Source of the DNA: a bacterium | GTDB lineage: Bacteria > UBA6262 > WVXT01 | Assembly: GCA_035530055.1 (NCBI GenBank) | Contig: DATKVN010000095.1 | Location: 1-59,695 of the forward strand | Reading direction: 5' to 3' | Length of the DNA stretch: 59,695 nucleotides | In this document: positions 1 to 59,695 of the stretch, piece after piece | How positions within the stretch are numbered: the first letter of the stretch is position 1 | How the letters are laid out: each line of letters opens with the position of its first letter | The notes under the pieces: model-generated | Told to the model about the DNA's origin: nothing | Databases searched by the model: none | The model's input: the letters and a program-made list of their open reading frames with translations, nothing else | Program-made: the position numbers and the translations under genes

Positions 1-1
1 G

Positions 2-3000
2 GTAAGAGGCTCCGTAGAATCAACAGATGGCGACTTGAAGTTAATCTCCACTCTATTTTCTGACAAGGCTGGCAAGTTGAGAGAAATAGGAGGTACTCTT
101 CGGGGTAAAATCGATTTTTCCAACCTCTCCTTGAGTGACTCCTGGTGGGAGAATGTTAAAGCTAAAGGAGCAGTTTCCATCGTTCAGCCCAGGGTCGGCC
201 AGGTCTCTTTTGACGAATTAGCTTTCGCATTTAACATAACCGAGCAGGTACTGAGTGTAGATAAATTTCGCTTTTCCCGGGGGACGGGGGAGGTAACAGG
301 TTCTGCCCAGGGGGGAACGAGAAAGGGTAAGCAGAATACAATAAATATAGATACTGAATGGCAAGATTATCCAGTAAGTTTTTCTTCTGGGAAACAGGTT
401 AAAAAAGATGAAGATTCTAAAAGGAATATGGCTATACCCGGGAGAAGATTAAAGGAGAATAGAGTCAACGGCAGCCTCAATTTTAGAGGGAAATTGGCCT
501 GGAAAAAGGACTGGGGAATTCGTGGTTATTTTTCAGGTAAGGATTTTAAATATAATGAAGAACCGTTAGAACCAATCGGTGCGAACCTATCCCTGAATAG
601 AAAACTTGCCCATCTTTCTTCTTTCCATTGTGGGAATGATTTGAAAGGTGAGTTCACGATTGAGGCAGGTAAACAGAAAACCATAAGCGGTGGCATAGAA
701 GTGGATACCGTGAAAGTTCCCCGTTTTCTCCGTTTGATATTTGGAACTGAGGGAGAGAAAACTTTGGTTGATGAGATTAGAGGAAGTTTACATAGTAAGA
801 TAGTTTTTAAAGGCCTTTTGGAAAATCCTCAAATTAATGGCTATGTAGACATTGAACAGGGAGTTTTTTCCACTACAAATTTCCTGTTTAAGTCAACATT
901 TAATTATAATAGAAGAGGAATCAATTTAGAATCGGCAGAACTGAAATTTGCTCCCGGGGGCAGAGTTTTGGCTAAGGGTAAGATAGATTTCAACAAACTT
1001 GAGCCTCTGGAAATTAATGTTGCCCTGGAGCACCTCCAGTTGAGTAGAGTGCAAAGTTTATTTTATGAAAGAAATTTGAACACTTTTGGGGAGGTTAATG
1101 GAAATCTCAATTTCCGTGGCACTTTCGCTCGTCCTCACTTAAAAGTGGAATTAGAATCGGAAAATAGTGGAGTAAATAGTTTCCATGTGGATACCATTAA
1201 AACAGACTTTAGGGTGGAGAAGGTCCTTGGAGATAAGGATGAAAGGATAGAATTAGTGTTCGATTCTTTTTCGGCAGGTTTTGGAGGGAGTCTCCTACGA
1301 TTTGCTCCGGAAGGCAAAGTTCGATTTTCGCCTTCCAGGAAGTTGGTCGACTTTTCGCTCCTTAGTGAATTTCGCAACATAAATTTCGCAAAAATGTCTA
1401 TTTTTGGTAGTGCTGAATTAAGGGGAACTGCCAATTTCTCCACGAACTCTCCTGTCCTGGAAGTGATGCTCACCACCAGGGACCTGTGGGTGAATCGCCA
1501 CAATTTTGAAACCGCAAAGTTAAGGCTTTCTTATCGAAACAGAAAGCTATTTTTCCTGCCGCTGGCCAAAGAAACTTTTCAGGTGTTGGGAGAGATAGAC
1601 TTCGAACGTGTGGATAGTTTCAATGTAAAACTACTCGAATTTTTTCAAGGCAAAGATAGACTGGTAACTATTAACGGGAATGCTGACCTTTCTGGACCAA
1701 TCGATCTAACTGTCCAGGGAAGAAAGGGAAAGATTGCTGCCAGTCTCATAGGAGAACTCCTAAATGTGAAAATTCCGTTCACAGGAAGTAGTGGGTTTGA
1801 CCTCAAACTCAGCCGGACTTCAATAGAGGGAAAAAAGGGAAAATTCTATGACTCTTTACGGATGGAGGGGGAAATAGATGTCGCTAATGGCTCGATAGGA
1901 AATCTTCTATTTGACGATTTCCGCGCTCTCATCAAGGCAGATGGTGATAGTATAAGTCTAAGGGAATTGACAATAAATAAGAAAGAAGAATATGCGATTA
2001 AATGTTGGGGAACTATTCCTTATCCCAAAGAGGAAAAAGATGGTAGAGAAATAGAGTTTTCTTTACAAATGTTTGATAGCAGGGCGGGCATGTTACGTGT
2101 TCTGACCAGGGAAATAAGTGATACCAAAGGGCAAATGGAAGCATTCCTTCATATTACCGGGACACGAGAAGAGCCTCTTATAAATGGATATTTTCGTGTC
2201 AAAGAGGCTACTCTCTACGGCAGGGAGATATTTAAGAGGATAGATGATCTGACCTGCGATATCTCAGTTAAGGATAGTAATATAGTTATCAACCGGATTA
2301 ATGGCCAGATAAAAAAGGGAGAAATGGACCTCAAAGGAGAGATAGCTTTGGCTGGCTGGAAGGTGGATAATCTCGATGTGGTTTTTGAGAACAAGAGAGA
2401 CTATGGGATTCCCCTTAAAATACCTTTTCTGAAAATACCTCAGAGTTCATTTTTTGGTCGTCTCCTATCTGAGACTCCTTGTTCCCTGGAGTTGAAGGGG
2501 AAAATCCATGCATATGGAACTCGCCAGTCGTATAATTTAGTAGGAGCAATTGAAGTGGAAAATGCCCAGTTTACTTATCCTCCCAGAGCCGAGGATGCCA
2601 AGGATCTAAATTTAGATTTTCTCAAGCCCGCGGTTTGGAATCTGGAGGTTAATGCGGGCAAAAATACCTGGTATAAAAATAGATTTGCTGAAGCCCAGGT
2701 ACAAGGACAGATGAAGCTCACTGGCCCAACTGAGGAGTTAACCGTTAACGGAACTCTTACATCCGTCAAAGGAGAGATAAGTTATCTGGGAGCTATCTTC
2801 AACGTGAAAGAGGCCACTGTGGAATGTATAGATGATGAGCTCTTTTTACAGGTTAGGGCGGAGTGCCCTGTGGAAGATGATACCATTATGTTAGTGGTAG
2901 AGAGGGGAAAATGGGGAAGGATTAAGCCAAAATTTACCTCCAGAAGTGATCCGGAAATGAGCGAGCAGGAAGCACTGGTTAAGGCTACTGGTTTGGATTC

Positions 3001-3421
3001 TTTAAGGCTCTCTCCACAGGAAGGGGATGCCTTGTTGAGGAGGGAACTGTTGAAGTTAATCGATAGCAGCCTGGCCAGCCCCTTGATCAAGTCAATTCTG
3101 AAATCGACGGGCATGGTAGATGTGGTTAAGGTTGAAACTACCCTTGCCCAGAAGACAGGGGAAAGATTAAATTCTCCAGAAGCCGCAAAAGGAAAGGAGG
3201 GAAAAAGCCTTTTAGAAGGTACGAAAATAACTTTGGGTAAGTATCTAAACACTAATTTATATCTGGGTTACAAGTTGCAATTCGAGGAAGGATACCTGAA
3301 TAGGCTCGAATTACGGCATGAACTGGAGCTGTTATATAGACTTAAAAGAGGAACTTCTTTGAAAGGCAGACTGGGAGAAGAGGAGAGATATTTGGGAGTA
3401 GAAAGACAAATAAGATTTTAA
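2..3421 (+). CDS. tamB: TamB-like translocation and assembly module protein (AsmA-like, DUF490-type C-terminus), 5'-partial
   Basis: ORF 35..3421 has no in-frame stop back to nt 2, so the gene runs off the window. Long beta-rich repetitive sequence. C-terminal GKYLNTNLYLGYKLQFEEG...ELELLYRLKRG resembles TamB ends. Lies directly upstream of bamA. Confidence 0.7.
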   Translation, partial: VRGSVESTDGDLKLISTLFSDKAGKLREIGGTLRGKIDFSNLSLSDSWWENVKAKGAVSIVQPRVGQVSFDELAFAFNITEQVLSVDKFRFSRGTGEVTGSAQGGTRKGKQNTINIDTEWQDYPVSFSSGKQVKKDEDSKRNMAIPGRRLKENRVNGSLNFRGKLAWKKDWGIRGYFSGKDFKYNEEPLEPIGANLSLNRKLAHLSSFHCGNDLKGEFTIEAGKQKTISGGIEVDTVKVPRFLRLIFGTEGEKTLVDEIRGSLHSKIVFKGLLENPQINGYVDIEQGVFSTTNFLFKSTFNYNRRGINLESAELKFAPGGRVLAKGKIDFNKLEPLEINVALEHLQLSRVQSLFYERNLNTFGEVNGNLNFRGTFARPHLKVELESENSGVNSFHVDTIKTDFRVEKVLGDKDERIELVFDSFSAGFGGSLLRFAPEGKVRFSPSRKLVDFSLLSEFRNINFAKMSIFGSAELRGTANFSTNSPVLEVMLTTRDLWVNRHNFETAKLRLSYRNRKLFFLPLAKETFQVLGEIDFERVDSFNVKLLEFFQGKDRLVTINGNADLSGPIDLTVQGRKGKIAASLIGELLNVKIPFTGSSGFDLKLSRTSIEGKKGKFYDSLRMEGEIDVANGSIGNLLFDDFRALIKADGDSISLRELTINKKEEYAIKCWGTIPYPKEEKDGREIEFSLQMFDSRAGMLRVLTREISDTKGQMEAFLHITGTREEPLINGYFRVKEATLYGREIFKRIDDLTCDISVKDSNIVINRINGQIKKGEMDLKGEIALAGWKVDNLDVVFENKRDYGIPLKIPFLKIPQSSFFGRLLSETPCSLELKGKIHAYGTRQSYNLVGAIEVENAQFTYPPRAEDAKDLNLDFLKPAVWNLEVNAGKNTWYKNRFAEAQVQGQMKLTGPTEELTVNGTLTSVKGEISYLGAIFNVKEATVECIDDELFLQVRAECPVEDDTIMLVVERGKWGRIKPKFTSRSDPEMSEQEALVKATGLDSLRLSPQEGDALLRRELLKLIDSSLASPLIKSILKSTGMVDVVKVETTLAQKTGERLNSPEAAKGKEGKSLLEGTKITLGKYLNTNLYLGYKLQFEEGYLNRLELRHELELLYRLKRGTSLKGRLGEEERYLGVERQIRF

Positions 3422-3424
3422 ATA

Positions 3425-3453
3425 TTTACATTTTCCGGAAAATTTGATATTAT
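3425..3453 (+). promoter_or_regulatory. sigma70-like promoter candidate for bamA
   Basis: TTTACA (3425-3430), 17-nt spacer, TATTAT (3448-3453), in the 60-nt gap after tamB. Confidence 0.45.
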
Positions 3454-3490
3454 AGTAAAATATTCTAAATAGTAGATAATTTTGAATACA

Positions 3491-5716
3491 ATGATGAGAA
3501 AGTTTACAGTCCTATTTTTTTTCTTTATGTTCCTTCTTTCCGGTTATCTCTTTTCCAGTCCTGTAGAGATAAGAGAAATCGAAATAACCGGGAATAAGAA
3601 TATAGAAACCAAGAAGATATTAAAAGCTCTGGGGATAAAAAAAGGCGATGAATATTCAGAAGAAAAAGTAAGCGAGGGCTTACAAAACATATATGAACTG
3701 GGGTTCTTTGAGGATATTACCATTGAAGTCTTTGAGGTTGAGGAAGGAGTAAATGTTACCTACGTTGTAACTGAGAAGCCCCTGATTAAGCGGATAGAAT
3801 TTAAAGGGAATAAAGAATTCTCTGATAGCAAATTAAAGAAAGAAATAGAATCAGAAGAGAAAGAACCTTTTGCTAACAGGAAAATGCAAGAGGATACCGA
3901 AAAGATTGCTACCCTTTATAAGGAAAAGGGTTATGCCGATATAAAAGTGGAGCCTTATACAACGGAAGACGAGAAGAATGGAATGGTGACAATGACTTTC
4001 TTTATTACCGAAGGCAAACAGATTAAGATAGGGAAAGTCAATTTAATTGGGGTAGAGGCATTTAATACGAAAAAAATAAAGAAAAAAATGGAGACCAAAA
4101 AGGAAAAGTTTTTTAAACAGGGACTACTGGATGAGGACCTGAGAACGATAGAAGCCTATTACAAAGATAGAGGATTCCTGAAAGTTCATCTGGGAACACC
4201 TATGGTCGTTCGCGATGAGGAGGAAGCGAAGATTTTTGTCACGCTTTTTGTTTATGAAGGCTTTAAATATACAGTGGGAGATATACAATTCCGAGACAAT
4301 TATGTGGTTACTACGGAGGATCTGGAAAAAGACCTGGAAGTGAAACACGGAGAGATTTTCAGCCAGGCAAAGTTGGAAGAGGGCCTGTTTAATATTCAGG
4401 AGCGCTATGCAGAAAAAGGCTATATCCTGATGCGTTCCAATCCAGAATACTCTACCGATGATGAGAAAAAAGTAGTAAACCTCTTAATCACTATAAATGA
4501 GCAGGGGATAGTCTATCTTGACCGAATTTACTTGGGAGGGAATGTCATTACTAAAGATTATGTAATTAAGCGGGAATTCCTGGTAAAGGAAGGAGACCCG
4601 TTCAATGTTAAAAAGATAAGGCGAACACAGGAGAAACTATATAACCTCGGTTTTTTTTCAGATATTGCAATTGAGATTGGTGAAACTGGTGACCCCTATA
4701 GAGCAAACCTCATCTGTGAGGTAACCGAGCAAAGGACGGGATTACTCAGTATGGGAGCAGGGTACAGCTCGCAAGATGGACTTTTAGGCACCCTTCAGCT
4801 TACTCAGAGCAACTTTTTGGGCAGAGGACAGAGAATAGATTTAATGCTGGAGTTTGGTAAGAAAAAGACCAATTATCAGCTCAGTTTTACTGAGCCATGG
4901 TTTTTAGGAAGACATGTCCTTTTTGGTATTAGTGCCTACGATACAGATAGAGACAGAGACTACTATAGAGAAGAGAGGGCTGGCGGAAATATCAGAATAG
5001 GTCCCCATCTAACAGATATTCTTAGTCTCCGCTTCACTTACACTTATGAACGGGTAAAGGTATACGATGCACTTGCTGATTGGGCAGAAGAAGGAAAAAA
5101 GGATAGCAGTAGTTTTACTACTTATTTAATAAGAGACAGCAGGGATAATATATTCGATGCTTCCAGAGGTTCTCTGAATTCTATCTCTCTTCAGGTCTCT
5201 GGAGGTATCCTGGGAGGGGATACTGATTTCGTTAAAACTTTTACCTCCAATAGTTGGTTTTTCCCTACATTCTGGCGCTTTGTTCTGGCGATTCAATTGA
5301 GGTATGGGATTGCTAGTAGTTTTCCTCACTCTACAGGAGTGCCAATTTATGAGCGGTTCTATGTGGGTGGGGCCGATAGCGTAAGAGGTTATGACTACAG
5401 AGGTGAGATCGGGCCTGACGAGGGAGGAGTGACGATGTTTGTAAGCAACGTAGAATATAAGTTTCCCATAGTTAAGGAAAAACTTCGCACTATTTTGCAG
5501 GGAGCAATCTTTATTGATATGGGAGGGAGCTGGAGGAAAGGAGATGTAAACTTTACCATAGGCTCAAGGGAGAATCAATTAAAGATGGGGATAGGAGCAG
5601 GAATCCGGTTCCAGACTCCTTTTTTCCCTGTCCGTCTCGATTGGGGATATGGATTAAATCATAAACCGGGAGAAGACAAATCCCAGTGGTATTTCACAAT
5701 GGGCCAATCCTTCTAA
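3491..5716 (+). CDS. bamA: Outer membrane protein assembly factor BamA (POTRA repeats plus Omp85 barrel)
   Basis: Signal peptide MMRKFTVLFFFFMFLLSGYLFS. Repeated POTRA-like units (IEITGNK..., IEFKGNKEFS...). C-terminal Omp85 motifs (RFYVGGADSVRGY, VRLDWGYGL). ATG 3491 preferred over the TTG at 3482. Confidence 0.9.
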   Translation: MMRKFTVLFFFFMFLLSGYLFSSPVEIREIEITGNKNIETKKILKALGIKKGDEYSEEKVSEGLQNIYELGFFEDITIEVFEVEEGVNVTYVVTEKPLIKRIEFKGNKEFSDSKLKKEIESEEKEPFANRKMQEDTEKIATLYKEKGYADIKVEPYTTEDEKNGMVTMTFFITEGKQIKIGKVNLIGVEAFNTKKIKKKMETKKEKFFKQGLLDEDLRTIEAYYKDRGFLKVHLGTPMVVRDEEEAKIFVTLFVYEGFKYTVGDIQFRDNYVVTTEDLEKDLEVKHGEIFSQAKLEEGLFNIQERYAEKGYILMRSNPEYSTDDEKKVVNLLITINEQGIVYLDRIYLGGNVITKDYVIKREFLVKEGDPFNVKKIRRTQEKLYNLGFFSDIAIEIGETGDPYRANLICEVTEQRTGLLSMGAGYSSQDGLLGTLQLTQSNFLGRGQRIDLMLEFGKKKTNYQLSFTEPWFLGRHVLFGISAYDTDRDRDYYREERAGGNIRIGPHLTDILSLRFTYTYERVKVYDALADWAEEGKKDSSSFTTYLIRDSRDNIFDASRGSLNSISLQVSGGILGGDTDFVKTFTSNSWFFPTFWRFVLAIQLRYGIASSFPHSTGVPIYERFYVGGADSVRGYDYRGEIGPDEGGVTMFVSNVEYKFPIVKEKLRTILQGAIFIDMGGSWRKGDVNFTIGSRENQLKMGIGAGIRFQTPFFPVRLDWGYGLNHKPGEDKSQWYFTMGQSF

Positions 5717-5740
5717 GGTGATGGAAGAAATGGAGAGTTC

Positions 5741-6325
5741 ATGATGAAAAGAATTTCGCTTTTTTTCTTTGTTTTTTCTCTTTTCTACTTTTTCCCTTTT
5801 ACACTTCCTGATGTAAGAGCAGTAATGCTTTCTTCGGAAAGAATTGCTTATGTAGACATAGATAGAGTCTTTGATGAATATAAAGGCATTAAACAAGCGA
5901 AAGAAAAGATAGAAAGAGAGATTGAAACGAAGAGAGGCGAGATAGCTAAACTGGAGAAGGAGATAAGAGATTTAGAATTTGCCATGAGGGAAAAGGAAAG
6001 AGTAGAACCAGTAGCTATCACGGGATTGGCCGAAAAAGAGGTGGAAATTTCTACTGGACCAGTTATCCCCAAACCACTTCCTGAAGAAATAATTAGACTG
6101 AATAAGGAAAAGCTTAATAAGATGGTAAAGAAAATGAAAGAGGAATTAGACAGGCTTGAGAAAGAGATGCCCCATCAGATTTTAGGAAAGATTTACGATG
6201 TGATTAGAGAGATTGCTCAGGCTGAAGGTTATGCTATCATTTTGGATAAGAAAAATATTCTGTATAGCGAAATAGAAAATGACCTCACTGAAAAAGTTAT
6301 ACAGATGTTGAATTTAGGTGAGTAA
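5741..6325 (+). CDS. skp: OmpH/Skp-family periplasmic chaperone
   Basis: Signal peptide, then a coiled-coil-rich 194-aa protein with IAYVDIDRVFDEYKG and a C-terminal AIILDKKNILY motif. Canonical position between bamA and lpxD. Confidence 0.8.
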   Translation: MMKRISLFFFVFSLFYFFPFTLPDVRAVMLSSERIAYVDIDRVFDEYKGIKQAKEKIEREIETKRGEIAKLEKEIRDLEFAMREKERVEPVAITGLAEKEVEISTGPVIPKPLPEEIIRLNKEKLNKMVKKMKEELDRLEKEMPHQILGKIYDVIREIAQAEGYAIILDKKNILYSEIENDLTEKVIQMLNLGE

Positions 6326-6328
6326 AAA

Positions 6329-6424
6329 GGAGTAGCGAAGCAAAGCTTCGCCTGCTGGACTCCTCCCGAAAGGGAGGTTTGGGCGACCACAAGGGTCGCC
6401 CCTACGCGATTCGCAAGGACTCCA
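6329..6424. repeat. Composite hairpin repeat: GGAGTAG half-element, GGACTCC-TCCC-GAAA-GGGA arm, GTAG-palindrome (GGGCGACC/GGTCGCCC+CTACGCG), GCAAGGACTCC arm
   Basis: Starts 4 nt after the skp stop. Its modules recur at 38831, 38892, 40008, 52379 and 16450. Stem CGAAGC/GCTTCG is a compensated version of CGAAAC/GTTTCG seen elsewhere. Confidence 0.85.
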
Positions 6425-6500
6425 GAATCTTTGGAATTCTCCCGAAAGCAAAGATTACGCTTTGGCGTGCCTTTTTGGATGTGGAGTAAGTTTGATGGGA

Positions 6501-7523
6501 ATGACTTTAAAGAAAATTGCTGAGCTTGTTGGTGGTGAACTCTCCGGGGATAGTAACATAGCAATCGAAGGAGTGGGTAGTCTGATAGAAGCAGAAAAAG
6601 GCGAGATTACATTCTTGGCAAGTTCCCGGTACAGGAGTCAGGTATTAAAGACTAAGGCTTCAGCTATTATTATCGGTGAGGGAGTTGAGCTACCAGAGAT
6701 TCCTTCAATACGGACAAAGAATCCCTATTTAGCTTTTGCCCAGGTAATGAAAGTGTTGGTTCCTCCCAAAAAACTACCCAGGGGAATAGACAAAACCAGC
6801 ATTCTTGGTAAGGGAGTGAAATTAGGTAAGGATGTTGCCATTGGAGCTTACGTGGTTATTGGAAAGGGCGTGGTGATTGGAGATAAGACTGTAATTTTTC
6901 CGGGGACCTACATTGGGGATAAAGCTGTGATTGGGAAGGATGGGCTAATCTATCCAAATGTTACTGTGAGAGAAGAAGTTATTATAGGCGATAATGTAAT
7001 TATTCACCCCGGTGCAGTTATTGGTGCGGATGGATTTGGTTATGCCACTGAAAAGGGAAAACATCATAAGATTCCCCAGGCGGGAACTGTGGAAATTGAA
7101 AATGGCGTGGAAATTGGAGCAAACGTTACTATCGACCGGGCAACTATGGGTAAAACCCTCATAGGTGAAGGGACGAAAATTGATAATCTTGTTCAGATTG
7201 GACATAATGTTAGAATAGGTAAAAACTGCCTTATAGTTTCCCAGGTAGGTATTTCGGGAAGTACGGTGATTGGTGATAATGTTGTCCTGGCTGGCCAGGC
7301 AGGGCTTGTTGGCCATATTACCGTTGGCGATAATGCAATTGTTGGTGCGCAGGCAGGAGTTACTAAAAGTGTTCCCGCCAATACTACTGTTTCCGGTTAT
7401 CCTGCCCGGGAACACAAGATAGCCCAAAAGATAGATGCTCAATTAATTAGATTGCCGAAATTGTATGAACAGATAAAAGAGTTAAAACAAAATATAGAGA
7501 AAACAAGAGAAAAAATAAAGTGA
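6501..7523 (+). CDS. lpxD: UDP-3-O-acylglucosamine N-acyltransferase LpxD
   Basis: [14 protein letters not shown]... N-terminus followed by a long hexapeptide (left-handed beta-helix) repeat region. ATG 6501 follows GGAGTAAG. The upstream 13 codons of the tracked ORF read into the repeat. Confidence 0.9.
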
Positions 7524-7603
7524 AAACATCAGGTCGGTCGTCCTTTAGGGTGACGGAATCGGCACTCTCAAGAGTGGGTGACCAAAAAGTTATGGAGGAA
7601 ATT

Positions 7604-8917
7604 ATGGATTTACAGAAGACTATAAAAAGAGAGAGCACTTATTCGGGAATAGGTCTACACACTGGGAACATAACTTCAGTGACCTTTAAGCCAGCACTAC
7701 CCAATTCTGGTATAAAATTTGTAAGGTCAGATTTACCAGGTAAGCCGGAAGTTGAAGCTAACATAAAGAATGTTATCAGTGTAGCACGAGGAACCACTCT
7801 GGGTAATGGCAGTTTCCAGATCCAGACGGTAGAGCATATTATGGCTACTCTATGCGGTTTGGGTATAGATAATCTCATCGTGGAAGTGAATGCTGGTGAA
7901 CCTCCTGTGGCTGATGGTAGCGGGATGCCTTTTGTGGAGACTCTGGAGAAGGCTGGTTTCCAAGAACAGAATGTAGAAAAGAACTACTTTACGATAACTG
8001 AACCTGTCAAGTTTTCCAATGAAGATGTCCATCTGGTCGTTCTGCCATCGGATGAATTTAAAGTATCTGCTACCATCGATTACAAACATAAAATTTTAAA
8101 GAGTCAGTACGGCACGTTTACCATAACCAAAGAGATTTTCGAAAAGGAGATTGCTCCCGCCAGGACATACTGTTTTGAGCATGAAATCGAATCGTTGAAA
8201 CGCCGAGGGTTGGCTCGCGGGGGTAATTTAGATAATGCGGTAGTAATTGGACAGGATGGCATTCATAATAAGGAGCTCAGATTTCCCGATGAATTTGTCC
8301 GCCACAAGATACTCGATTTAATAGGGGACATCTATTTAATAGGAAAACCTTTAAAAGCACACATTATTGCTATCCGCTGTGGACATGCTGCTAACATTGC
8401 TTTGACTAAAAGGTTAGGCGAACTCATAAAGAGATCTGCTGCTCGTCGAACGACTAAGACTTTTAAACAGGAAGGTTTTGAAGGAAAAGTCTTAGGTTTG
8501 GAAGAGATTCAGAATATAATTCCCCATCGTCCTCCTTTTCTATTTGTAGACAAAATAATTATGTCAGAGAATATGGTCAAAGCCGTGGGGTTCAAGAACA
8601 TAACTATTAATGAGGAATACTTCAAGGGACATTTCCCTGACTATCCGATTTTGCCTGGCGTTCTAATTATAGAATCGATGGCACAGACTTCCTGTGTTCT
8701 CTTCTTGGCCCGTTCGGATCTCAGAAAGAAACTGCCCTATTTTATGGCGATTAAAGAGGTTAAATTTCGTAAGCCTGTCTTCCCTGGCGATCAGCTGCAG
8801 CTGGAAGTTGAAGTTACTCGTGCCCGGGTGAGAGGAGGAAAGATTAAAGGTAAGGCGTATGTTAGGAATGAATTGGTGGCTGAGGCCGAATTTATGTTCT
8901 CCTTGGTAGATAGGTAA
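7604..8917 (+). CDS. lpxC/fabZ: Bifunctional UDP-3-O-acyl-GlcNAc deacetylase / 3-hydroxyacyl-ACP dehydratase (LpxC-FabZ fusion)
   Basis: LpxC motifs (GIGLHTG, HKILDLIGD, GHAANIAL), then a FabZ hot-dog domain (PHRPPFLFVDKI, FKGHFPDYPILPGVLIIESMAQ). ATG 7604 has GGAGGA 5 nt upstream. The tracked GTG 7520 start is probably too far upstream. Confidence 0.9.
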   Translation: MDLQKTIKRESTYSGIGLHTGNITSVTFKPALPNSGIKFVRSDLPGKPEVEANIKNVISVARGTTLGNGSFQIQTVEHIMATLCGLGIDNLIVEVNAGEPPVADGSGMPFVETLEKAGFQEQNVEKNYFTITEPVKFSNEDVHLVVLPSDEFKVSATIDYKHKILKSQYGTFTITKEIFEKEIAPARTYCFEHEIESLKRRGLARGGNLDNAVVIGQDGIHNKELRFPDEFVRHKILDLIGDIYLIGKPLKAHIIAIRCGHAANIALTKRLGELIKRSAARRTTKTFKQEGFEGKVLGLEEIQNIIPHRPPFLFVDKIIMSENMVKAVGFKNITINEEYFKGHFPDYPILPGVLIIESMAQTSCVLFLARSDLRKKLPYFMAIKEVKFRKPVFPGDQLQLEVEVTRARVRGGKIKGKAYVRNELVAEAEFMFSLVDR

Positions 8918-8972
8918 ATCGACAACGACAAGTAAGCAATGAGCATATACTACTAAACTTTTAGGAGAAAAA

Positions 8973-9746
8973 ATGAACATTCACAAAACAGCTTTAGTTC
9001 ATCCGGATGCAGTAATTGAAGAAGATGTGGACATTGGTCCATATACAATTATTGGACCGGATGTAAAGATTGGAAAAGGGACTGAGATTGGAGCTCGTGT
9101 AATAATCGAAGGAGATACTCAAATTGGCCAAAATTGTCAGATATGGACAGGAGCCATAATTGGAAATTTACCGCAGGATTTAAAGTTTAAAAGAGAAAAA
9201 ACGAGAGTCATAATTGGTGAGAATAATGTTATCCGGGAGTATGTAACCATCAACCGGGGAACGACTTCTACAGGAGAGACAACCATTGGAGATAACAATC
9301 TCATAATGGCATATGCTCATATCGCTCATGATTGTGTAATTGGCTCTAACGTGATTTTAGCTAACGTAGCTACTCTGGCGGGCCACGTAGTGATTGAGGA
9401 TAAGGCTATTGTGGGAGGGCTAACTCCAGTCCATCAGTTTGTGCGCATTGGCACATTGGGTATTGTGGGTGGAGGTTCTCGGGCAGCAAAAGATGTACCT
9501 CCCTATTGTATGGCAGCAGGGACACCCATTAGAATTTTTGGATTGAATACAGTGGGGTTACAAAGAAACAATTTCCCCAAGCATGTTAAAGCCCAGCTAA
9601 AGAGAGCCTACAAGGTTCTCTTCCGTTCCAAATTAAACACTACGCAAGCTTTGAACGTTTTGGAAAAAGAGTCAAACATCTCCGATGAATTGCTTCATAT
9701 GGTCGCCTTTATTAAAGAATCTGAGAGGGGAATCTGCAAAGAATGA
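8973..9746 (+). CDS. lpxA: Acyl-ACP--UDP-GlcNAc O-acyltransferase LpxA
   Basis: MNIHKTALVHPDAVIEEDVDIGPYTIIGP hexapeptide repeats. 257-aa size and C-terminal helical domain are typical of LpxA. Confidence 0.9.
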   Translation: MNIHKTALVHPDAVIEEDVDIGPYTIIGPDVKIGKGTEIGARVIIEGDTQIGQNCQIWTGAIIGNLPQDLKFKREKTRVIIGENNVIREYVTINRGTTSTGETTIGDNNLIMAYAHIAHDCVIGSNVILANVATLAGHVVIEDKAIVGGLTPVHQFVRIGTLGIVGGGSRAAKDVPPYCMAAGTPIRIFGLNTVGLQRNNFPKHVKAQLKRAYKVLFRSKLNTTQALNVLEKESNISDELLHMVAFIKESERGICKE

Positions 9747-10570
9747 AGATAGAGAATAGAAAGATTGGATTGATTGCTGGTAATGGGAATTTCCCTTTGA
9801 TTTTTGCACAAGAAGCGAAGAGAGTAGGAACAGAGGTGGTCGCTCTGGCAATAAAGAAAGAGACGAGTCCCAGCCTGGAAAATTTAGTAGATAGAATCCA
9901 CTGGGTCAATGTAGGACAATTGGGTGACCTGATTGAGATTTGTAAGAAAGAGGGGATAACCAGGGCAGTGATGGCCGGGCAGGTTAGACACACCCGCCTG
10001 TTCGGTCAGCTAAAGCTGGACGCAAGAGCTAGGGCTCTTTTGGCTGGAGTGAAGGATAAGAAGGCTAATTCTCTACTGGGAGCAGTGGCTGATGAGTTGT
10101 TGAGGGAGGGGATAGAACTAATAGATTCAGCTACCTATCTTTCCCACCTTTTGCCCTCTCCCGGTATTTTGACCCGCCGCAAACCTACTCAAAAGGAATG
10201 GCGAGATATCGAGTTTGGTCATAAGATGGCTAAAGAGATTGCTGGCCTGGACATCGGGCAGACAGTGGTGGTCAAGGACCAGGCCGTTTTAGCAGTGGAA
10301 GGAATGGATGGAACAGACAGCACCATAAAAAGGGGAGGGAAATTAGGCAAAGGAGATGTTGTGGTAGTGAAGGTAAGTAAACCCCAACAGGATAGGAGGT
10401 TTGACCTTCCCATTGTTGGTGAGAGGACAGTAGAAGTATTGAAACAGGCTAAAGCAAAAGTACTCGCTTTTAGTGCCCGCAGTACAATATTATTGGATAG
10501 GGAGAAAGTGGTTAAAAATGCCAACCAGAATGGTATTTCCCTGGTGGCAGTAAAAGAAGAAGAAAGTTAG
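9743..10570 (+). CDS. lpxI: UDP-2,3-diacylglucosamine diphosphatase LpxI (DUF1009 family)
   Basis: IGLIAGNGNFPLIFAQEAK N-terminus and DIGQTVVVKDQAVLAVEGMDGTD motif typical of LpxI. ATGA overlap with lpxA. No LpxH-like gene in the cluster. Confidence 0.8.
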   Translation: MKIENRKIGLIAGNGNFPLIFAQEAKRVGTEVVALAIKKETSPSLENLVDRIHWVNVGQLGDLIEICKKEGITRAVMAGQVRHTRLFGQLKLDARARALLAGVKDKKANSLLGAVADELLREGIELIDSATYLSHLLPSPGILTRRKPTQKEWRDIEFGHKMAKEIAGLDIGQTVVVKDQAVLAVEGMDGTDSTIKRGGKLGKGDVVVVKVSKPQQDRRFDLPIVGERTVEVLKQAKAKVLAFSARSTILLDREKVVKNANQNGISLVAVKEEES

Positions 10571-10578
10571 AAATCTAG

Positions 10579-10631
10579 GTAGTGTGGGGCTTTATGCCCG
10601 TAAGAATTACGCCCATAAAGGGATACACTAC
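10579..10631. repeat. Short form of the GTAGTGT...ACACTAC cruciform element
   Basis: GTAGTGTGG GGC-TTTAT-GCC CGTAA-GA-ATTACG CCC-ATAAA-GGG ATACACTAC. Same outer architecture as 52344-52452 but without the inner insert. Begins 9 nt after the lpxI stop. Confidence 0.85.
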
Positions 10632-10652
10632 GCACGAATTTTGGAGAGAGGA

Positions 10653-11588
10653 ATGGTTAGAGTTGGTGTGATTGGGGTTGGCCATATAGGTGCGCATCAT
10701 GCCCGGATTTATTCGCAAATCCCAGATGTAGAGTTGGCAGGAGTTGTAGATATTGAGCAGAAAAGAAGAGAGAAGCTCGCTCGAGAATATAATACAACTC
10801 CATATGCAAGTTATAGAGAGATTTTCAATAAGGTCGATGCAGTAAGTGTTGTGGTGCCTACCGATTTGCATTATCCTGTGGCAAAGGATTTTCTGGAAAG
10901 AGGCGTTCACTGTCTGGTAGAAAAGCCGATTACTCCCACTCTGGAAGAGGCTGAAGACCTGGTGAGTATAGCGCGCAAGAAGAATTTAATTTTACAGATA
11001 GGACACATTGAGCGGTTTAACAGCGCAATATTGGAGGCACAAAAATATATCAAGGAGCCAAAGTTTATCGAAGCTTACAGACTTGGACCTTACGACCCAC
11101 GCACTTCCAACATTGGAGTAGTGCTTGACTTGATGATTCACGATATCGACATTGTGCTCTATCTGGTACGCTCACCAGTGAGAAGTATCGATGCTATTGG
11201 CGGTAGTATCCTCTCTCAGAATGAAGATATTGCCAATGCCAGAATTAATTTTCAGAATGGCTGTGTAGCTAATATATCAGCAAGCCGGGTTTCCTTGGAA
11301 AAGTTTCGTAAGATTAGAATATTTCAAAAGGATGTCTATATTTCGTTAGATTATGCTAAGCAGAGTTTAAAAATTTATCAGAAAAAGGAAAAAGAAATTA
11401 AATCAATGAAGGATATGATGGTTTTGAGACCGCAACTGAAGAAGACAGACCCCTTGAGAGAAGAGTTGACACATTTTACTCAATGTGTGGAGAGAGGCAG
11501 GAAGCCCTTGGTTTCTGGCAAACATGGTCGGGACGCTCTGGAGATTGCTTTGGAAATTCTCAAGAAAATCAAGGAAAATTTGGGATAA
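10653..11588 (+). CDS. Gfo/Idh/MocA-family NAD-dependent oxidoreductase, GnnA-like by position (UDP-GlcNAc 3-oxidation)
   Basis: MVRVGVIGVGHIGAHHARIY Rossmann N-terminus and EKP motif (CLVEKPIT). Placed between lpxI and lpxB. ATG 10653 follows GGAGAGAGG. The tracked 23-codon extension translates the repeat. Confidence 0.7.
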   Translation: MVRVGVIGVGHIGAHHARIYSQIPDVELAGVVDIEQKRREKLAREYNTTPYASYREIFNKVDAVSVVVPTDLHYPVAKDFLERGVHCLVEKPITPTLEEAEDLVSIARKKNLILQIGHIERFNSAILEAQKYIKEPKFIEAYRLGPYDPRTSNIGVVLDLMIHDIDIVLYLVRSPVRSIDAIGGSILSQNEDIANARINFQNGCVANISASRVSLEKFRKIRIFQKDVYISLDYAKQSLKIYQKKEKEIKSMKDMMVLRPQLKKTDPLREELTHFTQCVERGRKPLVSGKHGRDALEIALEILKKIKENLG

Positions 11589-11591
11589 GCG

Positions 11592-12788
11592 ATGGTTAAG
11601 AAACTATTCATTGTAGCCGGTGACCCATCGGGAGATTTGCACGGCGCAAATTTAGTAACTGCGCTGAGAGAAATATCCTCCCAGATAGAGATAAATGGAT
11701 TGGGTGGTGAGAGGATGGAGAGGGCTGGAGTAAGGCTTCTGTATAGACTTACTGAATTGGCAATTGTGGGCTTTAGTGAAGCAATTAATAATATACTTGC
11801 TCTTCGTCAGATCTATAGAAAGACAGAAGAGTTCCTAAGAAAGGAGAAGCCGGATATAATTGTGTTGATCGATTATCCTGGTTTCAATCTAAGGTTGGCA
11901 GGTTTAGCTAAGAGACTGAAGATTCCTTTGATTTACTATATTGGTCCCCAAATCTGGGCCTGGAGACATGGGAGAATTAAGGGTATAGCGGAATTGGTAA
12001 ATAAGATGCTGGTGATATTTCCTTTCGAAGAAGAGACATACAGGAAGGCAGGAGTGGATGTTTCCTTTGTCGGTCATCCCCTGTTGGATACTATTCAGCC
12101 AACCAAGAGTAAAGAAGAAGTTTGTCGAAAGTATGGGCTGGACTCTAATTCCCCCATTATTGGGCTCATGCCCGGAAGCAGAAAACAGGAGATAGAGCGT
12201 CTTCTTTCAGTTATGTTAGAGGCTTCCCGAAGGATAGCTGAAAACAGGAAAGTGCAATTTGTCTTGCCCTTGGCGGGCAATATACCTATGAATTACATAA
12301 AAGAGCGCATAACAGAATTTGAAAAAAATAGACTTAACCGAACGAGGATTTCTAAAAGTCAAAAAGAAGAAAAACCTCCTCTTCCTATACTGGTAGTGCG
12401 GGATGAAGATTATAATATAAGGAGAACATTGACCTTGGCTCTGGTAGCTTCTGGAACAGCTACTTTAGAGAATGCCTGTCTGGGTATTCCCATGATTATA
12501 ATTTATAAAGTTTCACTTTTCAGTTATCTACTGGCGCGACTTCTAATAAGAATTCCCAGAATTGGTCTGGCCAATATTGTAGCGGGAAAAAGGGTGGTCC
12601 CCGAATTTATTCAGCAAAAAGCTCGGGCAAAAGATATTGCTAAGGTAGCCTGCCACTGGTTGAGTAATCCAGGCCTTATGCGAGAGACCAGAAAAGAACT
12701 TAAAAGGGTTAAAGAAAAGTTAGGAACTCCCGGAGCATCTAAGAGAGCGGCAAAAATTATTCTGGAGGAGGCCATAGCGAGCAACTAA
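11592..12788 (+). CDS. lpxB: Lipid-A-disaccharide synthase LpxB
   Basis: LFIVAGDPSGDLHGANL N-terminus and GT19-type motifs (YYIGPQIWAWR, SGTATLE). Confidence 0.9.
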   Translation: MVKKLFIVAGDPSGDLHGANLVTALREISSQIEINGLGGERMERAGVRLLYRLTELAIVGFSEAINNILALRQIYRKTEEFLRKEKPDIIVLIDYPGFNLRLAGLAKRLKIPLIYYIGPQIWAWRHGRIKGIAELVNKMLVIFPFEEETYRKAGVDVSFVGHPLLDTIQPTKSKEEVCRKYGLDSNSPIIGLMPGSRKQEIERLLSVMLEASRRIAENRKVQFVLPLAGNIPMNYIKERITEFEKNRLNRTRISKSQKEEKPPLPILVVRDEDYNIRRTLTLALVASGTATLENACLGIPMIIIYKVSLFSYLLARLLIRIPRIGLANIVAGKRVVPEFIQQKARAKDIAKVACHWLSNPGLMRETRKELKRVKEKLGTPGASKRAAKIILEEAIASN

Positions 12789-14542
12789 TGGACCTTTTAA
12801 AGAGACTATTTGCATATGTCAAACCCTACAGGATACGTTTCTTAGAAGCGATGGTCTGTATGGCCTTAGTTGCTGGGCTAACTTCACTTCTAATGTATTT
12901 GATAAAGCCGACATTCGATAAAATCTTTACTCAAAAGAATCCACAGATGATTCTTTATATTGTCTTGATTATTATTGGTTGTGCCCTGGCTAAAGGGATA
13001 TTTCAATACTACCAGTCTTATCTGATGGCTTATATCGGTCAGAGAACAATAATGGATATAAGGAACAAACTTTACAGCCACCTGCAAAGTCTGTCTTTGG
13101 ACTATTTCATTCGTCAGAGGACAGGCCAGATTATTTCTCGTTTAACTAATGATGTTATGTTGCTTCAAAGAGCAGTTGTTGGTGTTCCGGCAAATTTAAT
13201 TCGTGGAGGTTTGACTATCATAGGCTTGACTGCACTTCTTTTCTATTTGCATTGGCGGTGGGCAATCGTAATTATGATTGTTTTCCCTCTGGTTACCCTG
13301 CCCTTAAGGAAATTTGGGAAAAGATTGCGGAAGATAAGCAGAAAGAGCCAGGAGAAGATGGCTGACATCTATTCTTTACTGCAGGAAAAAATCCTGGGAA
13401 TGATGATGATTAAATCTTTCTGTATGGAGAAGGCAGAAGCGGAGAAGTTTGAACAGGAGAATAGAAATTTCTTTAAAATTATTATGAAAGCGATGCGGAT
13501 AGTAGCCATTCAATCGCCGGTTATGGAATTTATTGCCACTTTGGGGATGGTAAGCGTTTTAGCTATTGCTGCTTACGAGGTTATAAAGGGAAAAACTACT
13601 ATAGGAACTTTCTTCGCTTTTATTGGCGCTATCTCTACTATGTATAAACCGGTAAAGAATTTCGCCGGCCTCAATGAACAGATTCAACAAGCCTTAGCTG
13701 CCAGTGAAAGAATTTTCTACGTTTTAGATACAAAGTCTTTTGTGGTAGAGCTTCCCCATGCTAAAGTCCTTCCCCCCTTGAGAGAAAAGATAGTCTTGGA
13801 AAATGTTTCTTTCTCTTATCCCCAGGAGGGTTCTTCGAGGGAAAATGACCTTGTCCTGGAGAACGTTAATTTGGAAGTTTCCAAAGGAGAAATATTAGCT
13901 CTGGTTGGCCCTAGCGGAGGCGGAAAAACTACCATAGCCAATCTGATTCCTCGTTTCTACGACCCCACAAAGGGAAAGATTACAATCGATAGTCAAGATA
14001 TAAGAGAGGTAAGCCTGAAATCGTTGAGAGGGCAGATGGGCATTGTCACCCAGGAAACAATTCTGTTTAATGATACAGTCAGGAATAATATTGCCTATGG
14101 TGATCCACAAGCTTCCTTGGAGAGGATTGAGGCTTCAGCCCGCATTGCTAATGCCCATGAGTTCATAATGAAGCTTCCCCAGGGTTACGAAACGGTTATT
14201 GGCGAGAGAGGAGTGAAGTTATCCGGTGGACAAAAGCAGCGAATTACCATTGCCCGGGCTATCCTTAAAGACCCGGAAATCCTGATTTTTGATGAAGCAA
14301 CCTCTTCATTAGATTCAGAATCTGAACTTTTAGTTCAGGAAGCATTGGATCGCCTTATGAAGGATCACACCACCTTCGTAATAGCACATCGTCTATCAAC
14401 AATTCGGGAAGCAGATAGGATTATTGTGGTCGATCGCGGCAGAATTGTAGAAGTGGGAAGGCACCAAGAGTTGATGAACAGGAGTGGATTATATAGGAAG
14501 CTTTATGATCTGCAATTTAGAGAGGACTTTTCTCTTATATGA
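12788..14542 (+). CDS. msbA: ABC transporter permease/ATPase, MsbA-like lipid A/LPS-core flippase
   Basis: Six-TM exporter domain plus NBD (Walker A GPSGGGKTT, signature LSGGQKQR, Walker B ILIFDEATS). TAATG-coupled to lpxB. Confidence 0.75.
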   Translation: MDLLKRLFAYVKPYRIRFLEAMVCMALVAGLTSLLMYLIKPTFDKIFTQKNPQMILYIVLIIIGCALAKGIFQYYQSYLMAYIGQRTIMDIRNKLYSHLQSLSLDYFIRQRTGQIISRLTNDVMLLQRAVVGVPANLIRGGLTIIGLTALLFYLHWRWAIVIMIVFPLVTLPLRKFGKRLRKISRKSQEKMADIYSLLQEKILGMMMIKSFCMEKAEAEKFEQENRNFFKIIMKAMRIVAIQSPVMEFIATLGMVSVLAIAAYEVIKGKTTIGTFFAFIGAISTMYKPVKNFAGLNEQIQQALAASERIFYVLDTKSFVVELPHAKVLPPLREKIVLENVSFSYPQEGSSRENDLVLENVNLEVSKGEILALVGPSGGGKTTIANLIPRFYDPTKGKITIDSQDIREVSLKSLRGQMGIVTQETILFNDTVRNNIAYGDPQASLERIEASARIANAHEFIMKLPQGYETVIGERGVKLSGGQKQRITIARAILKDPEILIFDEATSSLDSESELLVQEALDRLMKDHTTFVIAHRLSTIREADRIIVVDRGRIVEVGRHQELMNRSGLYRKLYDLQFREDFSLI

Positions 14543-15897
14543 GGATTAAAATCTTTCTTTTTCTTATGGGCTTCCTTTTACTCAGTCACTCATCCCTTTT
14601 TGGCTACCCCGAGAGGGATGTTTATGTCATTCCCATTAGAGGAGTAATAGACTTAGGCCTTTCCAGTTTTGTCAGGCGAGTAGTTCAGGAAGCGAAGGAA
14701 AAAGAAGCTCAGTGTATTATCCTGGAACTGGAGACTTTCGGAGGCAGGGTAGACGCAGCTACCGAGATCAGGGATACTCTCTTCGAAAGTGATATAAACA
14801 CAATTGCTTTTGTTAACAGAAGAGCCATATCTGCTGGAGCTCTGATAAGCCTGGCTTGTCGGCATATTGTTATGGCCCCGGGCAGTACCATTGGAGCAGC
14901 CACTCCCGTGGTCATGGCTCCGGGAGCTACAAAGACCCAGCCTACCGACGAGAAAACAATTTCTTATGTGCGAAAAGAGTTTAAAGCTACGGCAGAAAGG
15001 AATAACCATCCTACAGCTTTGGCAGAAGCTATGGTCGACCCGGATGTGGAAATAAAAGGGGTAATTGAGAAAGGTAAGCTTCTGACTCTTACCACAGAGG
15101 AGGCCTGGAAACTTAAGTTAGCAGAGCATAAAGTCTCAAAAATTGAAGAAATTCTCACCCTTTACGGGGTAGAGGATGGAAAAGTGGTGAGGGCTTCGAT
15201 AACCTGGTCAGAGAAACTAGTAAGGTTTCTCACTCACCCCATGGTAAGTGGTCTTCTTCTTACTTTTGGGTTTTTAGGGATATTTTTTGAATTGAGGATA
15301 CCAGGCTGGGGAGTGAGTGGTACAATCGGGCTAGTCTGTTTGGCGCTCTTCTTTGGCGCCCAATATATGGTAGGCCTGGCCCAATGGATTGAGCCGGTTC
15401 TCTTTATTGTTGGGGGAGTTTTACTAGTTTTAGAATTACTTGTTATCCCTGGTTTCGGTATTGCAGGAGTATCAGGTGTCCTGCTTATTGTAGCCAGTCT
15501 CTTCCTCTCACTGGTTAAAGAGCCTTTGCCCAAGACACCTGTAGATATTTCTCGCCTCCTCCAGGCAACTTATGTGGTGGCTGCCTCCTTGATCGCTACT
15601 TTCCTGGTAGCCACTCTCAGTTTCGCATTTATGCCCAAAATTCCCCTTTTGAGTAAATTAATTTTGACTTCAGAAGAAAAGAGAGAAAAGGGATTCCGTT
15701 CTGCGCCAGTAGAGCTGGAAAAATTTATAGGAAAGCAAGGTATAACACTGACTATGCTCAGGCCTGTAGGTAAGGCTCAATTTGGAGATACAATTCTGGA
15801 TGTGGTGAGCGAAGGCGAACTTATAGAGAAGGGAAAACAAGTAAAAGTGATGAAGGTGGAAGGAAACAGGATAGTGGTTTCCGAAGTGGAGATATAA
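14539..15897 (+). CDS. Long NfeD-family membrane-bound ClpP-class serine protease with C-terminal OB-fold
   Basis: Signal peptide, ClpP-like domain (IILELETFGGRVDAA..., AISAGALISLAC), multi-TM block, C-terminal NfeD OB domain (GKAQFGDTILDVVSEGELIEKGKQVKVMKVEGNRIVV). Confidence 0.8.
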   Translation: MRIKIFLFLMGFLLLSHSSLFGYPERDVYVIPIRGVIDLGLSSFVRRVVQEAKEKEAQCIILELETFGGRVDAATEIRDTLFESDINTIAFVNRRAISAGALISLACRHIVMAPGSTIGAATPVVMAPGATKTQPTDEKTISYVRKEFKATAERNNHPTALAEAMVDPDVEIKGVIEKGKLLTLTTEEAWKLKLAEHKVSKIEEILTLYGVEDGKVVRASITWSEKLVRFLTHPMVSGLLLTFGFLGIFFELRIPGWGVSGTIGLVCLALFFGAQYMVGLAQWIEPVLFIVGGVLLVLELLVIPGFGIAGVSGVLLIVASLFLSLVKEPLPKTPVDISRLLQATYVVAASLIATFLVATLSFAFMPKIPLLSKLILTSEEKREKGFRSAPVELEKFIGKQGITLTMLRPVGKAQFGDTILDVVSEGELIEKGKQVKVMKVEGNRIVVSEVEI

Positions 15898-15905
15898 GAA
15901 AAGAA

Positions 15906-16388
15906 ATGAAGCTAAGCTTATCTCTATATCTGGCAGGTTTGGTTCTAATTTGTTTTGAAGTTTTTGTTCCTGGAGGGATTCTGGGAACGATTGGGTTCTT
16001 TTTAATCGTAGGCTCTATATGGATTGCTTTCGTTCAACTTGGTAGTGTTGGGGGCTCCTATTTCTTAGTTGGCGGTTTGGTGTTGGCTATGGTGAGCGTC
16101 TATTTAGTAATGAAGTTCGGGACTAAGACAAGATTGTCCAGGAAACTATTCCTTCAGTCGACAGAAAAAGGCTTCCGCTCTACTTCGAAAAATTTAGAAG
16201 ACCTAAAAGATAAAACTGGTATTTCGCTGACTATCTTGAGACCCTCTGGCAAGGCATTAATAGATGGTGGAAAGGTCAATGTGGTAAGTGAGGGAGTATT
16301 TCTACCCAAGGGTTGTAAGATAAAGGTGGTGATGGTGGAAGGGAATAGAGTTGTAGTCAGAAGAATAAACGAAGAAAAGGTAGTCTGA
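15906..16388 (+). CDS. Short NfeD-family protein (TM region plus OB-fold)
   Basis: Three TM helices, then GKALIDGGKVNVVSEGVFLPKGCKIKVVMVEGNRVVV. Paralogous to the C-terminus of the preceding gene. Confidence 0.75.
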   Translation: MKLSLSLYLAGLVLICFEVFVPGGILGTIGFFLIVGSIWIAFVQLGSVGGSYFLVGGLVLAMVSVYLVMKFGTKTRLSRKLFLQSTEKGFRSTSKNLEDLKDKTGISLTILRPSGKALIDGGKVNVVSEGVFLPKGCKIKVVMVEGNRVVVRRINEEKVV

Positions 16389-16449
16389 GTTTCAGAAATT
16401 AAAAGATAGTTTGTTCGTCGCCCGGGAATTTCTTGACGTGGAAAGGTCT

Positions 16450-16630
16450 GGAGTCCTCCCGAAAGAGGCTGTGTCATAATTAGATTTTTTGTTTGGTAGC
16501 CGCAACCTTTAGGTTGCGTTCTCGACGGAGAAATTACGCAGGCTGAAGCCTGCGACTACCCAAAACAGGGTTGCGACACAGCCTCGAAAGGGAGGGCTTA
16601 AAACGGAACCCTTGTTTTCGCAAGGACTCC
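16450..16630. repeat. GGAGTCC...GGACTCC element whose first hairpin is split and extended by an insertion
   Basis: GGAGTCC-TCCC-GAAAG-AGGCTGTGTC ... GACACAGCCT-CGAAAG-GGAG ... CCTTGT-TTTC-GCAAGG-ACTCC. AGGCTGTGTC/GACACAGCCT form a new 10-bp stem around the nested element. Confidence 0.8.
16495..16560. repeat. Nested Y-element, GGTAGC subfamily
   Basis: GGTAGC CGCAACC-TTTA-GGTTGCG (18 nt) CGCAGGC-TGAA-GCCTGCG ACTACC. Same outer-stem plus two-hairpin plan as the GGAGTAG elements. Confidence 0.8.
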
Positions 16631-16658
16631 ATATCACAAACTATCTTTTAAATAGATT

Positions 16659-16687
16659 TTGACAATTCTTGGTTTGGACGATAAAAA
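16659..16687 (+). promoter_or_regulatory. sigma70-like promoter candidate for floA
   Basis: TTGACA (16659-16664), 17-nt spacer, TAAAAA (16682-16687), about 25 nt upstream of the floA start. Confidence 0.4.
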
Positions 16688-16711
16688 CGAAAGGTTTATG
16701 GGAGGTGAGAA

Positions 16712-17704
16712 ATGGTACAGTTTTTAATTGGATTGGTAGTAATAGTCGGAGTTATTTTTGCCATAATGTTCCTCTACTTTCTGAACATTTGGGTCAGGGC
16801 TGTGGCATCGGGTGCCCACATTTCCATATTTAATCTTTTGGGAATGAAGCTGAGGGGCATTTCTCCAGCCCTGATAGTCAATGTAAAGATTATGGCAGTT
16901 AAGGCTGGCTTGCAGGTAGAGACCAGTGAACTGGAAGCCCATCATCTTGCCAGAGGAAATGTAATGCGAGTAGTTCAGGCACTAATTGCTGCTGATAAAG
17001 CCAATATACCATTGGACTTCAAACGTGGTGCAGCAATCGACCTTGCGGGAAGAGATATCTTAGAAGCAGTCCATATGAGTGTAATTCCCAAGGTAATCGA
17101 TGCTCCCGATCCCTCAAAAGGTAGGCCAACAGTAGATGCTGTAGCTATGGATGGTGTTCAGCTTTTGGCAAAGGCAAGAGTTACAGTGAGAACAAACTTA
17201 GAGAGATTAGTGGGAGGGGCAGGAGAAGATACGATTATCGCTCGAGTTGGTGAGGGCATTGTTACCACCATCGGTTCTGCGGAAACCCATAAGAAAGTTC
17301 TGGAGAATCCGGATTTGATATCTCAAAAGGTATTAGCAAAGGGGCTGGATGCAGGCACAGCATACGAAATTCTCTCCATAGATATTGCCGATGTGGATGT
17401 AGGCAAGAATATCGGAGCAGAGTTACAACAGAGACGGGCAGAGGCTGACCTGCAGATAGCCAAAGCCAAGGCTGAAGAGAGGAGAGCAATGGCGGTAGCT
17501 CGGGAGCAAGAGATGAAAGCCCTTGTCGAGGAGATGAGAGCAAAGGTTGTGGAAGCTGAAGCTGAAATTCCCAAAGCAATGGCTTACGCTTTCAGAGAAG
17601 GCCGCCTGGGAGTTATGGACTACTATAATTTTAAGAACATTCAGGCAGATACAAAAATGAGGGAGTCTCTGGCAGAAAGACCAGAAAAGAAAGAGAAGAA
17701 GTAG
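16712..17704 (+). CDS. floA: Flotillin-like protein FloA (UPF0365/YqfA family, SPFH domain)
   Basis: [16 protein letters not shown]...[21 protein letters not shown]...[14 protein letters not shown] matches my memory of Bacillus FloA. Strong GGAGGTGA RBS. Confidence 0.85.
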
Positions 17705-18077
17705 GTATGCTCGGGATTTGGTTCGCTCGCTGACAATTTTTTGTAAGCATACCGATTAAGAATCGGGATGCGGATTAGGGGGTTTGGGGGAAATAATCTG
17801 ATTTCCCCCAAGGGGTGACAGTGAGCCCCGATGGAATCGGGGTGAACGCCAGAGGGGTGAAACCCCTATGGAAGTATTCCCGAAGGGAATATCTTCTTTG
17901 AGCACCGCCAAAAATCTCAGGAGTTTATCCCGTCTTCGCGGGACTAAACTCTGATCTTCGATTTTTGGCTAAAAATTCTAATGCTCGCTACACCAAATCC
18001 TCTCGCATTAGGGGCATAGGTCGTCTTCGTTTTTTGGCTGAAATTCCAATAATTCTTCACAAACTATCTTTTAAATA
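17704..18077. repeat. Array of at least 8 different hairpins, ending in a 21-nt copy of the 16634-16654 terminus
   Basis: GGTATGCT/AGCATACC; CCGATT-AAG-AATCGG; GGGGGAAAT/ATTTCCCCC; CCCCGAT-GGA-ATCGGGG; AGGGGT-GAA-ACCCCT; TATTCCC-GAA-GGGAATA. Long nested hairpin GCCAAAAAT...ATTTTTGGC (17907-17969). TCACAAACTATCTTTTAAATA at 18057-18077. Confidence 0.8.
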
Positions 18078-18111
18078 TCGATAAATAAGCAAAGCAAAAG
18101 ATGGAGTGGAT

Positions 18112-18567
18112 ATGGAAGGTATAGAAGTAATCTTCTGGGTAGTTTTAGCACTGGTATGGTTAATATCAGGCAGTTTATTAAGGAAGAGGTCTCGCAGGGA
18201 AAAAGAACGTCTCCAAGGGGAAAGGGAGGCTTATGCAGAGACTGAAGAGGAGACAGCGGGAATGTTTCCCGAAGAAGAGTTAAGTGAAGTTTTTAAGGTC
18301 TTGAGAGGTGAAGAAAAAGGTATTCCTGTTAGTGAACAGCCTCACATTATTCTCCCTCCAGTGGAAGAACCAGAAGTTACTGAGACTATGGGAGTAAAAA
18401 AATTGCCCGAAAGAGAAATTAAAGTGCCTCCTGTTCTCGAACCGAGTTCTGAAGTGGAAGAACTGGAAATCGAGTTAGAGGATTTAGAAACCCTGGGAAG
18501 GGGGATACTCATCTCTGAGATTCTCGGTCCTCCCAGGGCTAAAAAGCCATTCAGGAGAATTCGCTGA
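18112..18567 (+). CDS. Hypothetical single-pass membrane protein with an acidic Glu/Pro-rich tail
   Basis: N-terminal TM (VIFWVVLALVWLISGSLL) followed by RKRSRREKER. E/P-rich region. Basic C-terminus ILGPPRAKKPFRRIR. ATG 18112 is 5 nt after GGAG; GTG 18106 is an alternative start. Confidence 0.5.
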   Translation: MEGIEVIFWVVLALVWLISGSLLRKRSRREKERLQGEREAYAETEEETAGMFPEEELSEVFKVLRGEEKGIPVSEQPHIILPPVEEPEVTETMGVKKLPEREIKVPPVLEPSSEVEELEIELEDLETLGRGILISEILGPPRAKKPFRRIR

Positions 18568-18615
18568 AGATTATAATTTTCCCTGAATTGTTAGATGAAA
18601 AATAAGAGAGAACCA

Positions 18616-18670
18616 ACCCAAAAGGACAGGAGCAGGCTGAGAGTGTCAGTCATTATCTTTTTGGGTTTTT
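18616..18670 (+). terminator. Candidate intrinsic terminator
   Basis: ACCCAAAAG ... CTTTTTGGGT imperfect stem with inner GACA/TGTC pairing, followed by TTTT. Confidence 0.35.
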
Positions 18671-18767
18671 GTGTTTGGTAGAGCGCAAATTTCTGGTAAC
18701 TGATTATCGGCTGGGAAAAGATCGACTAACTAATTACTACAAACTGGGAAATTGAAGGAGGCTTTGA

Positions 18768-19865
18768 GTGCATATTCCTCTGGTTGATTTAAAGCGTCAG
18801 TACTTGTCGATTAAGAAAGAGATTGATGGGGCTATTAAGGAAGTCATCGATAAGAGTGCCTTTATTATGGGAGAAAATGTGCAGGGATTTGAGAATGAAT
18901 TTGCAAAATTTTGTGGAGTTAAATATGGAATAGGGACAAGTTCGGGAACCACTGCTCTTCACCTGGCACTGGTAGCTTGCGAGATTAAGCAAGGCGATGA
19001 AGTCATTACCGTTCCCTATACATTTATTGCTACTACGGAAGCAATATCTCATACTGGTGCGAAAGTTGTTTTCGTAGATATTGAAGATAGAAGTTATAAT
19101 ATGGATTCTGAGAAGATTGAACAGGCGATTACGGAAAAAACCAGAGCGATTATCCCCGTTCATCTATTTGGTCAACCTGCCGATATGGATAAGATTATGG
19201 AGATTGCTAAAAAGCACAATCTCGTTGTAATTGAAGATGCTTGCCAGGCCCATGGTGCCGAGTACAAAGGGAAGAAGGTGGGAAGCCTGGGAGATATTGC
19301 CTGCTTCAGCTTTTATCCCGGAAAAAATTTGGGCGCTTACGGAGATGCAGGGATGGCAATCACGGATAATCAGAAATTGGCAGAAAAGATGAGTTTATTG
19401 AGGAATCATGGTTACCAGAGAAAATATTACCACGAAATAGAAGGATATAATTATCGGCTGGACGCAATCCAGGCTGCGATACTGCGAGTAAAGTTGAGAC
19501 ATCTTGAGGAATGGACGGAAAAGAGGCGAAGAAACGCCAAATTATATGATGAATTACTCAAAGGGAGTGGAGTTAAAACCCCACTGGAAATGGAATATGC
19601 CAAACATGTCTATCACCTTTATGTAATTGGAATAGAGAAAAGAGAGGAATTGTACTTAAGGCTAAAGAAGAACGAGATTTCTACAGCCATCCATTATCCT
19701 CTACCTTTACACCTTCAACAAGCATACACTTACCTTGGTTATAAAAAAGGTGATTTTCCTATCTCTGAAGCCTGCACGGAAAGATTGCTTTCTCTTCCCA
19801 TGTTTCCCGAATTGACTGAAGATGAAATTAAAAAAATTGTGGAGATAATAAGGAAAGAAAATTGA
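18768..19865 (+). CDS. DegT/DnrJ/EryC1/StrS-family PLP-dependent sugar aminotransferase (WbpE/GnnB-like)
   Basis: [10 protein letters not shown]..., [34 protein letters not shown], and [16 protein letters not shown] (PLP-lysine motif). GTG start 6 nt after AAGGAGG. Confidence 0.85.
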
Positions 19866-22522
19866 AACAAAAAACTCAAAATGTTTTAAAAATTCCCATT
19901 ATTATCCTTTCAGGTTTTTATATTTTCTGGACCTACTTTTTCTATCGCAACTATTTTATTAAAGGGGGCTTTCTGGTTTCGTTGAAATGGATAGTTAATA
20001 TCTTTTCCAATCTCCGATATCCGCACAATTTTAGTTTGGGCAGATTCCTTACCTCAACAGGTTACTACCTTTTGTTATTTGTTGGCTTGGGAATAATTTG
20101 TATGATTGCTTTTGGCATCGGCAGGAAGATTCTAAAGTTATTAAGGATTGAGGGAAAGTCTATATTAGAAAGTACTATTTTTGCTTTAGGCCTGGGATTT
20201 GGCTCTTTGTCATTAATGATGTTTGGCCTGGGTATTTTGAAGTTATACTATACATGGGTAATCTATTCTGTGTTGGGAGTATTGAGTGTTTTTTCATTTT
20301 TCGAAGTTAAGAAGGTTTGGAAACAGAAACCTAGATTACCGTCGCCTAAGACCGGACCTACAATGTTTACCATATTTTTTTGGGGAATGCTGGGAGTAGC
20401 TGCAGTAATAAATTTAGCCGGAGCTCTGGTCCCGGCAGTATTCTATGATTCTTTGGTATTTCATTTAGCAGTTCCCAGCCTGTACAAGATAAGTCATGGG
20501 ATAAGATATATTGAAACCATATTCACCTCTCAATTCCCACAAAATATGCAAATGTTATATACCTTGAGTCTCTTATTAGGGACACATATTCTGGCGAAAC
20601 TTATGCACTGGATAATGGGGATACTTGTAGTTCTACTGGTTTACACATTCGGCCGCAAGTATTTTAACTATCGGGTAGGACTACTAGCGGCAGCTATATT
20701 TTATACAATTCCTATGGTCGCCATGCAATCCCGCGTGACAGGAGTCGACCTTTGTCTGACTTTTTACGAGTTCCTGGCGGTCTTCGCCTTGGTGAATTGG
20801 TTTGTTATAAATGGAAGGGATGAGAAACAGAAGAGAGCTCGAGGCAGTTGGTTAATCACGGCTGGTATATTTAGCGGTTTGGCCATGGGAACAAAATATA
20901 CTGCTATGTACGGTTTTCTTCTATTTGCTATTTCTATTTTCCTGATAACAATAATAGTACATAAGGAAAAAATAAAAATATCGTTTAAGAAAACTTTTCT
21001 ATTTTGTGCTGTAGCTACAGCTCTATTCTCTCCCTGGTTAATAAAGAACACCGTTTATACGAACAATCCATTCCACCCATTTCTGAGTAGCATGTTCAAG
21101 AGTAAAAATTTTTACCTTGACTCTAAATACGCGCGTATAGATATTGAAGTGTACTTGAACAGGGGGGCTAAGAAATGGTCCACATACTCTACAAGGAATA
21201 TAAAAGAGTGGTTGATATTTCCCTGGACTCTTACGAAGAAAGGCAATGATTCCAATTCTTTTGTTGGACCCATATTTTTATATCTGCTTCCTTTGTTGTT
21301 CTTTTTGAGAAAAGAGAGTCTGATCAAATTTTTGATTTTTTTGGGAGTAGCTTGGTTTTTTGCCTGGAGTTTGTTAGCCACCAGAAATTTAAGATATTTT
21401 ATTTCCGGACTTACTCTATTTGGGATAATAATTTCCTATCTTCTAATAAAAGTTGAAAAGGAAAATAGATACTTTACAAAGATATTAATTTTTCTTGTTT
21501 TCCTTATGTTGATAAATAATATTGGCTGGAGTTTAATTATACTTACCAAGAACAAAGACCCCTGGGGCGTGGTTTTGGGCAGGGAATCGAGGGAGGAATA
21601 TTTATATAGGGATAGCATAGGCTTTAACCTAATGCCCTATTATTTTCCAGTGGTCAAGTATATTAATGAAAATTTACCATTGGATGCAAAGGTTTTGTTT
21701 ATAGGCGAAGCGAGAGGTTATTATTGCGAGAGAGAGTTTGTTACCAGTCTGGCCGAAGACCCCTACAGTATTGTTATCAGATTGGTGAGATCTTGCAAGG
21801 ATACTGATGAGTTGTTAGAAAGACTTAAGAATTTGGGCATTACCCATGTTTTGTATAATCGAAGGGAGGGATATCGTCTAAAAGGGTACAAAATTTTCGA
21901 TTGGCAAGATGAGGATTTTCCAATTTTCCATAAGTTCTGGAGGAACAACCTGAAGCTAATCTGTGCTGAAAAAGACGTTTATCTCTTCGAGGTCAGATAT
22001 GAAGGAAATGAACGCATCAATTATGTGGAGATATACGAAACTCCGGAGATGGAGGGGTATATAATGGAGGCGAGAAACCGAATTGCTCGAAACAAGGTCG
22101 ATCAAGCCTTCAATCTCCTGCAAAAAGCCAATAAGATAATGCCTGATTCAGCAGTAGTTCATTTCAATCTTGGTTTCGTATATATGAAGAAAGGAAACCT
22201 CGAACAAGCCATAAAAGAGTGTAAATATTCCCTTGTTCTCAATCCCTATGACGGGGACGCCGCCTTACTTTTGGGGTACTTATATTTTCGGAAGAGAGAT
22301 CTAAATAATGCTTGGGAAAATTTCAAAAAAGTCATAGAATTGAAGCCAGATTCAGCTGAGGGTCACGGGAATTTGGGTTTAGTTTACGCTGAGATGAAAA
22401 AATATAAAGAGGCAATAGAGGAATTAAAGATAGCGGTGAAATTAGCTCCCAAAAATGAGAATTTCAGAAATCTGCTAACAAATCTGCAAGAAATATACTC
22501 AGTTGAAGAAAGGAGAAGATAA
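19862..22522 (+). CDS. GT-C-fold (ArnT/PMT-like) polytopic glycosyltransferase fused to C-terminal TPR repeats
   Basis: About 560 aa with more than 10 TM helices, a soluble middle domain, then TPR units ([36 protein letters not shown]...). TTG start overlaps the previous stop. Confidence 0.6.
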
Positions 22523-23529
22523 TGAATGTAGCAGTTATAGGTGCAGGATACTGGGGTCCCAACCTGGCCAGAGTCTTTTTTGAGCTGCCGGGCTGTAATA
22601 TCCATACAATTTGTGACAAGAAAAAAGAGCGCCTCGATTCTATCAAAGCATCTTTTCCGAATATAAAAACAACCCAAGACTACAAGATCTTACTGAAAAA
22701 TCCTGAGTTAGAAGCAATTGCCATAGTCACCGAGGCGCAACATCATTATGAGATTGCCAAGGAATGCCTGCTTGCCGGTAAACATGTATTAGTGGAGAAG
22801 CCATTAGCTCTCAATAGTCACGAATGTGAAGACTTAATCGGCATTGCCAAAGCTAAAAATCGCATCCTCATGGTTGGACACTTGCTTGAGTACCATCCTG
22901 CAGTTCGTAAATTGAAAGAGCTCATAGACAGCGGAGAAATAGGGAAGGTCTACTACATTTACTCACAGAGGGTAAATTTAGGGGAAATAAGGCGTTATGA
23001 AAATGCATTATGGAGTTTTGGCCCTCACGATGTATCGGTCATACTCTATTTTTTAGGAGAAGAACCAGAAAGTGTAAATGCCCTTGGGGAATCTTATCTG
23101 CAAGAAAATATACAAGACGTCGTTTTTGTGAACTTACATTTTAAGGATAAAGGAATGGCTCAGGTTCATCTTAGCTGGCTTGATCCACATAAGATTAGGA
23201 AGTTCACCATTGTAGGAAGTAAAAAGATGGTCGTGTTTGATGACATGGAAAGTTCTGAAAAGATTAAAATCTATGACAAAGGAGCCGATTCCCCGGGAAA
23301 ATACGTCTCCTACGGAGATTCCATCACATTAAGGATTGGCGACATCAGTATACCTAAGATAGATATGAAGGAACCCCTTAAAATTGAATGCCAGCATTTC
23401 TTAGACTGCATTAGGGAGAATAAACGCCCCTTGAGTGATGGAGCAGATGGTTTACGTGTAGTGCGTGTGTTGGAGGCAGCACAGAAGTCGATGGAGAATT
23501 ACGGGACTTTAGTGAAATTGGAGGGATAG
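22522..23529 (+). CDS. Gfo/Idh/MocA-family sugar-nucleotide 3-dehydrogenase (WbpB-like)
   Basis: [18 protein letters not shown] Rossmann N-terminus and VLVEKPLAL motif. Followed immediately by a WbpD-like acetyltransferase. Confidence 0.7.
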   Translation: MNVAVIGAGYWGPNLARVFFELPGCNIHTICDKKKERLDSIKASFPNIKTTQDYKILLKNPELEAIAIVTEAQHHYEIAKECLLAGKHVLVEKPLALNSHECEDLIGIAKAKNRILMVGHLLEYHPAVRKLKELIDSGEIGKVYYIYSQRVNLGEIRRYENALWSFGPHDVSVILYFLGEEPESVNALGESYLQENIQDVVFVNLHFKDKGMAQVHLSWLDPHKIRKFTIVGSKKMVVFDDMESSEKIKIYDKGADSPGKYVSYGDSITLRIGDISIPKIDMKEPLKIECQHFLDCIRENKRPLSDGADGLRVVRVLEAAQKSMENYGTLVKLEG

Positions 23530-24120
23530 ATGGGTCAAGAAGAAAAAAAAGATTATTTCGTGCACGAATCTGCATACGTAGATGAACCAGTTCAGATAGG
23601 GAAAGGCACCAAGATATGGCATTTTTCTCACATTATGAAGGGAGCACAGATTGGCGAGAATTGTAAAATTGGTCAAAATGTATATGTAGATACTAATGTG
23701 AAAATTGGAAACAACGTTAAGATTCAAAATAATGTCTCTGTGTATAAGAATGTCACTTTAGAAGACAGTGTTTTCTGCGGTCCGTCGATGGTGTTTACCA
23801 ATGTGTTTAATCCTCGTTCTGATTATCCTCGTAGATTAGATGAATACGGGAAAACCTTAGTCAAACGGGGAGTAACCATTGGGGCCAATGCAACAGTCCT
23901 TTGCGGTATTACCATAGGAACATATGCATTCATTGGGGCAGGTGCGGTGGTAACAAAAGAGGTCCCTGATTACGCATTGGCTTATGGTAATCCAGCAAGG
24001 ATTCAGGGCTGGATGTGTGAATGTGGCACCAAATTGCAATTTACTGATAATAAGGCAGAATGTCAAAAATGCCACAGGCGATATGAAAAAGAAGGAGAGC
24101 AAGTAAAGAAAGTGAAGTGA
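23530..24120 (+). CDS. Hexapeptide-repeat sugar N-acetyltransferase (WbpD-like)
   Basis: [44 protein letters not shown] left-handed beta-helix repeats. C-terminal CxC...CxxC tail. Confidence 0.7.
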
Positions 24121-24158
24121 TTCTCCAGGTATAAGAATGGAGTATGGAAGGAGAAACT

Positions 24159-25109
24159 ATGTATAAAGGAAAGACAATAGCTGTGGTTGTACCAACTTAT
24201 AATGAGGAGAAACTTATTGGCAGAGTTTTGGAAACGATGCCGGAATTCGTTGATAAAATAGTTATTGTAGATGATGCGAGTAAAGACAATACAGTGGGAG
24301 AAGTGAAGAAATTTGAGGAGACATTGGGTGGGCGGTTAATTCTGTTAGAGCACGAGAAGAACCAGGGAGTTGGTGGAGCGATAGTTACTGGCTATAAATG
24401 GGCTAGAGATAACAATATGGATGTCACCGCGGTTATGGCAGGCGACGCTCAAATGGACCCCGCAGACCTTCCCCAATTACTTGATCCTGTGGTTGATGGC
24501 CAAGCAGATTACACAAAAGGGAACAGGCTGATTACCGGTGGTACATGGCACATGATGCCCAAAAAGAGATATCTGGGGAACGCTTTCCTTTCACTACTTA
24601 CTAAAATTGCGTCCGGATATTGGCATGTGGCAGATTTTCAATGTGGCTATACTGCTATTTCTCTAAAAGTTCTCAAGGTGGTAAACCTGGATAAGGTTTA
24701 CAAGAGATTTGGTATGCCCAACGATTTTTTGGTCAGGTTGAATATCCATTATTTTCGAGTAAAAGATGTGCCCGTCAGAGCTATTTACAATATTGGCGAG
24801 AAATCTGGCGTCAAAATATGGAAAATTGCTTTTACACTTTCCTTTTTGTTATTAAGGATGTTCTTTTGGAGAATGAAAGAAAAGTATATTATAAGAGATT
24901 TCCACCCTTTAGTTTTCTTCTATTTTTTGGGAATCCCATTTACTGCAATTGGGACGTTTTTTGGATTCTATATGTTCTTTCGTAGGCTCCTCGTAGGTCC
25001 TGTTGCGGCAACCAGTGCTCTTTTTGCGGCTTTATTGATTATTGCAGGATTGCAATTTCTTCTGTTTGCGATGTGGTTCGATATGGAATATAATAAGGAC
25101 CTCAAGTGA
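24159..25109 (+). CDS. Family 2 glycosyltransferase with C-terminal TM helices (polyprenyl-phosphate sugar synthase-like)
   Basis: IAVVVPTYNEE, VDDASKDNT and GDAQMDP (DxD-like) motifs, plus two C-terminal TM helices. ATG 24159 follows GGAGAA; ATG 24144 is an alternative start. Confidence 0.75.
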   Translation: MYKGKTIAVVVPTYNEEKLIGRVLETMPEFVDKIVIVDDASKDNTVGEVKKFEETLGGRLILLEHEKNQGVGGAIVTGYKWARDNNMDVTAVMAGDAQMDPADLPQLLDPVVDGQADYTKGNRLITGGTWHMMPKKRYLGNAFLSLLTKIASGYWHVADFQCGYTAISLKVLKVVNLDKVYKRFGMPNDFLVRLNIHYFRVKDVPVRAIYNIGEKSGVKIWKIAFTLSFLLLRMFFWRMKEKYIIRDFHPLVFFYFLGIPFTAIGTFFGFYMFFRRLLVGPVAATSALFAALLIIAGLQFLLFAMWFDMEYNKDLK

Positions 25110-25873
25110 ACGGCAAAAAAAGAAACAATTTTAGCTGTTACTATAGACGCGGATGACTGACATCTCATTCCTTAAGTGATAGGTTCATCTTTTTCAGGTA
25201 TTTTCTGTCGATCTTTTTAGTAAGTGTAAAAGAGACACGATTTTCTCGGCGATTTTACCAATCGAATGGTCGGTGCTCTCGATTTCTTGGGTATTCTAGT
25301 CGAAGAGGATGTGGAACTTTCTTTGGCTGATGGGTTCTCTTCGATATTTAAACAAGAAAACGGAAGCTCTTCTCGAATTTTTTAAATTTTAAAAAGCTAT
25401 TATGATGTTATCTCAAAAGATGAGCTGCTTTCTATTCTGGGAGCGTTGAGAGTTACCTTAGAGAACTTTGAACAGGTGCTTACTGGGAGAGCGACTATTT
25501 CCGGAGAATTAATCAAAAAGAATTAAAAGTTGATATATATTGTTCTTTATAATTCTAATTTGATGAGAAGAATAAATGAATAAGAACGAGAAACAAAAAT
25601 TAATGACAGAACAGGGGAACACTTTTATTTCCTTACCAAAGAATTGTAAGCAATAGAATAAGCCCGGAAAAAATTGAAGACTGGCAAAATAAAAAATCTT
25701 TTAGTTTATATAAAGAAATACATCCAGTTATGAAATTTATATTAAATTTAGATTTCATTATTCCTCAAATGTTTTAAGAGATTAAAAACATCTTTAGAAG
25801 TTTCTCTTTTAGGAGATCACCTTTATTTATTATTTTTTAACATTCATTTGAATATTGCTGATAACTTAATTTA
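25110..25873. other. 764-bp ORF-poor, AT-rich spacer containing start-less ORF fragments (probable decayed genes)
   Basis: No ORF of 60 aa or more on either strand. A start-less 45-codon frame ends at about 25524 (...YYDVISKDELLSILGALRVTLENFEQVLTGRATISGELIKKN*). Composition is visibly AT-richer than the flanks. Confidence 0.5.
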
Positions 25874-26608
25874 GTGAAAAAGTTTTTGACATTTATATTA
25901 CAAGACCTATACTGTATAATAATTAGTAGCAAATTTGATGATTTTATTTTCAATATCTTTTTTAGCTATGCCCCAATAAATATTTTTAAATTTTTTGAGT
26001 CAAGTTATTCAGGTTATCTTAGAAGATATATCCCTAAAAAGAATGATGTCGTAATTGAAGCCGGCGCATATAAAGGAAATTTTACTATTCTTCTTTCAAG
26101 ACTTGTTGGAAAAAATGGCAAAATTATCTCCATGGAACCTAATTCTTTAATCTTTAAAATTCTAGAGAGAAGAATTAAAAAATTGGGGCTGAAAAATGTA
26201 GTTTTATTAAATAAAAGATTATGGAATAAAAATAAATACATAGAATTTTATGAAGGCAAACAATCAGATAAAGACTTTGGTGTTTTATTTGAAAAAAATA
26301 TACATAATAAAAAAACAAAGTATAGAATTGAATGTATAACAATTGATGTAATAGTGAAAAAATATAAATTAAATAGAGTTAATTCCATTATCATGGATAT
26401 TGAAGGAGCAGAAATTGAAGCAATAAAAGGAGCATTTCAAACACTTAAAAAGTTTCAAGTAAATCTTGCTGTAGCAAGTTATCATATAAGAGACGGGAAT
26501 AAAACTTACAAGGAGTTAGAAAAAATATTTCGAGAACTAAATTATTACACTGAAACATCCAATTATACTCATCTAACAACTTATGCAAGCAAATATAAAT
26601 TTAAGTAA
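25874..26608 (+). CDS. FkbM-family SAM-dependent methyltransferase
   Basis: VVIEAGAYKGNFT...GKIISMEPN... and IMDIEGAEIEAIKG are characteristic of FkbM. Very AT-rich codon usage. Start (GTG 25874) is uncertain. Confidence 0.65.
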   Translation: MKKFLTFILQDLYCIIISSKFDDFIFNIFFSYAPINIFKFFESSYSGYLRRYIPKKNDVVIEAGAYKGNFTILLSRLVGKNGKIISMEPNSLIFKILERRIKKLGLKNVVLLNKRLWNKNKYIEFYEGKQSDKDFGVLFEKNIHNKKTKYRIECITIDVIVKKYKLNRVNSIIMDIEGAEIEAIKGAFQTLKKFQVNLAVASYHIRDGNKTYKELEKIFRELNYYTETSNYTHLTTYASKYKFK

Positions 26609-26683
26609 GAATTAAATTAAAGTTCATTTAAAAAGTATTGGGGTCGTATTCTTGCTGGAGAAAAAGGAGGCTGGGGTTTTATC

Positions 26684-28114
26684 TTGAAGGTTCTAATTAT
26701 TAACCCTCCCTGGGAAGTAGAAGATGGATACGGGTGCCGAAGCAATTCTCGGTGGCCACACATCAGGAAAGATAAACACCTCGCTTTTCCTATCTACCTG
26801 GGATATGTTGCTGCCATATTAGAGAAGGAAGGAATAGAGACGAAAATCATTGATGCTGTGGCCGAGGAATACGATTCGGAAAAATTTGTCTTAGCTGTGA
26901 GTAATGAAAAGCCTAATATTTGTTTTATCGAAACATCAACTCCAACTATAAATGAGGACCTGAGAAATGCAAAATCGCTAAAAGGGTCCTTAAATACAGA
27001 GATATTTTTTTTCGGCGCCCACGTTACTACTTTCCACTGGCAAATAATGGAGGAGAACCATTTTCTTACAGGCATTATTCGGGGCGAATTTGAATATACT
27101 ATTAGAGATATTGCCATGCAAAGGCCCTATCACGAAATTTTAGGATTAACCTTTAGGAAAAAAATCTTCCCTGATGAGATTATCGTCAATAAAGATCGAC
27201 CATTAATCGAAAACCTGGACGCATTGCCATTTCCAGCTTGGCATCAATTCGACCTCTCTATATATGATAGTTTTCTCCATCGTTCTCCCTCAATAATTAT
27301 GCTAACCTCCCGGGGTTGTCCTTTTCATTGTACTTTCTGTTTATGGCCAGATGTTCTGTACGGTCATAAACAAAGATTTCGCTCCCCAGAAAATATCTGT
27401 GATGAAATAGAAATCTTAATCGAAAAGTATGGGATGAGAGAGATTAAGTTTGATGACGATACTTTTGCTTTGAATAAGAAAAGAGTGATAGCGCTTTGTG
27501 ATGAGATAAGAAAAAGAGGCTATCACAAAAAGATAGTGTGGAACTGTTTTGGGCACATTACTCAAAGTGATGAAGAATTATATAAATGGATGATGGAAGC
27601 TGGATGTGTCCGAGTTAACTTTGGCATTGAATCAGGCTCTCAGAAAATATTAGATATGATTAAGAAAAAAATCGATATGGAGAAAGCAAAAGAAACAATA
27701 TCCATCTGTAAGAAATTAGGGATAGAAACATATTGCACTTTTATGGTTGGTTTTCCTCATGAAAATGAAGAAGATATTGAACAGAGCATTAGCACAGCAA
27801 TTAAACTCAACCCTGACTTCATTCAGGTAAGTTACGTGGTGCCTTATCCAGGCACACAAATGTACAATGAAGGAATGAGAGACAAACGGCTGGTTCATGC
27901 CGAGAAGTGGGAAAATTATTGTTCAACTGGTCCAGCAATTTTTACAGGAGAAATTTCTCCCCGAAGGATACAACAACTCTATTATTTATTCTGGAGAAGA
28001 TTTTACCTCCGCTCAAAATATGCTCTCAAAATTTTGAACAGGATATCCAAATCACCCAAAGAATTCAAAAAAGTAATCAGGGGATTCTTGTCATTTTATA
28101 AAAGATTCCTGTAG
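26684..28114 (+). CDS. B12-binding-domain radical SAM enzyme (class B)
   Basis: N-terminal cobalamin-binding-like domain (KVLIINPPW...YLGYVAAILEKEGIE). Radical SAM motif SRGCPFHCTFC (CxxxCxxC). TTG start. Confidence 0.8.
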   Translation: MKVLIINPPWEVEDGYGCRSNSRWPHIRKDKHLAFPIYLGYVAAILEKEGIETKIIDAVAEEYDSEKFVLAVSNEKPNICFIETSTPTINEDLRNAKSLKGSLNTEIFFFGAHVTTFHWQIMEENHFLTGIIRGEFEYTIRDIAMQRPYHEILGLTFRKKIFPDEIIVNKDRPLIENLDALPFPAWHQFDLSIYDSFLHRSPSIIMLTSRGCPFHCTFCLWPDVLYGHKQRFRSPENICDEIEILIEKYGMREIKFDDDTFALNKKRVIALCDEIRKRGYHKKIVWNCFGHITQSDEELYKWMMEAGCVRVNFGIESGSQKILDMIKKKIDMEKAKETISICKKLGIETYCTFMVGFPHENEEDIEQSISTAIKLNPDFIQVSYVVPYPGTQMYNEGMRDKRLVHAEKWENYCSTGPAIFTGEISPRRIQQLYYLFWRRFYLRSKYALKILNRISKSPKEFKKVIRGFLSFYKRFL

Positions 28115-28129
28115 TCAAAGGGCGGCGAA

Positions 28130-29326
28130 ATGAAAATCGGTATCATCATCGCTATAGGGTTTAAAGAATTGCACGGCGGAAACATCAGGTGTTTCTACTT
28201 AGTAAAGGAATTGGTGCGAAGGAAACACGAAATAACGATTTTCCATGGCGTAACCGAAGATGCTAAGGATTCTTCGAGAAGATTCGGATGTAATTGTGTG
28301 GGGGTAGGTAGGTCGACTTCGAGATGGCAGTCTAATTTTAGAAAAATGTTGAACAGTCTTTATTTCATCCTGAAGATGAAAAAAATTCTTAAGAATTTCG
28401 ATTTCGATGTTCTTTTTGGGATTAATGTAGTCCACTCCATCCCGATAGTTTGGCAAAAAGAGGCAAAATCCACAATACTTTACGTTGATATGTTTAGTGA
28501 TTTATTTGAGGCTGAACAGAGGTACCATTTTCTGGGTTATCCGGTTTCGAGAATTATTAGATGGATTGAAAATTGGACTATTAGAAGAGCGGATCGGGTA
28601 ATGATGATTACGGAAACAATGAAAAGTATGATAAGAAAACCATTTTCTCAAAAGATAGTGGTGATTCCTGACGGTGCAGATACGGAGATATTTACACCTG
28701 GTAGGAATGCAAACGACATAAAAAGAAAGTACGGAATTGGTGATGAGCCGATAATCGGTTATCAGGGAGGAATATCTCGTCACGAAGGTCTGCAGTTTTT
28801 GGCAATGGCTGCTCCTTTTGTGCTCAAGGAGATTCCTGAGGCGCGTTTTTTAATTTCCGGAAAAGGAGAATATTTATCGGAGATAAAAAAAATAATAGAA
28901 AAGAACAGGACCCAGGATCATTTCATATTTACCGGTTGGCTCGATTACTATAGAATACCTGAGATATTAACAGCCACGACGGTTAGTGTTGTTCCTATGC
29001 CTGACATACCATTTTCCAGGGCTATAATTTCCTTCAAACTTTTGGAAGGTTTAGCTTCAGGCACTCCGTTAGTGGTCAGTGACCTGCCTGGGGTAAAGGA
29101 AATAGTTGATGAGACTATGGTTACTTTTACTCAAGTAGAAAATCCCCGAAGGTTTGCTCAGGATATAATAAAAGTTCTACATATGGATAAAGAAAAAATA
29201 AAGTTAATGACAGCAAAGGGACGCCGGAGAATAGAAAAATTGGACTGGCGTAAGATAGCGATGGTAGACGCTGATTTCATTGAAGGAAAGGATATTTCTG
29301 AAAAGGTTAAACATTTATTCGCCTAG
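28130..29326 (+). CDS. GT4-family (group 1) glycosyltransferase
   Basis: GT-B fold with a C-terminal EGLASGTPLVVSDLPGVKEIV (E-x7-E region) motif. Confidence 0.8.
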   Translation: MKIGIIIAIGFKELHGGNIRCFYLVKELVRRKHEITIFHGVTEDAKDSSRRFGCNCVGVGRSTSRWQSNFRKMLNSLYFILKMKKILKNFDFDVLFGINVVHSIPIVWQKEAKSTILYVDMFSDLFEAEQRYHFLGYPVSRIIRWIENWTIRRADRVMMITETMKSMIRKPFSQKIVVIPDGADTEIFTPGRNANDIKRKYGIGDEPIIGYQGGISRHEGLQFLAMAAPFVLKEIPEARFLISGKGEYLSEIKKIIEKNRTQDHFIFTGWLDYYRIPEILTATTVSVVPMPDIPFSRAIISFKLLEGLASGTPLVVSDLPGVKEIVDETMVTFTQVENPRRFAQDIIKVLHMDKEKIKLMTAKGRRRIEKLDWRKIAMVDADFIEGKDISEKVKHLFA

Positions 29327-29340
29327 AGAGGAGATAGCGT

Positions 29341-30384
29341 ATGGGTAAAATTTTAGTTACTGGAGGAGCTGGTTTTGTCGGTTCTCACGTTGCTGAATAC
29401 TATGCAAGGAAAGGTAAAGACGTTGTAGTATTGGATAATTTATCCCGGGGGAAACTTTTGGGAAAGAGTGAGAAGAATGCTGAATATAACTGGAATTATT
29501 TAAGACAATACAAGAATATCTCTTTAATCAAAGAAGATATAAGGAATCTGGAACTTCTTACGGAAACTTGCAGAGATGTAGACATTATAATTCATGCCGC
29601 TGCACAAACAGCTGTAACTACTTCGCTAAGTGACCCCTGGTCCGATTTTTCAGTTAATGCTTTGGGCTCTTTTAATCTACTGGAAGCGGTGCGAAGAGCG
29701 AAAATCAAACCGGTAATTATTTACTGTTCTACCAACAAAGTATATGGAGAAAATGTGAACAAAATCGGTGTTATCCAGGAAGAGTCCCGTTACCGATTTG
29801 AAGATAGATATGGAAAGGGTATTTCCGAAAACTTCGACATCGATTTATGTGAACACACCCCTTATGGTTGTTCCAAGTTGACAGGTGATTTATATATGCA
29901 GGATTATGCCTGGATGTATGGGTTAAAAGTTGGCGTTTTCCGGATGTCCTGCATCTATGGTACAAGGCAGTTTGGGGTAGAGGACCAGGGATGGCTTGCC
30001 TGGTTTGCCATTGCTACGATTTTAAATAAACCAGTAACCATTTATGGTGATGGCAAACAGGTCAGAGACGTGTTATACATTACTGATTTGATAGAGGCTT
30101 ATGACGCTTTTATTAAAAGCGACCTTTCCCATGGCGTATTTAATATCGGTGGCGGTCCCCAAAATACTTTATCTTTGTTAGAGTGTTTGAACCTATTAGA
30201 AGAAATTACTGGAAAAAGAGCTAAGATAAAATTCAGTGATTGGCGTCCTAGTGACCAGAAAGTTTATATTTCCGATATATCTAAGGCAAAGGAAGAATTA
30301 AACTGGAATTCGCTAATTAAGCCCAAAGAAGGGGTAAGGAAATTGGTTGAATGGATTGATGAGAATAGAAAAATCTTTAAATAG
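29341..30384 (+). CDS. SDR-family NAD-dependent sugar-nucleotide epimerase/dehydratase (CDP-paratose 2-epimerase-like)
   Basis: ILVTGGAGFVGSH Rossmann motif, YGCSK catalytic YxxxK, and VVLDNLSRG as I recall from RfbE-type epimerases. Confidence 0.7.
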   Translation: MGKILVTGGAGFVGSHVAEYYARKGKDVVVLDNLSRGKLLGKSEKNAEYNWNYLRQYKNISLIKEDIRNLELLTETCRDVDIIIHAAAQTAVTTSLSDPWSDFSVNALGSFNLLEAVRRAKIKPVIIYCSTNKVYGENVNKIGVIQEESRYRFEDRYGKGISENFDIDLCEHTPYGCSKLTGDLYMQDYAWMYGLKVGVFRMSCIYGTRQFGVEDQGWLAWFAIATILNKPVTIYGDGKQVRDVLYITDLIEAYDAFIKSDLSHGVFNIGGGPQNTLSLLECLNLLEEITGKRAKIKFSDWRPSDQKVYISDISKAKEELNWNSLIKPKEGVRKLVEWIDENRKIFK

Positions 30385-30395
30385 GAGAGGAAAGG

Positions 30396-31514
30396 ATGAG
30401 CACTAATGTTCTGGTTACTGGAGGTGCAGGTTTTATTGGCTCCTTCATTGTCGACAAATTGATAGAAAAGGGTTATAAAGTAAAAGTATTTGACAACCTG
30501 GATTCCCAGGTTCACCCTGGGAGTCGGTTGCCTGCTTATTTAAATCGAGAAGCAGAATTTATCCAGGGGGACATTCGAGATTATGAAAAATTAGCAAAAG
30601 TAGTTAAGGAAGTGGGGATTATTTTCCACTATGCTGCCAGAGTGGGAGTGGCACAATCACAGTATGAGATTAAAAAATACGTCGATGTTAACATTGGAGG
30701 TACCGCTAACCTATTGGACATTCTGGTTAACAAGAGACATACTATTAAAAAATTAATCGTAACTACCTCTATGAGTAGTTATGGAGAAGGGAACTATCGC
30801 TGTAGTAAATGTGGTATTGTACGTCCTCCCTTGAGAAGTGAGGAACAGATGGAGAAGAAGGATTGGGAGTTATATTGTCCAAATTGTGAGCGTAAGGTTG
30901 GACCTGTTCCCACGGATGAGAGAGCAAGGAGAGTTTCCAATTCCATCTATGCTATTACTAAGATGGGACAGGAAGAGATGGTGATGAATATTGGAAAGAC
31001 CTATTCTATCCCTTCGGTGGCCTTACGACTTTTTAATGTTTATGGACCACATCAATCTCTTTCTAACCCTTACACGGGAGTTGTTGCCATATTTATGAGT
31101 AGGATAAAGAATGGGCGTCCTCCTGTTATTTATGAAGATGGAATACAAACCAGGGATTTCGTTTCCGTTCACGATGTAGTTCAGGCTAATATGTTAGCTT
31201 TGGAAAAAGATGAAGCAAATTATGAACTGTTTAATGTTGGTTCAGGAGTAGCCAGGAGCATCAAAAGTATAGCTGAGACTTTAGCCAGGTTGTGCCATGC
31301 AGATATTGTGCCAGAGATAACTAAAAAATTTAGAAAGGGCGATGTCCGACACTGCTTCTCCGACATTTCCAAGATTAAGGATAAATTGGGATTTAAACCA
31401 GTTATATCTTTTGAAGAAGGAATGAAGGAATTGATTGAATGGTCAGACAAAGAGCCGTCCACAGATAAGTTTGAGCAAGCCTATGAAGAATTGAAGGAGA
31501 AAGGACTTATATAA
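30396..31514 (+). CDS. SDR-family NAD-dependent epimerase/dehydratase carrying an inserted CxxC-x21-CxxC zinc-ribbon
   Basis: VLVTGGAGFIGSF; YAITK (YxxxK). Insertion CSKC...CPNC is encoded at 30801-30887. Confidence 0.75.
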   Translation: MSTNVLVTGGAGFIGSFIVDKLIEKGYKVKVFDNLDSQVHPGSRLPAYLNREAEFIQGDIRDYEKLAKVVKEVGIIFHYAARVGVAQSQYEIKKYVDVNIGGTANLLDILVNKRHTIKKLIVTTSMSSYGEGNYRCSKCGIVRPPLRSEEQMEKKDWELYCPNCERKVGPVPTDERARRVSNSIYAITKMGQEEMVMNIGKTYSIPSVALRLFNVYGPHQSLSNPYTGVVAIFMSRIKNGRPPVIYEDGIQTRDFVSVHDVVQANMLALEKDEANYELFNVGSGVARSIKSIAETLARLCHADIVPEITKKFRKGDVRHCFSDISKIKDKLGFKPVISFEEGMKELIEWSDKEPSTDKFEQAYEELKEKGLI

Positions 31515-31539
31515 CGGAGATTTCCGGGAACGATATAAA

Positions 31540-32493
31540 TTGATAAATATAAAAGCTATAACCACATTTAAAAGCAAAAGCATTTCATTAATTATTCTAA
31601 TTTCATTAATAGTTTGGGCAGGTATCTATGTTAAAAATCATATCGATGAGTTTGGAATAATTTTTAGCCTATCCTTAAAAGATATTGGAATTTTATTATT
31701 TCTATCTTTATTAGAGATATTCTTAGTAGGTCTATTAACCAAGATAATAACCAAGTCATTTGGAATAGACCTAACAAGTAGAGAATGGTTTGGCTTATCT
31801 GTAGTTACCAGGTTAGGGAATTATTTGTTGCCCTTCAAAGGGGGAGCTGGGTTAAGGGGAATCTATTTGAGAAAATATCACGATTTTCCTTATACTTACT
31901 TTTTGACAGCCTTAGTAGCTACATCGGTGATGGTTTTTTTTGTTAACTCCAGTATCGGAGTAGCGGGGATGTGTTTAGTATACGCTTACTATAAAATATT
32001 TAACTGGATTGTTTTCGGAGCCTTAGGTATATTCTTTCTCTTATTCTTAGCAATTATTATTTTTTCACCGAGAGTGCCAAATTTTAGAAGTAATTTCTTG
32101 AACAAAATTAGTAATGCTATCGATACATGGCATGATATAAAAAAGAACACCTTTGTGGTTTCTAAGTTACTGTTAATTGTTTTATTACACGCCTTTATTA
32201 ACATTCTCATTATCTTTTTTGCATTCCGTGCTTTTTCAGTTAATATTTCCTTAACACAAACTATGATAATAGCATCATTATCTATCCTTTCTATGTTAAT
32301 AGGGATAACTCCCGGTTCTCTAGGTATAAATGAAGCGGTTATTGTCTTTTCTTCGCGGTTGTTCCAGATAACAACGGCTCAAGGTCTATTAGTGGCTACA
32401 TTGAGACGTATAGTTGTGTTATTCTGGGTTTTTACTTTGGGCCCAATTTTCAGTTATATATTAATAAGGAGAAGAGGACAAAATAAGGATTGA
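31540..32493 (+). CDS. Polytopic membrane protein, lysylphosphatidylglycerol-synthase-TM/UPF0104 (flippase-like) family
   Basis: About 8 TM helices and a GGAGLRGIYLRK motif. AT-rich. TTG start is uncertain. Confidence 0.5.
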   Translation: MINIKAITTFKSKSISLIILISLIVWAGIYVKNHIDEFGIIFSLSLKDIGILLFLSLLEIFLVGLLTKIITKSFGIDLTSREWFGLSVVTRLGNYLLPFKGGAGLRGIYLRKYHDFPYTYFLTALVATSVMVFFVNSSIGVAGMCLVYAYYKIFNWIVFGALGIFFLLFLAIIIFSPRVPNFRSNFLNKISNAIDTWHDIKKNTFVVSKLLLIVLLHAFINILIIFFAFRAFSVNISLTQTMIIASLSILSMLIGITPGSLGINEAVIVFSSRLFQITTAQGLLVATLRRIVVLFWVFTLGPIFSYILIRRRGQNKD

Positions 32494-32625
32494 AAACCGG
32501 AATCCTTTCGAAGGTAATACCTCCTCTAAATAAATTCTTGCTTATACGAGAGATATTACCTTGAAACAAATTTTTATCAAATTCCACGACAGGACATTCT
32601 AGCTACCCAACTATTCATGGTACGC

Positions 32626-32655
32626 TTGACAAAACGAAGTTTTTTATGTTATATT
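32626..32655 (+). promoter_or_regulatory. sigma70-like promoter of the hrcA operon
   Basis: TTGACA (32626-32631), 18-nt spacer, TATATT (32650-32655), immediately upstream of CIRCE. Confidence 0.6.
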
Positions 32656-32661
32656 ACTGTA

Positions 32662-32688
32662 TTAGCACTCGGATAGTAAGAGTGCTAA
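32662..32688 (+). promoter_or_regulatory. CIRCE operator (HrcA binding site)
   Basis: TTAGCACTC-GGATAGTAA-GAGTGCTAA matches the CIRCE consensus TTAGCACTC-N9-GAGTGCTAA perfectly, 15 nt upstream of hrcA. Confidence 0.95.
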
Positions 32689-32702
32689 TTTAGGGGTGAG
32701 CG

Positions 32703-33749
32703 ATGAATATGAACGATCTTAAGGAGCGAAAAAAGAAGATCCTGCAAGTGGTAATTCACCATTATGTGAGGACAGCAAGACCTGCGGCTTCCAGGATGAT
32801 TGTCAGGGATTACGATTTTCCTTTCAGTTCTGCTACTATTCGTAATGTTCTGGCAGAGCTGGAAGAGGAGGGATATTTGACTCATCCCTATACTTCGGCA
32901 GGTCGAATTCCCACAGATAAGGGTTACCGTTTTTATGTGGATCGTCTGATGGAGGCGCAGAAGTTAACTCAGGAGGAGGAAAGGCGCATCGCGAAGGAAT
33001 ATCGAGATAAGAGAAGAGGACTGGAAGAGGTCATGCGGCAGACGAGCAAGATGTTATCTCTTATTTCTCACCAGGCTGGTTTTATATTGACTCCTACGCT
33101 GGACAGGAGTTTCCTTAAGCATATTGAGTTGATCCCCTTAGGAGAGAAGAGGATATTGGCTGTTCTTGTCATTCAGGCGGGGTTGATCAGACATAAGACT
33201 ATCCAACTTAACTATGGCTTGAAACGGAGTCAACTATATAGAATTTCTAAAATATTAAACGAAAAACTCTCTGGTTTGCCCTTATCTCAAATGAGAGAAG
33301 AGATGAATAGGATAATTGAACAGGAATCTAATAAATACCTCGGTTTACTGCAAGCCGCAAAGGGCTTGATAGGTCAAGCTTTCACTTCTGAAGAGTCTGA
33401 GATATATCTGGAAGGTTCGGCTAATATTTTGGCTTCTGTTAAAGAAGACTTATATGATTACGCAGGGGTGGGGTCTGTCTTTCGGGCTATAGAAGAGAAA
33501 AGGATTATTCTCGATATTGTGAGAAGACTTGTCCAGAGTGAGGGTGTAAAAGTGCTAATTGGAAGAGAGAATTTATATCCCGAATTGAAGGATTTCAGTG
33601 TAGTGAGTTCTACCTATAAATCTGGAAATAGGGTAGTAGGCGCATTAGGGATAATCGGGCATAAGAGGATGGAGTATCCCAAGATGGTCGCTTTAGTCGA
33701 TTTCGTAGCCAAAATTGTTAATAATATACTAAACTCAGAAGGAGGATAA
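32703..33749 (+). CDS. hrcA: Heat-inducible transcription repressor HrcA
   Basis: RKKKILQVVIHHYVRTARPAASRMI winged-helix N-terminus. CIRCE upstream and grpE-dnaK-dnaJ downstream. Confidence 0.9.
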   Translation: MNMNDLKERKKKILQVVIHHYVRTARPAASRMIVRDYDFPFSSATIRNVLAELEEEGYLTHPYTSAGRIPTDKGYRFYVDRLMEAQKLTQEEERRIAKEYRDKRRGLEEVMRQTSKMLSLISHQAGFILTPTLDRSFLKHIELIPLGEKRILAVLVIQAGLIRHKTIQLNYGLKRSQLYRISKILNEKLSGLPLSQMREEMNRIIEQESNKYLGLLQAAKGLIGQAFTSEESEIYLEGSANILASVKEDLYDYAGVGSVFRAIEEKRIILDIVRRLVQSEGVKVLIGRENLYPELKDFSVVSSTYKSGNRVVGALGIIGHKRMEYPKMVALVDFVAKIVNNILNSEGG

Positions 33750-33756
33750 ATATCTA

Positions 33757-34305
33757 ATGAAATGCGGAGAAAAGCCTTCGGAACCAGCAATAGATTCCCA
33801 TTTGGAAAATAAACTGAGCGAACTGGAAATATTGAGACAATCGTTTGAAGAGAAAAAGAAATTAGCTGATAGTTACTACGACCAGCTTTTGAGGCTTAAA
33901 GCAGAGTTCGACAACTATCGAAAGAGGATAGAAAAAGAGAAGGAAGAATTGGTTGAGTTTGGTAAACAGGAACTGGTGGTTAAGCTCCTTAATATACTGG
34001 ACAGTTTCGACCTCGCCTTACATTCAACCAAAGATGAGAAAAATGAAGCTAAGGCAATTAAAAAAGGAGTAGAGTTAATTCACAAGCAGTTTAGAGAACT
34101 ACTGGAAAAAGAAGGGTTGAAGAAATTGAAGGTTCAGGGAGAAAAGTTTGACCCAAATTTACATCATGCGGTTGAGTATCAAGAATCGGATAAGCATAAG
34201 GATAACGAGATATTAAAGGAAATACGTTCTGGTTACCTTCTCCACGATAGAGTTATAAGGCCAGCAATGGTAGTAGTAGCCAAGGCTAAAAAACAAGACA
34301 AATAA
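33757..34305 (+). CDS. grpE: Nucleotide exchange factor GrpE
   Basis: YYDQLLRLKAEFDNYRKRIEKE coiled-coil and GEKFDPNLHHAV...GYLLHDRVIRPAMVVV motifs. Confidence 0.9.
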   Translation: MKCGEKPSEPAIDSHLENKLSELEILRQSFEEKKKLADSYYDQLLRLKAEFDNYRKRIEKEKEELVEFGKQELVVKLLNILDSFDLALHSTKDEKNEAKAIKKGVELIHKQFRELLEKEGLKKLKVQGEKFDPNLHHAVEYQESDKHKDNEILKEIRSGYLLHDRVIRPAMVVVAKAKKQDK

Positions 34306-34317
34306 TTGAGAAAGTAG

Positions 34318-34375
34318 GGGTGGCCCGCCGTGGCCACCCGAGGAAAGGGACGACACAGCGGTCGTCCCCTACGGG
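34318..34375 (-). repeat. Two GC-rich palindromes; the second is a GTAG-palindrome (REP-like) variant
   Basis: GGGTGGCC-cgccgt-GGCCACCC (34318-34339). GGGACGAC-acagcg-GTCGTCCC followed by CTACGGG (34347-34375), a compensated variant of GGGCGACC...GGTCGCCCCTACGCG. Confidence 0.75.
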
Positions 34376-34390
34376 ATTGAATTCGTTTGA

Positions 34391-34419
34391 CACTCCAACC
34401 TCCCTTTCGAGAGGACTCC
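34391..34419 (-). repeat. Inverted copy of the GGAGTCC-TCCC-GAAA arm
   Basis: ACTCCAA CCTCCC-TTTC-GAGAGG ACTCC is the reverse complement of GGAGTCCTCCCGAAAGGGAGG with 2 mismatches. Confidence 0.7.
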
Positions 34420-34427
34420 AAATAATT

Positions 34428-34477
34428 GGAGTAGCACCGCTTGCGGTGCGTTTACGCGAAACAAGTTTCGCTACTCC
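34428..34477 (-). repeat. GGAGTAG Y-element, opposite orientation to the 38831/57501 copies
   Basis: GGAGTAG CACCG-CTTG-CGGTG CGTTTACG CGAAA-CAAG-TTTCG CTACTCC. The right 24 nt equal the reverse complement of the 38831 left half. The other hairpin differs by two compensated base pairs. Confidence 0.85.
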
Positions 34478-34486
34478 AAAAATTCT

Positions 34487-34545
34487 GGAGTCCCCCGATA
34501 CATCGGGATGGTCGCCCAACTGGTCAAACTTTCGTTTGACACTCC
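34487..34545. repeat. GGAGT...ACTCC Y-element
   Basis: GGAGT C CCCGA-TACA-TCGGG (15 nt, includes a GGTCGCCC fragment) GTCAAAC-TTTC-GTTTGAC ACTCC. Confidence 0.8.
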
Positions 34546-34574
34546 AAAACTCAAATTCTAAAGGAGGTTAGTAA

Positions 34575-36479
34575 ATGGCAAAGATAATAGGTATTGATCT
34601 GGGAACTTCCAATTCTGCAGCAGCAGTTATGCTGGGAGGAAAACCTACAATTATTCCCAGCGCCGAGGGTACTACCCTGGGGGGAAAGGCTTTCCCTTCT
34701 TATATCGCTTTTACAAAGGATGGACAGCGACTTGTGGGAGAGCCTGCCAGGAGACAAGCGGTCTCCAATCCCGAAGGAACAGTGATGGCGGCAAAGAGAA
34801 AGATGGGTACTGACCATAAGTATAAGATTTTGGGAAAGGAGTATACTCCTCAGGAGATATCCGCGTTCATCCTGCAGAAGATAAGAGAGGATGCAGAAGC
34901 ATTTGTGGGCGAGAAAATAGAGAAGGCGATAATTACCTGCCCTGCCTACTTTAATGATAATCAGAGACAGGCTACAAAGGATGCGGGGAGAATTGCCGGA
35001 TTAGATGTGGAGAGGATTATCAATGAACCAACAGCAGCCTCTTTAGCCTATGGAATAGACAAGGCGGGAAAGGAACAGAAGATTATGGTCTTCGACTTTG
35101 GAGGAGGAACTCTCGACGTTACCATTCTGGATATGTACTTTGATAAGACAGAAAAGACCAGTGGCTTTCATGTGGAGGCAACTGCTGGAGATACCCATCT
35201 CGGCGGGACAGATATGGATAATACTCTAATTGATTATTTAGCAGAGGAGTTTAAGAAGGAAACAGGTATAGATGTGAGAAACGACAAAATGGCTTTTCAA
35301 CGGCTAAGGGAGGCAGCGGAAAAGGCAAAGATTGAGCTTTCCACTACCCTTACCACAGAGATTAACCTCCCCTTCATTACTGCTGATGCTGGCGGACCAA
35401 AACATTTGGTAAAGAGCCTAAGTAGAGCGAAGATGGAGGAGCTGGTCACCCCTACTGTGGAGAAGTGCCGGGACTCAGTGGACCAGGCTCTCAAAGATGC
35501 CAAGACTACTCCTGACGGAATTGACCGCATAATTATGGTGGGGGGACCTACAAGGATGCCCATTGTTCAGCGCTTTGTGGAGAACCTTGTGGGGAAAAAG
35601 GTTGAAAGAGGTGTTGACCCTATGGAATGCGTGGCTATGGGCGCTGCCATCCAGGCTGGCGTGATTACTGGAGATGTTAAGGAAATCCAGCTCTTGGACG
35701 TAACCCCACTTTCCCTGGGAATAGAGACATTGGGAGGAATATTCACAAAATTGATTGAAAAGAACACTACCATTCCTACCAAGAAAAGTCAAATCTTCTC
35801 CACGGCAGCAGATAACCAGCCAGCGGTAGATGTCCACGTCTTGCAGGGAGAGCGCCCTATGGCCAGGGATAATACTGAACTGGGGACATTTCAGCTTGTA
35901 GGTATTCCTCCTGCTCCTCGCGGGATACCACAGATTGAAGTAACTTTCGATATAGACGTAAATGGCATTCTTCATGTAACTGCAAAAGATCTGGGAACAG
36001 GGAAAGAACAGAGTATGAAGATTACCGCTCCTATGAAACTCTCTGAGGAAGAGATAGAAAAGATGGTTAAGGAAGCTGATAAATTTGCCAGTGAGGATAA
36101 GAAGCGAAAAGAGGAAGCTGAACTGAGAAATCAGGCGGATACGATGGTCTATTCTACAGAGAAGTCATTGAAGGAGTATGGAGATAAAGTTTCCCAAGAG
36201 GAGAGAGAAAAAATAGAGAAAACCTTGAAAGCGGCAAAGGAGGCTTTGGCAGGAAGCGACCTGGAAAAGATAAAAAAGACTCAGGAGGAACTTAGCAAGG
36301 CTTCCCATAAATTAGCTGAGGAAGTCTATAAGGAAGCAGCGAAAAAGAGAGAAGCAAAGCCGCAAGAAGAGAAAGAGACAAAGAAAGAGGAGAAAAAGGA
36401 AGAAAAGAAGAAAGAAAAAGAAGATGTAATTGAGGCTGAATACGAAGAAAAAGACGAAGGCGAGGAAAAGAAAAATTGA
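34575..36479 (+). CDS. dnaK: Molecular chaperone DnaK (Hsp70)
   Basis: [20 protein letters not shown] and VGGPTRMP signatures. AAGGAGG RBS. Unusually long K/E-rich C-terminal tail. Confidence 0.97.
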
Positions 36480-36482
36480 AAA

Positions 36483-36567
36483 TGTGCCTACAGATGTCAG
36501 GAGTGTGAAACGAAAGTTTCACTGGTCAAGCTTTTGCTTGACACTCCAAGAAACCATTGTAGGCACA
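36483..36567. repeat. GGAGT Y-element (36500-36547) enclosed by a 10-bp outer stem
   Basis: TGTGCCTACA (36483-36492) ... GGAGT GTGAAAC-GAAA-GTTTCAC TG GTCAAGC-TTTT-GCTTGAC ACTCC ... TGTAGGCACA (36558-36567). Confidence 0.8.
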
Positions 36568-36587
36568 GATTCAATCTGGATTTCCTT

Positions 36588-36641
36588 GGAGTAGCGGACT
36601 TTAGTCCGCGTTTTAAGACGCAGGTTGAAACCTGCTACTCC
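36588..36641 (+). repeat. GGAGTAG Y-element
   Basis: GGAGTAG CGGAC-TTTA-GTCCG CGTTTTAAGAC GCAGGT-TGAA-ACCTGC TACTCC. Confidence 0.85.
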
Positions 36642-36647
36642 AACATT

Positions 36648-36692
36648 ATTGTAGGCACAGATTTCCCGATTGAAAATCGGGATGCGGAGTAG
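36648..36692 (+). repeat. Second ATTGTAGGCACAGATT copy, a CCCGATT/AATCGGG hairpin, and an unpaired GGAGTAG arm that serves as the dnaJ Shine-Dalgarno
   Basis: ATTGTAGGCACAGATT occurs at 36648-36663 (also 36556-36571). Hairpin at 36665-36681. GGAGTAG at 36686-36692, 6 nt before the TTG start of dnaJ. Confidence 0.75.
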
Positions 36693-36698
36693 AAGAAT

Positions 36699-37838
36699 TT
36701 GGCTAAGAGAGATTACTATGAGGTCTTGGGCATAAATAAGGATGCTTCTCTCGGTGATATTAAGAAGGCATTTCGTAGTTTAGCCCTTCAATATCATCCT
36801 GATAGAGTTGCCCCGGAGAAGAAGAAAGAAGCAGAGGAGAAGTTTAAAGAGATGTCCGAGGCATATGCTGTGCTTTCTGATCCCAAGAAGAAAGTCCAGT
36901 ACGACCAGTTCGGCCATGCTGGAATCGATGCCAGTTACACTTATGAAGATATTTTCCGTGGGGCAGATTTTAGGGGCTTTGAGGATATTTTGCGTGGTTT
37001 CGGCTTTGGAGAGTCGGCCTTTGGCGACCTTTTCGATTTCTTTGGCGCAGGCAGAGGCAGGAGGAGAAGAGCAACCAGAGGTATGGACCTTGAATATAGT
37101 CAAAGCATAACGTTGGAAGAAGCAGCCACAGGGACAGAGAAAGAGATCGGGATTTTCCATACGGTAACCTGTTCCCAATGTGCAGGGACTGGCGCCAAGC
37201 CGGGAACAGGAAGGAAGACTTGTCCCCAGTGCCAGGGTACAGGGCAGCTCAGTTATAGCCGGGGAGGATTCTTTACTTTTAGTTTTTCTCAGACCTGTAG
37301 TCGCTGTGGTGGCTCAGGTGAAGTCATTGAGACACCCTGTGCGGTATGTAATGGCAGAGGCAAAGTTAAAAAGAGTTCTTCTATTTCTTTAAAGATTCCG
37401 CCAGGAGTGGATACGGGAATAAGCATAAGGGTGAGGGGAAAAGGCGAAGCCGGAGAAATGGGTGGTCCCAGTGGAGACCTCTATGTGGTAATCCATGTAA
37501 AGCCCCATAAGATTTTTGAGCGTGAAGAAAACGACCTGTATATAGAGGTTCCCATACTGTTTACTACAGCTTGCCTTGGTGGCGAGGTCGAAGTTCCCAC
37601 TCTAAAAAGTAGTGTAAAAATGCGTGTTCCTCCGGGCACACCTACAGATAAAGTATTTAAACTTAAGGGAAAAGGGATGCCCAGCCTTCATGGTAGAGGT
37701 CAGGGGGATGAGTATGTAAAAGTGATTGTCCAGGTGCCCAGTAAGCTCACCTCTGAAGAGAAGAAATTGCTGGAAGAGTTCCGACGTCTGGAACGTGAAC
37801 ATAGTAAAGGAATTTTCAAGAAGATGTTCAGGCAATGA
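36699..37838 (+). CDS. dnaJ: Co-chaperone DnaJ (type I; J-domain, G/F region, four CxxCxGxG zinc motifs)
   Basis: (M)AKRDYYEVLG...HPD J-domain. CSQCAGTG, CPQCQGTG, CSRCGGSG, CAVCNGRG. The canonical N-terminus forces a TTG start at 36699. Confidence 0.95.
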   Translation: MAKRDYYEVLGINKDASLGDIKKAFRSLALQYHPDRVAPEKKKEAEEKFKEMSEAYAVLSDPKKKVQYDQFGHAGIDASYTYEDIFRGADFRGFEDILRGFGFGESAFGDLFDFFGAGRGRRRRATRGMDLEYSQSITLEEAATGTEKEIGIFHTVTCSQCAGTGAKPGTGRKTCPQCQGTGQLSYSRGGFFTFSFSQTCSRCGGSGEVIETPCAVCNGRGKVKKSSSISLKIPPGVDTGISIRVRGKGEAGEMGGPSGDLYVVIHVKPHKIFEREENDLYIEVPILFTTACLGGEVEVPTLKSSVKMRVPPGTPTDKVFKLKGKGMPSLHGRGQGDEYVKVIVQVPSKLTSEEKKLLEEFRRLEREHSKGIFKKMFRQ

Positions 37839-37901
37839 AATGTCCCAGAGTTACAAAGCCCGAACCTTCAAACTTATCACTTTTGAACGGGGTGTTTAAC
37901 A

Positions 37902-38672
37902 ATGCCCCATTTTTTTGTATCACCAAAAGATATAAAAGGTAACGAAATTCTGATTACCGGCAATGAAGCAAAGCATATTATAACTGTTCTCAGGAAGAGG
38001 GAAGGGGATAAGATAGATATATTTGATGGGTATGGGAATGAGTTCAGAGTGAGGATTTTGGAGATAGATAGATATGCAGGGCTTCCCAGAGTAAAAGCAG
38101 AGATAATTACCCAAAAAAGAAAGGAAACAGAGCCAAAACTCAAGATAATGCTCTTCCAGGCGATTCCTAAAGGGAATAGGCTCGACTTCATTATTCAGAA
38201 GTCTACGGAGATAGGTATTTCAGAAATAGTGCCCATAACTACTGAAAGAACGATAGTAAGACTCGATTGTAAGAGGATTAAACAAAGAGCTCTTCGCTGG
38301 CAGAAGATTGCCCAGGAAGCGGCAAAACAATCGAGGAGAAGCGCCATACCCAAAGTGGGTCCTGTTTTAGATTTCTCCCAGGCATTGAAGGAATTTTCAG
38401 CGAAAAAGCCCCGGATGGGCATAATCGCCTGGGAAATGGAAGAGAAAAACCACTTAAGAAAGGTGCTGAGAAGTAGTGTAGGGGGTGGAATTTCCCGGTT
38501 GCCTCTGGCTATATTTATTGGTCCTGAAGGTGGGTTTACTCCAGAAGAGGTGGATGAGGCAAGGAGAGCGGGAGTGGTCCCGGTCAGTTTGGGGTCCAGG
38601 ATACTACGCAGCGAAACTGCGGGACTGGTTGTTGCCATAGTAGCCCTTTACGAATCACGAGACCTTGGCTGA
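37902..38672 (+). CDS. rsmE: 16S rRNA (uracil1498-N3)-methyltransferase RsmE
   Basis: MPHFFVSPKDI...ITGNEAKHIITVLR PUA-like N-terminus. C-terminal SPOUT motifs (IGPEGGFTPEEV, LGSRILRSETA). Confidence 0.85.
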   Translation: MPHFFVSPKDIKGNEILITGNEAKHIITVLRKREGDKIDIFDGYGNEFRVRILEIDRYAGLPRVKAEIITQKRKETEPKLKIMLFQAIPKGNRLDFIIQKSTEIGISEIVPITTERTIVRLDCKRIKQRALRWQKIAQEAAKQSRRSAIPKVGPVLDFSQALKEFSAKKPRMGIIAWEMEEKNHLRKVLRSSVGGGISRLPLAIFIGPEGGFTPEEVDEARRAGVVPVSLGSRILRSETAGLVVAIVALYESRDLG

Positions 38673-38830
38673 TTGAGTGACTCTTATCAGGGGAGGGGGA
38701 AGAACAGTAAACTTAAAGCATTTTCTTAAGTTTTATATGATATGAAAAGCATAAATATTCATTAAGATTTTGACAAATTTTTAAAGTAATTTATGAACTT
38801 TAATTATGGTATTTGGGAGTCCAGAATTTT

Positions 38831-38883
38831 GGAGTAGCGAAACTTGTTTCGCGTTAATAACGCAGAGCAAGCTCTGCTGCTCC
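38831..38883 (+). repeat. GGAGTAG Y-element
   Basis: GGAGTAG CGAAA-CTTG-TTTCG CGTTAATAAC GCAGAG-CAAG-CTCTGC TGCTCC. 51/53 identical to 57501-57553. The outer stem has a T.G pair (G.U-compatible on the + strand). Confidence 0.9.
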
Positions 38884-38891
38884 AGTCTTTT

Positions 38892-38949
38892 GGAGTCCTC
38901 CCGAAAGGGAGGTTTTGGTAGAAGGGAACCTTGCTTTCGCAAGGACTCC
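38892..38949. repeat. GGAGTCC...GGACTCC element
   Basis: GGAGTCC-TCCC-GAAA-GGGA-GG (16 nt) CCTTGC-TTTC-GCAAGG-ACTCC. Confidence 0.85.
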
Positions 38950-38993
38950 AGGTATTTCGAATTTAGTTATTAGTGTTTTGAAAGGAGAAAAGA

Positions 38994-39953
38994 ATGGTTA
39001 AACTTCAAAAGGAGCCTAAATTGAATAGTCCTTATCTGGTTGCAGCATGGCCGGGCATGGGGAATGTGGCATTAAAAGCAGCCACTTATTTAAGGGAGAA
39101 ATTGAGGGCAGAAGAATTCGGAGAGATTGAAGCTGACGGATTCTTCCACCCCGTGAATGCTTCTATCCAGGGTAATATCATAGAAACACCGAAATTTCCC
39201 AAAAGCAAGTTCTACTACTGGAAAGACAGTAAGTCTCTGCATGACTTGGTGATATTTTTGGGCGAAGCTCAACCTTCCCAGGAAAAAGAGTATGAATTTG
39301 CTTGTGAAATTTTAGATTTGGCAGGAAAGTTTGGGGTGGAAAGAGTATATACTTTTGCAGCCATGCCTTCTGTTATGGAACATACCAACGAGCCCAAAGT
39401 TTGGGGAGTGGTAACTCATCCTTCCCTGGCAAAGGATTTAATAGATTACGGGGTCTCTTTGATGAACGAGGGGCAAATCAGCGGGATGAATGGGTTATTA
39501 TTAGCAGTGGCCAAGGAGAAAGGATTTCAAGGCATCTGCTTGTTAGGTGAACTCCCCTATTATACTATCCAGATAGAGAATCCTAAATCCTCTAAGGCAG
39601 TTTTGGAAATCCTGTGTAAAATGCTAGGAATGGAAGTAGACACCTCAGAGCTCGATTACCAGGCAAAGCAAATAGAGGGAGGGATTGAAAAATTTGTCGA
39701 TTACTTTAAACTCCAGGGAATGCATGAGCTAAAAAAACCAATAAGTGACGAGGAAATTGAGAAAATAAAAGAGGGCCTTAACGCCCACACCAGGATTCCA
39801 GATTCTGCTAAAGAGAAGATTCAAAAACTCTTCCAGGAAGCAAAAAAAGACATCTCCAAGGCAAGAGAATTAAAAGCAGAACTGGACAGATGGGATATAT
39901 ATAGGCAGTATGAAGATAAGTTCCTTGACCTGTTCAAGAAAGGTCACCATTAA
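38994..39953 (+). CDS. PAC2 (proteasome assembly chaperone 2-like) family protein
   Basis: LNSPYLVAAWPGMGNVALKAATYL N-terminus is typical of bacterial PAC2-family proteins. C-terminal charged coiled-coil extension. Confidence 0.6.
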   Translation: MVKLQKEPKLNSPYLVAAWPGMGNVALKAATYLREKLRAEEFGEIEADGFFHPVNASIQGNIIETPKFPKSKFYYWKDSKSLHDLVIFLGEAQPSQEKEYEFACEILDLAGKFGVERVYTFAAMPSVMEHTNEPKVWGVVTHPSLAKDLIDYGVSLMNEGQISGMNGLLLAVAKEKGFQGICLLGELPYYTIQIENPKSSKAVLEILCKMLGMEVDTSELDYQAKQIEGGIEKFVDYFKLQGMHELKKPISDEEIEKIKEGLNAHTRIPDSAKEKIQKLFQEAKKDISKARELKAELDRWDIYRQYEDKFLDLFKKGHH

Positions 39954-39982
39954 AAAGTGACAGGCACTTTTTCGGTTCGGGA

Positions 39983-40070
39983 GTAAATTTTACGGGGACA
40001 AGCCTTTGGGCGACCATAAAGGTCGCCCCTACGCGACCAAAATCATTACGGGCATAAAGCCCTACACTAC
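39983..40070 (-). repeat. 5'-truncated, inverted copy of the long GTAGTGTAG element at 52344-52452
   Basis: 88 nt align to the reverse complement of 52344-52431 with 2 mismatches. Contains GGGCGACC-ATAAA-GGTCGCCC+CTACGCG and ends ...GGGCATAAAGCCCTACACTAC. The left arm is absent. Confidence 0.9.
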
Positions 40071-40099
40071 GAAGACCATTACTGTCTGAGTAGGTAAAT

Positions 40100-41383
40100 A
40101 TGAGACAAAAGAGTATTGCTACATATACTGTGGGATGTAAAGTTAACCAGTATGAGACAGCCCTTATTGAAGAAGAGTTAGCAGAGAGAGGGTTTAGGAT
40201 AGTCCCCTTTTCTCAGACTGCCGATTATTATCTGATTAACACTTGCACCGTTACCCTGAGGACTGACCAGAAGTGCCGTGAGTATATCCGTTCTGCTCTC
40301 AAGAGAAACCGCAGGGCAAAAATAGTGGTTACAGGATGTTATGCCCAGAGGAGCTCCCAGGAGTTAAAAAGAATTTCTCCTCAATGTCAGGTCTTTGATA
40401 ACTACCAGAAGAGGCATATTGCAGAATGTTTAGCAAAAGAAGCTTTTGCAATAGAAAAGACCAGAGAATCTCCCAAAAAGCTTAAATTGATAAGCAAGTT
40501 TCCTCACCACACTCGCGCCTTTGTAAAAATTCAGGATGGCTGCAGGTCTTTCTGTTCCTACTGCATCATTCCCTATGTGAGAAAGGAGGTTTCCTCCAGA
40601 CCCATTAGTGAGGTGTTAAACGAAGTTAACAGGCTCTTGGATTCCGGGTATAAAGAGATTGTCCTTTGCGGCATCAATTTGGGGAGTTATCACCAGCTCA
40701 TTCCTCTTCTGGAGAAGCTCAACTGTTTACCGGGGCTAGAGAGAATAAGAATTAGTTCAATTGAGCCTTTGCATATTAATGAAGAATTCATCGGAGCAAT
40801 GAAGTCTCTTTCCAAAATATGCCACCATCTCCATATTCCCCTGCAGAGTGGCGATGACCATATGTTGAAGCTGATGAATCGGAAATACACGACTCAGGAT
40901 TATCAAAAGATTATGGAAATGGTGCGCAAAAGTATCCCTGATGTGGGGATTTCTACTGATTTGATTGTGGGATTTCCTGGTGAAACAGAACGAAGATTTT
41001 ACAATACTTATGATTTTGTGAACAAGATGAGTTTCTCTAAGATGCACATATTCAGGTTCTCTCCCAGGCCGGGCACTCTGGCCAGTAGATTACCCGGGAA
41101 AGTCTCTGCTTCTGAAATGAGATGGCGCAGCAGGATACTCGATAATTTAGAAAAAGAACTAAGAGAAAAATTTTACCGGGAATATTTGAACAAGGAACTA
41201 GTGATTCTCTTTGAACGAAAAGTGCAGGGAAAAAGGGAGAACGGAAGAGCCTTCCATTCCGGTTTCTCAGGTAACTACATTAGAGTCCTCGCCCCGGTAA
41301 GCGAGGCTGAGTTGAATAGGTTGATTTCTGTGAGGATTAACGATGTAAACTGTGAATTTGCCATAGGAGAGATTCTACATTGA
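40100..41383 (+). CDS. mtaB: MiaB-like radical SAM methylthiotransferase, probably MtaB (tRNA ms2t6A37)
   Basis: MTTase N-domain (TYTVGCKVNQYE). Radical SAM motif GCRSFCSYC. C-terminal TRAM-like domain. Confidence 0.7.
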   Translation: MRQKSIATYTVGCKVNQYETALIEEELAERGFRIVPFSQTADYYLINTCTVTLRTDQKCREYIRSALKRNRRAKIVVTGCYAQRSSQELKRISPQCQVFDNYQKRHIAECLAKEAFAIEKTRESPKKLKLISKFPHHTRAFVKIQDGCRSFCSYCIIPYVRKEVSSRPISEVLNEVNRLLDSGYKEIVLCGINLGSYHQLIPLLEKLNCLPGLERIRISSIEPLHINEEFIGAMKSLSKICHHLHIPLQSGDDHMLKLMNRKYTTQDYQKIMEMVRKSIPDVGISTDLIVGFPGETERRFYNTYDFVNKMSFSKMHIFRFSPRPGTLASRLPGKVSASEMRWRSRILDNLEKELREKFYREYLNKELVILFERKVQGKRENGRAFHSGFSGNYIRVLAPVSEAELNRLISVRINDVNCEFAIGEILH

Positions 41384-43218
41384 GGGAAGACATAAGGAAC
41401 TTTTCCATTATTGCCCATATAGACCATGGGAAGTCTACTCTTGCCGACAGGATTTTAGAGTTTACCAAGGCGGTAAGTGCCAGGGAGATGAGAGACCAGG
41501 TTCTGGACGATATGGACCTGGAGAGGGAGAAAGGAATTACCATAAAGGCAAAAGCAATCAGACTCGACTATGTTGCCAGTGATGGTAAGAAATATATTCT
41601 GAATCTAATTGATACCCCGGGACATGTCGATTTCACCTATGAAGTGGCACGGAGTCTTGTTGCCTGTGAAGGGACTCTTCTGGTTGTTGATGCTTGCCAG
41701 GGAGTTGAGGCCCAGACCCTGGCAAATGCCCATCTGGCTAAGGAAAATAATCTAAAGATTATTCCGGTGATAAATAAAATCGATTTACCAAATGCAGATA
41801 TATTAAGTGTGAAACGTCAAATTATGAAGATTATGAATGTTGATGAGGGGGATATTCTTCAGACAAGTGCTAAGTTGGGAAAAGGGATAAAAGAGGTGCT
41901 GGAAGCGATTGTTCACCAGATTCCTCCTCCTCGTGGCTCTCCTGATGGACCACTTTCTGCACTGGTCTTCGACTCGGTCTTCGATCCTTACCGGGGAGCA
42001 GTTATATATGTAAGAGTATTCGATGGTACCCTACGCCAGGGAATGAAAATAGAGATGATGTCTACAGGAAAAGTTTTTGAAGTTAATGAACTGGGCGTGT
42101 TCCATCTAAAGATGGTATCTGCTCCCAGCCTTGAGGCTGGCGAAGTAGGGTATCTGGTTGCTGGTATAAAAGATATACATAGTGTGAAAATTGGAGATAC
42201 AATTACCGACCCTTCGAGGCCAAAAGCAGAGCCTTATGGCAGGTTAAGGGAGGTAAAGCCTTTTGTCTTTTGTGGGCTCTACCCTGTGGATAGTGGAGAT
42301 TACGAACATTTGAAGAAAGCTCTGGAAAGGCTCGGGCTAAACGATGCCTCATTTGAGTACCAGGCGGAGGATTCAGTGCTTGGCTATGGCTTTCGCTGTG
42401 GATTCTTGGGACTTCTGCACATGGATATAATCAGGGAGCGCCTGGAGAGAGAATATGACCTGGATCTGGTTATCACTGCTCCCAATGTGGTTTACCGAAT
42501 AAAGAAAGTTAAGGGAGGAAAGAAAAAGAAAAAGGCTTCCCCGGAGGAAGAAGAGGAAACAGTTTATATAAATAACCCAGCCAACCTTCCGCCAGAAAAT
42601 GAGATTGCCGAGATCGCCGAACCTTTCGTCAGGGTGACCATTATTCTGCCCGGTGAGTTTCTGGGAGGAGTAATGAAACTTATGGAGAAAAGAAGGGCAA
42701 AGTTTATTTCTATGAAATATATAAATCCTCAAAGAGTAATTTTGACTTACGAATTGCCCCTTGCGGAAATGATAGCCGGTTTCTATGACCGGTTGAAGTC
42801 GGTCAGCCGTGGATTTGCCTCTCTCGATTATCAGCATATCGGTTATAAGGCAGGAGATCTGGCAAAATTGGTAATACTGATAAATTACCAACCGGTGGAG
42901 GCCCTTTCTGTAATTCTTCCCCGGGAAAAGGCATTTTATCGAGCACAGAAAATTGCTAAGGAGTTAAAGGAAGTAATTCCCAGACAGCAGATTCCTGTGC
43001 CCATTCAAGCCAAAATCGAAAATAAAATCATTGCTCGGGAAACAATTAGAGCTTTCCGCAAGGATGTAATTGCCAAGTTATACGGCGGAGATATTACCAG
43101 AAAGAGGAAACTTCTGGAAAAACAGAAGGAAGGCAAGAAAAAAATGAAAAGATTAGGAAAAGTAGACATTCCCCAGGAGGCCTTTCTAACTTTCTTAAAA
43201 TTTAATGAGGAGGAGTAA
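41380..43218 (+). CDS. lepA: Translation elongation factor 4 (LepA)
   Basis: IRNFSIIAHIDHGKSTLADR, DTPGHVDF and NKID GTPase motifs, plus the LepA C-terminal domain. TTG start overlaps the mtaB stop. K/E-rich insertion encoded at 42514-42558. Confidence 0.95.
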   Translation: MREDIRNFSIIAHIDHGKSTLADRILEFTKAVSAREMRDQVLDDMDLEREKGITIKAKAIRLDYVASDGKKYILNLIDTPGHVDFTYEVARSLVACEGTLLVVDACQGVEAQTLANAHLAKENNLKIIPVINKIDLPNADILSVKRQIMKIMNVDEGDILQTSAKLGKGIKEVLEAIVHQIPPPRGSPDGPLSALVFDSVFDPYRGAVIYVRVFDGTLRQGMKIEMMSTGKVFEVNELGVFHLKMVSAPSLEAGEVGYLVAGIKDIHSVKIGDTITDPSRPKAEPYGRLREVKPFVFCGLYPVDSGDYEHLKKALERLGLNDASFEYQAEDSVLGYGFRCGFLGLLHMDIIRERLEREYDLDLVITAPNVVYRIKKVKGGKKKKKASPEEEEETVYINNPANLPPENEIAEIAEPFVRVTIILPGEFLGGVMKLMEKRRAKFISMKYINPQRVILTYELPLAEMIAGFYDRLKSVSRGFASLDYQHIGYKAGDLAKLVILINYQPVEALSVILPREKAFYRAQKIAKELKEVIPRQQIPVPIQAKIENKIIARETIRAFRKDVIAKLYGGDITRKRKLLEKQKEGKKKMKRLGKVDIPQEAFLTFLKFNEEE

Positions 43219-43222
43219 GGAA

Positions 43223-43993
43223 ATGGTGTCCATTTTGTATTATCTAAGTACTGGTATAACAATTGTAGTTATACTTTTTATCTTCTTTAAGTTACCGGAA
43301 ATGCAGACCGAGCTCAAAATGTTAATCGTTGCCGGAATTTTGGGTGTGGAGACTTTATTGCTTAGGTGGATTACCAAAAGGGCAAAGGAGAAGTTCCTAA
43401 ATAAAGTTAACATGACCAAAGAGTGGGTGAACACCGGGCTTGTAGCAGTGGTATTAGCATGGGTAATAATGTCTTTTATTATTCAGGCATTTAAGATACC
43501 CTCTGGTTCTATGATGGATACACTTAAGATTGGAGACCACATTTTTGTAGCAAAATTTATTTACGGAGTCCATATTCCTTTCAGTAAGAAATACATCTTT
43601 CCCCTTCAGGAGCCCAAGCGAAAAGAAATAGTCGTATTTCAGTTTCCCCTTGACCCCAAGAAGGATTTCATTAAGCGATGTATCGGAGTCCCTGGCGATA
43701 CAATTGAGATAAAAGATAAGAAAGTCTATGTTAATGGTGAACTACAGGAGGAAGAATACGCTATTTATACAGATGAAAAGGTTTATCCCAACTCTAGGCA
43801 GATGCCTCTTATGTATAGGAACCGTGACAATCTTGGCCCCCTTGTTGTTCCGGAAGATTTCTACTTTGTGATGGGTGACAACCGCGACCACAGTTATGAT
43901 AGCCGTTTTTGGGGTCCCTTAGAGAGAGGGAGGATTAAAGGAAAAACGCTTTTCTTATACTGGCCACCAAAGAGGGTAAGGGTAATCAGATAA
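43223..43993 (+). CDS. lepB: Signal peptidase I (LepB)
   Basis: IPSGSMMDTL (catalytic Ser), KRCIGVPGD (Lys box), GDNRDHSYDSRFWG. ATG 43223 preferred; ATG 43205 is an alternative start. Confidence 0.9.
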   Translation: MVSILYYLSTGITIVVILFIFFKLPEMQTELKMLIVAGILGVETLLLRWITKRAKEKFLNKVNMTKEWVNTGLVAVVLAWVIMSFIIQAFKIPSGSMMDTLKIGDHIFVAKFIYGVHIPFSKKYIFPLQEPKRKEIVVFQFPLDPKKDFIKRCIGVPGDTIEIKDKKVYVNGELQEEEYAIYTDEKVYPNSRQMPLMYRNRDNLGPLVVPEDFYFVMGDNRDHSYDSRFWGPLERGRIKGKTLFLYWPPKRVRVIR

Positions 43994-43997
43994 AAAA

Positions 43998-44050
43998 ATG
44001 GGGTCAGTTCTATTTTTGAAAAATGTGAAAAATAGAGCTGACCCCATTTT
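43998..44050 (+). terminator. Intrinsic terminator (20-bp stem plus T-run)
   Basis: ATGGGGTCAGTTCTATTTTT (43998-44017), 10-nt loop, AAAAATAGAGCTGACCCCAT (44028-44047) with one T.G pair, then TTTT. Confidence 0.7.
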
Positions 44051-44077
44051 CAGGCCGAGGGAAAGGGCGGGGAAAGA

Positions 44078-44788
44078 ATGAAAAAAAGTAGCCTGTCCCC
44101 TTTTAAAATGAGTCTAATAGGGCATATGGAAGAACTGAGAAGAAGACTCATTATTTGCATCCTTACAGTTCTAGGGTGTTCAATCTTTAGTTACCTCTAT
44201 TCTGATAAGATTCTCACCTTTTTGAAAAGGCCTTTCCCCCATCCCTTAGTGTTTATAGCACCGCAAGAACCGTTTATCATAACCTTGAAAGTTGCCATAT
44301 TTGGTGGGATTATATTTGCTTTGCCGATGATAACTTATCAGGTCTGGCAATTTGTTTCCTCAGGTTTAAAAAAGAAAGAAAAGAGGTATTTACTCTTCTA
44401 CAGTCCATTTTCGCTACTTCTATTCCTGAGTGGGGCAAGCTTTGCTTACTTTCTGGTCATTCCAGTAGGTTTAAGATTTTTGCTCAGTTTCGGTGGTAGT
44501 TTTTTGCAGCCCATGATTTCCATAAGCAAATACTTATCTTTCATTACTCTAATGATTTTTGCCTTTGGTATCGTCTTTGAGTTACCACTGGTGTTTCTGT
44601 TTCTGACCAGGATGGGCATAGTAACCCCCCAGTTTTTAGCAAAGAAAAGGAAGGTGTTCATTATAGCCATTTTTGTTTTAGCTGCCATTCTTACTCCACC
44701 CGATGTTTTCACTCAAATTCTCCTGGCAGTGCCTCTTTTGATTCTTTATGAAGTGAGCATCTGGCTTACAAAGATAGTCGCTCACTAG
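44078..44788 (+). CDS. tatC: Twin-arginine translocase subunit TatC
   Basis: MSLIGHMEELRRRLI N-terminus and six TM helices of typical TatC length. Confidence 0.9.
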   Translation: MKKSSLSPFKMSLIGHMEELRRRLIICILTVLGCSIFSYLYSDKILTFLKRPFPHPLVFIAPQEPFIITLKVAIFGGIIFALPMITYQVWQFVSSGLKKKEKRYLLFYSPFSLLLFLSGASFAYFLVIPVGLRFLLSFGGSFLQPMISISKYLSFITLMIFAFGIVFELPLVFLFLTRMGIVTPQFLAKKRKVFIIAIFVLAAILTPPDVFTQILLAVPLLILYEVSIWLTKIVAH

Positions 44789-44841
44789 AGAGACGAAGGA
44801 AAAGTTTATATAAAAACCATAATTATAGGGGTATTTTAAGG

Positions 44842-46065
44842 ATGAAAGGGGATTTTTATAGAAGGAAATTATCCAGGAGAGAATTTTTTAAAATGTGTGC
44901 TTTTAGCGGCGTTGCTCTGGCGTCGGTTCCTTTGCTCGTTGATATTTTGAAAGCTGCTGCCTCCAGGCCAAAAAGTGGCGAGAAAGGTTTTATTTCCCAG
45001 AGAGAGGCGATGTTTTACAAAAAGCTGGATGAAACGACAATTCAGTGTCAGCTTTGCCCCAGGAGGTGCACACTTTCAGAGGGAATGAGAGGATTCTGTC
45101 GTTCCAGGGAGCCACATGAAGGTAAGCATTATTCAATGGTATATGGTAATCCCTGTGCCATTCACGTTGACCCCATTGAGAAGAAACCTCTTTTCCACTT
45201 TTTGCCTCAAACAGCTGCCTTCTCCATTGCCACGGCTGGCTGTAATTTGCGGTGTAAATTCTGCCAGAATTGGCAGATTTCACAGTTCCCTCCCGAGGAT
45301 ACAGTAAATTATGAATTGCCTCCGGAAGGAGTAGTCGATTTGGCTATCAAATATGACTGTCCTACAATAGCTTATACGTATTCGGAACCTTCTATATTCT
45401 ATGAATATATGTACGATACGGCTGTAATTGCCAGGGAGAGGGGAGTGAAGAACATCTATCACTCCAATGGATATCTCAACCCTGAACCTTTAAAGGAAAT
45501 TTGCAAATATCTTGATGGAGCAAACGTAGACCTGAAAGGGTTTACTCAGAAATTTTATGGAGAACTTTGTGGAGCAACTCTTAAGCCTGTTTTGAATACC
45601 CTGGAAACGCTAAAAGAAGAAGGAGTGCATGTTGAGATTACTAACCTCATTGTCCCACCTTATAATGATGGTATGGAAAAGATAAAAGAGATGTGCTTGT
45701 GGATACGCGATAATTTAGGGAAGGAAGTGCCTCTCCATTTTTCCAGGTTCCATCCACTCTATAAATTAAAGAATCTCTCACCAACTCCTGTAAGCACATT
45801 GGAGAAAGCGAGAAAAGTGGCCCTGAAAGTGGGCTTGGAGTATGTATATATAGGAAATGTGCCTGGCCATCCTGGTGAGAATACCTATTGTCCCCAAGAT
45901 GGAAAACTCCTTATCCACAGAAAGGGTTATCAAATCCTGGAGAATAATGTTGTTGGAGGAAAATGTAAATTTTGTGGCCAGCCAGTTCCAGGTGTATGGC
46001 CTGAAGAAAAGGTCAGGAAAAAGACAGAACTTCCCTCACTAAAAGTATCGAAATATTTAGGATAG
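44842..46065 (+). CDS. AmmeMemoRadiSam-type radical SAM enzyme with an N-terminal twin-arginine (Tat) signal
   Basis: SRREFFK plus a hydrophobic stretch and AAAS. CQLCPRRCTLSEGMRGFC motif. Radical SAM motif CNLRCKFC. C-terminal CPQDG...CKFCG ribbon, as in the TIGR04337 family as I remember it. Confidence 0.75.
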   Translation: MKGDFYRRKLSRREFFKMCAFSGVALASVPLLVDILKAAASRPKSGEKGFISQREAMFYKKLDETTIQCQLCPRRCTLSEGMRGFCRSREPHEGKHYSMVYGNPCAIHVDPIEKKPLFHFLPQTAAFSIATAGCNLRCKFCQNWQISQFPPEDTVNYELPPEGVVDLAIKYDCPTIAYTYSEPSIFYEYMYDTAVIARERGVKNIYHSNGYLNPEPLKEICKYLDGANVDLKGFTQKFYGELCGATLKPVLNTLETLKEEGVHVEITNLIVPPYNDGMEKIKEMCLWIRDNLGKEVPLHFSRFHPLYKLKNLSPTPVSTLEKARKVALKVGLEYVYIGNVPGHPGENTYCPQDGKLLIHRKGYQILENNVVGGKCKFCGQPVPGVWPEEKVRKKTELPSLKVSKYLG

Positions 46066-46071
46066 GGAGAA

Positions 46072-48363
46072 GTGAAAAAATACCTCGTTTTGGGCTTGAT
46101 TCTCATAGGCTTTACCTCCCTGGCCTCCCAGATTGTGTTAATGAGAGAGTTAATGGTTGTCTTTTATGGCAACGAACTCTCTCTAGGTATTACTCTGGCG
46201 GGTTGGCTATTCTGGGTAGCTATGGGAAGCTGGGGAATTGGCAGGTTCTTTGTTGAACGGATCAGATATAAACTTGCCTTTTTTGTTTTCGCAGAACTCC
46301 TTTTAGCATTATTCCTTCCTGCAAGTATTTTTGCTGCTCGAGCCATACCTCTCCTCCTCAAGACCTCACCCGGAGAAATCATCGGGTTTTTTCCCATGAC
46401 ATATTCGAGTCTGGCTATTCTTGCTCCTACATCCCTGCTTTTAGGGTTTCTCTTCGTTCTGGGATGTCGCATCTACTCACCCAAAGAGAGAGAAGGTCCA
46501 GAACATATCGGCTATGTCTACGTGCTGGAAGCAATAGGTGCTACAGCAGGTGGACTTCTCTCCAGCCTTCTTTTAATCCGGGTACTGCCGCCACTTTATA
46601 TTATGCTGGGAATAGGTCTCCTTAATCTGGGAGTTGCCTTTTCCTTAACGTGGTTCCTGGAAGAAAAGAAGTCTCTTCTCCTTCTTCCAACTTCTATACT
46701 GATTCTTTTGAGCTTGAGTCTTTTTTCTTTTGGAAAAGTTGGAGACTTGCGTCAGGCTTCTCTGGAATTGCGCTGGAGAACTTACCATCCATTGACCTCT
46801 AGAAATTCTATATACGGAAACATTACTGTTATCCAGAAGGATAACACCTATAGTTTCTTCAACAATGGACTTTATAACTTTACCGTTCCCGATGAGTTGA
46901 CCAGTGAGAGAATTGCACATTTTGCCCTTCTGGAGCATCCACAACCAAGAAAGGTTTTACTTATTGGTGGAGGGGTAAGTGGGGTTTTAAAGGAAATTCT
47001 CAAACATCCTGTAGAAAAAGTCGACTACCTGGAATTGGATCCTCTAATGATTACCCTGGCAAAAGAGTACCTCTGTTCCACAGAAGAGTATGCCTTGAAT
47101 GATAGGCGAGTGGAGGTGAAAAATATAGATGGTCGATTGTTCATTAAGCGAACTTCCAGTAAGTATGACCTTATTATCGTCAATCTTCCCCAGCCCTTTA
47201 CCGCCCAGATAAATAGATTCTATACTTTCGAATTTTTTAAAGACGCAAGAAAAATCTTAAAAGAGAAAGGAATACTCTTTTTTGGAATTACTTCCTCGCC
47301 CAATTACATCAGTGAAGAGCAACGAAATCTTCTGGTTTCGCTTAATGAATCCTTAAAGAAGGTTTTTGCTGAAGTGAGAGTTATTCCCGGAGATACCAAT
47401 TACTTTTTGGGCTGTAAGAGTAAGGGAGTTCTTACTCTCGATTATCAGAGACTTATGGAAAGGCTAAATGAGAGAAAAGTGAAAGCAAAATATGTCCGGG
47501 AATACTATTTGGCGAGCGAGTTATCGGATGAAAGGATTGACTATCTGGAAGGGAAACTTCTGCCTTTACCAAAGGTTATGCTCAATTACGACTTTCGTCC
47601 CATATCTTACTATTATGATATGGTGCTCTGGTCTACACATTTCAAGTTCTCTCTGGCAAGAATTTTTAAGAAAATTTCTCCCAAAGTAATCTATATTGCT
47701 GCCATCTTAATCTACTGCGCCATTCTTCTACCCATCTGGTTGAGAAAGTCAAGAGACGAAGTTCGGCCTGTAGCTGTTCTTACTGCTGTGGCAACCACAG
47801 GGTTTGCCGAGATAACGTTCCAAGTTTTAACTTTGCTTTCCTTTCAGATTATCTACGGTTATGTATACTATAAATTGAGCATAATTCTTACATCCTTTAT
47901 GATTGGGCTAATTTTTGGTGGCTGGTGGGCCAGCAAAATTATCGAAAAAGGTCAGGGCAATTTTATGAATTTCATACAGGCTCAGATTTATATATGCATT
48001 TATCCCCTGATTCTCCCCTTCATATTTTTAGGTTTTGCTGGCTCATCGGGAAAATTTAGTACATATCTGGGTTCAAACATTATCCTGCCTTTTCTTCCCA
48101 TAATTGCTGGTTTCATTGGCGGATTCCAATTTCCCCTGGCCAATAAATTATATCTTCAATCCAGGGGAGGATTGGTAAGGGCAGCGGGACTTACTTATGG
48201 TGTTGACCTTTTCAGTTCCTGCCTGGGCGCTCTTTTGGTGAGCGTTTTTCTTCTGCCGATTCTGGGTATTCCCGCGGTCTGTTTGATGGTGGCGCTTTTG
48301 AATCTGGTAAGCCTGGTTCTTCTTTTGAGAGGAGCTGGGAGTACTTTGAGGACATTATCATGA
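46072..48363 (+). CDS. Polytopic membrane protein with a central spermidine-synthase-like (class I SAM-fold) domain (fused MFS/spermidine-synthase type)
   Basis: About 7 N-terminal TM helices. Soluble domain with VLLIGGGVSGVLKEIL...YLELDP...DLIIVNLPQP. About 7 further C-terminal TM helices. GTG start 7 nt after the rSAM stop. Confidence 0.7.
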   Translation: MKKYLVLGLILIGFTSLASQIVLMRELMVVFYGNELSLGITLAGWLFWVAMGSWGIGRFFVERIRYKLAFFVFAELLLALFLPASIFAARAIPLLLKTSPGEIIGFFPMTYSSLAILAPTSLLLGFLFVLGCRIYSPKEREGPEHIGYVYVLEAIGATAGGLLSSLLLIRVLPPLYIMLGIGLLNLGVAFSLTWFLEEKKSLLLLPTSILILLSLSLFSFGKVGDLRQASLELRWRTYHPLTSRNSIYGNITVIQKDNTYSFFNNGLYNFTVPDELTSERIAHFALLEHPQPRKVLLIGGGVSGVLKEILKHPVEKVDYLELDPLMITLAKEYLCSTEEYALNDRRVEVKNIDGRLFIKRTSSKYDLIIVNLPQPFTAQINRFYTFEFFKDARKILKEKGILFFGITSSPNYISEEQRNLLVSLNESLKKVFAEVRVIPGDTNYFLGCKSKGVLTLDYQRLMERLNERKVKAKYVREYYLASELSDERIDYLEGKLLPLPKVMLNYDFRPISYYYDMVLWSTHFKFSLARIFKKISPKVIYIAAILIYCAILLPIWLRKSRDEVRPVAVLTAVATTGFAEITFQVLTLLSFQIIYGYVYYKLSIILTSFMIGLIFGGWWASKIIEKGQGNFMNFIQAQIYICIYPLILPFIFLGFAGSSGKFSTYLGSNIILPFLPIIAGFIGGFQFPLANKLYLQSRGGLVRAAGLTYGVDLFSSCLGALLVSVFLLPILGIPAVCLMVALLNLVSLVLLLRGAGSTLRTLS

Positions 48364-49355
48364 GTGATATTTTTGAAAAAAAATTTTCCCGAAGGGAATT
48401 CTTGAAAATGGTATCTCTCCTGGGGACCACTGTTTTCCTGGGGAACTTTCTTCCTTTAAAACAGCGGGCAAAAACTTCTGCTGTTTTAGTTGGTATAGCC
48501 AGAGGTGATTCAATAGCCGATTCGGTTCGCCGGGCTATAAACTTAGCCGGTGGGTTAGATTTCATCAAATCGGGAGAGTCTGTCCTGATTAAGCCAAACG
48601 TTAATTCCGATGACCCCCATCCTGGAACAACCAACCCAGAGGTAGTATTCGAGGTGGTGAACATGGTCAGGGAGAAAGGAGCCAAAAGAATAATCGTTGC
48701 CGACCGTTCAAATCCCTGGTGGGATACTTTAAAAGCGATGAAGAAAGTAGGTATATATGAAGCTGCTGTTAAAGGAGGCGCGGAGGTAGTCGTTTTCAGT
48801 AAAGGAGATTATGTAAAAGTTAATCCAGAAAATTCTTACCATTGGCCCAATGGATTTCGCATACCCAAGTTGGTGAAACAGGTTGACCACATAATTAGCC
48901 TGCCAGTAGCAAAGACTCATATTATTGCTGACTTCACTATGGGCATAAAAAATTGGGTAGGCTTGATACCTCCTTCTGACAGAAAATATCTTCATCTTGA
49001 AAAGAAAGACTATTTTGCTAGCATGCTCAGCGAGATTCACTTGGCAAGGAAACCTTCCTTTTTGGTGATGGATGCCACAAAGGTCTTCGTTTCCGGTGGA
49101 CCTTCTCATGGAGATATAGCTCGGCCCGGTTTGGTAATGGCCACCTCGGATTTAGTGGCTAATGATGTTACTGGGCTGGCGTTACTTAAGACACTGGGTA
49201 CCATTGAGGAAATTCAGAAGAAGAGTGTTTGGGACCAGCCCCAAATCAAAAGAGCAGTTGAATTAGGCTTGGGCATAAACAGTCCTTCTGAAATTATCCT
49301 CAAGACATATGGTATCCCTGAAGAAGAGAAGATTCGAAAACAATTGCTAAGCTAA
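48360..49355 (+). CDS. DUF362-domain protein with an N-terminal Tat signal
   Basis: SRREFLK is a perfect Tat consensus, followed by a hydrophobic region and AKTSA. DUF362-like VLIKPNVNS...AKTH motifs. No cysteine in the whole protein. ATGA overlap with the preceding gene. Confidence 0.7.
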   Translation: MSDIFEKKFSRREFLKMVSLLGTTVFLGNFLPLKQRAKTSAVLVGIARGDSIADSVRRAINLAGGLDFIKSGESVLIKPNVNSDDPHPGTTNPEVVFEVVNMVREKGAKRIIVADRSNPWWDTLKAMKKVGIYEAAVKGGAEVVVFSKGDYVKVNPENSYHWPNGFRIPKLVKQVDHIISLPVAKTHIIADFTMGIKNWVGLIPPSDRKYLHLEKKDYFASMLSEIHLARKPSFLVMDATKVFVSGGPSHGDIARPGLVMATSDLVANDVTGLALLKTLGTIEEIQKKSVWDQPQIKRAVELGLGINSPSEIILKTYGIPEEEKIRKQLLS

Positions 49356-49412
49356 AATTTTTCCGTCACTCTGTCCCGTCCCGAAACCGGAACGGGGTCG
49401 GGAAAGGGCGAC

Positions 49413-49500
49413 CAACCAGTAGGCTGGAGTCCTTGCGAAAGCAAGGTCGTATACCTCCCGCCCTTTCGGGCGGACTCCAAATGCATAGAGCTATCTGGTT
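49413..49500. repeat. GGAGTCC Y-element (49426-49478) inside an 8-bp outer stem
   Basis: CCAACCAG ... GGAGTC CTTGC-GAAA-GCAAG (11 nt) CCCGCCC-TTTC-GGGCGG ACTCC ... CTGGTTGG. The left arm equals the reverse complement of the 38929-38949 arm. Confidence 0.85.
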
Positions 49501-49501
49501 G

Positions 49502-49561
49502 GGCACTCTTTAGAGTGCCACTTCTATTCGCGGATAACCAAACTTCCGCTTTAGTGGAAGT
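49502..49561 (+). repeat. Two TTTA-loop hairpins
   Basis: GGCACTC-TTTA-GAGTGCC (49502-49519). ACTTCCGC-TTTA-GTGGAAGT (49542-49561), with one G.T pair on the + strand. Confidence 0.7.
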
Positions 49562-49567
49562 AATTTT

Positions 49568-49592
49568 ATACTTGACAAAATTAGTCAGATTT
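49568..49592 (+). promoter_or_regulatory. Candidate IscR type-1 operator overlapping the -35 box
   Basis: ATACTTGACAAAATTAGTCAGATTT matches 22 of 25 positions of the type-1 consensus ATASYYGACTRwwwYAGTCRRSTAT as I remember it. Confidence 0.5.
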
Positions 49593-49600
49593 GTTAAATT
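49572..49600 (+). promoter_or_regulatory. sigma70-like promoter of the iscR-iscU operon
   Basis: TTGACA (49572-49577), 17-nt spacer, TAAATT (49595-49600). Confidence 0.6.
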
Positions 49601-49673
49601 ATTTTAGGAATTAATTTATGTAGAAAGTCAGATATGGAAAATGTAGTCTAAGGAAGAAAAGGAGTGAGGAATC

Positions 49674-50135
49674 GTGTTATTATCCAGTAAGGGAGAGTAT
49701 GGAGTAAGGTGCATGCTCGACCTTGCCCTCCACTATGGTCAGGGGCCGGTTTCTATCCGAGACATATCTAAGCGAGAGGGAATTTCCAAGAATTACATTG
49801 AACAACTGTTTGTCCGTCTTCGGCATGCCAAACTAATTAAGAGTGTCCGTGGTCCGAAGGGAGGCTATTTATTAACCTCTCAGCCAGGAGGGATTAAAGT
49901 TGGTGATATTGTTAGGGCTCTGGAGGGGCCTATAGCTGCAGCGCATTGTGTCCAGCCGCAAAATTCGAAAGATTTATGTGAACGCATTTCTACCTGTGTT
50001 CCTTATGTCTTATGGAAAAGATTAACCAACAAGATAAACGAAGTGCTGGACAGCGCCACGTTAGAGGACTTATGTAGAGAGGGCGTGAAACTTTCAAAGC
50101 ACAGATTGGTCCATCCCCTTCCCTTTCAAATTTAA
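49674..50135 (+). CDS. iscR: Rrf2-family transcriptional regulator, IscR-like
   Basis: (M)LLSSKGEYGVRCMLDLA wHTH N-terminus. Three clustered Cys (CVQPQNSKDLCERISTC) suitable for an Fe-S cluster. GTG start after AAAGGAGTGAGG. Confidence 0.8.
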   Translation: MLLSSKGEYGVRCMLDLALHYGQGPVSIRDISKREGISKNYIEQLFVRLRHAKLIKSVRGPKGGYLLTSQPGGIKVGDIVRALEGPIAAAHCVQPQNSKDLCERISTCVPYVLWKRLTNKINEVLDSATLEDLCREGVKLSKHRLVHPLPFQI

Positions 50136-50171
50136 AATCTGAAATTAAGCCTTATACAGAAGGAGCAAAAA

Positions 50172-50564
50172 ATGGCAACTCAACAATATAGCCAGAAAGT
50201 AATGGAACATTTTATGCATCCCAGGAATGTAGGACAGATCGAAAATCCTGATGGAGTTGGCCATGTAGGCAATCCTATATGCGGAGATATTATGGAACTC
50301 TATATTAAGGTTAAGGACAATATAATCGTTGATGCCAAGTTTAAGACCTTTGGTTGTGGAGCAGCTATTGCCACAAGCTCCATGGTTACTGAATTAGTCA
50401 GAGGGAAAACTATTGAACAGGCGCTGGAGATATCGAATAAGACTGTGGCTGAAGCGCTGGACGGTTTGCCTCCGGTAAAGATGCATTGCTCTATGCTGGC
50501 TGAGGAAGCCTTGAAATTGGCGATAGAGGACTATCGTAAGAAACAGAAGAAGGACAAAGTTTAA
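50172..50564 (+). CDS. iscU: Fe-S cluster assembly scaffold IscU/NifU-N
   Basis: GNPICGDIM, FKTFGCGAAIATSS and KMHCSMLAEEA: the three conserved IscU cysteine motifs. Confidence 0.92.
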   Translation: MATQQYSQKVMEHFMHPRNVGQIENPDGVGHVGNPICGDIMELYIKVKDNIIVDAKFKTFGCGAAIATSSMVTELVRGKTIEQALEISNKTVAEALDGLPPVKMHCSMLAEEALKLAIEDYRKKQKKDKV

Positions 50565-50675
50565 AAGATAGTTAGTTCACCCAACCCCTACACAGGGGCT
50601 GGGTTCATCATCAAGGAATTTCTTAATTTGGAAAGGTCTGGAGTCCTCCCGAAAGGGAGGTGAAAAATGACTCTG
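50561..50675. repeat. Left-end copy of the 16399 composite element, with an extra hairpin and a truncated GGAGTCC arm
   Basis: TTAAAAGATAGTTAGT matches the 16399 TIR at 15/16 and overlaps the iscU stop. ACCCAACCCCT-ACAC-AGGGGCTGGGT hairpin. GGAAAGGTCTGGAGTCCTCCCGAAAG is identical over 26 nt to 16440-16465. Confidence 0.85.
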
Positions 50676-50698
50676 ACCCCTTTTTCTAAGGGAGGGAT

Positions 50699-51430
50699 AT
50701 GTTTAAAACTATTAAAGAGGATATTCGGATAGTCTTTGAGAAGGATCCGGCAGCAAAGAACATTCTCGAGGTAATACTGTGCTATCCTGGACTCCATGCT
50801 TTGTGGTTTCATCGAATTGCCCATTTCTTCTATAAAAAGAAAGAGTATGTGATAGCCCGTTTAATTTCTCACATCAGTCGCTGGATTACGGGAGTAGAGA
50901 TTCATCCGGGAGCAACTATTGGAGGAAAATTTTTCATCGACCACGGAATGGGCGTGGTAATAGGCGAGACTACAGAGATTGGAAACAATTGTCTCCTTTA
51001 TCAGGGTGTGGTGCTGGGAGGAACGAGCCCGGAGAAAAAGAAGCGCCACCCTACTCTGGGAGACAATGTAGTTGTAGGTGCAGGAGCTACGTTGTTGGGA
51101 GCAATCAAAATTGGAGAAAATGCTCGTATCGGAGCGGGATCAGTGGTTCTAAGCGATATTCCCCCGGGAGCAACTGTGGTGGGAATACCGGGAAGGGTTG
51201 GTCTGGGTTTCAGTGGAAAAGAGATCCAGGAGCTGGAACACTCAAAACTTCCAGACCCGGTTGCCGATGCTATTCGCTTTGTTTTGAAAGAACAGGACTT
51301 GTTGGAGAAAAGGCTGAGTAAATTAGAGAATTTAGAAGGCGTTACTGGCGAAATAGATAAATATGTTGAGAAGAAAAAGAAAGAAATAGAAAAAGAATTT
51401 ACTGAGAAGAGAAATAAGAATGAGTCTTAA
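50699..51430 (+). CDS. cysE: Serine O-acetyltransferase CysE
   Basis: [15 protein letters not shown]... and [28 protein letters not shown] hexapeptide core. Confidence 0.9.
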
Positions 51431-52343
51431 AGTGGCAGATAACGTTTTAGAATTGATTGGTTCCACTCCCTTGATTAAGCTAAATCGTATTAGAGGTGGT
51501 CGGGGAGCTCATATTCTGGCAAAACTTGAATTAGCAAATCCTGGAGGAAGCGTTAAGGATAGAATTGGACTTTCTATGGTGGAAGCGGCGGAAAGGAATA
51601 GCTATTTAAAGAGAGGAGCAACCATTGTTGAACCTACAAGCGGGAATACGGGGATTGGTTTGGCATTAGTGTCTGCAGTGAAAGGATATAAGCTTGTTCT
51701 GGTAATGCCGGACAGTATGAGTGTCGAACGGAGAAAATTATTTCAGGCGTATGGAGCAAAAATTGTTCTCACCCCTGGAAGTCAAGGGATGCTGGGAGCA
51801 GTAAGGAAGGCCGAGGAGTTGGTCAGGGGAAACCGAGATTATTTTATGCCTCAGCAGTTCAATAATCCTGCCAATCCCCATATCCATTATAAGACCACAG
51901 GCGAGGAAATCTGGAAGCAGACCAGGGGAAGAATAGATGCTTTTGTAGCAGGAGTGGGAACAGGAGGCACTTTAACTGGCGTGGGAAGATTGTTGAAAAG
52001 GAAGAAGCCAGGAATAAAAATTGTTGCCGTGGAACCAAAGGGCTCCGCAGTCTTATCGGGAGGCAAGCCCGGTCCACATAAAATTCAAGGGATTGGAGCA
52101 GGATTTATACCAGAAGTTCTGGAGAGGGATTTATTGGATGGTGTTATTAAAGTTAAGGAAGAAGATGCAAAGAGAATAGCTAAGAGATTAGCGAGAGAGG
52201 AAGGGTTGCTGGTGGGAATCTCCTCTGGAGCCAATGTTTGGGCCTCTTTGCAGGTTGCCAAGAAGTTAGGTAAAGGTAAAACAGTGGTTACTATCCTGGC
52301 TGATACTGGCGAGAGATATTTAAGTACCGACCTTTTTAAGTGA
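51420..52343 (+). CDS. cysK: Cysteine synthase A (O-acetylserine sulfhydrylase) CysK
   Basis: [19 protein letters not shown] (PLP lysine), [17 protein letters not shown]. Confidence 0.92.
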
Positions 52344-52452
52344 GTAGTGTAGGGCTTTATGCCCGTAATGGTTTTGGTCGCGTAGGGGCGACCTTTATGG
52401 TCGCCCAAAGGCTTGTCCCCGTAAAAATTACGCCCATAAAGGGCTACACTAC
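52344..52452 (+). repeat. Long GTAGTGTAG...CTACACTAC element with a nested GTAG-palindrome
   Basis: Starts 1 nt after the cysK stop. GTAGTGTAG GGC-TTTAT-GCC CGTAAT [GGTTTTGGTCGC GTAG GGGCGACC-TTTAT-GGTCGCCC AAAGGCTTGTCCCCGTAAAA] ATTACG CCC-ATAAA-GGG CTACACTAC. The bracketed part is absent from 10579-10631. Confidence 0.9.
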
Positions 52453-52476
52453 TCATAAATTTTAGGATGTTTTGAA

Positions 52477-52881
52477 ATGGAAGAAAAAGGAAAAGTAGTA
52501 AAAATTGATAATGGAGTGGCTCAGGTAGAGATGGAACGGACTTCTGCTTGTGGACGATGTGGGATATGCCTGCAGAGTTCTGGGGATAAACCGATTTTAT
52601 ACGCAGAAGATTCTTTAGGAGCCCGCCCTGGGGATGAGGTACTGGTTTCTGTAGAGAGTAAACAGGTATTAAAGGCAGCGTTTCTTATCTATCTTTTTCC
52701 GCTGGTTGGCTTAATTGGTGGATATTTTCTGGGTCGAGCTGTATTGGGAACGGAGAGGACAGGCATTATTTTTGCAGGGCTAGGGTTTTTTACTACCCTC
52801 TTCCTCCTCTACCAATACGATAAGAGATTGAAGGCTCAAAAGAGTAAGGAAGCAAAAATTGTTCAAATAGTCAAAGGATAA
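52477..52881 (+). CDS. RseC/MucC-family (SoxR-reducing-system-like) small membrane protein
   Basis: GKVVKIDNGVAQVEMERTSACGRCGIC N-domain followed by two TM helices. Confidence 0.7.
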   Translation: MEEKGKVVKIDNGVAQVEMERTSACGRCGICLQSSGDKPILYAEDSLGARPGDEVLVSVESKQVLKAAFLIYLFPLVGLIGGYFLGRAVLGTERTGIIFAGLGFFTTLFLLYQYDKRLKAQKSKEAKIVQIVKG

Positions 52882-52950
52882 AGAAATTGAATATACTTGA
52901 AATTCTTTCGGGAATATTTTTAGAAAAGATAAAATAAAAAGGAAAATAGA

Positions 52951-54120
52951 ATGAAAAGAATATATCTTGACCACGCAGCTACTACGCCTGTCCATCCACA
53001 AGTAGCCGAAGCCATGGTTCCTTACTTCAGTAAAGATTTCGGTAACCCTTCCACCCTCTACTCTTATGGAAGAGAAGCTAAAGGAGCCCTGGAAGAGGCG
53101 AGAGCAAAAGTAGCTCGACTGATAGGGGCTAAACAGCCGGAAGAGATTGTTTTCACCAGCGGTGGAACCGAGGCTGACAATTTCGCATTATGTGGGATAG
53201 CTTGGGCCAATCAGAAGAAAGGAAACCATATTATTACCACTTCCATTGAGCACCACGCGGTAATTAATGCCTGCAAGTTTCTGGAAAAAAGAGGATTTAA
53301 AGTTACTTATCTTTCGGTAGATAAGAATGGACTGGTAGACCCTCTGGAAGTAACGAAAGCAATTACTGATGGAACTATATTAGTATCAGTAATGCACGCT
53401 AATAATGAAATCGGCACAGTGGAACCGATAGAAGAGATTGCAGAGATTGCCAAGGAGAAAGGAATATATTTTCACACAGACGCAGTTCAGACCGTTGGGC
53501 ACCTTCCCACAGATGTGGATAAATTTAAAGTAGACTTATTGGCAATGTCTGCACATAAACTATATGGACCCAAGGGAGTGGGAGCTCTGTATATCAGGAA
53601 AGGCACAAAGATAGTTCCTTTTCTCTATGGTGGCGAACAGGAGAATAAACGCCGGGCAAGCACAGAAAATGTTGCTGGAATTGTGGGATTTGGGGAGGCC
53701 TGTTCACTCGCTCAAAAAGATATGGCAGAGGAAGAAAAAAGCTTAACTTATTTAAGAGATAAATTAATAGAAGATATATTGAAAAGAATTAAACACAGTA
53801 GACTTAATGGTCATCCTAAAAAGAGACTTCCGGGAAATGTAAATGTGAGCGTAGAAGGTGTAGAAGGTGAATCCATGCTTCTGAATTTAGATTTAGCAGG
53901 AGTCTGTGCTTCCAGTGGTTCAGCCTGTACCTCCAGCATCCTGGAACCATCTCACGTTCTAAAAGCTATTGGTATCTCTCCTGAAGTGGCCCATAGTTCG
54001 CTTCGCTTCACTTTAGGAAAGGAGAACAATGAAGAAGATGTTAATTATGTTCTTAAAGTCTTACCCGAGATAGTGGAAAAGTTGCGTAGTATGTCGCCCA
54101 TCTATCAAAAAGAGAAATAG
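52951..54120 (+). CDS. nifS: Cysteine desulfurase (NifS/IscS class)
   Basis: IYLDHAATTP, SAHKLYGPKG (PLP lysine), and SSGSACTS (active-site Cys loop). Confidence 0.92.
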   Translation: MKRIYLDHAATTPVHPQVAEAMVPYFSKDFGNPSTLYSYGREAKGALEEARAKVARLIGAKQPEEIVFTSGGTEADNFALCGIAWANQKKGNHIITTSIEHHAVINACKFLEKRGFKVTYLSVDKNGLVDPLEVTKAITDGTILVSVMHANNEIGTVEPIEEIAEIAKEKGIYFHTDAVQTVGHLPTDVDKFKVDLLAMSAHKLYGPKGVGALYIRKGTKIVPFLYGGEQENKRRASTENVAGIVGFGEACSLAQKDMAEEEKSLTYLRDKLIEDILKRIKHSRLNGHPKKRLPGNVNVSVEGVEGESMLLNLDLAGVCASSGSACTSSILEPSHVLKAIGISPEVAHSSLRFTLGKENNEEDVNYVLKVLPEIVEKLRSMSPIYQKEK

Positions 54121-54219
54121 AATTCAGTCAAAAAAGCCTTGTAAAATAAAGGAAAAAATCTTTCATAAGTGGGGAAGGAATATATTTTTGTAGGTTCAAG
54201 AGATATATATAAATTTATT

Positions 54220-54241
54220 CCTCCCCCTTAAATGGGGGAGG
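54220..54241. repeat. Hairpin flanking the DUF559 gene (upstream)
   Basis: CCTCCCCC-TTAAAT-GGGGGAGG, 7 nt before the GTG start. Confidence 0.7.
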
Positions 54242-54247
54242 ATAAAG

Positions 54248-54637
54248 GTGGGGGTGAAATTGGGTAAGAAGTTAGTTAATACTGGAAGGAATCTTAGAAA
54301 AAATTCTACTGAGGTAGAAAGACATTTATGGAGATATTTAAGAAGAAATCAGTTAGAAGGATTTAAATTCCGACGGCAACAACCGACAGGAAGATATATA
54401 GTGGATTTCGTTAATTTTAAAAGAAAGATTGTAATAGAGGTAGATGGCGGACAACATGCAATTGGAAATACAAAAGATAGGAAAAGAGATAAGTGGTTAA
54501 GGGAGGAAGGGTTTGAGGTTCTAAGGTTTTGGGATAATGATGTTCTTAAAAATATAGAAGGTGTTTTAGAAGTTATAAGGGACAAACTCTTACTATCCCC
54601 TCACCCTAACCCTCTCCCACAAGGGGAGAGGGAATAA
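54248..54637 (+). CDS. DUF559 (Vsr-like endonuclease fold) domain protein
   Basis: LRKNSTEVERHLWRYLR...GFKFRRQQPTGRYIVDFV...IEVDGGQH...RDKWLREEGFEVLRFWDNDV. The tail PHPNPLPQGERE is encoded by a hairpin repeat. Start is uncertain (GTG 54248, GTG 54254 or TTG 54260). Confidence 0.8.
   Translation: MGVKLGKKLVNTGRNLRKNSTEVERHLWRYLRRNQLEGFKFRRQQPTGRYIVDFVNFKRKIVIEVDGGQHAIGNTKDRKRDKWLREEGFEVLRFWDNDVLKNIEGVLEVIRDKLLLSPHPNPLPQGERE
54610..54632. repeat. Hairpin forming the 3' end of the DUF559 ORF
   Basis: CCCTCTCCC-ACAAG-GGGAGAGGG, ending 2 nt before the stop codon. Confidence 0.7.
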
Positions 54638-54682
54638 AACAAAGATTTTTGACAATATTTTCAGTAAAAAAAGGAGAAGAAT

Positions 54683-55480
54683 ATGGTAAAGAAACTATTT
54701 GCACCAGTGGGAGAAAAAGAGGTTACACGAGCTATTGTAGATGAGTTTGCCAAACAGTTTTCCCAGTATGTGGAAAGCGATTGTCTTATTATAGGTGGTG
54801 GGCCCAGTGGATTAATGGCCGGGAAGGAACTGGCCACTCGTGGACTTAAAATTTTAATTGTAGAGAGAAATAATTATCTTGGTGGGGGTTTCTGGATTGG
54901 CGGGTACTTAATGAATAAGATAACCGTGAGAGAACCTGCACAGAAAGTCCTGGAAGAACTGGCTGTGCCGTATAAGGAAGTAAGCAAGGGGCTCTATGTA
55001 GCAGATGGACCTCATGCTTGTTCCAAACTTATTGGAGCTACCTGTGACAGTGGTGTGAAGTTTGCCAATATGACTGTTTTTGACGACCTCGTGCTCCGTG
55101 AGGGAGGTAAAGTGAATGGTGCTGTGATTAACTGGACGCCTATATCTTATTTACCTCGTGAGATTACCTGCGTTGACCCTGTGGCCTTAGAAGCCAAAAT
55201 GGTGATTGATGCCACTGGACACGATGCCTCGGCAGTGAGAAAATTGGAAGAGAGAGGACTAATAAAAATAAAGGGTATGGGAGCAATGTGGGTAGAGAGG
55301 TCTGAGAACCTGGTAGTGGAACATACTGGGGAAGCCTATCCTGGCCTTGTGGTAGTGGGTATGGCTGTGGCTACTACTTATGGTCTTCCCCGCATGGGAC
55401 CTACTTTTGGAGCAATGCTTCTTTCGGGAAAGAGAGGGGCAGAGGTAGTATTGGAAAAGTTGGGTATAAAAAAGAGATGA
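54683..55480 (+). CDS. thi4: Thiazole synthase Thi4, archaeal-type (no sacrificial Cys; presumed sulfide-dependent)
   Basis: [18 protein letters not shown] motif. DATGHDA (55208-55228) where yeast THI4 has, as I recall, SCGHDG. Confidence 0.8.
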
Positions 55481-56277
55481 AAATTTTCCTTTATGATGGT
55501 GGCAAGACTGAAGCTTTAGATATCGGGGAAATAGCCCGGTATCTTAAGGAGAACTCAGGTGGAGCCAAGGTTGAGGTTAGAGGCGATTTTATTGGTCAGG
55601 TTACAAAAGGAATGGAGGATTCCTCCCTGAGAGAGTTGGCTGAAGAGATAGCCAGATGTAAAATTCGAGACCTTCGTAGTTACCATTCTACTTTTGATCC
55701 ACTCACTGCTGAGGTAGAATACGAGAAAAGGAGACTGCAAGATTCAGAGAATAGAAGTTTGGGCATACTTTATGACGGCTTCAAGCTCCAGACATTATAT
55801 CAGGACTTGATAACAGAAGAAGAACGCAATTGGCATTGTCTGGCGATTATTTTTACAGACCAATTATTCGGAACCTGGGATGAACATAACCGTCGTTACC
55901 ATGCCCGGGTAAGCGTGTATGGATTTCCCACCATTATTTCCACTACGGGTATCGTGGAAGCTCCAGCTAAACCCAGGGAATTCTATTTACAGAAACAATG
56001 GGGAATTGATACAATTACCCTGAAGAAAAGATTTAAAGATAAGTTTATAGACTACGACGACACGCGGCTGACTGAAGTAATGAAAGGCTACTGTATACAG
56101 TCTCTATTTTTTTACATATCGGGCGAGCCTTTTTGTGAAGATAATAAATGTAGACTCTATAACGCACACTGGCAGGAAGAGGTAATAAATGCCCAGCTTG
56201 CCAGGCCCGAATTTTGCAAAAAACACGAGATGCTAATCAACAACATCAGGAATGGCAGACTGAAAATTAACCATTAA
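55477..56277 (+). CDS. Hypothetical protein, archaemetzincin-like scaffold lacking the HExxH motif
   Basis: ATGA-coupled to thi4. The C-terminal pattern C-x4-C-x-L-x19-C-x2-H (56134-56226) mirrors the archaemetzincin CX4CXMX17CXXC motif, but FFYISGEPF replaces HExxHxxGxxH. Confidence 0.4.
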
Positions 56278-56283
56278 AAGATT

Positions 56284-56323
56284 CATCCAGCTCCTGAGAC
56301 CCTGATTTTTGCAGGGGCTGGAT
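56284..56323 (+). promoter_or_regulatory. 12-bp leader hairpin upstream of the homocysteine-synthesis gene (possible cis-regulatory RNA)
   Basis: ATCCAGCTCCTG ... CAGGGGCTGGAT with one U.G pair. Loop AGACCCUGAUUUUUG contains CCCU, complementary to the AAGGAGG SD at 56330-56336. Confidence 0.3.
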
Positions 56324-56341
56324 TCACATAAGGAGGAATGA

Positions 56342-57499
56342 ATGCCTAAAACTTTTGCAGAGATTAATGAAAAGATTAGAAATGGCGAAGCAGTGGTGGT
56401 AACTGCTGAAGAGGTTATCGACCTTGTAAAAGAAAAGGGAGAAAAAAAGGTTGCTAAGGAAGTAGACGTGGTAACCACAGCTACCTTTGGTCCAATGTGT
56501 TCCTCTGGAGCTTTACTGAATTTTGGGCATAGCGATCCGCCAATAAAGATGCAGAAGGTGTGGCTGAATGATGTTCCAGCTTATGCGGGGGTGGCGGCAG
56601 TTGATGCTTATATTGGAGCAACTGAGCTTTCTGAAACCAAATGGATGGAATATGGCGGAGCACATGTGATTGAGGATTTGATTTCAGGCAAAAAGGTGAG
56701 GCTTAGAGCTACTTCGTATGGAACGGATTGTTATCCCAGAAAAGAATTCGACTCTTACATTACCTTAGACTCGATCAATCAGGCAATTCTTTTTAATCCC
56801 AGGAATGCTTATCAAAATTATTCAGTAGCTACTAACTCATCGGATAGAACAATCTATACATATATGGGTATTCTCTTGCCCAACTTTGGTAATGCAAATT
56901 ATTGTAACTGTTCACAGCTCTCACCTTTAATTAATGACCCCTTATATCGCACTATCGGTGTGGGAACCAGGATATTTCTCGGTGGAGCACAGGGTTACAT
57001 TGCCTGGGAAGGCACACAACATAATCCCCGCCAGAAGAGGGATGAGAAAACTAAAATACCGATAGCTCCTGCAGGAACCCTGTGTTTGATAGGCAATTTG
57101 AAAGAGATGAGCCGCGATTTTCTAAGGGCAGCAATCTTCTACAAGTATGGTGTTACCCTTACAGTAGGGGTGGGGATACCCATTCCTATTCTCGATGAAG
57201 AGATGGCACATTTTGTCTCCATCTCCGATGAGGAGATATATACTACAATACTTGATTACAGTGTCCCCAGAAGAGAAAAACCAAATCTGGGCAGAGTAAG
57301 TTATAAAGAGTTAAGAAACGGGGAAATTGAAATAAAAAAGAAGAGGGTTCCTACTGCACCACTCTCCAGTCTTTACAAAGCCAGGGAGATAGCTCAGATT
57401 CTGAAAGAGTGGATTAAAAAAGGGAAGTTCTTCTTACAAGAGCCCATTCAACGGTTACCGGTGGATGAGAAATTTAAGCCTTTAGATATTAGACGTTAA
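56342..57499 (+). CDS. COG1900/DUF39 homocysteine biosynthesis protein (aspartate-semialdehyde sulfurtransferase type)
   Basis: KTFAEINEKI..GEAVVVTAEE..VDVVTTATFGPMCSSGA and GTRIFLGGAQGYI motifs recall the methanogen MA1821 family. Followed by a NIL-ferredoxin. Confidence 0.75.
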   Translation: MPKTFAEINEKIRNGEAVVVTAEEVIDLVKEKGEKKVAKEVDVVTTATFGPMCSSGALLNFGHSDPPIKMQKVWLNDVPAYAGVAAVDAYIGATELSETKWMEYGGAHVIEDLISGKKVRLRATSYGTDCYPRKEFDSYITLDSINQAILFNPRNAYQNYSVATNSSDRTIYTYMGILLPNFGNANYCNCSQLSPLINDPLYRTIGVGTRIFLGGAQGYIAWEGTQHNPRQKRDEKTKIPIAPAGTLCLIGNLKEMSRDFLRAAIFYKYGVTLTVGVGIPIPILDEEMAHFVSISDEEIYTTILDYSVPRREKPNLGRVSYKELRNGEIEIKKKRVPTAPLSSLYKAREIAQILKEWIKKGKFFLQEPIQRLPVDEKFKPLDIRR

Positions 57500-57500
57500 T

Positions 57501-57553
57501 GGAGTAGCGAAACTTGTTTCGCGATAATAACGCAGAGCAAGCTCTGCTACTCC
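57501..57553 (+). repeat. GGAGTAG Y-element
   Basis: GGAGTAG CGAAA-CTTG-TTTCG CGATAATAAC GCAGAG-CAAG-CTCTGC TACTCC. Starts 2 nt after the stop codon. Followed by TTGTAGGCA, as at 36651. Confidence 0.9.
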
Positions 57554-57585
57554 TCTTAATCGTTGTAGGCAATAAGGAGGTTTAC

Positions 57586-57996
57586 ATGGCAAAAAAGAGG
57601 ATAGTGTTAACTTTTCCTCCCGAATTGGTTGACCAACCGATAATTTACCGCCTGGTTAAAGATTACGATTTAGTTCCAAATATCCTACGCGCTCAGGTCA
57701 CACCTAAAGAGGAAGGAAAAATGGTACTGGAGTTGGAAGGGGGCAAGGAAGGAATTAACAAGGGTCTGAAATATCTGGAAGACATAAAAGTTGATGTCCA
57801 GCCACTGGCTAAGGATATAAAACTGGATGAACAGGAATGTACTTCGTGTGGGGCATGTATAGCTGTGTGCAGTCCTAAGGCGCTGTCCATGAATAAAGAG
57901 AGCTGGAAATTGGAATTCGATCGGAACAGATGCCTCCTCTGTGGTCTCTGTGTACTCGCTTGCCCTCTTGGGGTCATTCAGGTAGAGTTCGAATAA
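57586..57996 (+). CDS. NIL-domain / 2x[4Fe-4S] ferredoxin protein (partner of COG1900)
   Basis: MAKKRIVLTFPPELVDQPIIYRLVKDYDL (NIL domain). CTSCGACIAVCSP and CLLCGLCVLACP. ATG 57586 follows AAGGAGG. The tracked upstream 24 codons translate the repeat. Confidence 0.8.
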   Translation: MAKKRIVLTFPPELVDQPIIYRLVKDYDLVPNILRAQVTPKEEGKMVLELEGGKEGINKGLKYLEDIKVDVQPLAKDIKLDEQECTSCGACIAVCSPKALSMNKESWKLEFDRNRCLLCGLCVLACPLGVIQVEFE

Positions 57997-58004
57997 TAAG
58001 AAAA

Positions 58005-58026
58005 GGAGTAGCAGGCTTTAGTCTGC
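58005..58026 (+). repeat. GGAGTAG half-element supplying the mnmA Shine-Dalgarno
   Basis: GGAGTA GCAGGC-TTTA-GTCTGC, with one G.T pair on the + strand. No closing CTACTCC. Confidence 0.6.
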
Positions 58027-58044
58027 ATAAGAGAGTATTGTATT

Positions 58045-59175
58045 ATGAAAAGAGTAGTAGTAGCAATGTCTGGCGGAGTCGATTCCTCGACTACAGCGGC
58101 AATACTAAAAGACGAAGGATACGATGTAATCGGGATATTTATGTACCTTTATCCTTTTTGTGAGGAGACTCATCATCCATCCTTCCGACGGAATCGCTGT
58201 TGTAGTTTACAGGGGGTCAATGATGCCCGGAGTGTAGCACTCAAGTTGAAAATCCCCTTTTATGTCCTGAATTTCCAGAAGGAATTTCAGGAGAAGGTTG
58301 TCGACCATTTCTGCCAGGAGTACCGGAGAGGTAGGACTCCCAATCCCTGTATTCTCTGTAATCAGGAGATAAAATTCAGGCTCCTATTGGAAAAAGCAGA
58401 AAAGTTAGGAGCTCAATATTTAGCCACAGGCCATTATGCCAGAATAGAAAAGAACTCCCGAGGATATCTTTTGAAAAAAGGAGTAAAAGGGAACGGAGAA
58501 CAATCCTATTTCTTATATACTTTCACACAAGAGCAGATGGCACGAATTTTAATGGTTTTGGGAGGTTACGGGAAGGAAGAGGTGCGAAAGATTGCCAAAA
58601 AATTCGGTTTACCTGTAGCTGATAAAGAAGCAAGTCAAGAAATCTGTTTTATAGATGGAGATTATCGAAAATTTTTATCTTCCCACTTCCCTTCTGTTCC
58701 CGGAGAGATAGTTGATGTTAAGGGAAATGTTCTGGGTAAGCACCAGGGTGTAGCTTGTTATACTGTTGGTCAAAGGAGAGGAATCGGAGCTTATGGAAGA
58801 CCTTTTTACGTAATTTCCATCGACCCTGAGCATAACAGGATTGTAGTAGGTCCTGAACAGGAACTATTTTCTCAGGAACTTATTGCAAAGGATTTGCACT
58901 TTATATCACCAGAAGAAATAAAAGGGGACCTGCAGGTAGTAGCTAAAATAAGATATAACCACGTGGGGGAGGAAGCAGTAGTATCTCCTATGGGTGACGG
59001 CAAAGCGTTAGTCAGATTCAGAAGGCCCGTGCGCTCAGCTACTCCTGGTCAGGCGGTAGTTTTTTATGATGGAGATGTGGTTCTGGGAGGAGGAACGATA
59101 GAGAAAATAGTTAAATTCCCCTCACTTCAGTCCTCTACCCAGAGGGGAGAGGAAATAACTTTAAGGAGATTATAG
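58045..59175 (+). CDS. mnmA: tRNA 2-thiouridine(34) synthase MnmA, CxxC...C (Fe-S-type) variant
   Basis: VVVAMSGGVDSS PP-loop. NPCILCN (Cys102/Cys105) and EICFI (Cys201). E. coli has D at the first position, as I recall. Confidence 0.9.
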   Translation: MKRVVVAMSGGVDSSTTAAILKDEGYDVIGIFMYLYPFCEETHHPSFRRNRCCSLQGVNDARSVALKLKIPFYVLNFQKEFQEKVVDHFCQEYRRGRTPNPCILCNQEIKFRLLLEKAEKLGAQYLATGHYARIEKNSRGYLLKKGVKGNGEQSYFLYTFTQEQMARILMVLGGYGKEEVRKIAKKFGLPVADKEASQEICFIDGDYRKFLSSHFPSVPGEIVDVKGNVLGKHQGVACYTVGQRRGIGAYGRPFYVISIDPEHNRIVVGPEQELFSQELIAKDLHFISPEEIKGDLQVVAKIRYNHVGEEAVVSPMGDGKALVRFRRPVRSATPGQAVVFYDGDVVLGGGTIEKIVKFPSLQSSTQRGEEITLRRL

Positions 59176-59695
59176 TGAAAATTTTTGTTACTGTTTCTTT
59201 GATATTCTTTTCGGCTATTTTCTGTTTTGCTAAAGAGTCTTCTCCCATTCTGTATAATTCTTTCGACGGTATACCTATAGGAGCCAAGCCGGGAGGAATG
59301 GGAGAGGCGTTTGTTGCTTTAGTGAACAACGCCGATGCTCCTTACTGGAATCCTGCGGGACTGATTTTCTTAGAGAGTAATCTATATACTTTTATGTTTG
59401 ACCTGGCAAGGAGTAAAGCGAAAGGAGAGAATGTTGTAGAGAGAGAACCCTTGCAGGGCAAGCGGTTCACTTATTTATCTTTTTGTAGTAGTCTGGGAGC
59501 GTTAAGCTGGCGACCGTTATCCAATTTTAGAGAAGAAGATAGCGTCTTGTACTCCGAGCGAGAGATTAACATTAACAAATACACGCTTTCCTTTGCTATT
59601 CCCTATAGTCCAGAAGTTTCTTTCGGGATGAATATAAACTATCTGCATGGCTCGCTGGGAATTGCTCAAGAGGTCCCTTCACCTCAGGCGAACAT
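59175..59695 (+). CDS. Signal-peptide outer-membrane beta-barrel protein (FadL/PorV-like N-terminal motif), 3'-partial
   Basis: Not in the ORF track. GTG 59175 is 6 nt after AAGGAG. The frame is open to the window end. VKIFVTVSLIFFSAIFCFA signal peptide. GGMGEAFVALVNNADAPYWNPAGL motif. Confidence 0.6.
   Translation, partial: MKIFVTVSLIFFSAIFCFAKESSPILYNSFDGIPIGAKPGGMGEAFVALVNNADAPYWNPAGLIFLESNLYTFMFDLARSKAKGENVVEREPLQGKRFTYLSFCSSLGALSWRPLSNFREEDSVLYSEREININKYTLSFAIPYSPEVSFGMNINYLHGSLGIAQEVPSPQAN

Follow-up and report, generated by a model that had tools for sequence, protein, structure and literature searches.

The window, i.e. the whole stretch of 59,695 nucleotides analysed here, features thirteen intergenic gaps that a first-pass annotation had described as filled by a single modular system of hairpin repeats. 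A strict scan, requiring a GGA[G/C]T tag with a hairpin at most 2 nt further on (stems shorter than 7 bp perfect, one mismatch allowed in longer ones), identified 21 tagged hairpin units in the window, one of which, a one-mismatch match at 44379, clearly lies within a real gene. The concatenated non-coding DNA (4,516 nt) contains 18 such units versus 0.50 ± 0.69 in 200 dinucleotide shuffles (maximum 3), confirming that hairpin repeats are present where they had been annotated. Tagged units are found in 12 of the 13 gaps, and the curated tagged elements sum up to 1,139 nt, corresponding to 44% of the 2,616 nt in these gaps and 1.9% of the window. The density in the window, about 0.6 units per kb, is apparently several-fold above that of E. 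coli. "Filled" is an overstatement for gaps 49356-49673 and 50565-50698, in which tagged elements cover 18% and 16%, respectively, and some stretches in other gaps represent ordinary DNA of promoters or leaders. Outside of the glycan cluster, five further gaps of at least 60 nt (37839-37901, 43994-44077, 52882-52950, 54121-54247 and 56278-56341) lack a module. The same is true for the 209-nt gap 32494-32702 at the edge of the glycan cluster. The reported absence of repeats from two larger regions is borne out by the strict scan, which yielded no GGAsT unit in 18.7-32.6 kb and no credible unit in 40.1-49.3 kb, where only low-quality in-gene matches such as 44379 occur.

Each unit consists of a conserved 5' tag and a perfect or nearly perfect stem of 5-8 bp with a small loop, most frequently GAAA/TTTC, followed by TTCA/TGAA, TTTA/TAAA and CTTG/CAAG, in agreement with the loop types listed in the first-pass annotation. 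As single-stranded DNA, the doublets fold far better than shuffled sequences (z = -3.4 to -6.1). The units fall into five families and two tag classes, a TGGAGT tag in A, B and E and a classical GTAG tag in C and D. GTAG itself is carried by families A, C and D, and the canonical GT[AG]G is absent from the tags of B (GGAGT-CC) and E (GGAGT-GT). The notion of one system has therefore to be given up in favor of at least five REP families with two tag classes and different RAYT clades, plus a MITE-like element. Units stand alone as singlets, pair into head-to-head doublets or form nested clusters, and the BIME-like reuse of modules in both orientations and varied combinations is evident from the following elements (strand given where assigned):

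6328-6352, plus strand: A-family REP singlet, GGAGTAGC followed by GCGAAGC-AAA-GCTTCGC, 3 nt past a stop codon
6356-6425, minus strand: composite of B (6356-6377), D (6378-6409, minus strand) and truncated B (6410-6425), present in its entirety in 6 loci
6432-6459, plus strand: degenerate B-like unit
10579-10631: C-family head-to-head doublet, short form (GTAGTGTrGGGC..GCCC GTAA / TTAC GCCC..GGG.TACACTAC)
16449-16632: B head-to-head doublet, left hairpin interrupted by a nested insert of 119 nt (16466-16584), which has a 10-bp inverted repeat (AGGCTGTGTC/GACACAGCCT) at its two boundaries and contains a GGTAGC-tagged doublet (16494-16561)
17705-18105: MITE-like element with terminal inverted repeats GGATTTGGT...ACCAAATCC (about 17714-18003) and nested untagged hairpins; no tagged REP
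34314-34372: D-family head-to-head doublet (GTAG + GGGTGGCC.. / ..GGTCGTCCC + CTAC)
34383-34421, minus strand: truncated E unit (34383-34397), then B unit (34398-34421)
34427-34478: A head-to-head doublet; the unit on the right is exactly reverse-complementary to the RAYT-adjacent REP TGGAGTAGCGAAACTTGTTTCGCG
34485-34546: B-tagged CCCGAT hairpin variant (34485-34516, plus strand) and E unit (34520-34546, minus strand)
36499-36548: E-family head-to-head doublet (GGAGTGT tags), present in the lineage in 6 near-full-length copies
36587-36642: A head-to-head doublet with differing stem variants (GGAC/GTCC, AGGT/ACCT)
38830-38883: A head-to-head doublet; shares 96% identity with 57500-57553, spacer included
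38891-38951: B head-to-head doublet (TGGAGTCC-TCCCGAAAGGGAGG ... CCTTGCTTTCGCAAGG-ACTCCA)
39979-40070, minus strand: 97% reverse-complement copy of the long C element 52344-52435, D unit included
49424-49480: B head-to-head doublet in a gap at which several independent assemblies break
50639-50660, plus strand: B singlet, lacking from the orthologous gap of relative L063
52344-52452: long C element, a C head-to-head doublet around a D unit (52378-52409), 1 nt past a stop codon
57500-57553: A head-to-head doublet, represented in 8 loci by 9 near-full-length copies; each half matches RAYT-flanking REPs
58004-58027, plus strand: A singlet with imperfect stem

The tendency to start close to a stop codon, as claimed previously, applies to six gaps, with first tagged elements at 52344 (+1), 57500 (+1), 6328 (+3), 58004 (+8), 10579 (+9) and 34314 (+9). 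In the remaining gaps the distance is +20 to +75 or more, and lineage-wide only 30 of 218 units have an upstream stop within 10 nt (median distance 53 nt). Gap 17705-18105, the largest of the 13, is a case apart. A tagged unit was not found in it, and its element, for which a GGGAT direct repeat is seen at a filled-versus-empty site, is unrelated to the tagged REPs.

Comparison with relatives showed that unit turnover is rapid. Orthologous gaps of relatives with 84-95% identical coding DNA contain other modules or none, as in L063, where a B unit takes the place of the long C element at 52344-52452. Presence/absence events between such gaps are clean and occur without consistent target duplication; for the A, B, C and E insertions examined, no consistent flanking duplication was found. 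One insertion (L048 versus L049) is accompanied by an 11-nt flanking duplication, which does not fit a simple IS200-like model. Doublets and composites propagate as whole units: the A doublet (9 copies), the E doublet (6) and the B+D composite (6) recur in their entirety, spacers included. When anchors blind to the stem were used, all four variable stem pairs were kept in 149 of 161 B units (six complementary variants) and likewise in 48 of 52 A units, among which the stem has at least eight variants, showing by covariation that structure and not sequence is what the stems conserve. An identical B 21-mer is present in MAGs with GC contents of 0.37-0.54 labelled as different phyla, which hints at horizontal spread or strong convergence.

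RAYT (REP-associated tyrosine transposase), alias TnpA-REP, is an HUH/Y1 enzyme and a relative of the IS200/IS605 transposase. The window itself contains no RAYT gene. RAYT P0132 is encoded between argG and argH in CAYOFG, a sister MAG that shares 88-91% nucleotide identity with the window, and RAYT P0203 from the same 90%-identity cluster occupies the same argG|argH site on contigs of the sample series to which the window itself belongs. Contigs of the window type and contigs with RAYT alike stem from ERZ27256808, ERZ27256834, ERZ27256847, JGI 3300031539 and JGI 3300031669. Assignment of P0203 to the window's genome is thus suggested by shared samples, synteny with the sister MAG and matching divergence rather than by physical linkage. 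The proteins score 85.0 (P0203) and 90.3 bits (P0132) with NCBIfam NF047646 REP_Tyr_transpos (cutoff 80), and the RAYT only about 22 bits with the IS200 model (cutoff 55). The HUH motif and the catalytic Tyr are present, and the best match among solved structures is E. coli TnpA-REP (4ER8).

Cognate RAYT genes are bracketed by the same units. In locus L221 (sample ERZ27256827), TGGAGTAGCGAAACTTGTTTCGCG resides 7 nt upstream of the P0203 ATG and an inverted ..AGAGCAAGCTCTGCTACTCCA just past the stop, with A doublets outside of both; the window has exactly these bracketing units at 38830 and 57500 and, as reverse complement, at 34455. Seven RAYT loci in other organisms (L105, L132, L136, L138, L139, L140 and L141; proteins 55-97% identical to that of L105) have B units with compensatory stem changes on both sides. 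Other members of the RAYT clade are accompanied by other TGGAGT-tagged hairpins, including E-like GGAGTGC tags, and more distant RAYTs by GTAG tags. The RAYT clades that flank A-type and B-type units are different. Searches for a B-type RAYT in the window's lineage and for a RAYT flanked by C or D units were negative, and E-like tags flank RAYT in another organism only. As no RAYT of their own was found for them in the lineage, families B, C, D and E may be orphaned or mobilised in trans.

We consider it highly probable that the modules are REP/REPIN (BIME-like) elements, i.e. non-autonomous DNA served by RAYT and arranged as singlets, doublets and nested clusters. RAYT would recognise the units as folded single-stranded hairpins bearing the conserved 5' tag and is thought to cut and rejoin them, by which units could spread in intergenic DNA without target-site duplication. 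By analogy with E. coli, Stenotrophomonas maltophilia and Marinomonas, RAYT would cleave and mobilise the units on single-stranded DNA, and the host may make secondary use of them in mRNA 3' protection or through translation effects after stop codons.

The hairpins could instead act chiefly as RNA, as attenuators, terminators, processing sites or stabilisers of mRNA 3' ends, which the host retains through selection on its transcripts, and not be mobile DNA. Many units indeed reside within operons, six begin no more than 9 nt past a stop codon, the sense orientation is commoner at co-directional gene pairs (134 versus 84 units), GNRA-type GAAA loops are frequent, G-T pairs account for a few imperfect stems and the GGGAGG arm is the Shine-Dalgarno of a real ORF in 5 of 154 B units. 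However, both orientations are frequent, relatives with 90-95% identical coding DNA have different modules or none in orthologous gaps, RAYT genes are bracketed by the same units, and an Rfam search with the unit sequences matched no family. The lax terminator pattern (hairpin plus T-run) is met by chance in a handful of units, e.g. B hairpin 38897. A secondary RNA role is conceivable, yet leaves the origin and spread of the units unexplained, and we regard a mainly RNA-based identity as unlikely.

Less probable still are classical MITEs, i.e. deletion derivatives of DDE-type IS with terminal inverted repeats and target-site duplications. Inverted termini (TGGAGT...ACTCCA) are found in head-to-head doublets, ATTGTTTAGGA is duplicated around one GGTAGC doublet insertion, and the element in gap 17705-18105 combines terminal inverted repeats with the GGGAT direct repeat. 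Against this stand the insertions of families A, B, C and E without consistent duplication, the abundance of singlets sharing the tag and the finding of Y1/HUH RAYT, the one transposase-like gene looked for, beside the units and never of a DDE enzyme; the MITE reading probably applies only to gap 17705-18105. An origin of the repeats in faulty assembly or chimerism is a negligible possibility. Contig breaks are frequent at repeat clusters, and about half of ten contigs with the window sequence end within gap 49356-49673, but these contigs (ENA, JGI and Logan assemblies, independent of each other) reproduce the gaps with 97.6-100%, mostly at least 99%, identity, the sequence having been assembled separately from at least 10 samples. 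In addition, more than 120 matches are spread over more than a dozen MAG assemblies, including at least seven of the window's lineage, so that the modules are confined neither to window nor contig and an artefact is refuted.

As REP/REPIN elements, the units have much in common with the GTAG-tagged REP superfamily (Di Nocera et al. 2013, PMC3733652), to which REP/BIME of E. coli and SMAG of Stenotrophomonas belong: palindromes of 20-40 nt whose conserved 5' tag is unpaired, sub-families separated by complementary stem changes, singlets, head-to-head and tail-to-tail dimers and clusters, location mostly between co-directional genes and downstream of coding regions, several families in one genome and, in families A, C and D, the GTAG itself. 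They differ in that the commonest tag is the longer TGGAGT, with B and E devoid of GT[AG]G, in that head-to-head dimers pair via their tags around two hairpins of different sequence, resulting in a Y-shaped fold, in that the host belongs to an uncultured deep-branching lineage, and in that the units have no sequence similarity to E. coli. As in REPIN-RAYT systems (Bertels & Rainey 2011, PMC3116915; RAREFAN preprint, bioRxiv 10.1101/2022.05.22.493013), inverted REP doublets recur whole with their spacer and the RAYT gene has its own REPs on either side; its presence at argG|argH in two species that are about 89% identical fits vertical inheritance, whereas the identical B 21-mer in MAGs labelled as different phyla departs from these systems.

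Small perfect palindromes, conserved loops and the order REP, RAYT, inverted REP are shared with the TnpA-REP/REPtrons of group 3 in S. maltophilia and Marinomonas (Corneloup et al. 2021, PMC8266576) and with subclasses 2.5/2.7 (Quentin et al. 2018, PMC6006769), from which the tags of B and E differ. The RAYTs are only about 25% identical to E. coli RayT; where the E. coli protein has its residues 95, 100 and 104, they carry Q, D and R (D and R replace E100 and H101; Q95 and R104 are conserved), a pattern of RAYTs acting on small perfect palindromes (PMC6006769, PMC8266576). By this residue pattern, they resemble group 3. A Y1 HUH enzyme, single-stranded DNA hairpins, a 5' guide tetranucleotide and lack of target duplication would also be analogous to the IS200/IS605 family (IS608, ISDra2), but the repeats described here are non-coding, tens of nucleotides long and not IS ends enclosing a transposase gene.

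The first-pass annotation had not recognised the family and had found its sequences different from those of enterobacterial BIMEs. This holds for the sequences, as neither Rfam nor E. coli nor the literature provided a match, and not for the kind, which is catalogued under the names of tagged REPs, REPINs and REPtrons (PMC3733652, PMC6006769, PMC3116915), the very finding that annotation had set against its own claim; the element type thus counts as known. What is new are the specific sequences, representing new families that reach a high density in a bacterium of an uncultured, deep-branching lineage.

The hairpins in the intergenic gaps of the window are built from units with a common layout, in which a conserved 5' tag precedes a short stem that is closed by a small loop (5-8 bp and 3-6 nt, respectively, in a strict scan of the window). 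We assign these repetitive extragenic units (REPs) to five families, A to E, which fall into two tag classes, TGGAGT for A, B and E and GTAG for C and D. Directly 5' of the intergenic hairpins of the lineage, no other sequence comes close in frequency to TGGAGT(A) and GTAG. Units occur as singlets, as nested composites and as head-to-head doublets, in which both tags pair and enclose two hairpins that differ in sequence. Folded as single-stranded DNA, doublets perform far better than shuffled sequences (z = -3.4 to -6.1), and the units of the window are thus short, stable palindromic stem-loops of the REP kind.

Tagged unit families and composite elements of the window
Family A: TGGAGTA-GCnnnn-(CTTG/TTTA/TTCA)-nnnnGC-G
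Family B: TGGAGT-CCnnnC-GAAA-GnnnGG
Family E: TGGAGT-GTnnnnC-GAAA-GnnnnAC
Family D: (TCGC)GTAG-GGGnnnCC-loop-GGnnnCCC
Family C: GTAGTGTAG-GGC-TTTAT-GCCC-GTAA
16449-16632: nested composite, B hairpin split by an insert that contains another doublet
52344-52452: nested composite, D unit enclosed by a C doublet
6356-6425: composite of B and D

Families A (GGA-GTAG-C), C (GTAGTGTAG) and D (GTAG-GGG) have the GT[AG]G motif of known tagged REPs where the hairpin begins on its 5' side. In contrast, it is missing from B (GGAGT-CC) and E (GGAGT-GT), which carry the conserved TGGAGT tag instead.

About 38 units were counted in the 59.7 kb, and the curated tagged elements add up to 1,139 nt, which is 44% of the combined length of the thirteen gaps. 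A strict scan for GGA[G/C]T tags with a hairpin within 2 nt (stems below 7 bp having to be perfect) returned 21 units, just one of which lies clearly within a real gene. The 4.5 kb of non-coding DNA hold 18 units, compared with 0.50 +/- 0.69 expected from 200 dinucleotide shuffles. The first-pass annotation had read the thirteen gaps as one modular system reused in both orientations. All sequences that it quoted are located in these gaps, and repeat finding gives the same families both ways, with 38830-38883 being 96% identical to 57500-57553 and 39979-40070 being 97% complementary to 52344-52435. A single system is not what we find, as there are two tag classes with at least five families, and A-type and B-type units are flanked by distinct clades of REP-associated tyrosine transposases (RAYT, TnpA-REP). 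Two of the gaps, 49356-49673 and 50565-50698, do carry units but consist mostly of promoter or leader DNA. Window sequence including the gaps recurs in 10 ENA/JGI/Logan contigs, with identities that range from 97.6 to 100% and mostly reach 99% or more; about half of these contigs break within gap 49356-49673. The 21-mer GGAGTCCTCCCGAAAGGGAGG matches more than 120 stretches, which come from more than twelve MAG assemblies. The repeats are therefore neither an artefact nor restricted to the contig of the window, two possibilities that the first-pass annotation had raised. They are present in high copy number, dispersed and almost wholly extragenic.

When units were anchored on tag and loop alone and the stem was ignored, the variable stem positions were fully paired in 149 of 161 B units, with six complementary variants, and in 48 of 52 A units, with at least eight stem variants. 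Complementarity that persists across so many variants indicates that the hairpin is what is conserved, and both A and B comprise sub-families related by complementary stem changes. Doublets also multiply as entities, since near-full-length copies including the spacers were found for an A doublet (nine), an E doublet (six) and the B+D composite (six); two inverted REPs and their spacer replicate as one unit, as in REPINs. In relatives with 84-95% identical coding DNA, the alignment to the window holds until the gap edges and then diverges. The iscU-cysE gap measures 134 nt in the window and about 30 nt, without any module, in the related contig L063, while the cysK-rseC gap contains a C element in the window and a B unit in L063. 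Comparison of MAGs with each other revealed clean presence/absence of one 177-nt cluster as well as of C, GGTAGC and B+D elements, and no regular target duplication was seen at the presence/absence sites compared. A clean target-site rule was sought from filled and empty sites and dropped because the events were too heterogeneous.

Neither phmmer with E. coli RayT nor tblastn with 120 RAYTs gave more than a single match in the window and about 0.8 Mb of lineage loci, namely contig L105 from a Scalinduaceae MAG, the sole locus matching E. coli RayT; the window itself is thus devoid of a RAYT gene. The L105 protein scores 93.6 bits on NCBIfam model NF047646 (cutoff 80) and its gene has arrays of B units on either side. 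Homologues with B flanks are encoded on four other contigs (55-74% identity), and a metagenome scan added two more, such that family B has seven flanked RAYT loci, all in other organisms. Compensatory stem changes (TCCC/GGGA, TCAC/GTGA, TCTC/GAGA and TTCC/GGAA) are found at these B-type loci. No B-type RAYT was found in the lineage of the window; a blind search of its samples with P0031 and P0022 returned organisms outside the lineage. The RAYT gene located between mraY and murD in L142 is missing from the lineage MAG L079. In four of the seven B-type loci, the only Shine-Dalgarno (SD)-like sequence before the RAYT start is GGGAGG or GGAAGG, which lies 8-10 nt from the ATG and forms the 3' arm of the REP hairpin upstream; the hairpin may therefore control translation of the RAYT.

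Loci with an SD-like hairpin arm upstream of a B-type RAYT gene
L105, 3371-3404
L132, 9975-10003
L136, 9975-10003
L140, near 350-378

The metagenome scan also uncovered a sister clade of RAYTs, 35-47% identical, whose flanks carry GGAGTAGC hairpins, i.e. family A. Its member P0132 is encoded between argG and argH on CAYOFG010000028, in a sister MAG 88-91% identical to the window. P0203 belongs to the same 90%-identity cluster, and its gene occupies the same argG-argH site on contigs of the sample series to which the window itself belongs, such that two species that are about 89% identical have the gene at this site. Five samples yielded both window-type and RAYT contigs. Altogether, A-flanked RAYT loci comprise L220 from the sister MAG and L221-L226 from the window's sample series. 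In L221, a contig from sample ERZ27256827, TGGAGTAGCGAAACTTGTTTCGCG is situated 7 nt before the RAYT ATG and an inverted ..AGAGCAAGCTCTGCTACTCCA follows the stop codon, with A doublets outside both; the bracketing units are those at 38830, 57500 and 34455 of the window. Other members of the clade are flanked by further TGGAGT-tagged hairpins (GGAGTGC, GGAGTTC and GGAGTTAAC) and more distant RAYTs by plain GTAG tags. E-like tags flank a RAYT gene in another organism only, and C or D units flank none of the RAYT genes found. RAYT scores on NF047646 range from 85.0 to 113.3 bits. P0203 reaches 85.0 bits on this model, while its 21.8 bits on the IS200 model are well below the cutoff of 55, and its best match among solved structures is 4ER8. 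The HUH motif reads HFH or HYH and the catalytic tyrosine resides within NY(T/I)xxNPVKH. Score, HUH motif and tyrosine together identify these proteins as RAYTs, and RAYT genes flanked by a REP family dispersed in the genome constitute the association known as REPtron.

Taken together, it is well supported that the repeats are REP/REPIN families with cognate RAYTs, new in sequence and of a kind already known. Earlier work has described REPs with tags, their dimers (head-to-head as well as tail-to-tail), the coexistence of several families, sub-families that differ by complementary stem changes and the flanking of RAYT genes (PMC3733652, PMC2817692, PMC3116915, PMC6006769). The first-pass annotation had not recognized the family, and the sequences indeed match none in Rfam, E. 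coli or the literature: Rfam gave nothing at the gathering threshold and only chance-level matches at E up to 1, and GGAGTCCTCCC and GTAGGGGCGACC appear in no paper retrieved by our motif search. The proposed likeness to enterobacterial BIMEs holds for cluster architecture, with different sequences, but not for the E. coli definition by Y/Z REPs and defined linkers; blastn against 5,426 E. coli genomes gave no match, and sequence kinship was rejected.

Gap 17705-18105 stands apart because it contains hairpins, as had been noted, but no tagged unit. It harbors a MITE-like element (17714-18003) with terminal inverted repeats GGATTTGGT...ACCAAATCC. A filled site of 139 nt (L012, 4499-4639) and an empty one (L019, 4421-4425), both on other contigs, show GGGAT at both junctions. 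The window copy has been enlarged by nested untagged hairpins; in its L097 orthologue, the nested insert is a different one. A non-coding block of 112 nt (17895-18006) is 95.5% identical to its L097 orthologue, compared with 84-88% in the flanking genes; it has no Rfam match and could be a small RNA or regulatory element within the MITE. With the exception of this element, a DDE-type MITE with terminal inverted repeats and regular target-site duplication is rejected, since the insertions of A, B, C and E that were compared lack a consistent duplication.

How the tagged units move can be proposed by analogy. In the systems of E. coli, S. maltophilia and Marinomonas, RAYTs bind strand-specifically, cleave and rejoin REPs (PMC8266576, PMC6006769); the RAYTs studied here would likewise recognize the folded single-stranded REP through tag and hairpin, and would then cleave and rejoin it. 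Their Q/D/R pattern is that of group 3 enzymes, whose substrates are small perfect palindromes (PMC8266576, PMC6006769) resembling the units described here. Between co-directional genes, 134 units are sense and 84 antisense, in chromosomes with strongly co-oriented genes and in a census whose crude ORF mask overstates the number of 'coding' units; the excess fits strand-specific insertion tied to replication and is also compatible with selection on transcripts. Intrinsic terminators, i.e. GC-rich hairpins with a T-run, do not account for the units, few of which pass even a lax pattern (e.g. 38897 and 34318), while most lack a T-run. Nor are B units a general source of SD sequences, as just five of 154 are placed as SD of an ORF. 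TGGAGT/ACTCCA tags and the CCUCCC-GAAA-GGGAGG hairpin mimic SD and anti-SD sequences, and one might imagine that REPs were co-opted as intra-operon translational insulators or couplers, self-regulation of B-type RAYTs included, but we consider this improbable. A likelier possibility is an undescribed superfamily, spanning several uncultivated phyla, that is made up of the TGGAGT-tagged REPs and the RAYT clade belonging to them. The exact B 21-mer is present in MAGs with GC contents of 0.37-0.54 that are labelled as different phyla, which may reflect horizontal transfer or strong convergence.

The window itself comprises about 50 genes, all on the plus strand, with a GC content near 0.42 and positive GC skew, and a tRNA/tmRNA scan of it was negative. 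Relatives are labelled inconsistently by their submitters, as Clostridia, Elusimicrobiota or 'bacterium'. The LepA of the lineage has relatives at 82-96% identity, after which identity falls to 64% or less for all named taxa, pointing at a lineage that is deep and poorly placed. Outer-membrane genes (LPS, BamA, TamB-like) appear to be present, going by inspection and the first-pass gene labels. The glycan-synthesis cluster at about 18.7-32.6 kb has a lower GC content (0.34-0.40) and is free of REPs, as expected for recently acquired DNA; within it, 25110-25873 (764 nt) contains neither an ORF of at least 80 aa nor repeats. A perfect CIRCE operator (32662-32688, TTAGCACTC-N9-GAGTGCTAA) precedes hrcA-grpE-dnaK-dnaJ, and REP clusters are found between grpE, dnaK and dnaJ. 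The motif CAAACTATCTTTTAA occurs at 16399-16413 (minus strand), 16638-16652 (plus) and 18061-18075 (plus), two copies forming an inverted pair around the REP cluster at 16.4-16.6 kb. It may serve as operator or promoter element, or mark where another mobile element ends. In the unrelated ORFs for a DUF559 protein and for MnmA, the final codons together with the stop come from another repeat, TCCCCTCAC...CCCTCTCCC-ACAA-GGGGAGAGGG..TAA (54596-54637 and 59117-59158). Copies related to this repeat and to CAAACTATCTTTTAA (near 1090-1105) reside upstream of argG in L220. L063 (WJOT01000074) has an extra 1.2 kb (1100-2400) between rseC-like and nifS-like genes that is missing at window 52930-52936; its raw sequence is suggestive of a fusion between a permease-type gene and a heavy-metal-binding domain.

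For annotation, the clusters matter because they break metagenome assemblies and yield spurious ORFs (one of 83 aa at 34320-34571) and false upstream GTG/TTG start codons (10584 and 57514; translation probably begins at 10653 and 57586 instead, in both cases preceded by GGAGG). Their turnover is fast enough for use as strain markers. To our knowledge, REP/REPIN-RAYT systems have been studied almost entirely in Proteobacteria. The units described here are not a new kind of genetic system; they extend the range of REP/REPIN-RAYT systems to an uncultured lineage with LepA at most 64% identical to named taxa and define a TGGAGT-tagged REP group with matching RAYT clades for A- and B-type tags, that is, new enzyme/substrate pairs for the reading of tag and hairpin by HUH enzymes.

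Follow-up and report, generated by a model that had tools for sequence, protein, structure and literature searches.

Y-shaped intergenic elements of an uncultured sediment bacterium interpreted as inverted doublets of REP units

The Y-shaped GGAGT...ACTCC elements found between the genes of a 59.7-kb stretch of bacterial DNA (59,695 nucleotides, hereafter the window) are, we are confident, inverted doublets of two REP units and not a new structured RNA. We hold with the same confidence that these doublets are miniature, gene-less RAYT units, most likely mobilized in trans by a genomic RAYT. The elements are novel examples within the known REP/BIME/REPIN class from a poorly studied sediment lineage, and most of the unusual hairpin-rich intergenic DNA of the window is mobile REP doublets. 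The evidence lies in the anatomy of the units, the covariation of their stems, the association of RAYT genes with REPs in related genomes and metagenomes, and the insertion or absence of elements at orthologous sites.

Results

Anatomy and distribution of the doublets

Each unit is a palindrome of 20-40 nt with a conserved unpaired 5' tag that is GTAG or a close variant: the tag GGAGT(AG/CC/GT) is followed by a hairpin of 6-8 bp with a loop of 2-4 nt. The canonical GTAG is contained within GGAGTAGC. The canonical tag positions read GTAG, GTCC or GTGT by class; what is conserved is GGAGT and not GTAG in the strict sense, and the GGAGTCC and GGAGTGT classes, with GT plus two variable nucleotides, are a variant of the REP tag. 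The units are arranged as inverted heterodimers with the tags outward and a short linker of 5-14 nt, an arrangement seen in 82 doublets of the collected set; the window has nine doublets. What appears as the outer stem of the Y is the two GGAGT tags paired together, and each unit folds on itself. The GGAGTAGC-class pattern (GGAGTAGC plus GC-NNNNC-TT-GNNNN-GC) gave 38 distinct perfect units, and the doublets join a G-type stem (GAAAC/GAGAC) to an A-type stem (AGAGC/AGAAC/ACCGC). The elements of the window are as follows.

6329..6423, + strand: cluster of REP singlets and remnants
6329-6351, in that cluster: GGAGTAGC-type singlet, hairpin at 6335-6351 (GCGAAGC/GCTTCGC)
6357-6377, in that cluster: degenerate GGAGTCC type
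6381-6406, - strand, in that cluster: GTAG-tagged GGGCGACC hairpin
6409-6423, in that cluster: remnant …GCAAGGACTCC
16450..16630, + strand: composite element, a GGAGTCC-type doublet with its first hairpin (CCTCCC-GAAA-GGGAGG) split by an inverted-repeat carrier (AGGCTGTGTC…GACACAGCCT, CGAAAG duplicated)
16495-16560: GGTAGC-type doublet nested in the carrier of that composite
34380..34419, - strand: GGAGTGT REP remnant (…TTTGACACTCC) plus GGAGTCC-type singlet (CCTCCCTTTCGAGAGGACTCC)
34428..34477, - strand: REP doublet, GGAGTAGC class, opposite orientation, ACCGC stem first and GAAAC stem second
34487..34545, + strand: mixed doublet, GGAGTCC-type REP (CCCGAT/ATCGGG) plus inverted GGAGTGT-type REP (GTCAAAC/GTTTGAC)
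36500..36547, + strand: REP doublet, GGAGTGT class, GGAGT-GTGAAAC-GAAA-GTTTCAC .. GTCAAGC-TTTT-GCTTGAC-ACTCC
36588..36641, + strand: REP doublet, GGAGTAGC class, TTTA/TGAA-loop subfamily, GGACT and AGGTT stems
38831..38883, + strand: REP doublet, GGAGTAGC class, GAAAC and AGAGC stems, one right-tag mismatch (GCTGCTCC)
38892..38949, + strand: REP doublet, GGAGTCC class, GGAGT-CCTCCC-GAAA-GGGAGG ... CCTTGC-TTTC-GCAAGG-ACTCC
49426..49478, + strand: REP doublet, GGAGTCC class, CCTTGC-GAAA-GCAAGG plus CCGCCC-TTTC-GGGCGG
50640..50660, + strand: GGAGTCC-type REP singlet (GGAGTCCTCCCGAAAGGGAGG)
57501..57553, + strand: REP doublet, GGAGTAGC class, left REP GGAGTAGC-GAAAC-TT-GTTTC-GC, linker, inverted right REP (AGAGC stem)
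58005..58026, + strand: GGAGTAGC-type REP singlet with one G-T stem pair (AGGCT/AGTCT)

The elements are multi-copy and extragenic. GGAGT-N20-50-ACTCC occurs eight times in the window versus 1.10 ± 1.03 times in shuffles, none of 100 of which reached eight, and all eight matches are intergenic. Perfect hairpins of at least 6 bp number 9.3 per kb in the 5.1 kb of intergenic DNA versus 2.1 per kb in coding DNA, and about 25 tagged hairpins with stems of at least 6 bp lie in the intergenic 5.1 kb versus a weaker handful, mostly with 5-bp stems, in 54.6 kb of coding DNA. Neighbouring ORFs were unidirectional in 47 cases, convergent in 12 and divergent in eight. Copies recur within and beyond the window: 34397-34494 is an inverted copy of 38815-38914 (86%), the 53-mer at 57501..57553 has an identical copy in L023, and doublet 36588 has a near copy in L107 and a stem SNP at 36620 in strain L002.

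Association with a RAYT transposase

A scan for element-bearing loci gave at least 120, and ORF clustering over 120 such loci among the matches listed returned one recurrent small protein. It scored 90.3 and 95.8 bits against the NCBIfam model NF047646 'REP-associated tyrosine transposase' (cutoff 80) and fell below the cutoff of the IS200 model NF033573 (22 and 21 bits; cutoff 55), and is a RAYT rather than an ordinary IS200 transposase. The protein matches Pfam Y1_Tnp, its best solved relative is E. coli TnpA-REP (4ER8, E = 1.5e-8), and HUH and Y-x3-N-x3-H are invariant or nearly so across 12 homologues.

All four RAYT genes from the clustered loci (L076, L097, L082, and L069) are flanked by elements. 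At L130-L137 the RAYT ORF has a REP immediately to its left and an inverted REP immediately to its right. In related genomes the same doublet is thus split by the gene, and such RAYT units have ends as unlike as the doublet halves (G-type versus A-type stems). Hairpins of the GGAGTCC class of doublet 38892 flank RAYT genes in L143 and L165, and doublets with the plan of 36500 flank those in L191, L162, L159, and L104. Among metagenome RAYT loci, 40 of 80 carry a GGAGT-tagged hairpin within ~150 nt, and these hairpins comprise all the window classes (GGAGTAGC, GGAGTCC, and GGAGTGT); the other 40 gave none by a strict detector, some of their contigs being truncated or perhaps using other tags. 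RAYT genes flanked by the same REPs (REPtrons) were thus found in related genomes and metagenomes, and tblastn gave no RAYT gene in the 59.7-kb window; the probable transposase link of the window elements draws on those outside loci. Assemblies are fragmented because of repeats, and many RAYT contigs are only 1-2 kb.

Turnover at orthologous sites

Orthologous spacers were compared in relatives whose DnaK proteins are 86-97% identical. The rsmE-PAC2 spacer is 321 nt here versus 157 and 156 nt in L125 and L126, with matching flanks: a clean empty site that lacks the ~164-nt insertion in which doublet 38831 sits. This insertion is a composite one, without a simple target-site signature. The spacer between PAC2 and the miaB-like gene is likewise empty in L125 and L126, and occupants differ at grpE-dnaK and dnaK-dnaJ. 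The grpE-dnaK spacer is 269 nt here versus 270 (a different element), 78, 108, 84, and 57 nt, and the dnaK-dnaJ spacer is 219 nt versus 197, 132, 31, 32, and 106 nt. Where doublet 34428 sits here, L125 has a different element and L126-L129 lack the doublet; doublet 36500 is missing from the dnaK-dnaJ spacer of L125-L129, and a composite of the 16450..16630 type is also found in the L125 grpE-dnaK spacer. Since these spacers are different or empty in relatives, the elements, present at some orthologous sites and absent at others, insert and turn over. Conserved regulators of the dnaK operon were ruled out by the same differences.

Folding, covariation and other explanations

The initial annotation had described at least seven elements on one plan, an outer stem enclosing two hairpins that is kept by compensatory base-pair changes. 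Every sequence it quoted was found in place, and the compensated changes are real, for example AGAG/CTCT versus ACCG/CGGT in the reverse complement of 38831 and in 34428. The GGAGT tag is indeed common to these elements, although they fall into three or four REP classes and not one family, and the outer stem of 38831 has a mismatch. In 80 distinct half-units, gathered by pattern without a pairing requirement, covariation scored 0.519 versus 0.176 ± 0.017 in shuffles (0 of 500 as high) and 0.06-0.20 when partners were slid; structure, and not sequence, is preserved. Folded as RNA, the GGAGTAGC type usually has a rod as its energy minimum, owing to the complementarity of its CTTG and CAAG loops, whereas DNA parameters give the Y as the minimum or nearly so. 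Sequence comparison favours the Y, Watson-Crick pairing being 88% within hairpins versus 45% between them.

It is improbable that the elements are primarily structured RNA, be it an mRNA 3' end protector, a processing site or a small Y-shaped RNA. With every window gene on the + strand, operon transcripts probably include the elements; doublet 57501 begins 2 nt past the stop codon of its upstream ORF (56342-57499); some stems hold G-T pairs; and fold stability is far above that of shuffles (z = -3.3 to -6.2). In E. coli, moreover, REPs stabilize upstream mRNA. However, the elements face either way with respect to transcription (34428 versus 38831), are absent, replaced or moved at the same spacers in those close relatives, and frame a transposase gene; Rfam gave no match at the gathering threshold and none on the elements up to E = 5, and the RNA fold is mostly a rod whereas the conserved form is the Y. 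The earlier interpretation as a functional structured element holds for the covariation and the preserved structure, and it allowed for single-stranded DNA or a cruciform; its conclusion of an RNA-like functional element is unsupported.

Intrinsic (Rho-independent) terminators are a far weaker candidate. They would account for GC-rich hairpins 3' of genes, and the 32-51 kb interval has a modest excess of terminator-like sites (33 versus 18.2 ± 4.3), but no GGAGTAGC doublet is followed by a T run (the tails read CCAAAAA, CCAACAT, and CCTCTTA) and none was flagged whole, only a partial match at 38865 and a single hairpin at 38897 being flagged. The location of elements inside operon-like units (grpE-dnaK-dnaJ) also speaks against termination, and twin hairpins with conserved tags are foreign to terminators.

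Double-stranded sites or cruciforms for a host protein of the nucleoid or gyrase type, acting in chromosome structure, are just as hard to sustain. The conserved doublet positions are perfectly dyad-symmetric, and in E. coli BIMEs bind IHF and gyrase. Yet within each arm the variable stem positions change together, a sign of folding rather than of a linear duplex site, and turnover between close relatives is high and the elements are associated with RAYTs. Palindromes arisen by chance and unrelated to one another, or else MITEs from a DDE-type insertion sequence, suggested by different hairpin sequences side by side and by nested arrangements resembling MITE pile-ups (16450-16630), are very unlikely given the strong excess over shuffles, the tag, length, loop and flanks common to units separated by single compensated pairs, the lack of matches in plasmids and only one chance match in viral contigs, and the absence of any recurrent DDE transposase nearby, the Y1/HUH RAYT being the sole recurrent gene at the loci among the matches listed.

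Discussion

As REP doublets, the elements can be seen as the miniature of a RAYT unit, its left REP and inverted right REP with the gene removed. They are most likely mobilized in trans by a genomic RAYT; this HUH/Y1 single-strand DNA transposase would bind the folded REP hairpin and 5' tag on single-stranded DNA and cut nearby. Copies whose stems still pair would remain substrates and be propagated, which would explain why stems vary only by compensated pairs and why alternative-stem sub-families arise. The hairpin covariation fits such recognition of folded single-stranded DNA by a transposase. We infer the route of binding, cleavage and transposition from the E. coli and Pseudomonas systems. 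If the elements also act on their neighbouring genes at the RNA level, for instance by protecting mRNA 3' ends, that role would be a secondary one.

Like E. coli REP/BIME sequences, the elements are extragenic, multi-copy short palindromes with a conserved 5' tag containing GTAG, in inverted pairs of unequal stems (the y and z REPs of E. coli). In contrast, the tag is longer here (GGAGT plus 2-3 nt), pairs with its partner and closes a three-way junction; the stems are shorter (6-8 bp) and perfect, without bulges; the linkers are only 5-14 nt; and the hosts are uncultured sediment and groundwater lineages. The REP-flanked transposase gene and the conserved HUH and Y-x3-N-x3-H are shared with E. 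coli TnpA-REP, although the RAYT is only distantly similar to it; RAYT binding and cleavage there need the hairpin plus GTAG (PMC3479197). Pseudomonas REPINs are likewise inverted REP doublets derived from RAYT-flanking REPs, in which compensatory changes are common, alternative folds are a long hairpin or a 'clover', and singlets are decayed doublets (Bertels and Rainey 2011, PMC3116915). They are mostly near-homodimers forming one long hairpin with a ~70-nt period, whereas the halves here consistently differ, and sequence therefore supports the clover or Y form. IS200/IS605 elements and their gene-less derivatives offer an analogy in their Y1 HUH transposase, sub-terminal single-stranded DNA hairpins, 5' guide or tag and unequal ends; the protein here passes the RAYT model cutoff and not that of IS200 (22 versus 55 bits), tnpB is absent, and the elements are much shorter.

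That REP/REPIN mobile elements preserve their hairpins is documented (PMC3116915, PMC3733652). The latter survey (Di Nocera et al. 2013) lists 24 GTAG families and describes GTAG-tagged REPs, HH dimers with the tags outside, heterodimers of different stems and REPtrons, and discusses RNA roles of REPs. Its families resemble the present elements in the tag at one end, sub-families differing by complementary stem changes, loops of 2-4 nt, HH dimers of unlike stems and location mostly between unidirectional or convergent ORFs. The phyla here (WOR-3/Stahlbacteria, Cloacimonadota, Anaerolineae, Zixibacteria, Omnitrophota-like, and CPR) are additional to those named in its abstract and the sections consulted.

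It is mildly unusual that MAGs bearing the labels of several phyla share identical REP units of 23 nt; the housekeeping proteins of these MAGs are only ~50% identical. Conceivably, and we propose this only tentatively, a single REP-RAYT system whose GGAGT tag is extended and whose doublets are obligate heterodimers (three-way junctions) has spread across anoxic-sediment and groundwater MAGs that bear the labels of at least five phyla. If true, it would mean horizontal transfer or extreme conservation in systems usually described as vertical and lineage-specific. The next-closest DnaK matches of the window's 'Clostridia'-labelled clade are labelled Omnitrophota.

On this reading as mobile REP doublets, neither regulatory RNA nor terminator is a proper annotation for these sites. 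They extend REP/RAYT systems to uncultured lineages: the window's clade, WOR-3/Stahlbacteria, Cloacimonadota, Anaerolineae, and Zixibacteria. The compensated stem variants form a compact natural series for how RAYTs read hairpin shape versus sequence, and the specificity of a RAYT for its own REPs might lie in the compensated 4-bp stem code.

Intergenic repeats and their fold

The window has a G+C content of ~41% and all of its long ORFs lie on the + strand. The element sequences quoted in the initial annotation were present at the positions assigned to them when read in the window, and these elements folded far better than shuffled controls. The pattern GGAGT-N20-50-ACTCC occurred eight times in the window versus 1.1 expected (0 of 100 shuffles reached eight), and all eight matches fell within the intergenic DNA, which makes up 8.5% of the window. 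Perfect hairpins of at least 6 bp were 4–5 times denser in intergenic than in coding DNA.

The elements are doublets of two inverted units, each a 5' GGAGT tag plus 2–3 nt followed by a hairpin of 6–8 bp. A doublet can be drawn as a Y, each unit folded on itself with the two tags paired, or as a rod, with hairpin 1 paired to hairpin 2. RNA folding of the GGAGTAGC type usually gave the rod because the CTTG and CAAG loops are complementary; with DNA folding parameters the Y was the optimum or near it. Watson–Crick cells amounted to 88% within hairpins versus 45% for the rod pairing, a sequence comparison that supports the Y.

Related units in other genomes

Species-representative genomes were searched with the pattern GGAGTAGC-N12-GCG-N15-30-GCTACTCC, in which the tags alone were fixed. 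At least 120 stretches matched; the window's own genome was absent among the matches listed. Scattered chance hits aside, the matches listed came from metagenome-assembled genomes (MAGs), many with multiple loci, whose record titles label them as Clostridia (CAYOFG, WJOT, DAOVHK), WOR-3, Stahlbacteria, Cloacimonadota, Anaerolineae, Zixibacteria, Ignavibacteria, Omnitrophica, CPR and Poribacteria.

The 12 free bases resolved into a hairpin, GC-NNNNC-TT/AA-GNNNN-GC. Pairing was not a condition of entry to the set of 80 distinct half-units gathered, and all five free positions were paired in 38 of them and four in another 13, with chance hits having 0–2 paired. The covariation score of this unfiltered alignment was 0.519 versus 0.176 ± 0.017 in shuffles (0 of 500 as high), and slid partners scored 0.06–0.20. 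The proposal that compensatory changes preserve the fold is thus borne out.

The units flank a REP-associated tyrosine transposase

Clustering of all ORFs at the 120 loci listed gave a single recurrent small protein. It scored 90–96 bits (cutoff 80) against NCBIfam NF047646, "REP-associated tyrosine transposase" (RAYT), fell well under the cutoff of the IS200 model and matched Pfam Y1_Tnp; the best relative with a solved structure is E. coli TnpA-REP (4ER8). Across 12 homologues there was no or almost no variation in the HUH histidines and the Y-x3-N-x3-H catalytic pattern. Among the matches listed, all four RAYT copies were bracketed by elements. Further RAYT homologues formed 62 clusters, and in the contigs examined (L130–L137) a left unit (GGAGTAGC plus hairpin) adjoins the ORF start, and past the stop codon comes the right unit, inverted (hairpin plus GCTACTCC). 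Hence the Y element is the RAYT unit with a 5–14 nt linker in place of the gene. Doublet halves are consistently unlike, a G-type stem (GAAAC/GAGAC) accompanying an A-type stem (AGAGC/AGAAC/ACCGC), and the two ends around the RAYT gene differ in the same way.

A RAYT-profile scan of metagenome contigs gave 80 loci, 40 of which had a GGAGT-tagged hairpin within ~150 nt; the other half had none by a strict detector. The GGAGTCC class lay beside RAYT in two contigs (L143, L165), with a CCTTGC-TTTC-GCAAGG hairpin the same as that of the window, and the GGAGTGT class in L159, L162, L191 and also L104. Thus, the classes that had been lumped together do share the GGAGT tag and all flank RAYT genes, but they are several REP classes rather than one. 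The window itself contains no RAYT copy (tblastn, all 59,695 nt).

L134–L137 (3001–3564) show the RAYT gene at the same place in two diverged genomes: between mraY and murD, within the cell-wall cluster. This agrees with single-copy, vertically kept RAYTs.

Turnover at orthologous spacers

DnaK homologues formed a clade at 86–98% identity, the next matches (~75%) including several labelled Omnitrophota. Spacers were compared between the window and five syntenic loci of the clade (L125–L129).

Spacer lengths (nt) in the window and five close relatives
grpE–dnaK: window 269; L125 270; L126 78; L127 108; L128 84; L129 57
dnaK–dnaJ: window 219; L125 197; L126 132; L127 31; L128 32; L129 106
rsmE–PAC2: window 321; L125 157; L126 156; L127 227; L128 219; L129 217
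PAC2–miaB-like gene: window 146; L125 3; L126 3; L127 121; L128 88; L129 39

Gene order is the same and the genes are highly similar, whereas the spacers are dissimilar. The grpE–dnaK spacer of L125 has the GGTAGC composite of window 16450–16630 and lacks the doublets of the window's own grpE–dnaK spacer. At rsmE–PAC2 the flanks of a ~164-nt window block that contains two doublets match L125 and L126, a clean contrast in which the window is the filled site and the two relatives the empty one. Unlike the REP-filled spacers, the spacer upstream of hrcA has a conserved CIRCE operator in the window and in L125–L128, the four relatives whose loci cover it. The elements are therefore insertions turning over between close relatives and no conserved component of the heat-shock operon. 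The hrcA upstream region (32626–32688) has a near-consensus, TG-extended promoter, TTGACA-18-TATATT, followed by the operator, TTAGCACTC-N9-GAGTGCTAA (~32662–32688).

For the elements, comparison with near-identical contigs (L001–L004, 99.9%) was informative at one SNP in a REP stem: a G-to-A change at 36620, one of two differences from L002 (99.98% identical, other sample), which disrupts the hairpin's first stem pair. L001 (99.9% identical) differs from the window at 22 positions, and 16 of these fall within ~700 nt (45270–45951) in a radical-SAM gene (44842–46065), which suggests a local recombination tract.

Other repeats in the window

A ~92-nt element is present twice, in inverted orientation, at 39979–40070 and 52344–52435, the copies being 96.7% identical; it is bounded by GTAGTGTAGGGC… inverted repeats and contains a GGGCGACC…GGTCGCCC hairpin with a GTAG tag. 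One copy lies in the PAC2–miaB-like gene spacer, which measures just 3 nt in L125 and L126, and the element is therefore a second mobile repeat family; L022 has a 91% copy. At 16450–16630 an inverted-repeat carrier, AGGCTGTGTC…GACACAGCCT, with a GGTAGC-type doublet inside interrupts a CCTCCC-GAAA-GGGAGG REP hairpin at its loop, and CGAAAG is duplicated. L125, a relative with 97% DnaK identity, has this composite in a different spacer (5820–5965), which suggests that elements insert into REP loops or that the composite is mobilised as a whole. A further family of GTAG-tagged hairpins, TTGTAGGCACAGATTCAATCTGTGC (window 36558–36578 and 36648–36660; L126 7900–8031; L129 3800–3905), fills the dnaK–dnaJ spacer of several relatives; in the window, part of it has been overwritten.

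The 401-nt spacer at 17705–18105 is dense in unrelated hairpins, such as TTGGGGGAAAT…ATTTCCCCCAA and CCCCGAT-GGA-ATCGGGG. Its 17954–18076 segment is 85–93% identical to repeats of the CAYOFG MAG (L111, L093), so more repeat families are common to the window and that lineage. A 764-nt stretch (25110–25873), flanked by a glycosyltransferase-like and a methyltransferase gene, lacks long ORFs and REP-type hairpins and has a low G+C of ~0.34–0.35.

Discussion

The initial annotation took the Y elements to be functional structured elements. The conserved structure stands, but what it marks is a mobile REP doublet rather than a functional RNA. Rfam gave no match on the elements at the gathering threshold or up to E = 5, and the doublets were unflagged in a scan for Rho-independent terminators. 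A secondary RNA-level effect may nevertheless occur: the elements might stabilise mRNA, or the one at 57501, which begins 2 nt past a stop codon, might interfere with the termination of translation. Across loci, doublets lay between 47 co-directional, 12 convergent and 8 divergent ORF pairs. Integron attC sites, CRISPR repeats, DDE-type MITEs and group II intron targets have defining sequence features that clash with the element anatomy, and the sole recurrent neighbour is RAYT. Plasmids gave no match, the one viral-contig match was a high-GC chance hit without hairpins, and a literature search for the literal motif returned nothing but primer noise.

Published REP/REPIN systems have the same features as the window elements. 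PMC3733652 describes REPs as GTAG-tagged hairpins with sub-families set apart by complementary stem changes, flanking RAYT genes and commonly forming dimers with outside tags (HH), often heterodimers. The replicative unit is the REP doublet (REPIN), in which compensatory changes are frequent and for which a long hairpin and a "clover" fold were proposed (PMC3116915). E. coli TnpA-REP requires both hairpin and 5' GTAG to bind single-stranded DNA and to cleave it at CT (PMC3479197). By analogy, RAYT would recognise each REP in its folded form on single-stranded DNA, and a copy would stay a substrate only if its stem pairs, giving the compensated pattern.

The system is a further case of REP/RAYT mobile repeats, an already-known class. 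An "Anaerolineales" MAG (SOHZ) carries an identical 23-mer REP, yet its DnaK is only 52% identical to that of the window, which supports a real distance behind the phylum labels. The sole feature that might merit more study is that MAGs assigned by label to different phyla have REP units identical in sequence.

What the first reader, a model, noticed from the sequence alone, without database searches (positions are those of the whole stretch)
44078..49355. tatC followed by an operon of a Tat-signal radical SAM enzyme, a 14-TM spermidine-synthase-like protein and a Tat-signal DUF362 protein
Three genes are translationally coupled (a 6-nt gap, then an ATGA overlap) directly downstream of tatC. 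(1) The first is an AmmeMemoRadiSam-type radical SAM enzyme. Its usual AMMECR1 and Memo partners are absent here, and it carries a textbook twin-arginine leader (SRREFFK, 44872-44892). (2) The second is a polytopic membrane protein with a central spermidine-synthase-fold domain. (3) The third is a cysteine-free DUF362 protein with a perfect SRREFLK leader (48387-48407). Tat export fits a pre-folded Fe-S enzyme, but a radical SAM enzyme outside the cytoplasm has no obvious supply of SAM or reductant. The membrane protein has a SAM/dcSAM-type fold and could be the missing link as a cofactor or substrate conduit. I do not know of a characterised system with this composition. It may be an extracytoplasmic or membrane-face modification machine acting on envelope polymers or polyamine-like substrates.
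Basis: partly seen in the sequence, partly recalled or inferred. Interest (0 to 1): 0.65.

Follow-up and report, generated by a model that had tools for sequence, protein, structure and literature searches.

The report
Exported radical-SAM module with membrane partner
These genes are one lineage's arrangement of a widespread, uncharacterised enzyme set (radical SAM enzyme, Memo-AMMECR1, a transporter-like membrane protein) whose parts all carry conserved export signals, which is unexpected because radical SAM enzymes are thought to work only inside the cell, where SAM and reductant are found.

Summary
- The first is a TIGR04337 radical SAM (rSAM) enzyme with an SRREFFK leader.
- The second is a 7-TM + SpeE-like + 7-TM membrane protein.
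- The third is a cysteine-free DUF362 protein with an SRREFLK leader.

Conservation across 81 loci from more than 15 phyla:
- Every rSAM orthologue has an export signal: 42 twin-arginine, 9 KR/RK, 21 Sec-type, and 9 supplied in trans by a small downstream ORF.
- The membrane SpeE-like protein lies within 5 kb in 41 loci.
- A signal-bearing Memo-AMMECR1 fusion lies within 5 kb in 32 loci.
- DUF362 appears in 11 loci, all of the twin-arginine type.
- A DsbD_2/CcdA-like gene appears in 13 loci, all of the Sec type.

The "missing" Memo/AMMECR1 partner is on another contig (C42), as a fusion with a Sec signal.

The positive-inside rule places the SpeE-like domain in the periplasm. That domain keeps the adenosyl-binding residues but lacks both aspartates needed for aminopropyl transfer. 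Its two 6-TM halves are homologous, an MFS-like layout.

Only three Tat clients are predicted in this 1.68-Mb genome, and two of them follow tatC.

Verdict: this is a periplasm-facing variant of the AmmeMemoRadiSam system. The location is well supported by sequence. Supply of SAM through the membrane partner is inferred only, and the substrate is unknown.

The parts
43205..43993 (+). Context gene, named signal peptidase I (lepB) only from its sequence motifs; two genes upstream of the rSAM gene
   Evidence: ORF. No family search was run on it, so the name is my own reading of the sequence.
44078..44788 (+). tatC, the Tat translocase core subunit
   Evidence: PF00902 235 bits and TIGR00945 204 bits. 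tatC also lies directly upstream of the rSAM orthologue in G001/L013 and L016, and close by in L017, L018 and L051.
44842..46065 (+). AmmeMemoRadiSam-type radical SAM enzyme (407 aa) with a Tat signal peptide
   Evidence: TIGR04337 382 bits and PF04055. It shares 47 and 43 of the clade's 56 invariant residues with two leaderless paralogues.
44842..44961 (+). Predicted Tat signal peptide, residues 1-40: SRREFFK (44872-44892), a moderately hydrophobic h-region, and an AAA|S cleavage motif
   Evidence: Sequence. RR is present in 94 of 106 full-length homologues. AxA-type motifs stand at the same alignment position.
45046..45099 (+). N-terminal auxiliary Cys motif CQLCPRRCTLSEGMRGFC (C69, C72, C76, C86)
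   Evidence: Present in all 79 rSAM sequences listed for the related loci and the window. C69, C72 and C86 are invariant and C76 nearly invariant in the alignment.
45241..45264 (+). Radical SAM cluster motif CNLRCKFC (C134, C138, C141)
46048..46062 (+). Conserved C-terminal tail SKYLG; function unknown
   Evidence: Alignment: the tail is present in the window protein and its closer relatives.
46072..48363 (+). 763-aa membrane protein: TM1-7, a periplasm-facing SpeE-like domain, TM8-14 (NCBIfam 'fused MFS/spermidine synthase')
   Evidence: PF01564 115 bits; NF037959 50.9 bits against a cut-off of 40. AF2 mean pLDDT 86.6 with 7 + 7 helices. Within 5 kb of the rSAM orthologue in 41 of 81 loci.
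46072..46746 (+). N-terminal membrane half (residues 1-225, TM1-7). TM1-6 form repeat A.
   Evidence: Hydropathy and K+R loop counts. hhalign finds residues 3-194 homologous to 567-753, probability 97%, E 6e-11.
46774..47571 (+). SpeE-fold domain (residues ~235-500). It keeps the adenosyl-binding residues (E321, D353-G) but lacks the aminopropyltransferase aspartates: GGGVSG at 46966-46983 and N371..Q374 at 47182-47193.
   Evidence: Foldseek matches to SpeE structures, TM-score 0.69-0.78 normalised by target length. Residue alignment to 1INL and 1IY9. Family column counts.
47680..48342 (+). C-terminal membrane half (residues 537-757, TM8-14). TM9-14 form repeat B.
48360..49355 (+). Cysteine-free DUF362 protein (331 aa) with an SRREFLK leader (48387-48407). 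Its fold is LarA-like. No clear signal-peptidase site, so it may stay anchored to the membrane.
   Evidence: PF04015 161 bits and TIGR01409 18.8 bits. AF2 mean pLDDT 89.8. Foldseek top hits are LarA racemases, E 6e-7. RR is kept in nearly all full-length orthologues at >=74% identity.
49502..49561 (+). Two terminator-like hairpins in the 320-nt gap after DUF362; the likely end of the operon

Best explanation
tatC is followed by the local part of a periplasm-facing AmmeMemoRadiSam system.

Shown by sequence:
- The rSAM enzyme keeps the full catalytic core of its family and carries a conserved, cleavable-looking twin-arginine signal.
- Its constant genomic partner is a 14-TM protein made of two homologous 6-TM halves. 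A SpeE-derived, adenosyl-binding domain is inserted between TM7 and TM8, on the side opposite all the K/R-rich loops.
- A Memo-AMMECR1 fusion with a Sec signal is encoded elsewhere in the genome.
- DUF362, a LarA-like fold, has its own RR leader.

Inferred:
- The rSAM enzyme folds and takes up its Fe-S clusters in the cytoplasm. TatABC exports it, and it acts at the outer face of the inner membrane together with the membrane protein and Memo-AMMECR1.
- The MFS-like membrane domain carries SAM or a related adenosyl compound, or else the substrate, across the membrane. The periplasmic SpeE-derived domain, which has lost aminopropyl-transfer chemistry, holds or presents it.
- Electrons come from a periplasmic low-potential source such as the Tat-exported NiFeSe hydrogenase.
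- DUF362 is a lineage-dependent accessory of the Tat-type version.

The substrate is unknown. An envelope lipid or polymer is the most likely class.
For: Export signals:
- RR leader in 94 of 106 full-length homologues.
- Across 81 loci from more than 15 phyla the leader is Tat-RR in 42, KR/RK in 9, Sec-type in 21 and absent in cis in 9.
- All 9 leaderless rSAM genes are followed by a 43-76-aa ORF. It encodes a twin-arginine or RK leader plus the 'EAMFYKKLD' segment that those enzymes lack.
- Neighbouring Memo-AMMECR1 fusions mostly begin with Sec-type or lipoprotein-type signals. The genome's own copy on C42 does too, and the fusion is present in all 12 genomes of the phylum.

Accessory genes track the leader type:
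- DsbD_2 in 13 of 21 Sec-type loci against 0 of 60 others (Fisher p = 5e-10, not corrected for phylogeny).
- DUF362 in 11 of 42 Tat-RR loci against 0 of 39 others.
- The same switch occurs inside this phylum.

Membrane partner:
- Within 5 kb in 41 of 81 loci, in varied orientations. At least 29 contig lengths are shared between the two homologue lists, by my count.
- A second, divergent pair exists in G007.
- Topology: loops assigned to the cytoplasm hold about 21 K+R in total, those assigned to the periplasm about 3. The AF2 helices agree.
- The two halves are homologous.
- E321 and D353-G are kept; GGGDGG is GGGVSG and D170 is N.

Catalytic core: kept relative to the cytoplasmic paralogues, with all Cys motifs intact.

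Genome context:
- Only three convincing Tat clients are found, and two of them follow tatC.
- TatA/B-like genes sit beside the third client, the hydrogenase.
Against: - No experiment of any kind; localisation rests on sequence signals and the positive-inside rule.
- No source of SAM in the periplasm is known. The TM halves hit no Pfam transporter family, and Foldseek matched only the SpeE domain.
- The 21 Sec-type orthologues would be exported unfolded, and no extracytoplasmic Fe-S assembly is known.
- About a third of the loci (26 of 81) show neither partner within 5 kb, although many of these sit on short contigs.
- In the window's own family, Memo-AMMECR1 sits near leaderless rSAM paralogues rather than near this operon.
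- The NCBIfam Tat-signal model was not reported for the rSAM.
- Burroughs et al. 2019 (JBC), which analysed Memo gene contexts, could not be read.
Confidence: 0.6

Rival explanations
1. Cytoplasmic chemistry followed by export. The rSAM enzyme does its radical chemistry once, in the cytoplasm, for instance on itself or on a bound partner. The Tat leader then serves only to carry the finished enzyme-partner complex, or a SAM-loaded single-turnover enzyme, to the periplasm. The membrane protein is a docking site or a product exporter.
For: - Tat exports folded, cofactor-loaded proteins and complexes (established knowledge).
- The split-leader loci show that export in trans by a small partner is used in this family.
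- Five of the 11 neighbouring DUF362 proteins have no leader and could be carried along.
- This reading removes the problem of SAM and reductant supply.
Against: - The 21 Sec-type orthologues cannot fold in the cytoplasm before export, yet they keep every Cys.
- The partner's periplasm-facing domain keeps its adenosyl-binding residues, which suggests an adenosyl ligand outside the cytoplasm.
- Memo-AMMECR1 is exported separately by Sec.
Confidence: 0.2
2. The exported protein is no longer a working radical SAM enzyme. It serves in the periplasm as an Fe-S electron carrier or a structural subunit, and the SpeE-like domain is a ligand-binding pseudo-enzyme unrelated to SAM.
For: - The SpeE-like domain has lost both catalytic aspartates.
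- No periplasmic SAM pool is known.
- Redox partners such as DsbD_2 and NapH-like polyferredoxins recur next to the system.
Against: - 47 and 43 of the clade's 56 invariant residues are identical in two cytoplasmic paralogues, including the CX3CX2C and DPIEKKP motifs.
- The adenosyl-contacting E321 and D353-G are invariant or nearly so in the partner.
- The association with Memo and AMMECR1, as in the canonical system, argues for the same chemistry.
Confidence: 0.1
3. The leader is only a membrane tether. The rSAM domain stays on the cytoplasmic face, and the SpeE-like domain is also cytoplasmic, so this is an ordinary cytoplasmic pathway attached to the membrane.
For: It needs no new biology for SAM or reductant. 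The DUF362 leader lacks a clear cleavage site.
Against: - A positively charged N-terminus followed by a single hydrophobic helix predicts N-in, C-out.
- AxA-type sites stand at a conserved alignment position.
- The leader is replaced by classical Sec signals in 21 loci, and these loci are strictly linked with DsbD_2.
- The partner Memo-AMMECR1 fusions begin with signal peptides, some ending in lipobox-like motifs.
- A cytoplasmic SpeE domain would put all the K/R-rich loops outside the cell.
Confidence: 0.07

Closest known systems
Canonical AmmeMemoRadiSam system (NCBIfam TIGR04335 AMMECR1-like protein A, TIGR04336 Memo-like protein B, TIGR04337 radical SAM). It is defined by comparative genomics and its function is unknown.
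   Same: The rSAM scores 382 bits on TIGR04337. The genome's Memo-AMMECR1 fusion scores 288 bits on TIGR04336 and 186 bits on TIGR04335. In 32 of 81 related loci the fusion lies next to the rSAM gene.
   Different: - Every component carries an export signal.
- Memo and AMMECR1 are fused.
- A 14-TM SpeE-like protein is a regular fourth partner.
- In this genome the system is split over two loci, and DUF362 and tatC are added.
- I found no accessible paper that describes an exported form.
Tat-exported Fe-S enzymes, such as [NiFe]-hydrogenase small subunits and the Rieske protein
   Same: An S/T-R-R-x-F-L-K leader, export of a pre-folded cluster-loaded protein, and export of partners on a single signal (the hitchhiker mode). 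This genome's own NiFeSe hydrogenase small subunit is an example.
   Different: As far as I know, no radical SAM enzyme is among the characterised Tat substrates. A radical SAM enzyme needs a consumable co-substrate (SAM) in addition to electrons.
Polyamine aminopropyltransferases (SpeE; PDB 1INL, 1IY9, 1UIR)
   Same: The fold, including the N-terminal beta-hairpin domain (TM-score 0.69-0.78 normalised by target length). The ribose-binding Glu and the adenine-binding Asp-Gly are kept.
   Different: GGGDGG is GGGVSG. Catalytic D170 is Asn, and D173 is Gln here (Glu or Asp in relatives). The domain is inserted between TM7 and TM8 of a 14-TM protein and is predicted to face the periplasm.
14-TM major facilitator transporters (DHA2 type), and membrane enzymes that bring a cytoplasmic donor to an outside acceptor (AT3/TmAT acyltransferases, PMC12423673)
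   Same: Two homologous 6-TM halves in the same orientation, with two extra central helices. The idea of a membrane protein that supplies a cytoplasmic cofactor to outside chemistry.
   Different: No Pfam MFS family matches the TM halves. Only the NCBIfam 'fused MFS/spermidine synthase' model matches. Transport has not been tested.
LarA lactate racemase superfamily (DUF2088) and its Pfam clan-mate DUF362 (clan CL0471, PMC11770544)
   Same: The DUF362 model's best structural matches are LarA and malate racemases (E 6e-7, probability 1.0). The genome encodes larE, larB, larC and a LarA homologue.
   Different: TM-scores are only 0.40-0.47. Nickel-pincer cofactor use by DUF362 is not established. 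Many close homologues carry Sec or lipoprotein signals, which argues against a cofactor loaded in the cytoplasm as a general feature.

Membership tests
AmmeMemoRadiSam radical SAM enzyme (TIGR04337) | Score above the curated cut-off of the family model | tested here: met
   382.3 bits against a cut-off of 220.
AmmeMemoRadiSam radical SAM enzyme (TIGR04337) | CX3CX2C radical SAM cluster motif and family core residues | tested here: met
   CNLRCKFC is present. 47 and 43 of the clade's 56 invariant residues are shared with two leaderless paralogues.
AmmeMemoRadiSam system | Gene neighbourhood with AMMECR1-family (A) and Memo-family (B) proteins | tested here: inconclusive
   Not met at this locus. 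A fused B-A protein is on contig C42. The fusion is adjacent in 32 of 81 orthologous loci, and in the sister order G002/G003.
Tat substrate | Leader with S/T-R-R-x-F-L-K, a moderately hydrophobic h-region and a c-region with a small-x-small site | tested here: met
   rSAM: SRREFFK, an h-region and AAA|S, conserved in homologues. DUF362: SRREFLK and a TIGR01409 hit, but no clear cleavage site.
Tat substrate | A complete Tat machinery in the genome | tested here: met
   tatC lies in the window. Two TatA/B-like ORFs lie on C15, found by motif only.
Tat substrate | Demonstrated Tat-dependent export | not testable with these tools
   Needs reporter fusions in wild-type and tat-deletion laboratory strains.
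Polyamine aminopropyltransferase (SpeE) | SpeE fold with its N-terminal beta-hairpin domain | tested here: met
   PF01564 115 bits. Foldseek TM-score 0.69-0.78 (normalised by target length) to SpeE structures.
Polyamine aminopropyltransferase (SpeE) | The GGGDGG aspartate that selects decarboxylated SAM, and the catalytic Asp (D170 of T. maritima SpeE, numbering from memory) | tested here: not met
   GGGVSG: no Asp at this position in 47 homologues. N371 stands at the catalytic position, where the family has N, H or S. NCBIfam SpeE equivalog models score below their cut-offs.
Major facilitator superfamily | Two homologous 6-TM halves in parallel orientation | tested here: met
   hhalign of residues 3-194 against 567-753: probability 97%, E 6e-11. 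K+R loop counts give both halves the same orientation.
Major facilitator superfamily | Match to an MFS sequence family or a solved MFS structure | tested here: inconclusive
   No Pfam hit to the TM halves at E <= 10. Foldseek listed only SpeE-domain matches among its top 50. NF037959 'fused MFS/spermidine synthase' scores 50.9 bits against a cut-off of 40.
DUF362 / LarA clan (CL0471) | PF04015 match and a LarA-like fold | tested here: met
   161 bits. Foldseek to LarA and malate racemases: E 6e-7, probability 1.0.
LarA-type nickel-pincer enzymes | The cofactor-tethering Lys and the Ni-binding His at LarA-equivalent positions | not tested
   No residue-level structural alignment was available. 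K185, H187, K197 and H212 are invariant in the DUF362 alignment, but their equivalence to LarA residues is unknown.

The most novel reading that the evidence does not exclude
Radical SAM catalysis really takes place outside the cytoplasm.
- A dedicated MFS-type membrane protein exports SAM and hands it over on its periplasmic, SpeE-derived domain.
- The recipient is an rSAM enzyme exported by Tat or by Sec, or in some lineages carried out by a separate 43-76-aa twin-arginine escort peptide.
- Electrons come from periplasmic hydrogenase or from membrane redox modules.
- Memo-AMMECR1 completes a modification of an envelope lipid or polymer.
- In the Sec-type lineages this would also mean that Fe-S clusters are loaded outside the cytoplasm, with thiols kept reduced by a CcdA-like protein.
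Probability: 0.3. Interest if true: 0.9.

Novelty: new variant of a known kind. Interest (0 to 1): 0.78.

Why it matters
Radical SAM enzymes form one of the largest enzyme superfamilies and are treated as strictly cytoplasmic, because they need SAM and a low-potential electron donor. This finding challenges that view and has three further consequences.

- **Scope of the chemistry.** A deeply conserved, multi-phylum clade with export signals on every component would extend radical chemistry to the cell envelope. It would also imply an unrecognised route that brings SAM across the inner membrane.
- **Memo and AMMECR1.** The molecular functions of these proteins are unresolved, and both have human homologues linked to disease. 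Knowing the compartment narrows the search for their substrates: in these bacteria the substrate must be reachable from the periplasm.
- **Testable predictions.** The correlations between leader type and accessory genes (Tat with DUF362, Sec with DsbD_2, split leader with an escort peptide) give direct predictions about the export and maturation of Fe-S proteins.

Tried and rejected
1. **Selenocysteine.** The genome search flagged '1 TGA inside' for rSAM paralogues in G007 and G010. Translation showed that the TGA is simply the stop codon. Rejected.
2. **Nickel-pincer cofactor as the reason for the Tat leader on cysteine-free DUF362.** larE, larB and larC are present. But a true LarA homologue also exists, and many DUF362 homologues use Sec or lipoprotein signals. 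Not established.
3. **The trio as the conserved unit.** Rejected. The order rSAM-SpeE-DUF362 occurs only in family f1. G001 has no DUF362 at all.
4. **Chance adjacency of tatC.** Weakened but not excluded. tatC recurs beside the module in G001 and in L016, L017, L018 and L051. Only three Tat clients are predicted in the genome. On the other hand, every gene in the window is on the + strand.
5. **Pfam scan of the two TM halves at E <= 10.** No hits.
6. **Foldseek of the full membrane-protein model.** It returned only SpeE-domain matches.
7. **PDB sequence searches.** No solved DUF362 was found, and no relative of the rSAM closer than PflA.
8. **Exported PCMT as a general partner of the system.** It is absent from the 80 related loci.
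9. **Literature.**
   - No paper with 'periplasmic radical SAM' was found.
   - The papers that mention AmmeMemoRadiSam do so only in passing.
   - Burroughs et al. 2019 (PMC6664185) is not held.

Full report
**1. The observation**

ORF listing and family scans confirm four co-directional genes.

| Gene | Coordinates | Evidence |
|---|---|---|
| tatC | 44078-44788 | PF00902 235 bits |
| rSAM enzyme | 44842-46065 | TIGR04337 382 bits, cut-off 220 |
| membrane protein, 763 aa | 46072-48363 | central PF01564 domain, residues 278-439 |
| DUF362, no Cys | 48360-49355 | PF04015 161 bits; TIGR01409 Tat-signal model above cut-off |

- The junctions are as described. TAG is followed by GGAGAA and then GTG at 46072 (6 nt). 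The next junction is an ATGA overlap at 48360-48363.
- SRREFFK is encoded at 44872-44892 and SRREFLK at 48387-48407.
- A 53-nt gap without a terminator-like hairpin separates tatC from the rSAM gene. Hairpins and a promoter-like site follow DUF362.
- All large ORFs of the window are on the + strand, so co-orientation with tatC alone means little.

**2. The leaders are conserved**

- Of 106 full-length rSAM homologues (59-98% identity), 94 have RR in the S/T-R-R-x-F-(C/L/F)-K context. It is followed by a moderately hydrophobic stretch and an AxA-type motif at a fixed alignment position. Most of the rest have RK or KR.
- Nearly all full-length DUF362 orthologues at >=74% identity keep SRR(E/D)FLK; one has SRK.
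- More distant DUF362 homologues from Dictyoglomus, Atribacterota and other groups carry Tat, Sec or lipoprotein signals. This DUF362 subfamily is therefore generally extracytoplasmic.

**3. What is co-conserved**

Within the window's small GTDB phylum (12 species genomes):
- The order rSAM - SpeE-like - DUF362 is kept throughout the window's family.
- A genome of another family (G001) has tatC - rSAM - methyltransferase - SpeE-like and no DUF362 anywhere.
- G007 has a second, divergent pair (rSAM 50% identical, SpeE-like 36%) with overlapping genes.

A scan of species genomes gave 80 further loci from Omnitrophota, Thermodesulfobacteriota, Nitrospirota, Ignavibacteriota, Bacteroidota, Planctomycetota, Zixibacteria, KSB1, Aminicenantes, Eisenbacteria, WOR-3 and others. 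Flanking ORFs within 5 kb were clustered and named by Pfam.

| Neighbour of the rSAM gene | Loci (of 81, window included) |
|---|---|
| 14-TM SpeE-like protein | 41 |
| ~500-aa Memo-AMMECR1 fusion | 32 |
| either of the two above | 55 |
| both | 18 |
| DsbD_2/CcdA-like membrane protein | 13 |
| DUF362 | 11 |
| NapH-like polyferredoxin | 8 |

- The SpeE-like gene occurs upstream, downstream, convergent or divergent. That pattern argues for functional linkage rather than inherited synteny.
- Many of the loci that show neither partner lie on short contigs.
- The conserved core is therefore rSAM + membrane SpeE-like protein + Memo-AMMECR1. DUF362 is an accessory.

**4. Memo and AMMECR1 are not missing**

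- Contig C42 of the same genome encodes a 505-aa fusion. It scores 288 bits on TIGR04336 and 186 bits on TIGR04335.
- Its N-terminus, MAKESKMCFRRTFLFFVFLFFCISSQGVAEA|YES, is a Sec-type signal.
- It is 38-46% identical over its whole length to the fusions that neighbour exported rSAM genes in other phyla.
- All 12 genomes of the phylum have the fusion. In the sister order it lies in the same locus as the rSAM and SpeE-like genes.
- Most of the 32 neighbouring fusions begin with Sec-type or lipoprotein-type signals.

**5. Export is a property of the whole clade**

Leader classes over the 81 loci are 42 Tat-RR, 9 KR/RK, 21 Sec-type and 9 with no leader in cis.

- **Split leaders.**
  - The nine leaderless enzymes start just before the first Cys motif and lack the 'EAMFYKKLD' segment.
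  - In all nine loci a 43-76-aa ORF lies just downstream of the rSAM gene.
  - This ORF encodes a twin-arginine or RK leader, an h-region and exactly that missing segment, for example MKRRAFLRIFLLGIILAMSGKKVKAENKPETKPKEAMFWRKLD.
I tested the idea on independent loci and it holds.
- **Accessory genes follow the leader type.**
  - DsbD_2 occurs in 13 of 21 Sec-type loci and in none of the other 60 (Fisher p = 5e-10).
  - DUF362 occurs in 11 of 42 Tat-RR loci and in none of the other 39 (p = 5e-4).
  - Neither test is corrected for phylogeny.
- **The same switch inside this phylum.** G002 has a Sec-type rSAM with DsbD_2, whereas the window's lineage has a Tat-type rSAM with tatC and DUF362.
- A thiol-reductant conduit that appears only where the Cys-rich enzyme crosses the membrane unfolded is hard to explain unless the enzyme really works outside.
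- All leader classes keep the rSAM CX3CX2C motif, the auxiliary CxxCx3C...C motif and the C-terminal Cx2(C/D)...Cx2C motif.
- The exported clade shares 47 and 43 of its 56 invariant residues with two leaderless paralogues of the phylum. It looks like a working radical SAM enzyme.

**6. The membrane partner**

- *Architecture.* Hydropathy over 47 homologues and the AF2 model (mean pLDDT 86.6) give 7 helices, the SpeE-like domain (about residues 235-500), then 7 helices.
- *Topology.*
  - Mean K+R counts alternate sharply from loop to loop.
  - The N-terminus, loops 2, 4, 6, 8, 10 and 12, and the C-terminus hold 1.5-4.0 each, about 21 in total.
  - Loops 1, 3, 5, 9, 11 and 13 hold 0-1.0 each, about 3 in total.
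  - Both flanks therefore place the large domain opposite the positive loops, which means in the periplasm.
- *Internal repeat.* TM1-6 and TM9-14 are homologous (hhalign probability 97%, E 6e-11). This is the layout of a 14-TM major facilitator, with the domain inserted in the outward loop between the two central helices. Apart from the NCBIfam 'fused MFS/spermidine synthase' model, no transporter family matches.
- *Active site.*
  - Aligned with T. maritima and B. subtilis SpeE, the domain keeps the ribose-binding Glu (E321) and the adenine-binding Asp-Gly (D353-G).
  - It reads GGGVSG where SpeE has GGGDGG, N371 where SpeE has the catalytic Asp, and Q374 where SpeE has the second Asp. Relatives have E or D at that last position.
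  - The functional roles of these SpeE residues are taken from my knowledge of the T. maritima structure work.
  - The domain is therefore an adenosyl-binding module that is not an aminopropyltransferase.

**7. DUF362**

- The AF2 model (mean pLDDT 89.8) matches LarA lactate and malate racemases best (E 6e-7, TM-score 0.40-0.47).
- This agrees with the shared Pfam clan reported in PMC11770544.
- Its role here is unknown.
- Of the 11 neighbouring DUF362 proteins, six have RR leaders and five have none.

**8. Genome context that bears on mechanism**

- A motif scan of all ORFs of 100 aa or more in the 1.68-Mb genome (96% complete) finds three convincing Tat leaders: the NiFeSe hydrogenase small subunit on C15, and the two proteins of this operon.
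- Two TatA/B-like genes lie beside the hydrogenase, and tatC lies beside the other two clients.
- The exported hydrogenase is a plausible periplasmic source of low-potential electrons.
- The genome also encodes a PCMT protein-repair methyltransferase with a signal peptide (C43), in addition to a leaderless copy on C20. This is another SAM-dependent enzyme apparently placed outside the cytoplasm.

**9. Explanation and rivals**

| Reading | My odds |
|---|---|
| The components work on the periplasmic side | ~0.8 |
| The membrane protein supplies or presents SAM or a related adenosyl compound (inferred) | ~0.35 |
| Combined best explanation as stated in the report | 0.6 |
| Rival: chemistry in the cytoplasm, then export | 0.2 |
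| Rival: the exported protein is no longer an rSAM catalyst | 0.1 |
| Rival: the leader is a mere cytoplasmic-face tether | 0.07 |

- The Sec-type orthologues are the main unexplained point for every reading, because no Fe-S assembly outside the cytoplasm is known.

**10. Novelty**

- The AmmeMemoRadiSam trio is a known, uncharacterised kind. It is described in TIGRFAMs/NCBIfam, in Aravind-group papers, in PMC2034487, and by a mention in PMC7159879.
- I found no accessible paper that describes export signals on it, the membrane SpeE-like partner, or any periplasmic radical SAM enzyme.
- Burroughs et al. 2019, which extended Memo gene contexts, could not be read and may cover part of this.
- Earlier AI notes of this scan report the same exported system in at least 14 other genomes. 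They agree with my results but are not independent evidence.
- I class the finding as a new variant of a known kind, of high interest. What is specific to this window is the split of the system over two loci and the addition of tatC and a Tat-type DUF362.

Noticed in passing
window 46048-46062: The rSAM ends in a conserved tail ...SKYLG*, shared with its closer relatives (variants SKYQG, SVYLG, CRFIG). The split Tat escort peptides of Omnitrophota-type loci end in a similar ...(K/D/R)LAG*. This may be a docking or processing motif.
   Followed up: partly
L034, L053, L056, L057, L068, L077, L078, L092, L094 (e.g. L056:8144-8275): In all nine loci where the rSAM has no leader, a 43-76-aa ORF just downstream encodes a twin-arginine (or RK) leader plus the N-terminal segment that the enzyme lacks. 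The Tat signal is thus supplied in trans.
   Followed up: yes
Own genome, contig C15 (L100:2679-10730): One 8-kb stretch holds larE-larB-larC (nickel-pincer cofactor synthesis), a Tat-type NiFeSe hydrogenase (small subunit 6977-7891, large subunit 5561-6973), its maturation protease, two TatA/B-like ORFs and a DUF362 paralogue (9732-10730).
   Followed up: partly
Own genome, contig C43:14068-14832 (and C20:~8770-9405): A PCMT (protein-L-isoaspartate O-methyltransferase) begins with a signal peptide that ends in a lipobox-like motif (MRKKIILFLIISCLMVLNCC...). A leaderless PCMT copy lies on C20. The G002 and G008 orthologues also have lipobox-like signals. This is another SAM-dependent enzyme apparently placed outside the cytoplasm.
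   Followed up: partly
Own genome, contig C78 (L004:4689-10346): A leaderless TIGR04337 paralogue (325 bits) sits between genes for Rnf-Nqr membrane subunits, an RnfB-like Fe-S protein and CutA1 on one side and ApbE, NusG_II and Hpre_diP_synt_I on the other. It has no Memo or AMMECR1 beside it.
   Followed up: partly
Own genome, contig C42 (L005:236-2922); G008 L101; G006 L102: In the window's family the signal-bearing Memo-AMMECR1 fusion lies directly after a divergent leaderless rSAM (387 aa, TIGR04337 only 84 bits). In G008 and G006 it also lies near DUF72, a second leaderless TIGR04337 paralogue, a 249-aa rSAM and the exported PCMT. Which rSAM serves the fusion in this family is not settled.
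   Followed up: partly
L019, L028, L033, L037, L040, L043, L046, L060, L062, L069, L075, L085, L091; G002 (L014/L015): rSAM orthologues with Sec-type signals keep all Cys ligands and are the only ones with a DsbD_2/CcdA-like neighbour. How they would obtain Fe-S clusters after Sec export is unexplained.
   Followed up: partly
window 47191-47193 (residue Q374 of the membrane protein): The window's protein has Gln where 40 of 47 homologues have Glu or Asp, at the position of SpeE's second substrate-binding Asp.
   Followed up: no
L013:2586-3383 (G001): In a related family a leaderless class I methyltransferase (Methyltransf_23) is inserted between the Tat-type rSAM and the SpeE-like gene. tatC lies directly upstream there too.
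   Followed up: partly
window 43205-43993: By my reading of its sequence motifs, a signal peptidase I (lepB) gene lies immediately upstream of tatC. On that reading, an export-related gene pair precedes the operon.
   Followed up: no
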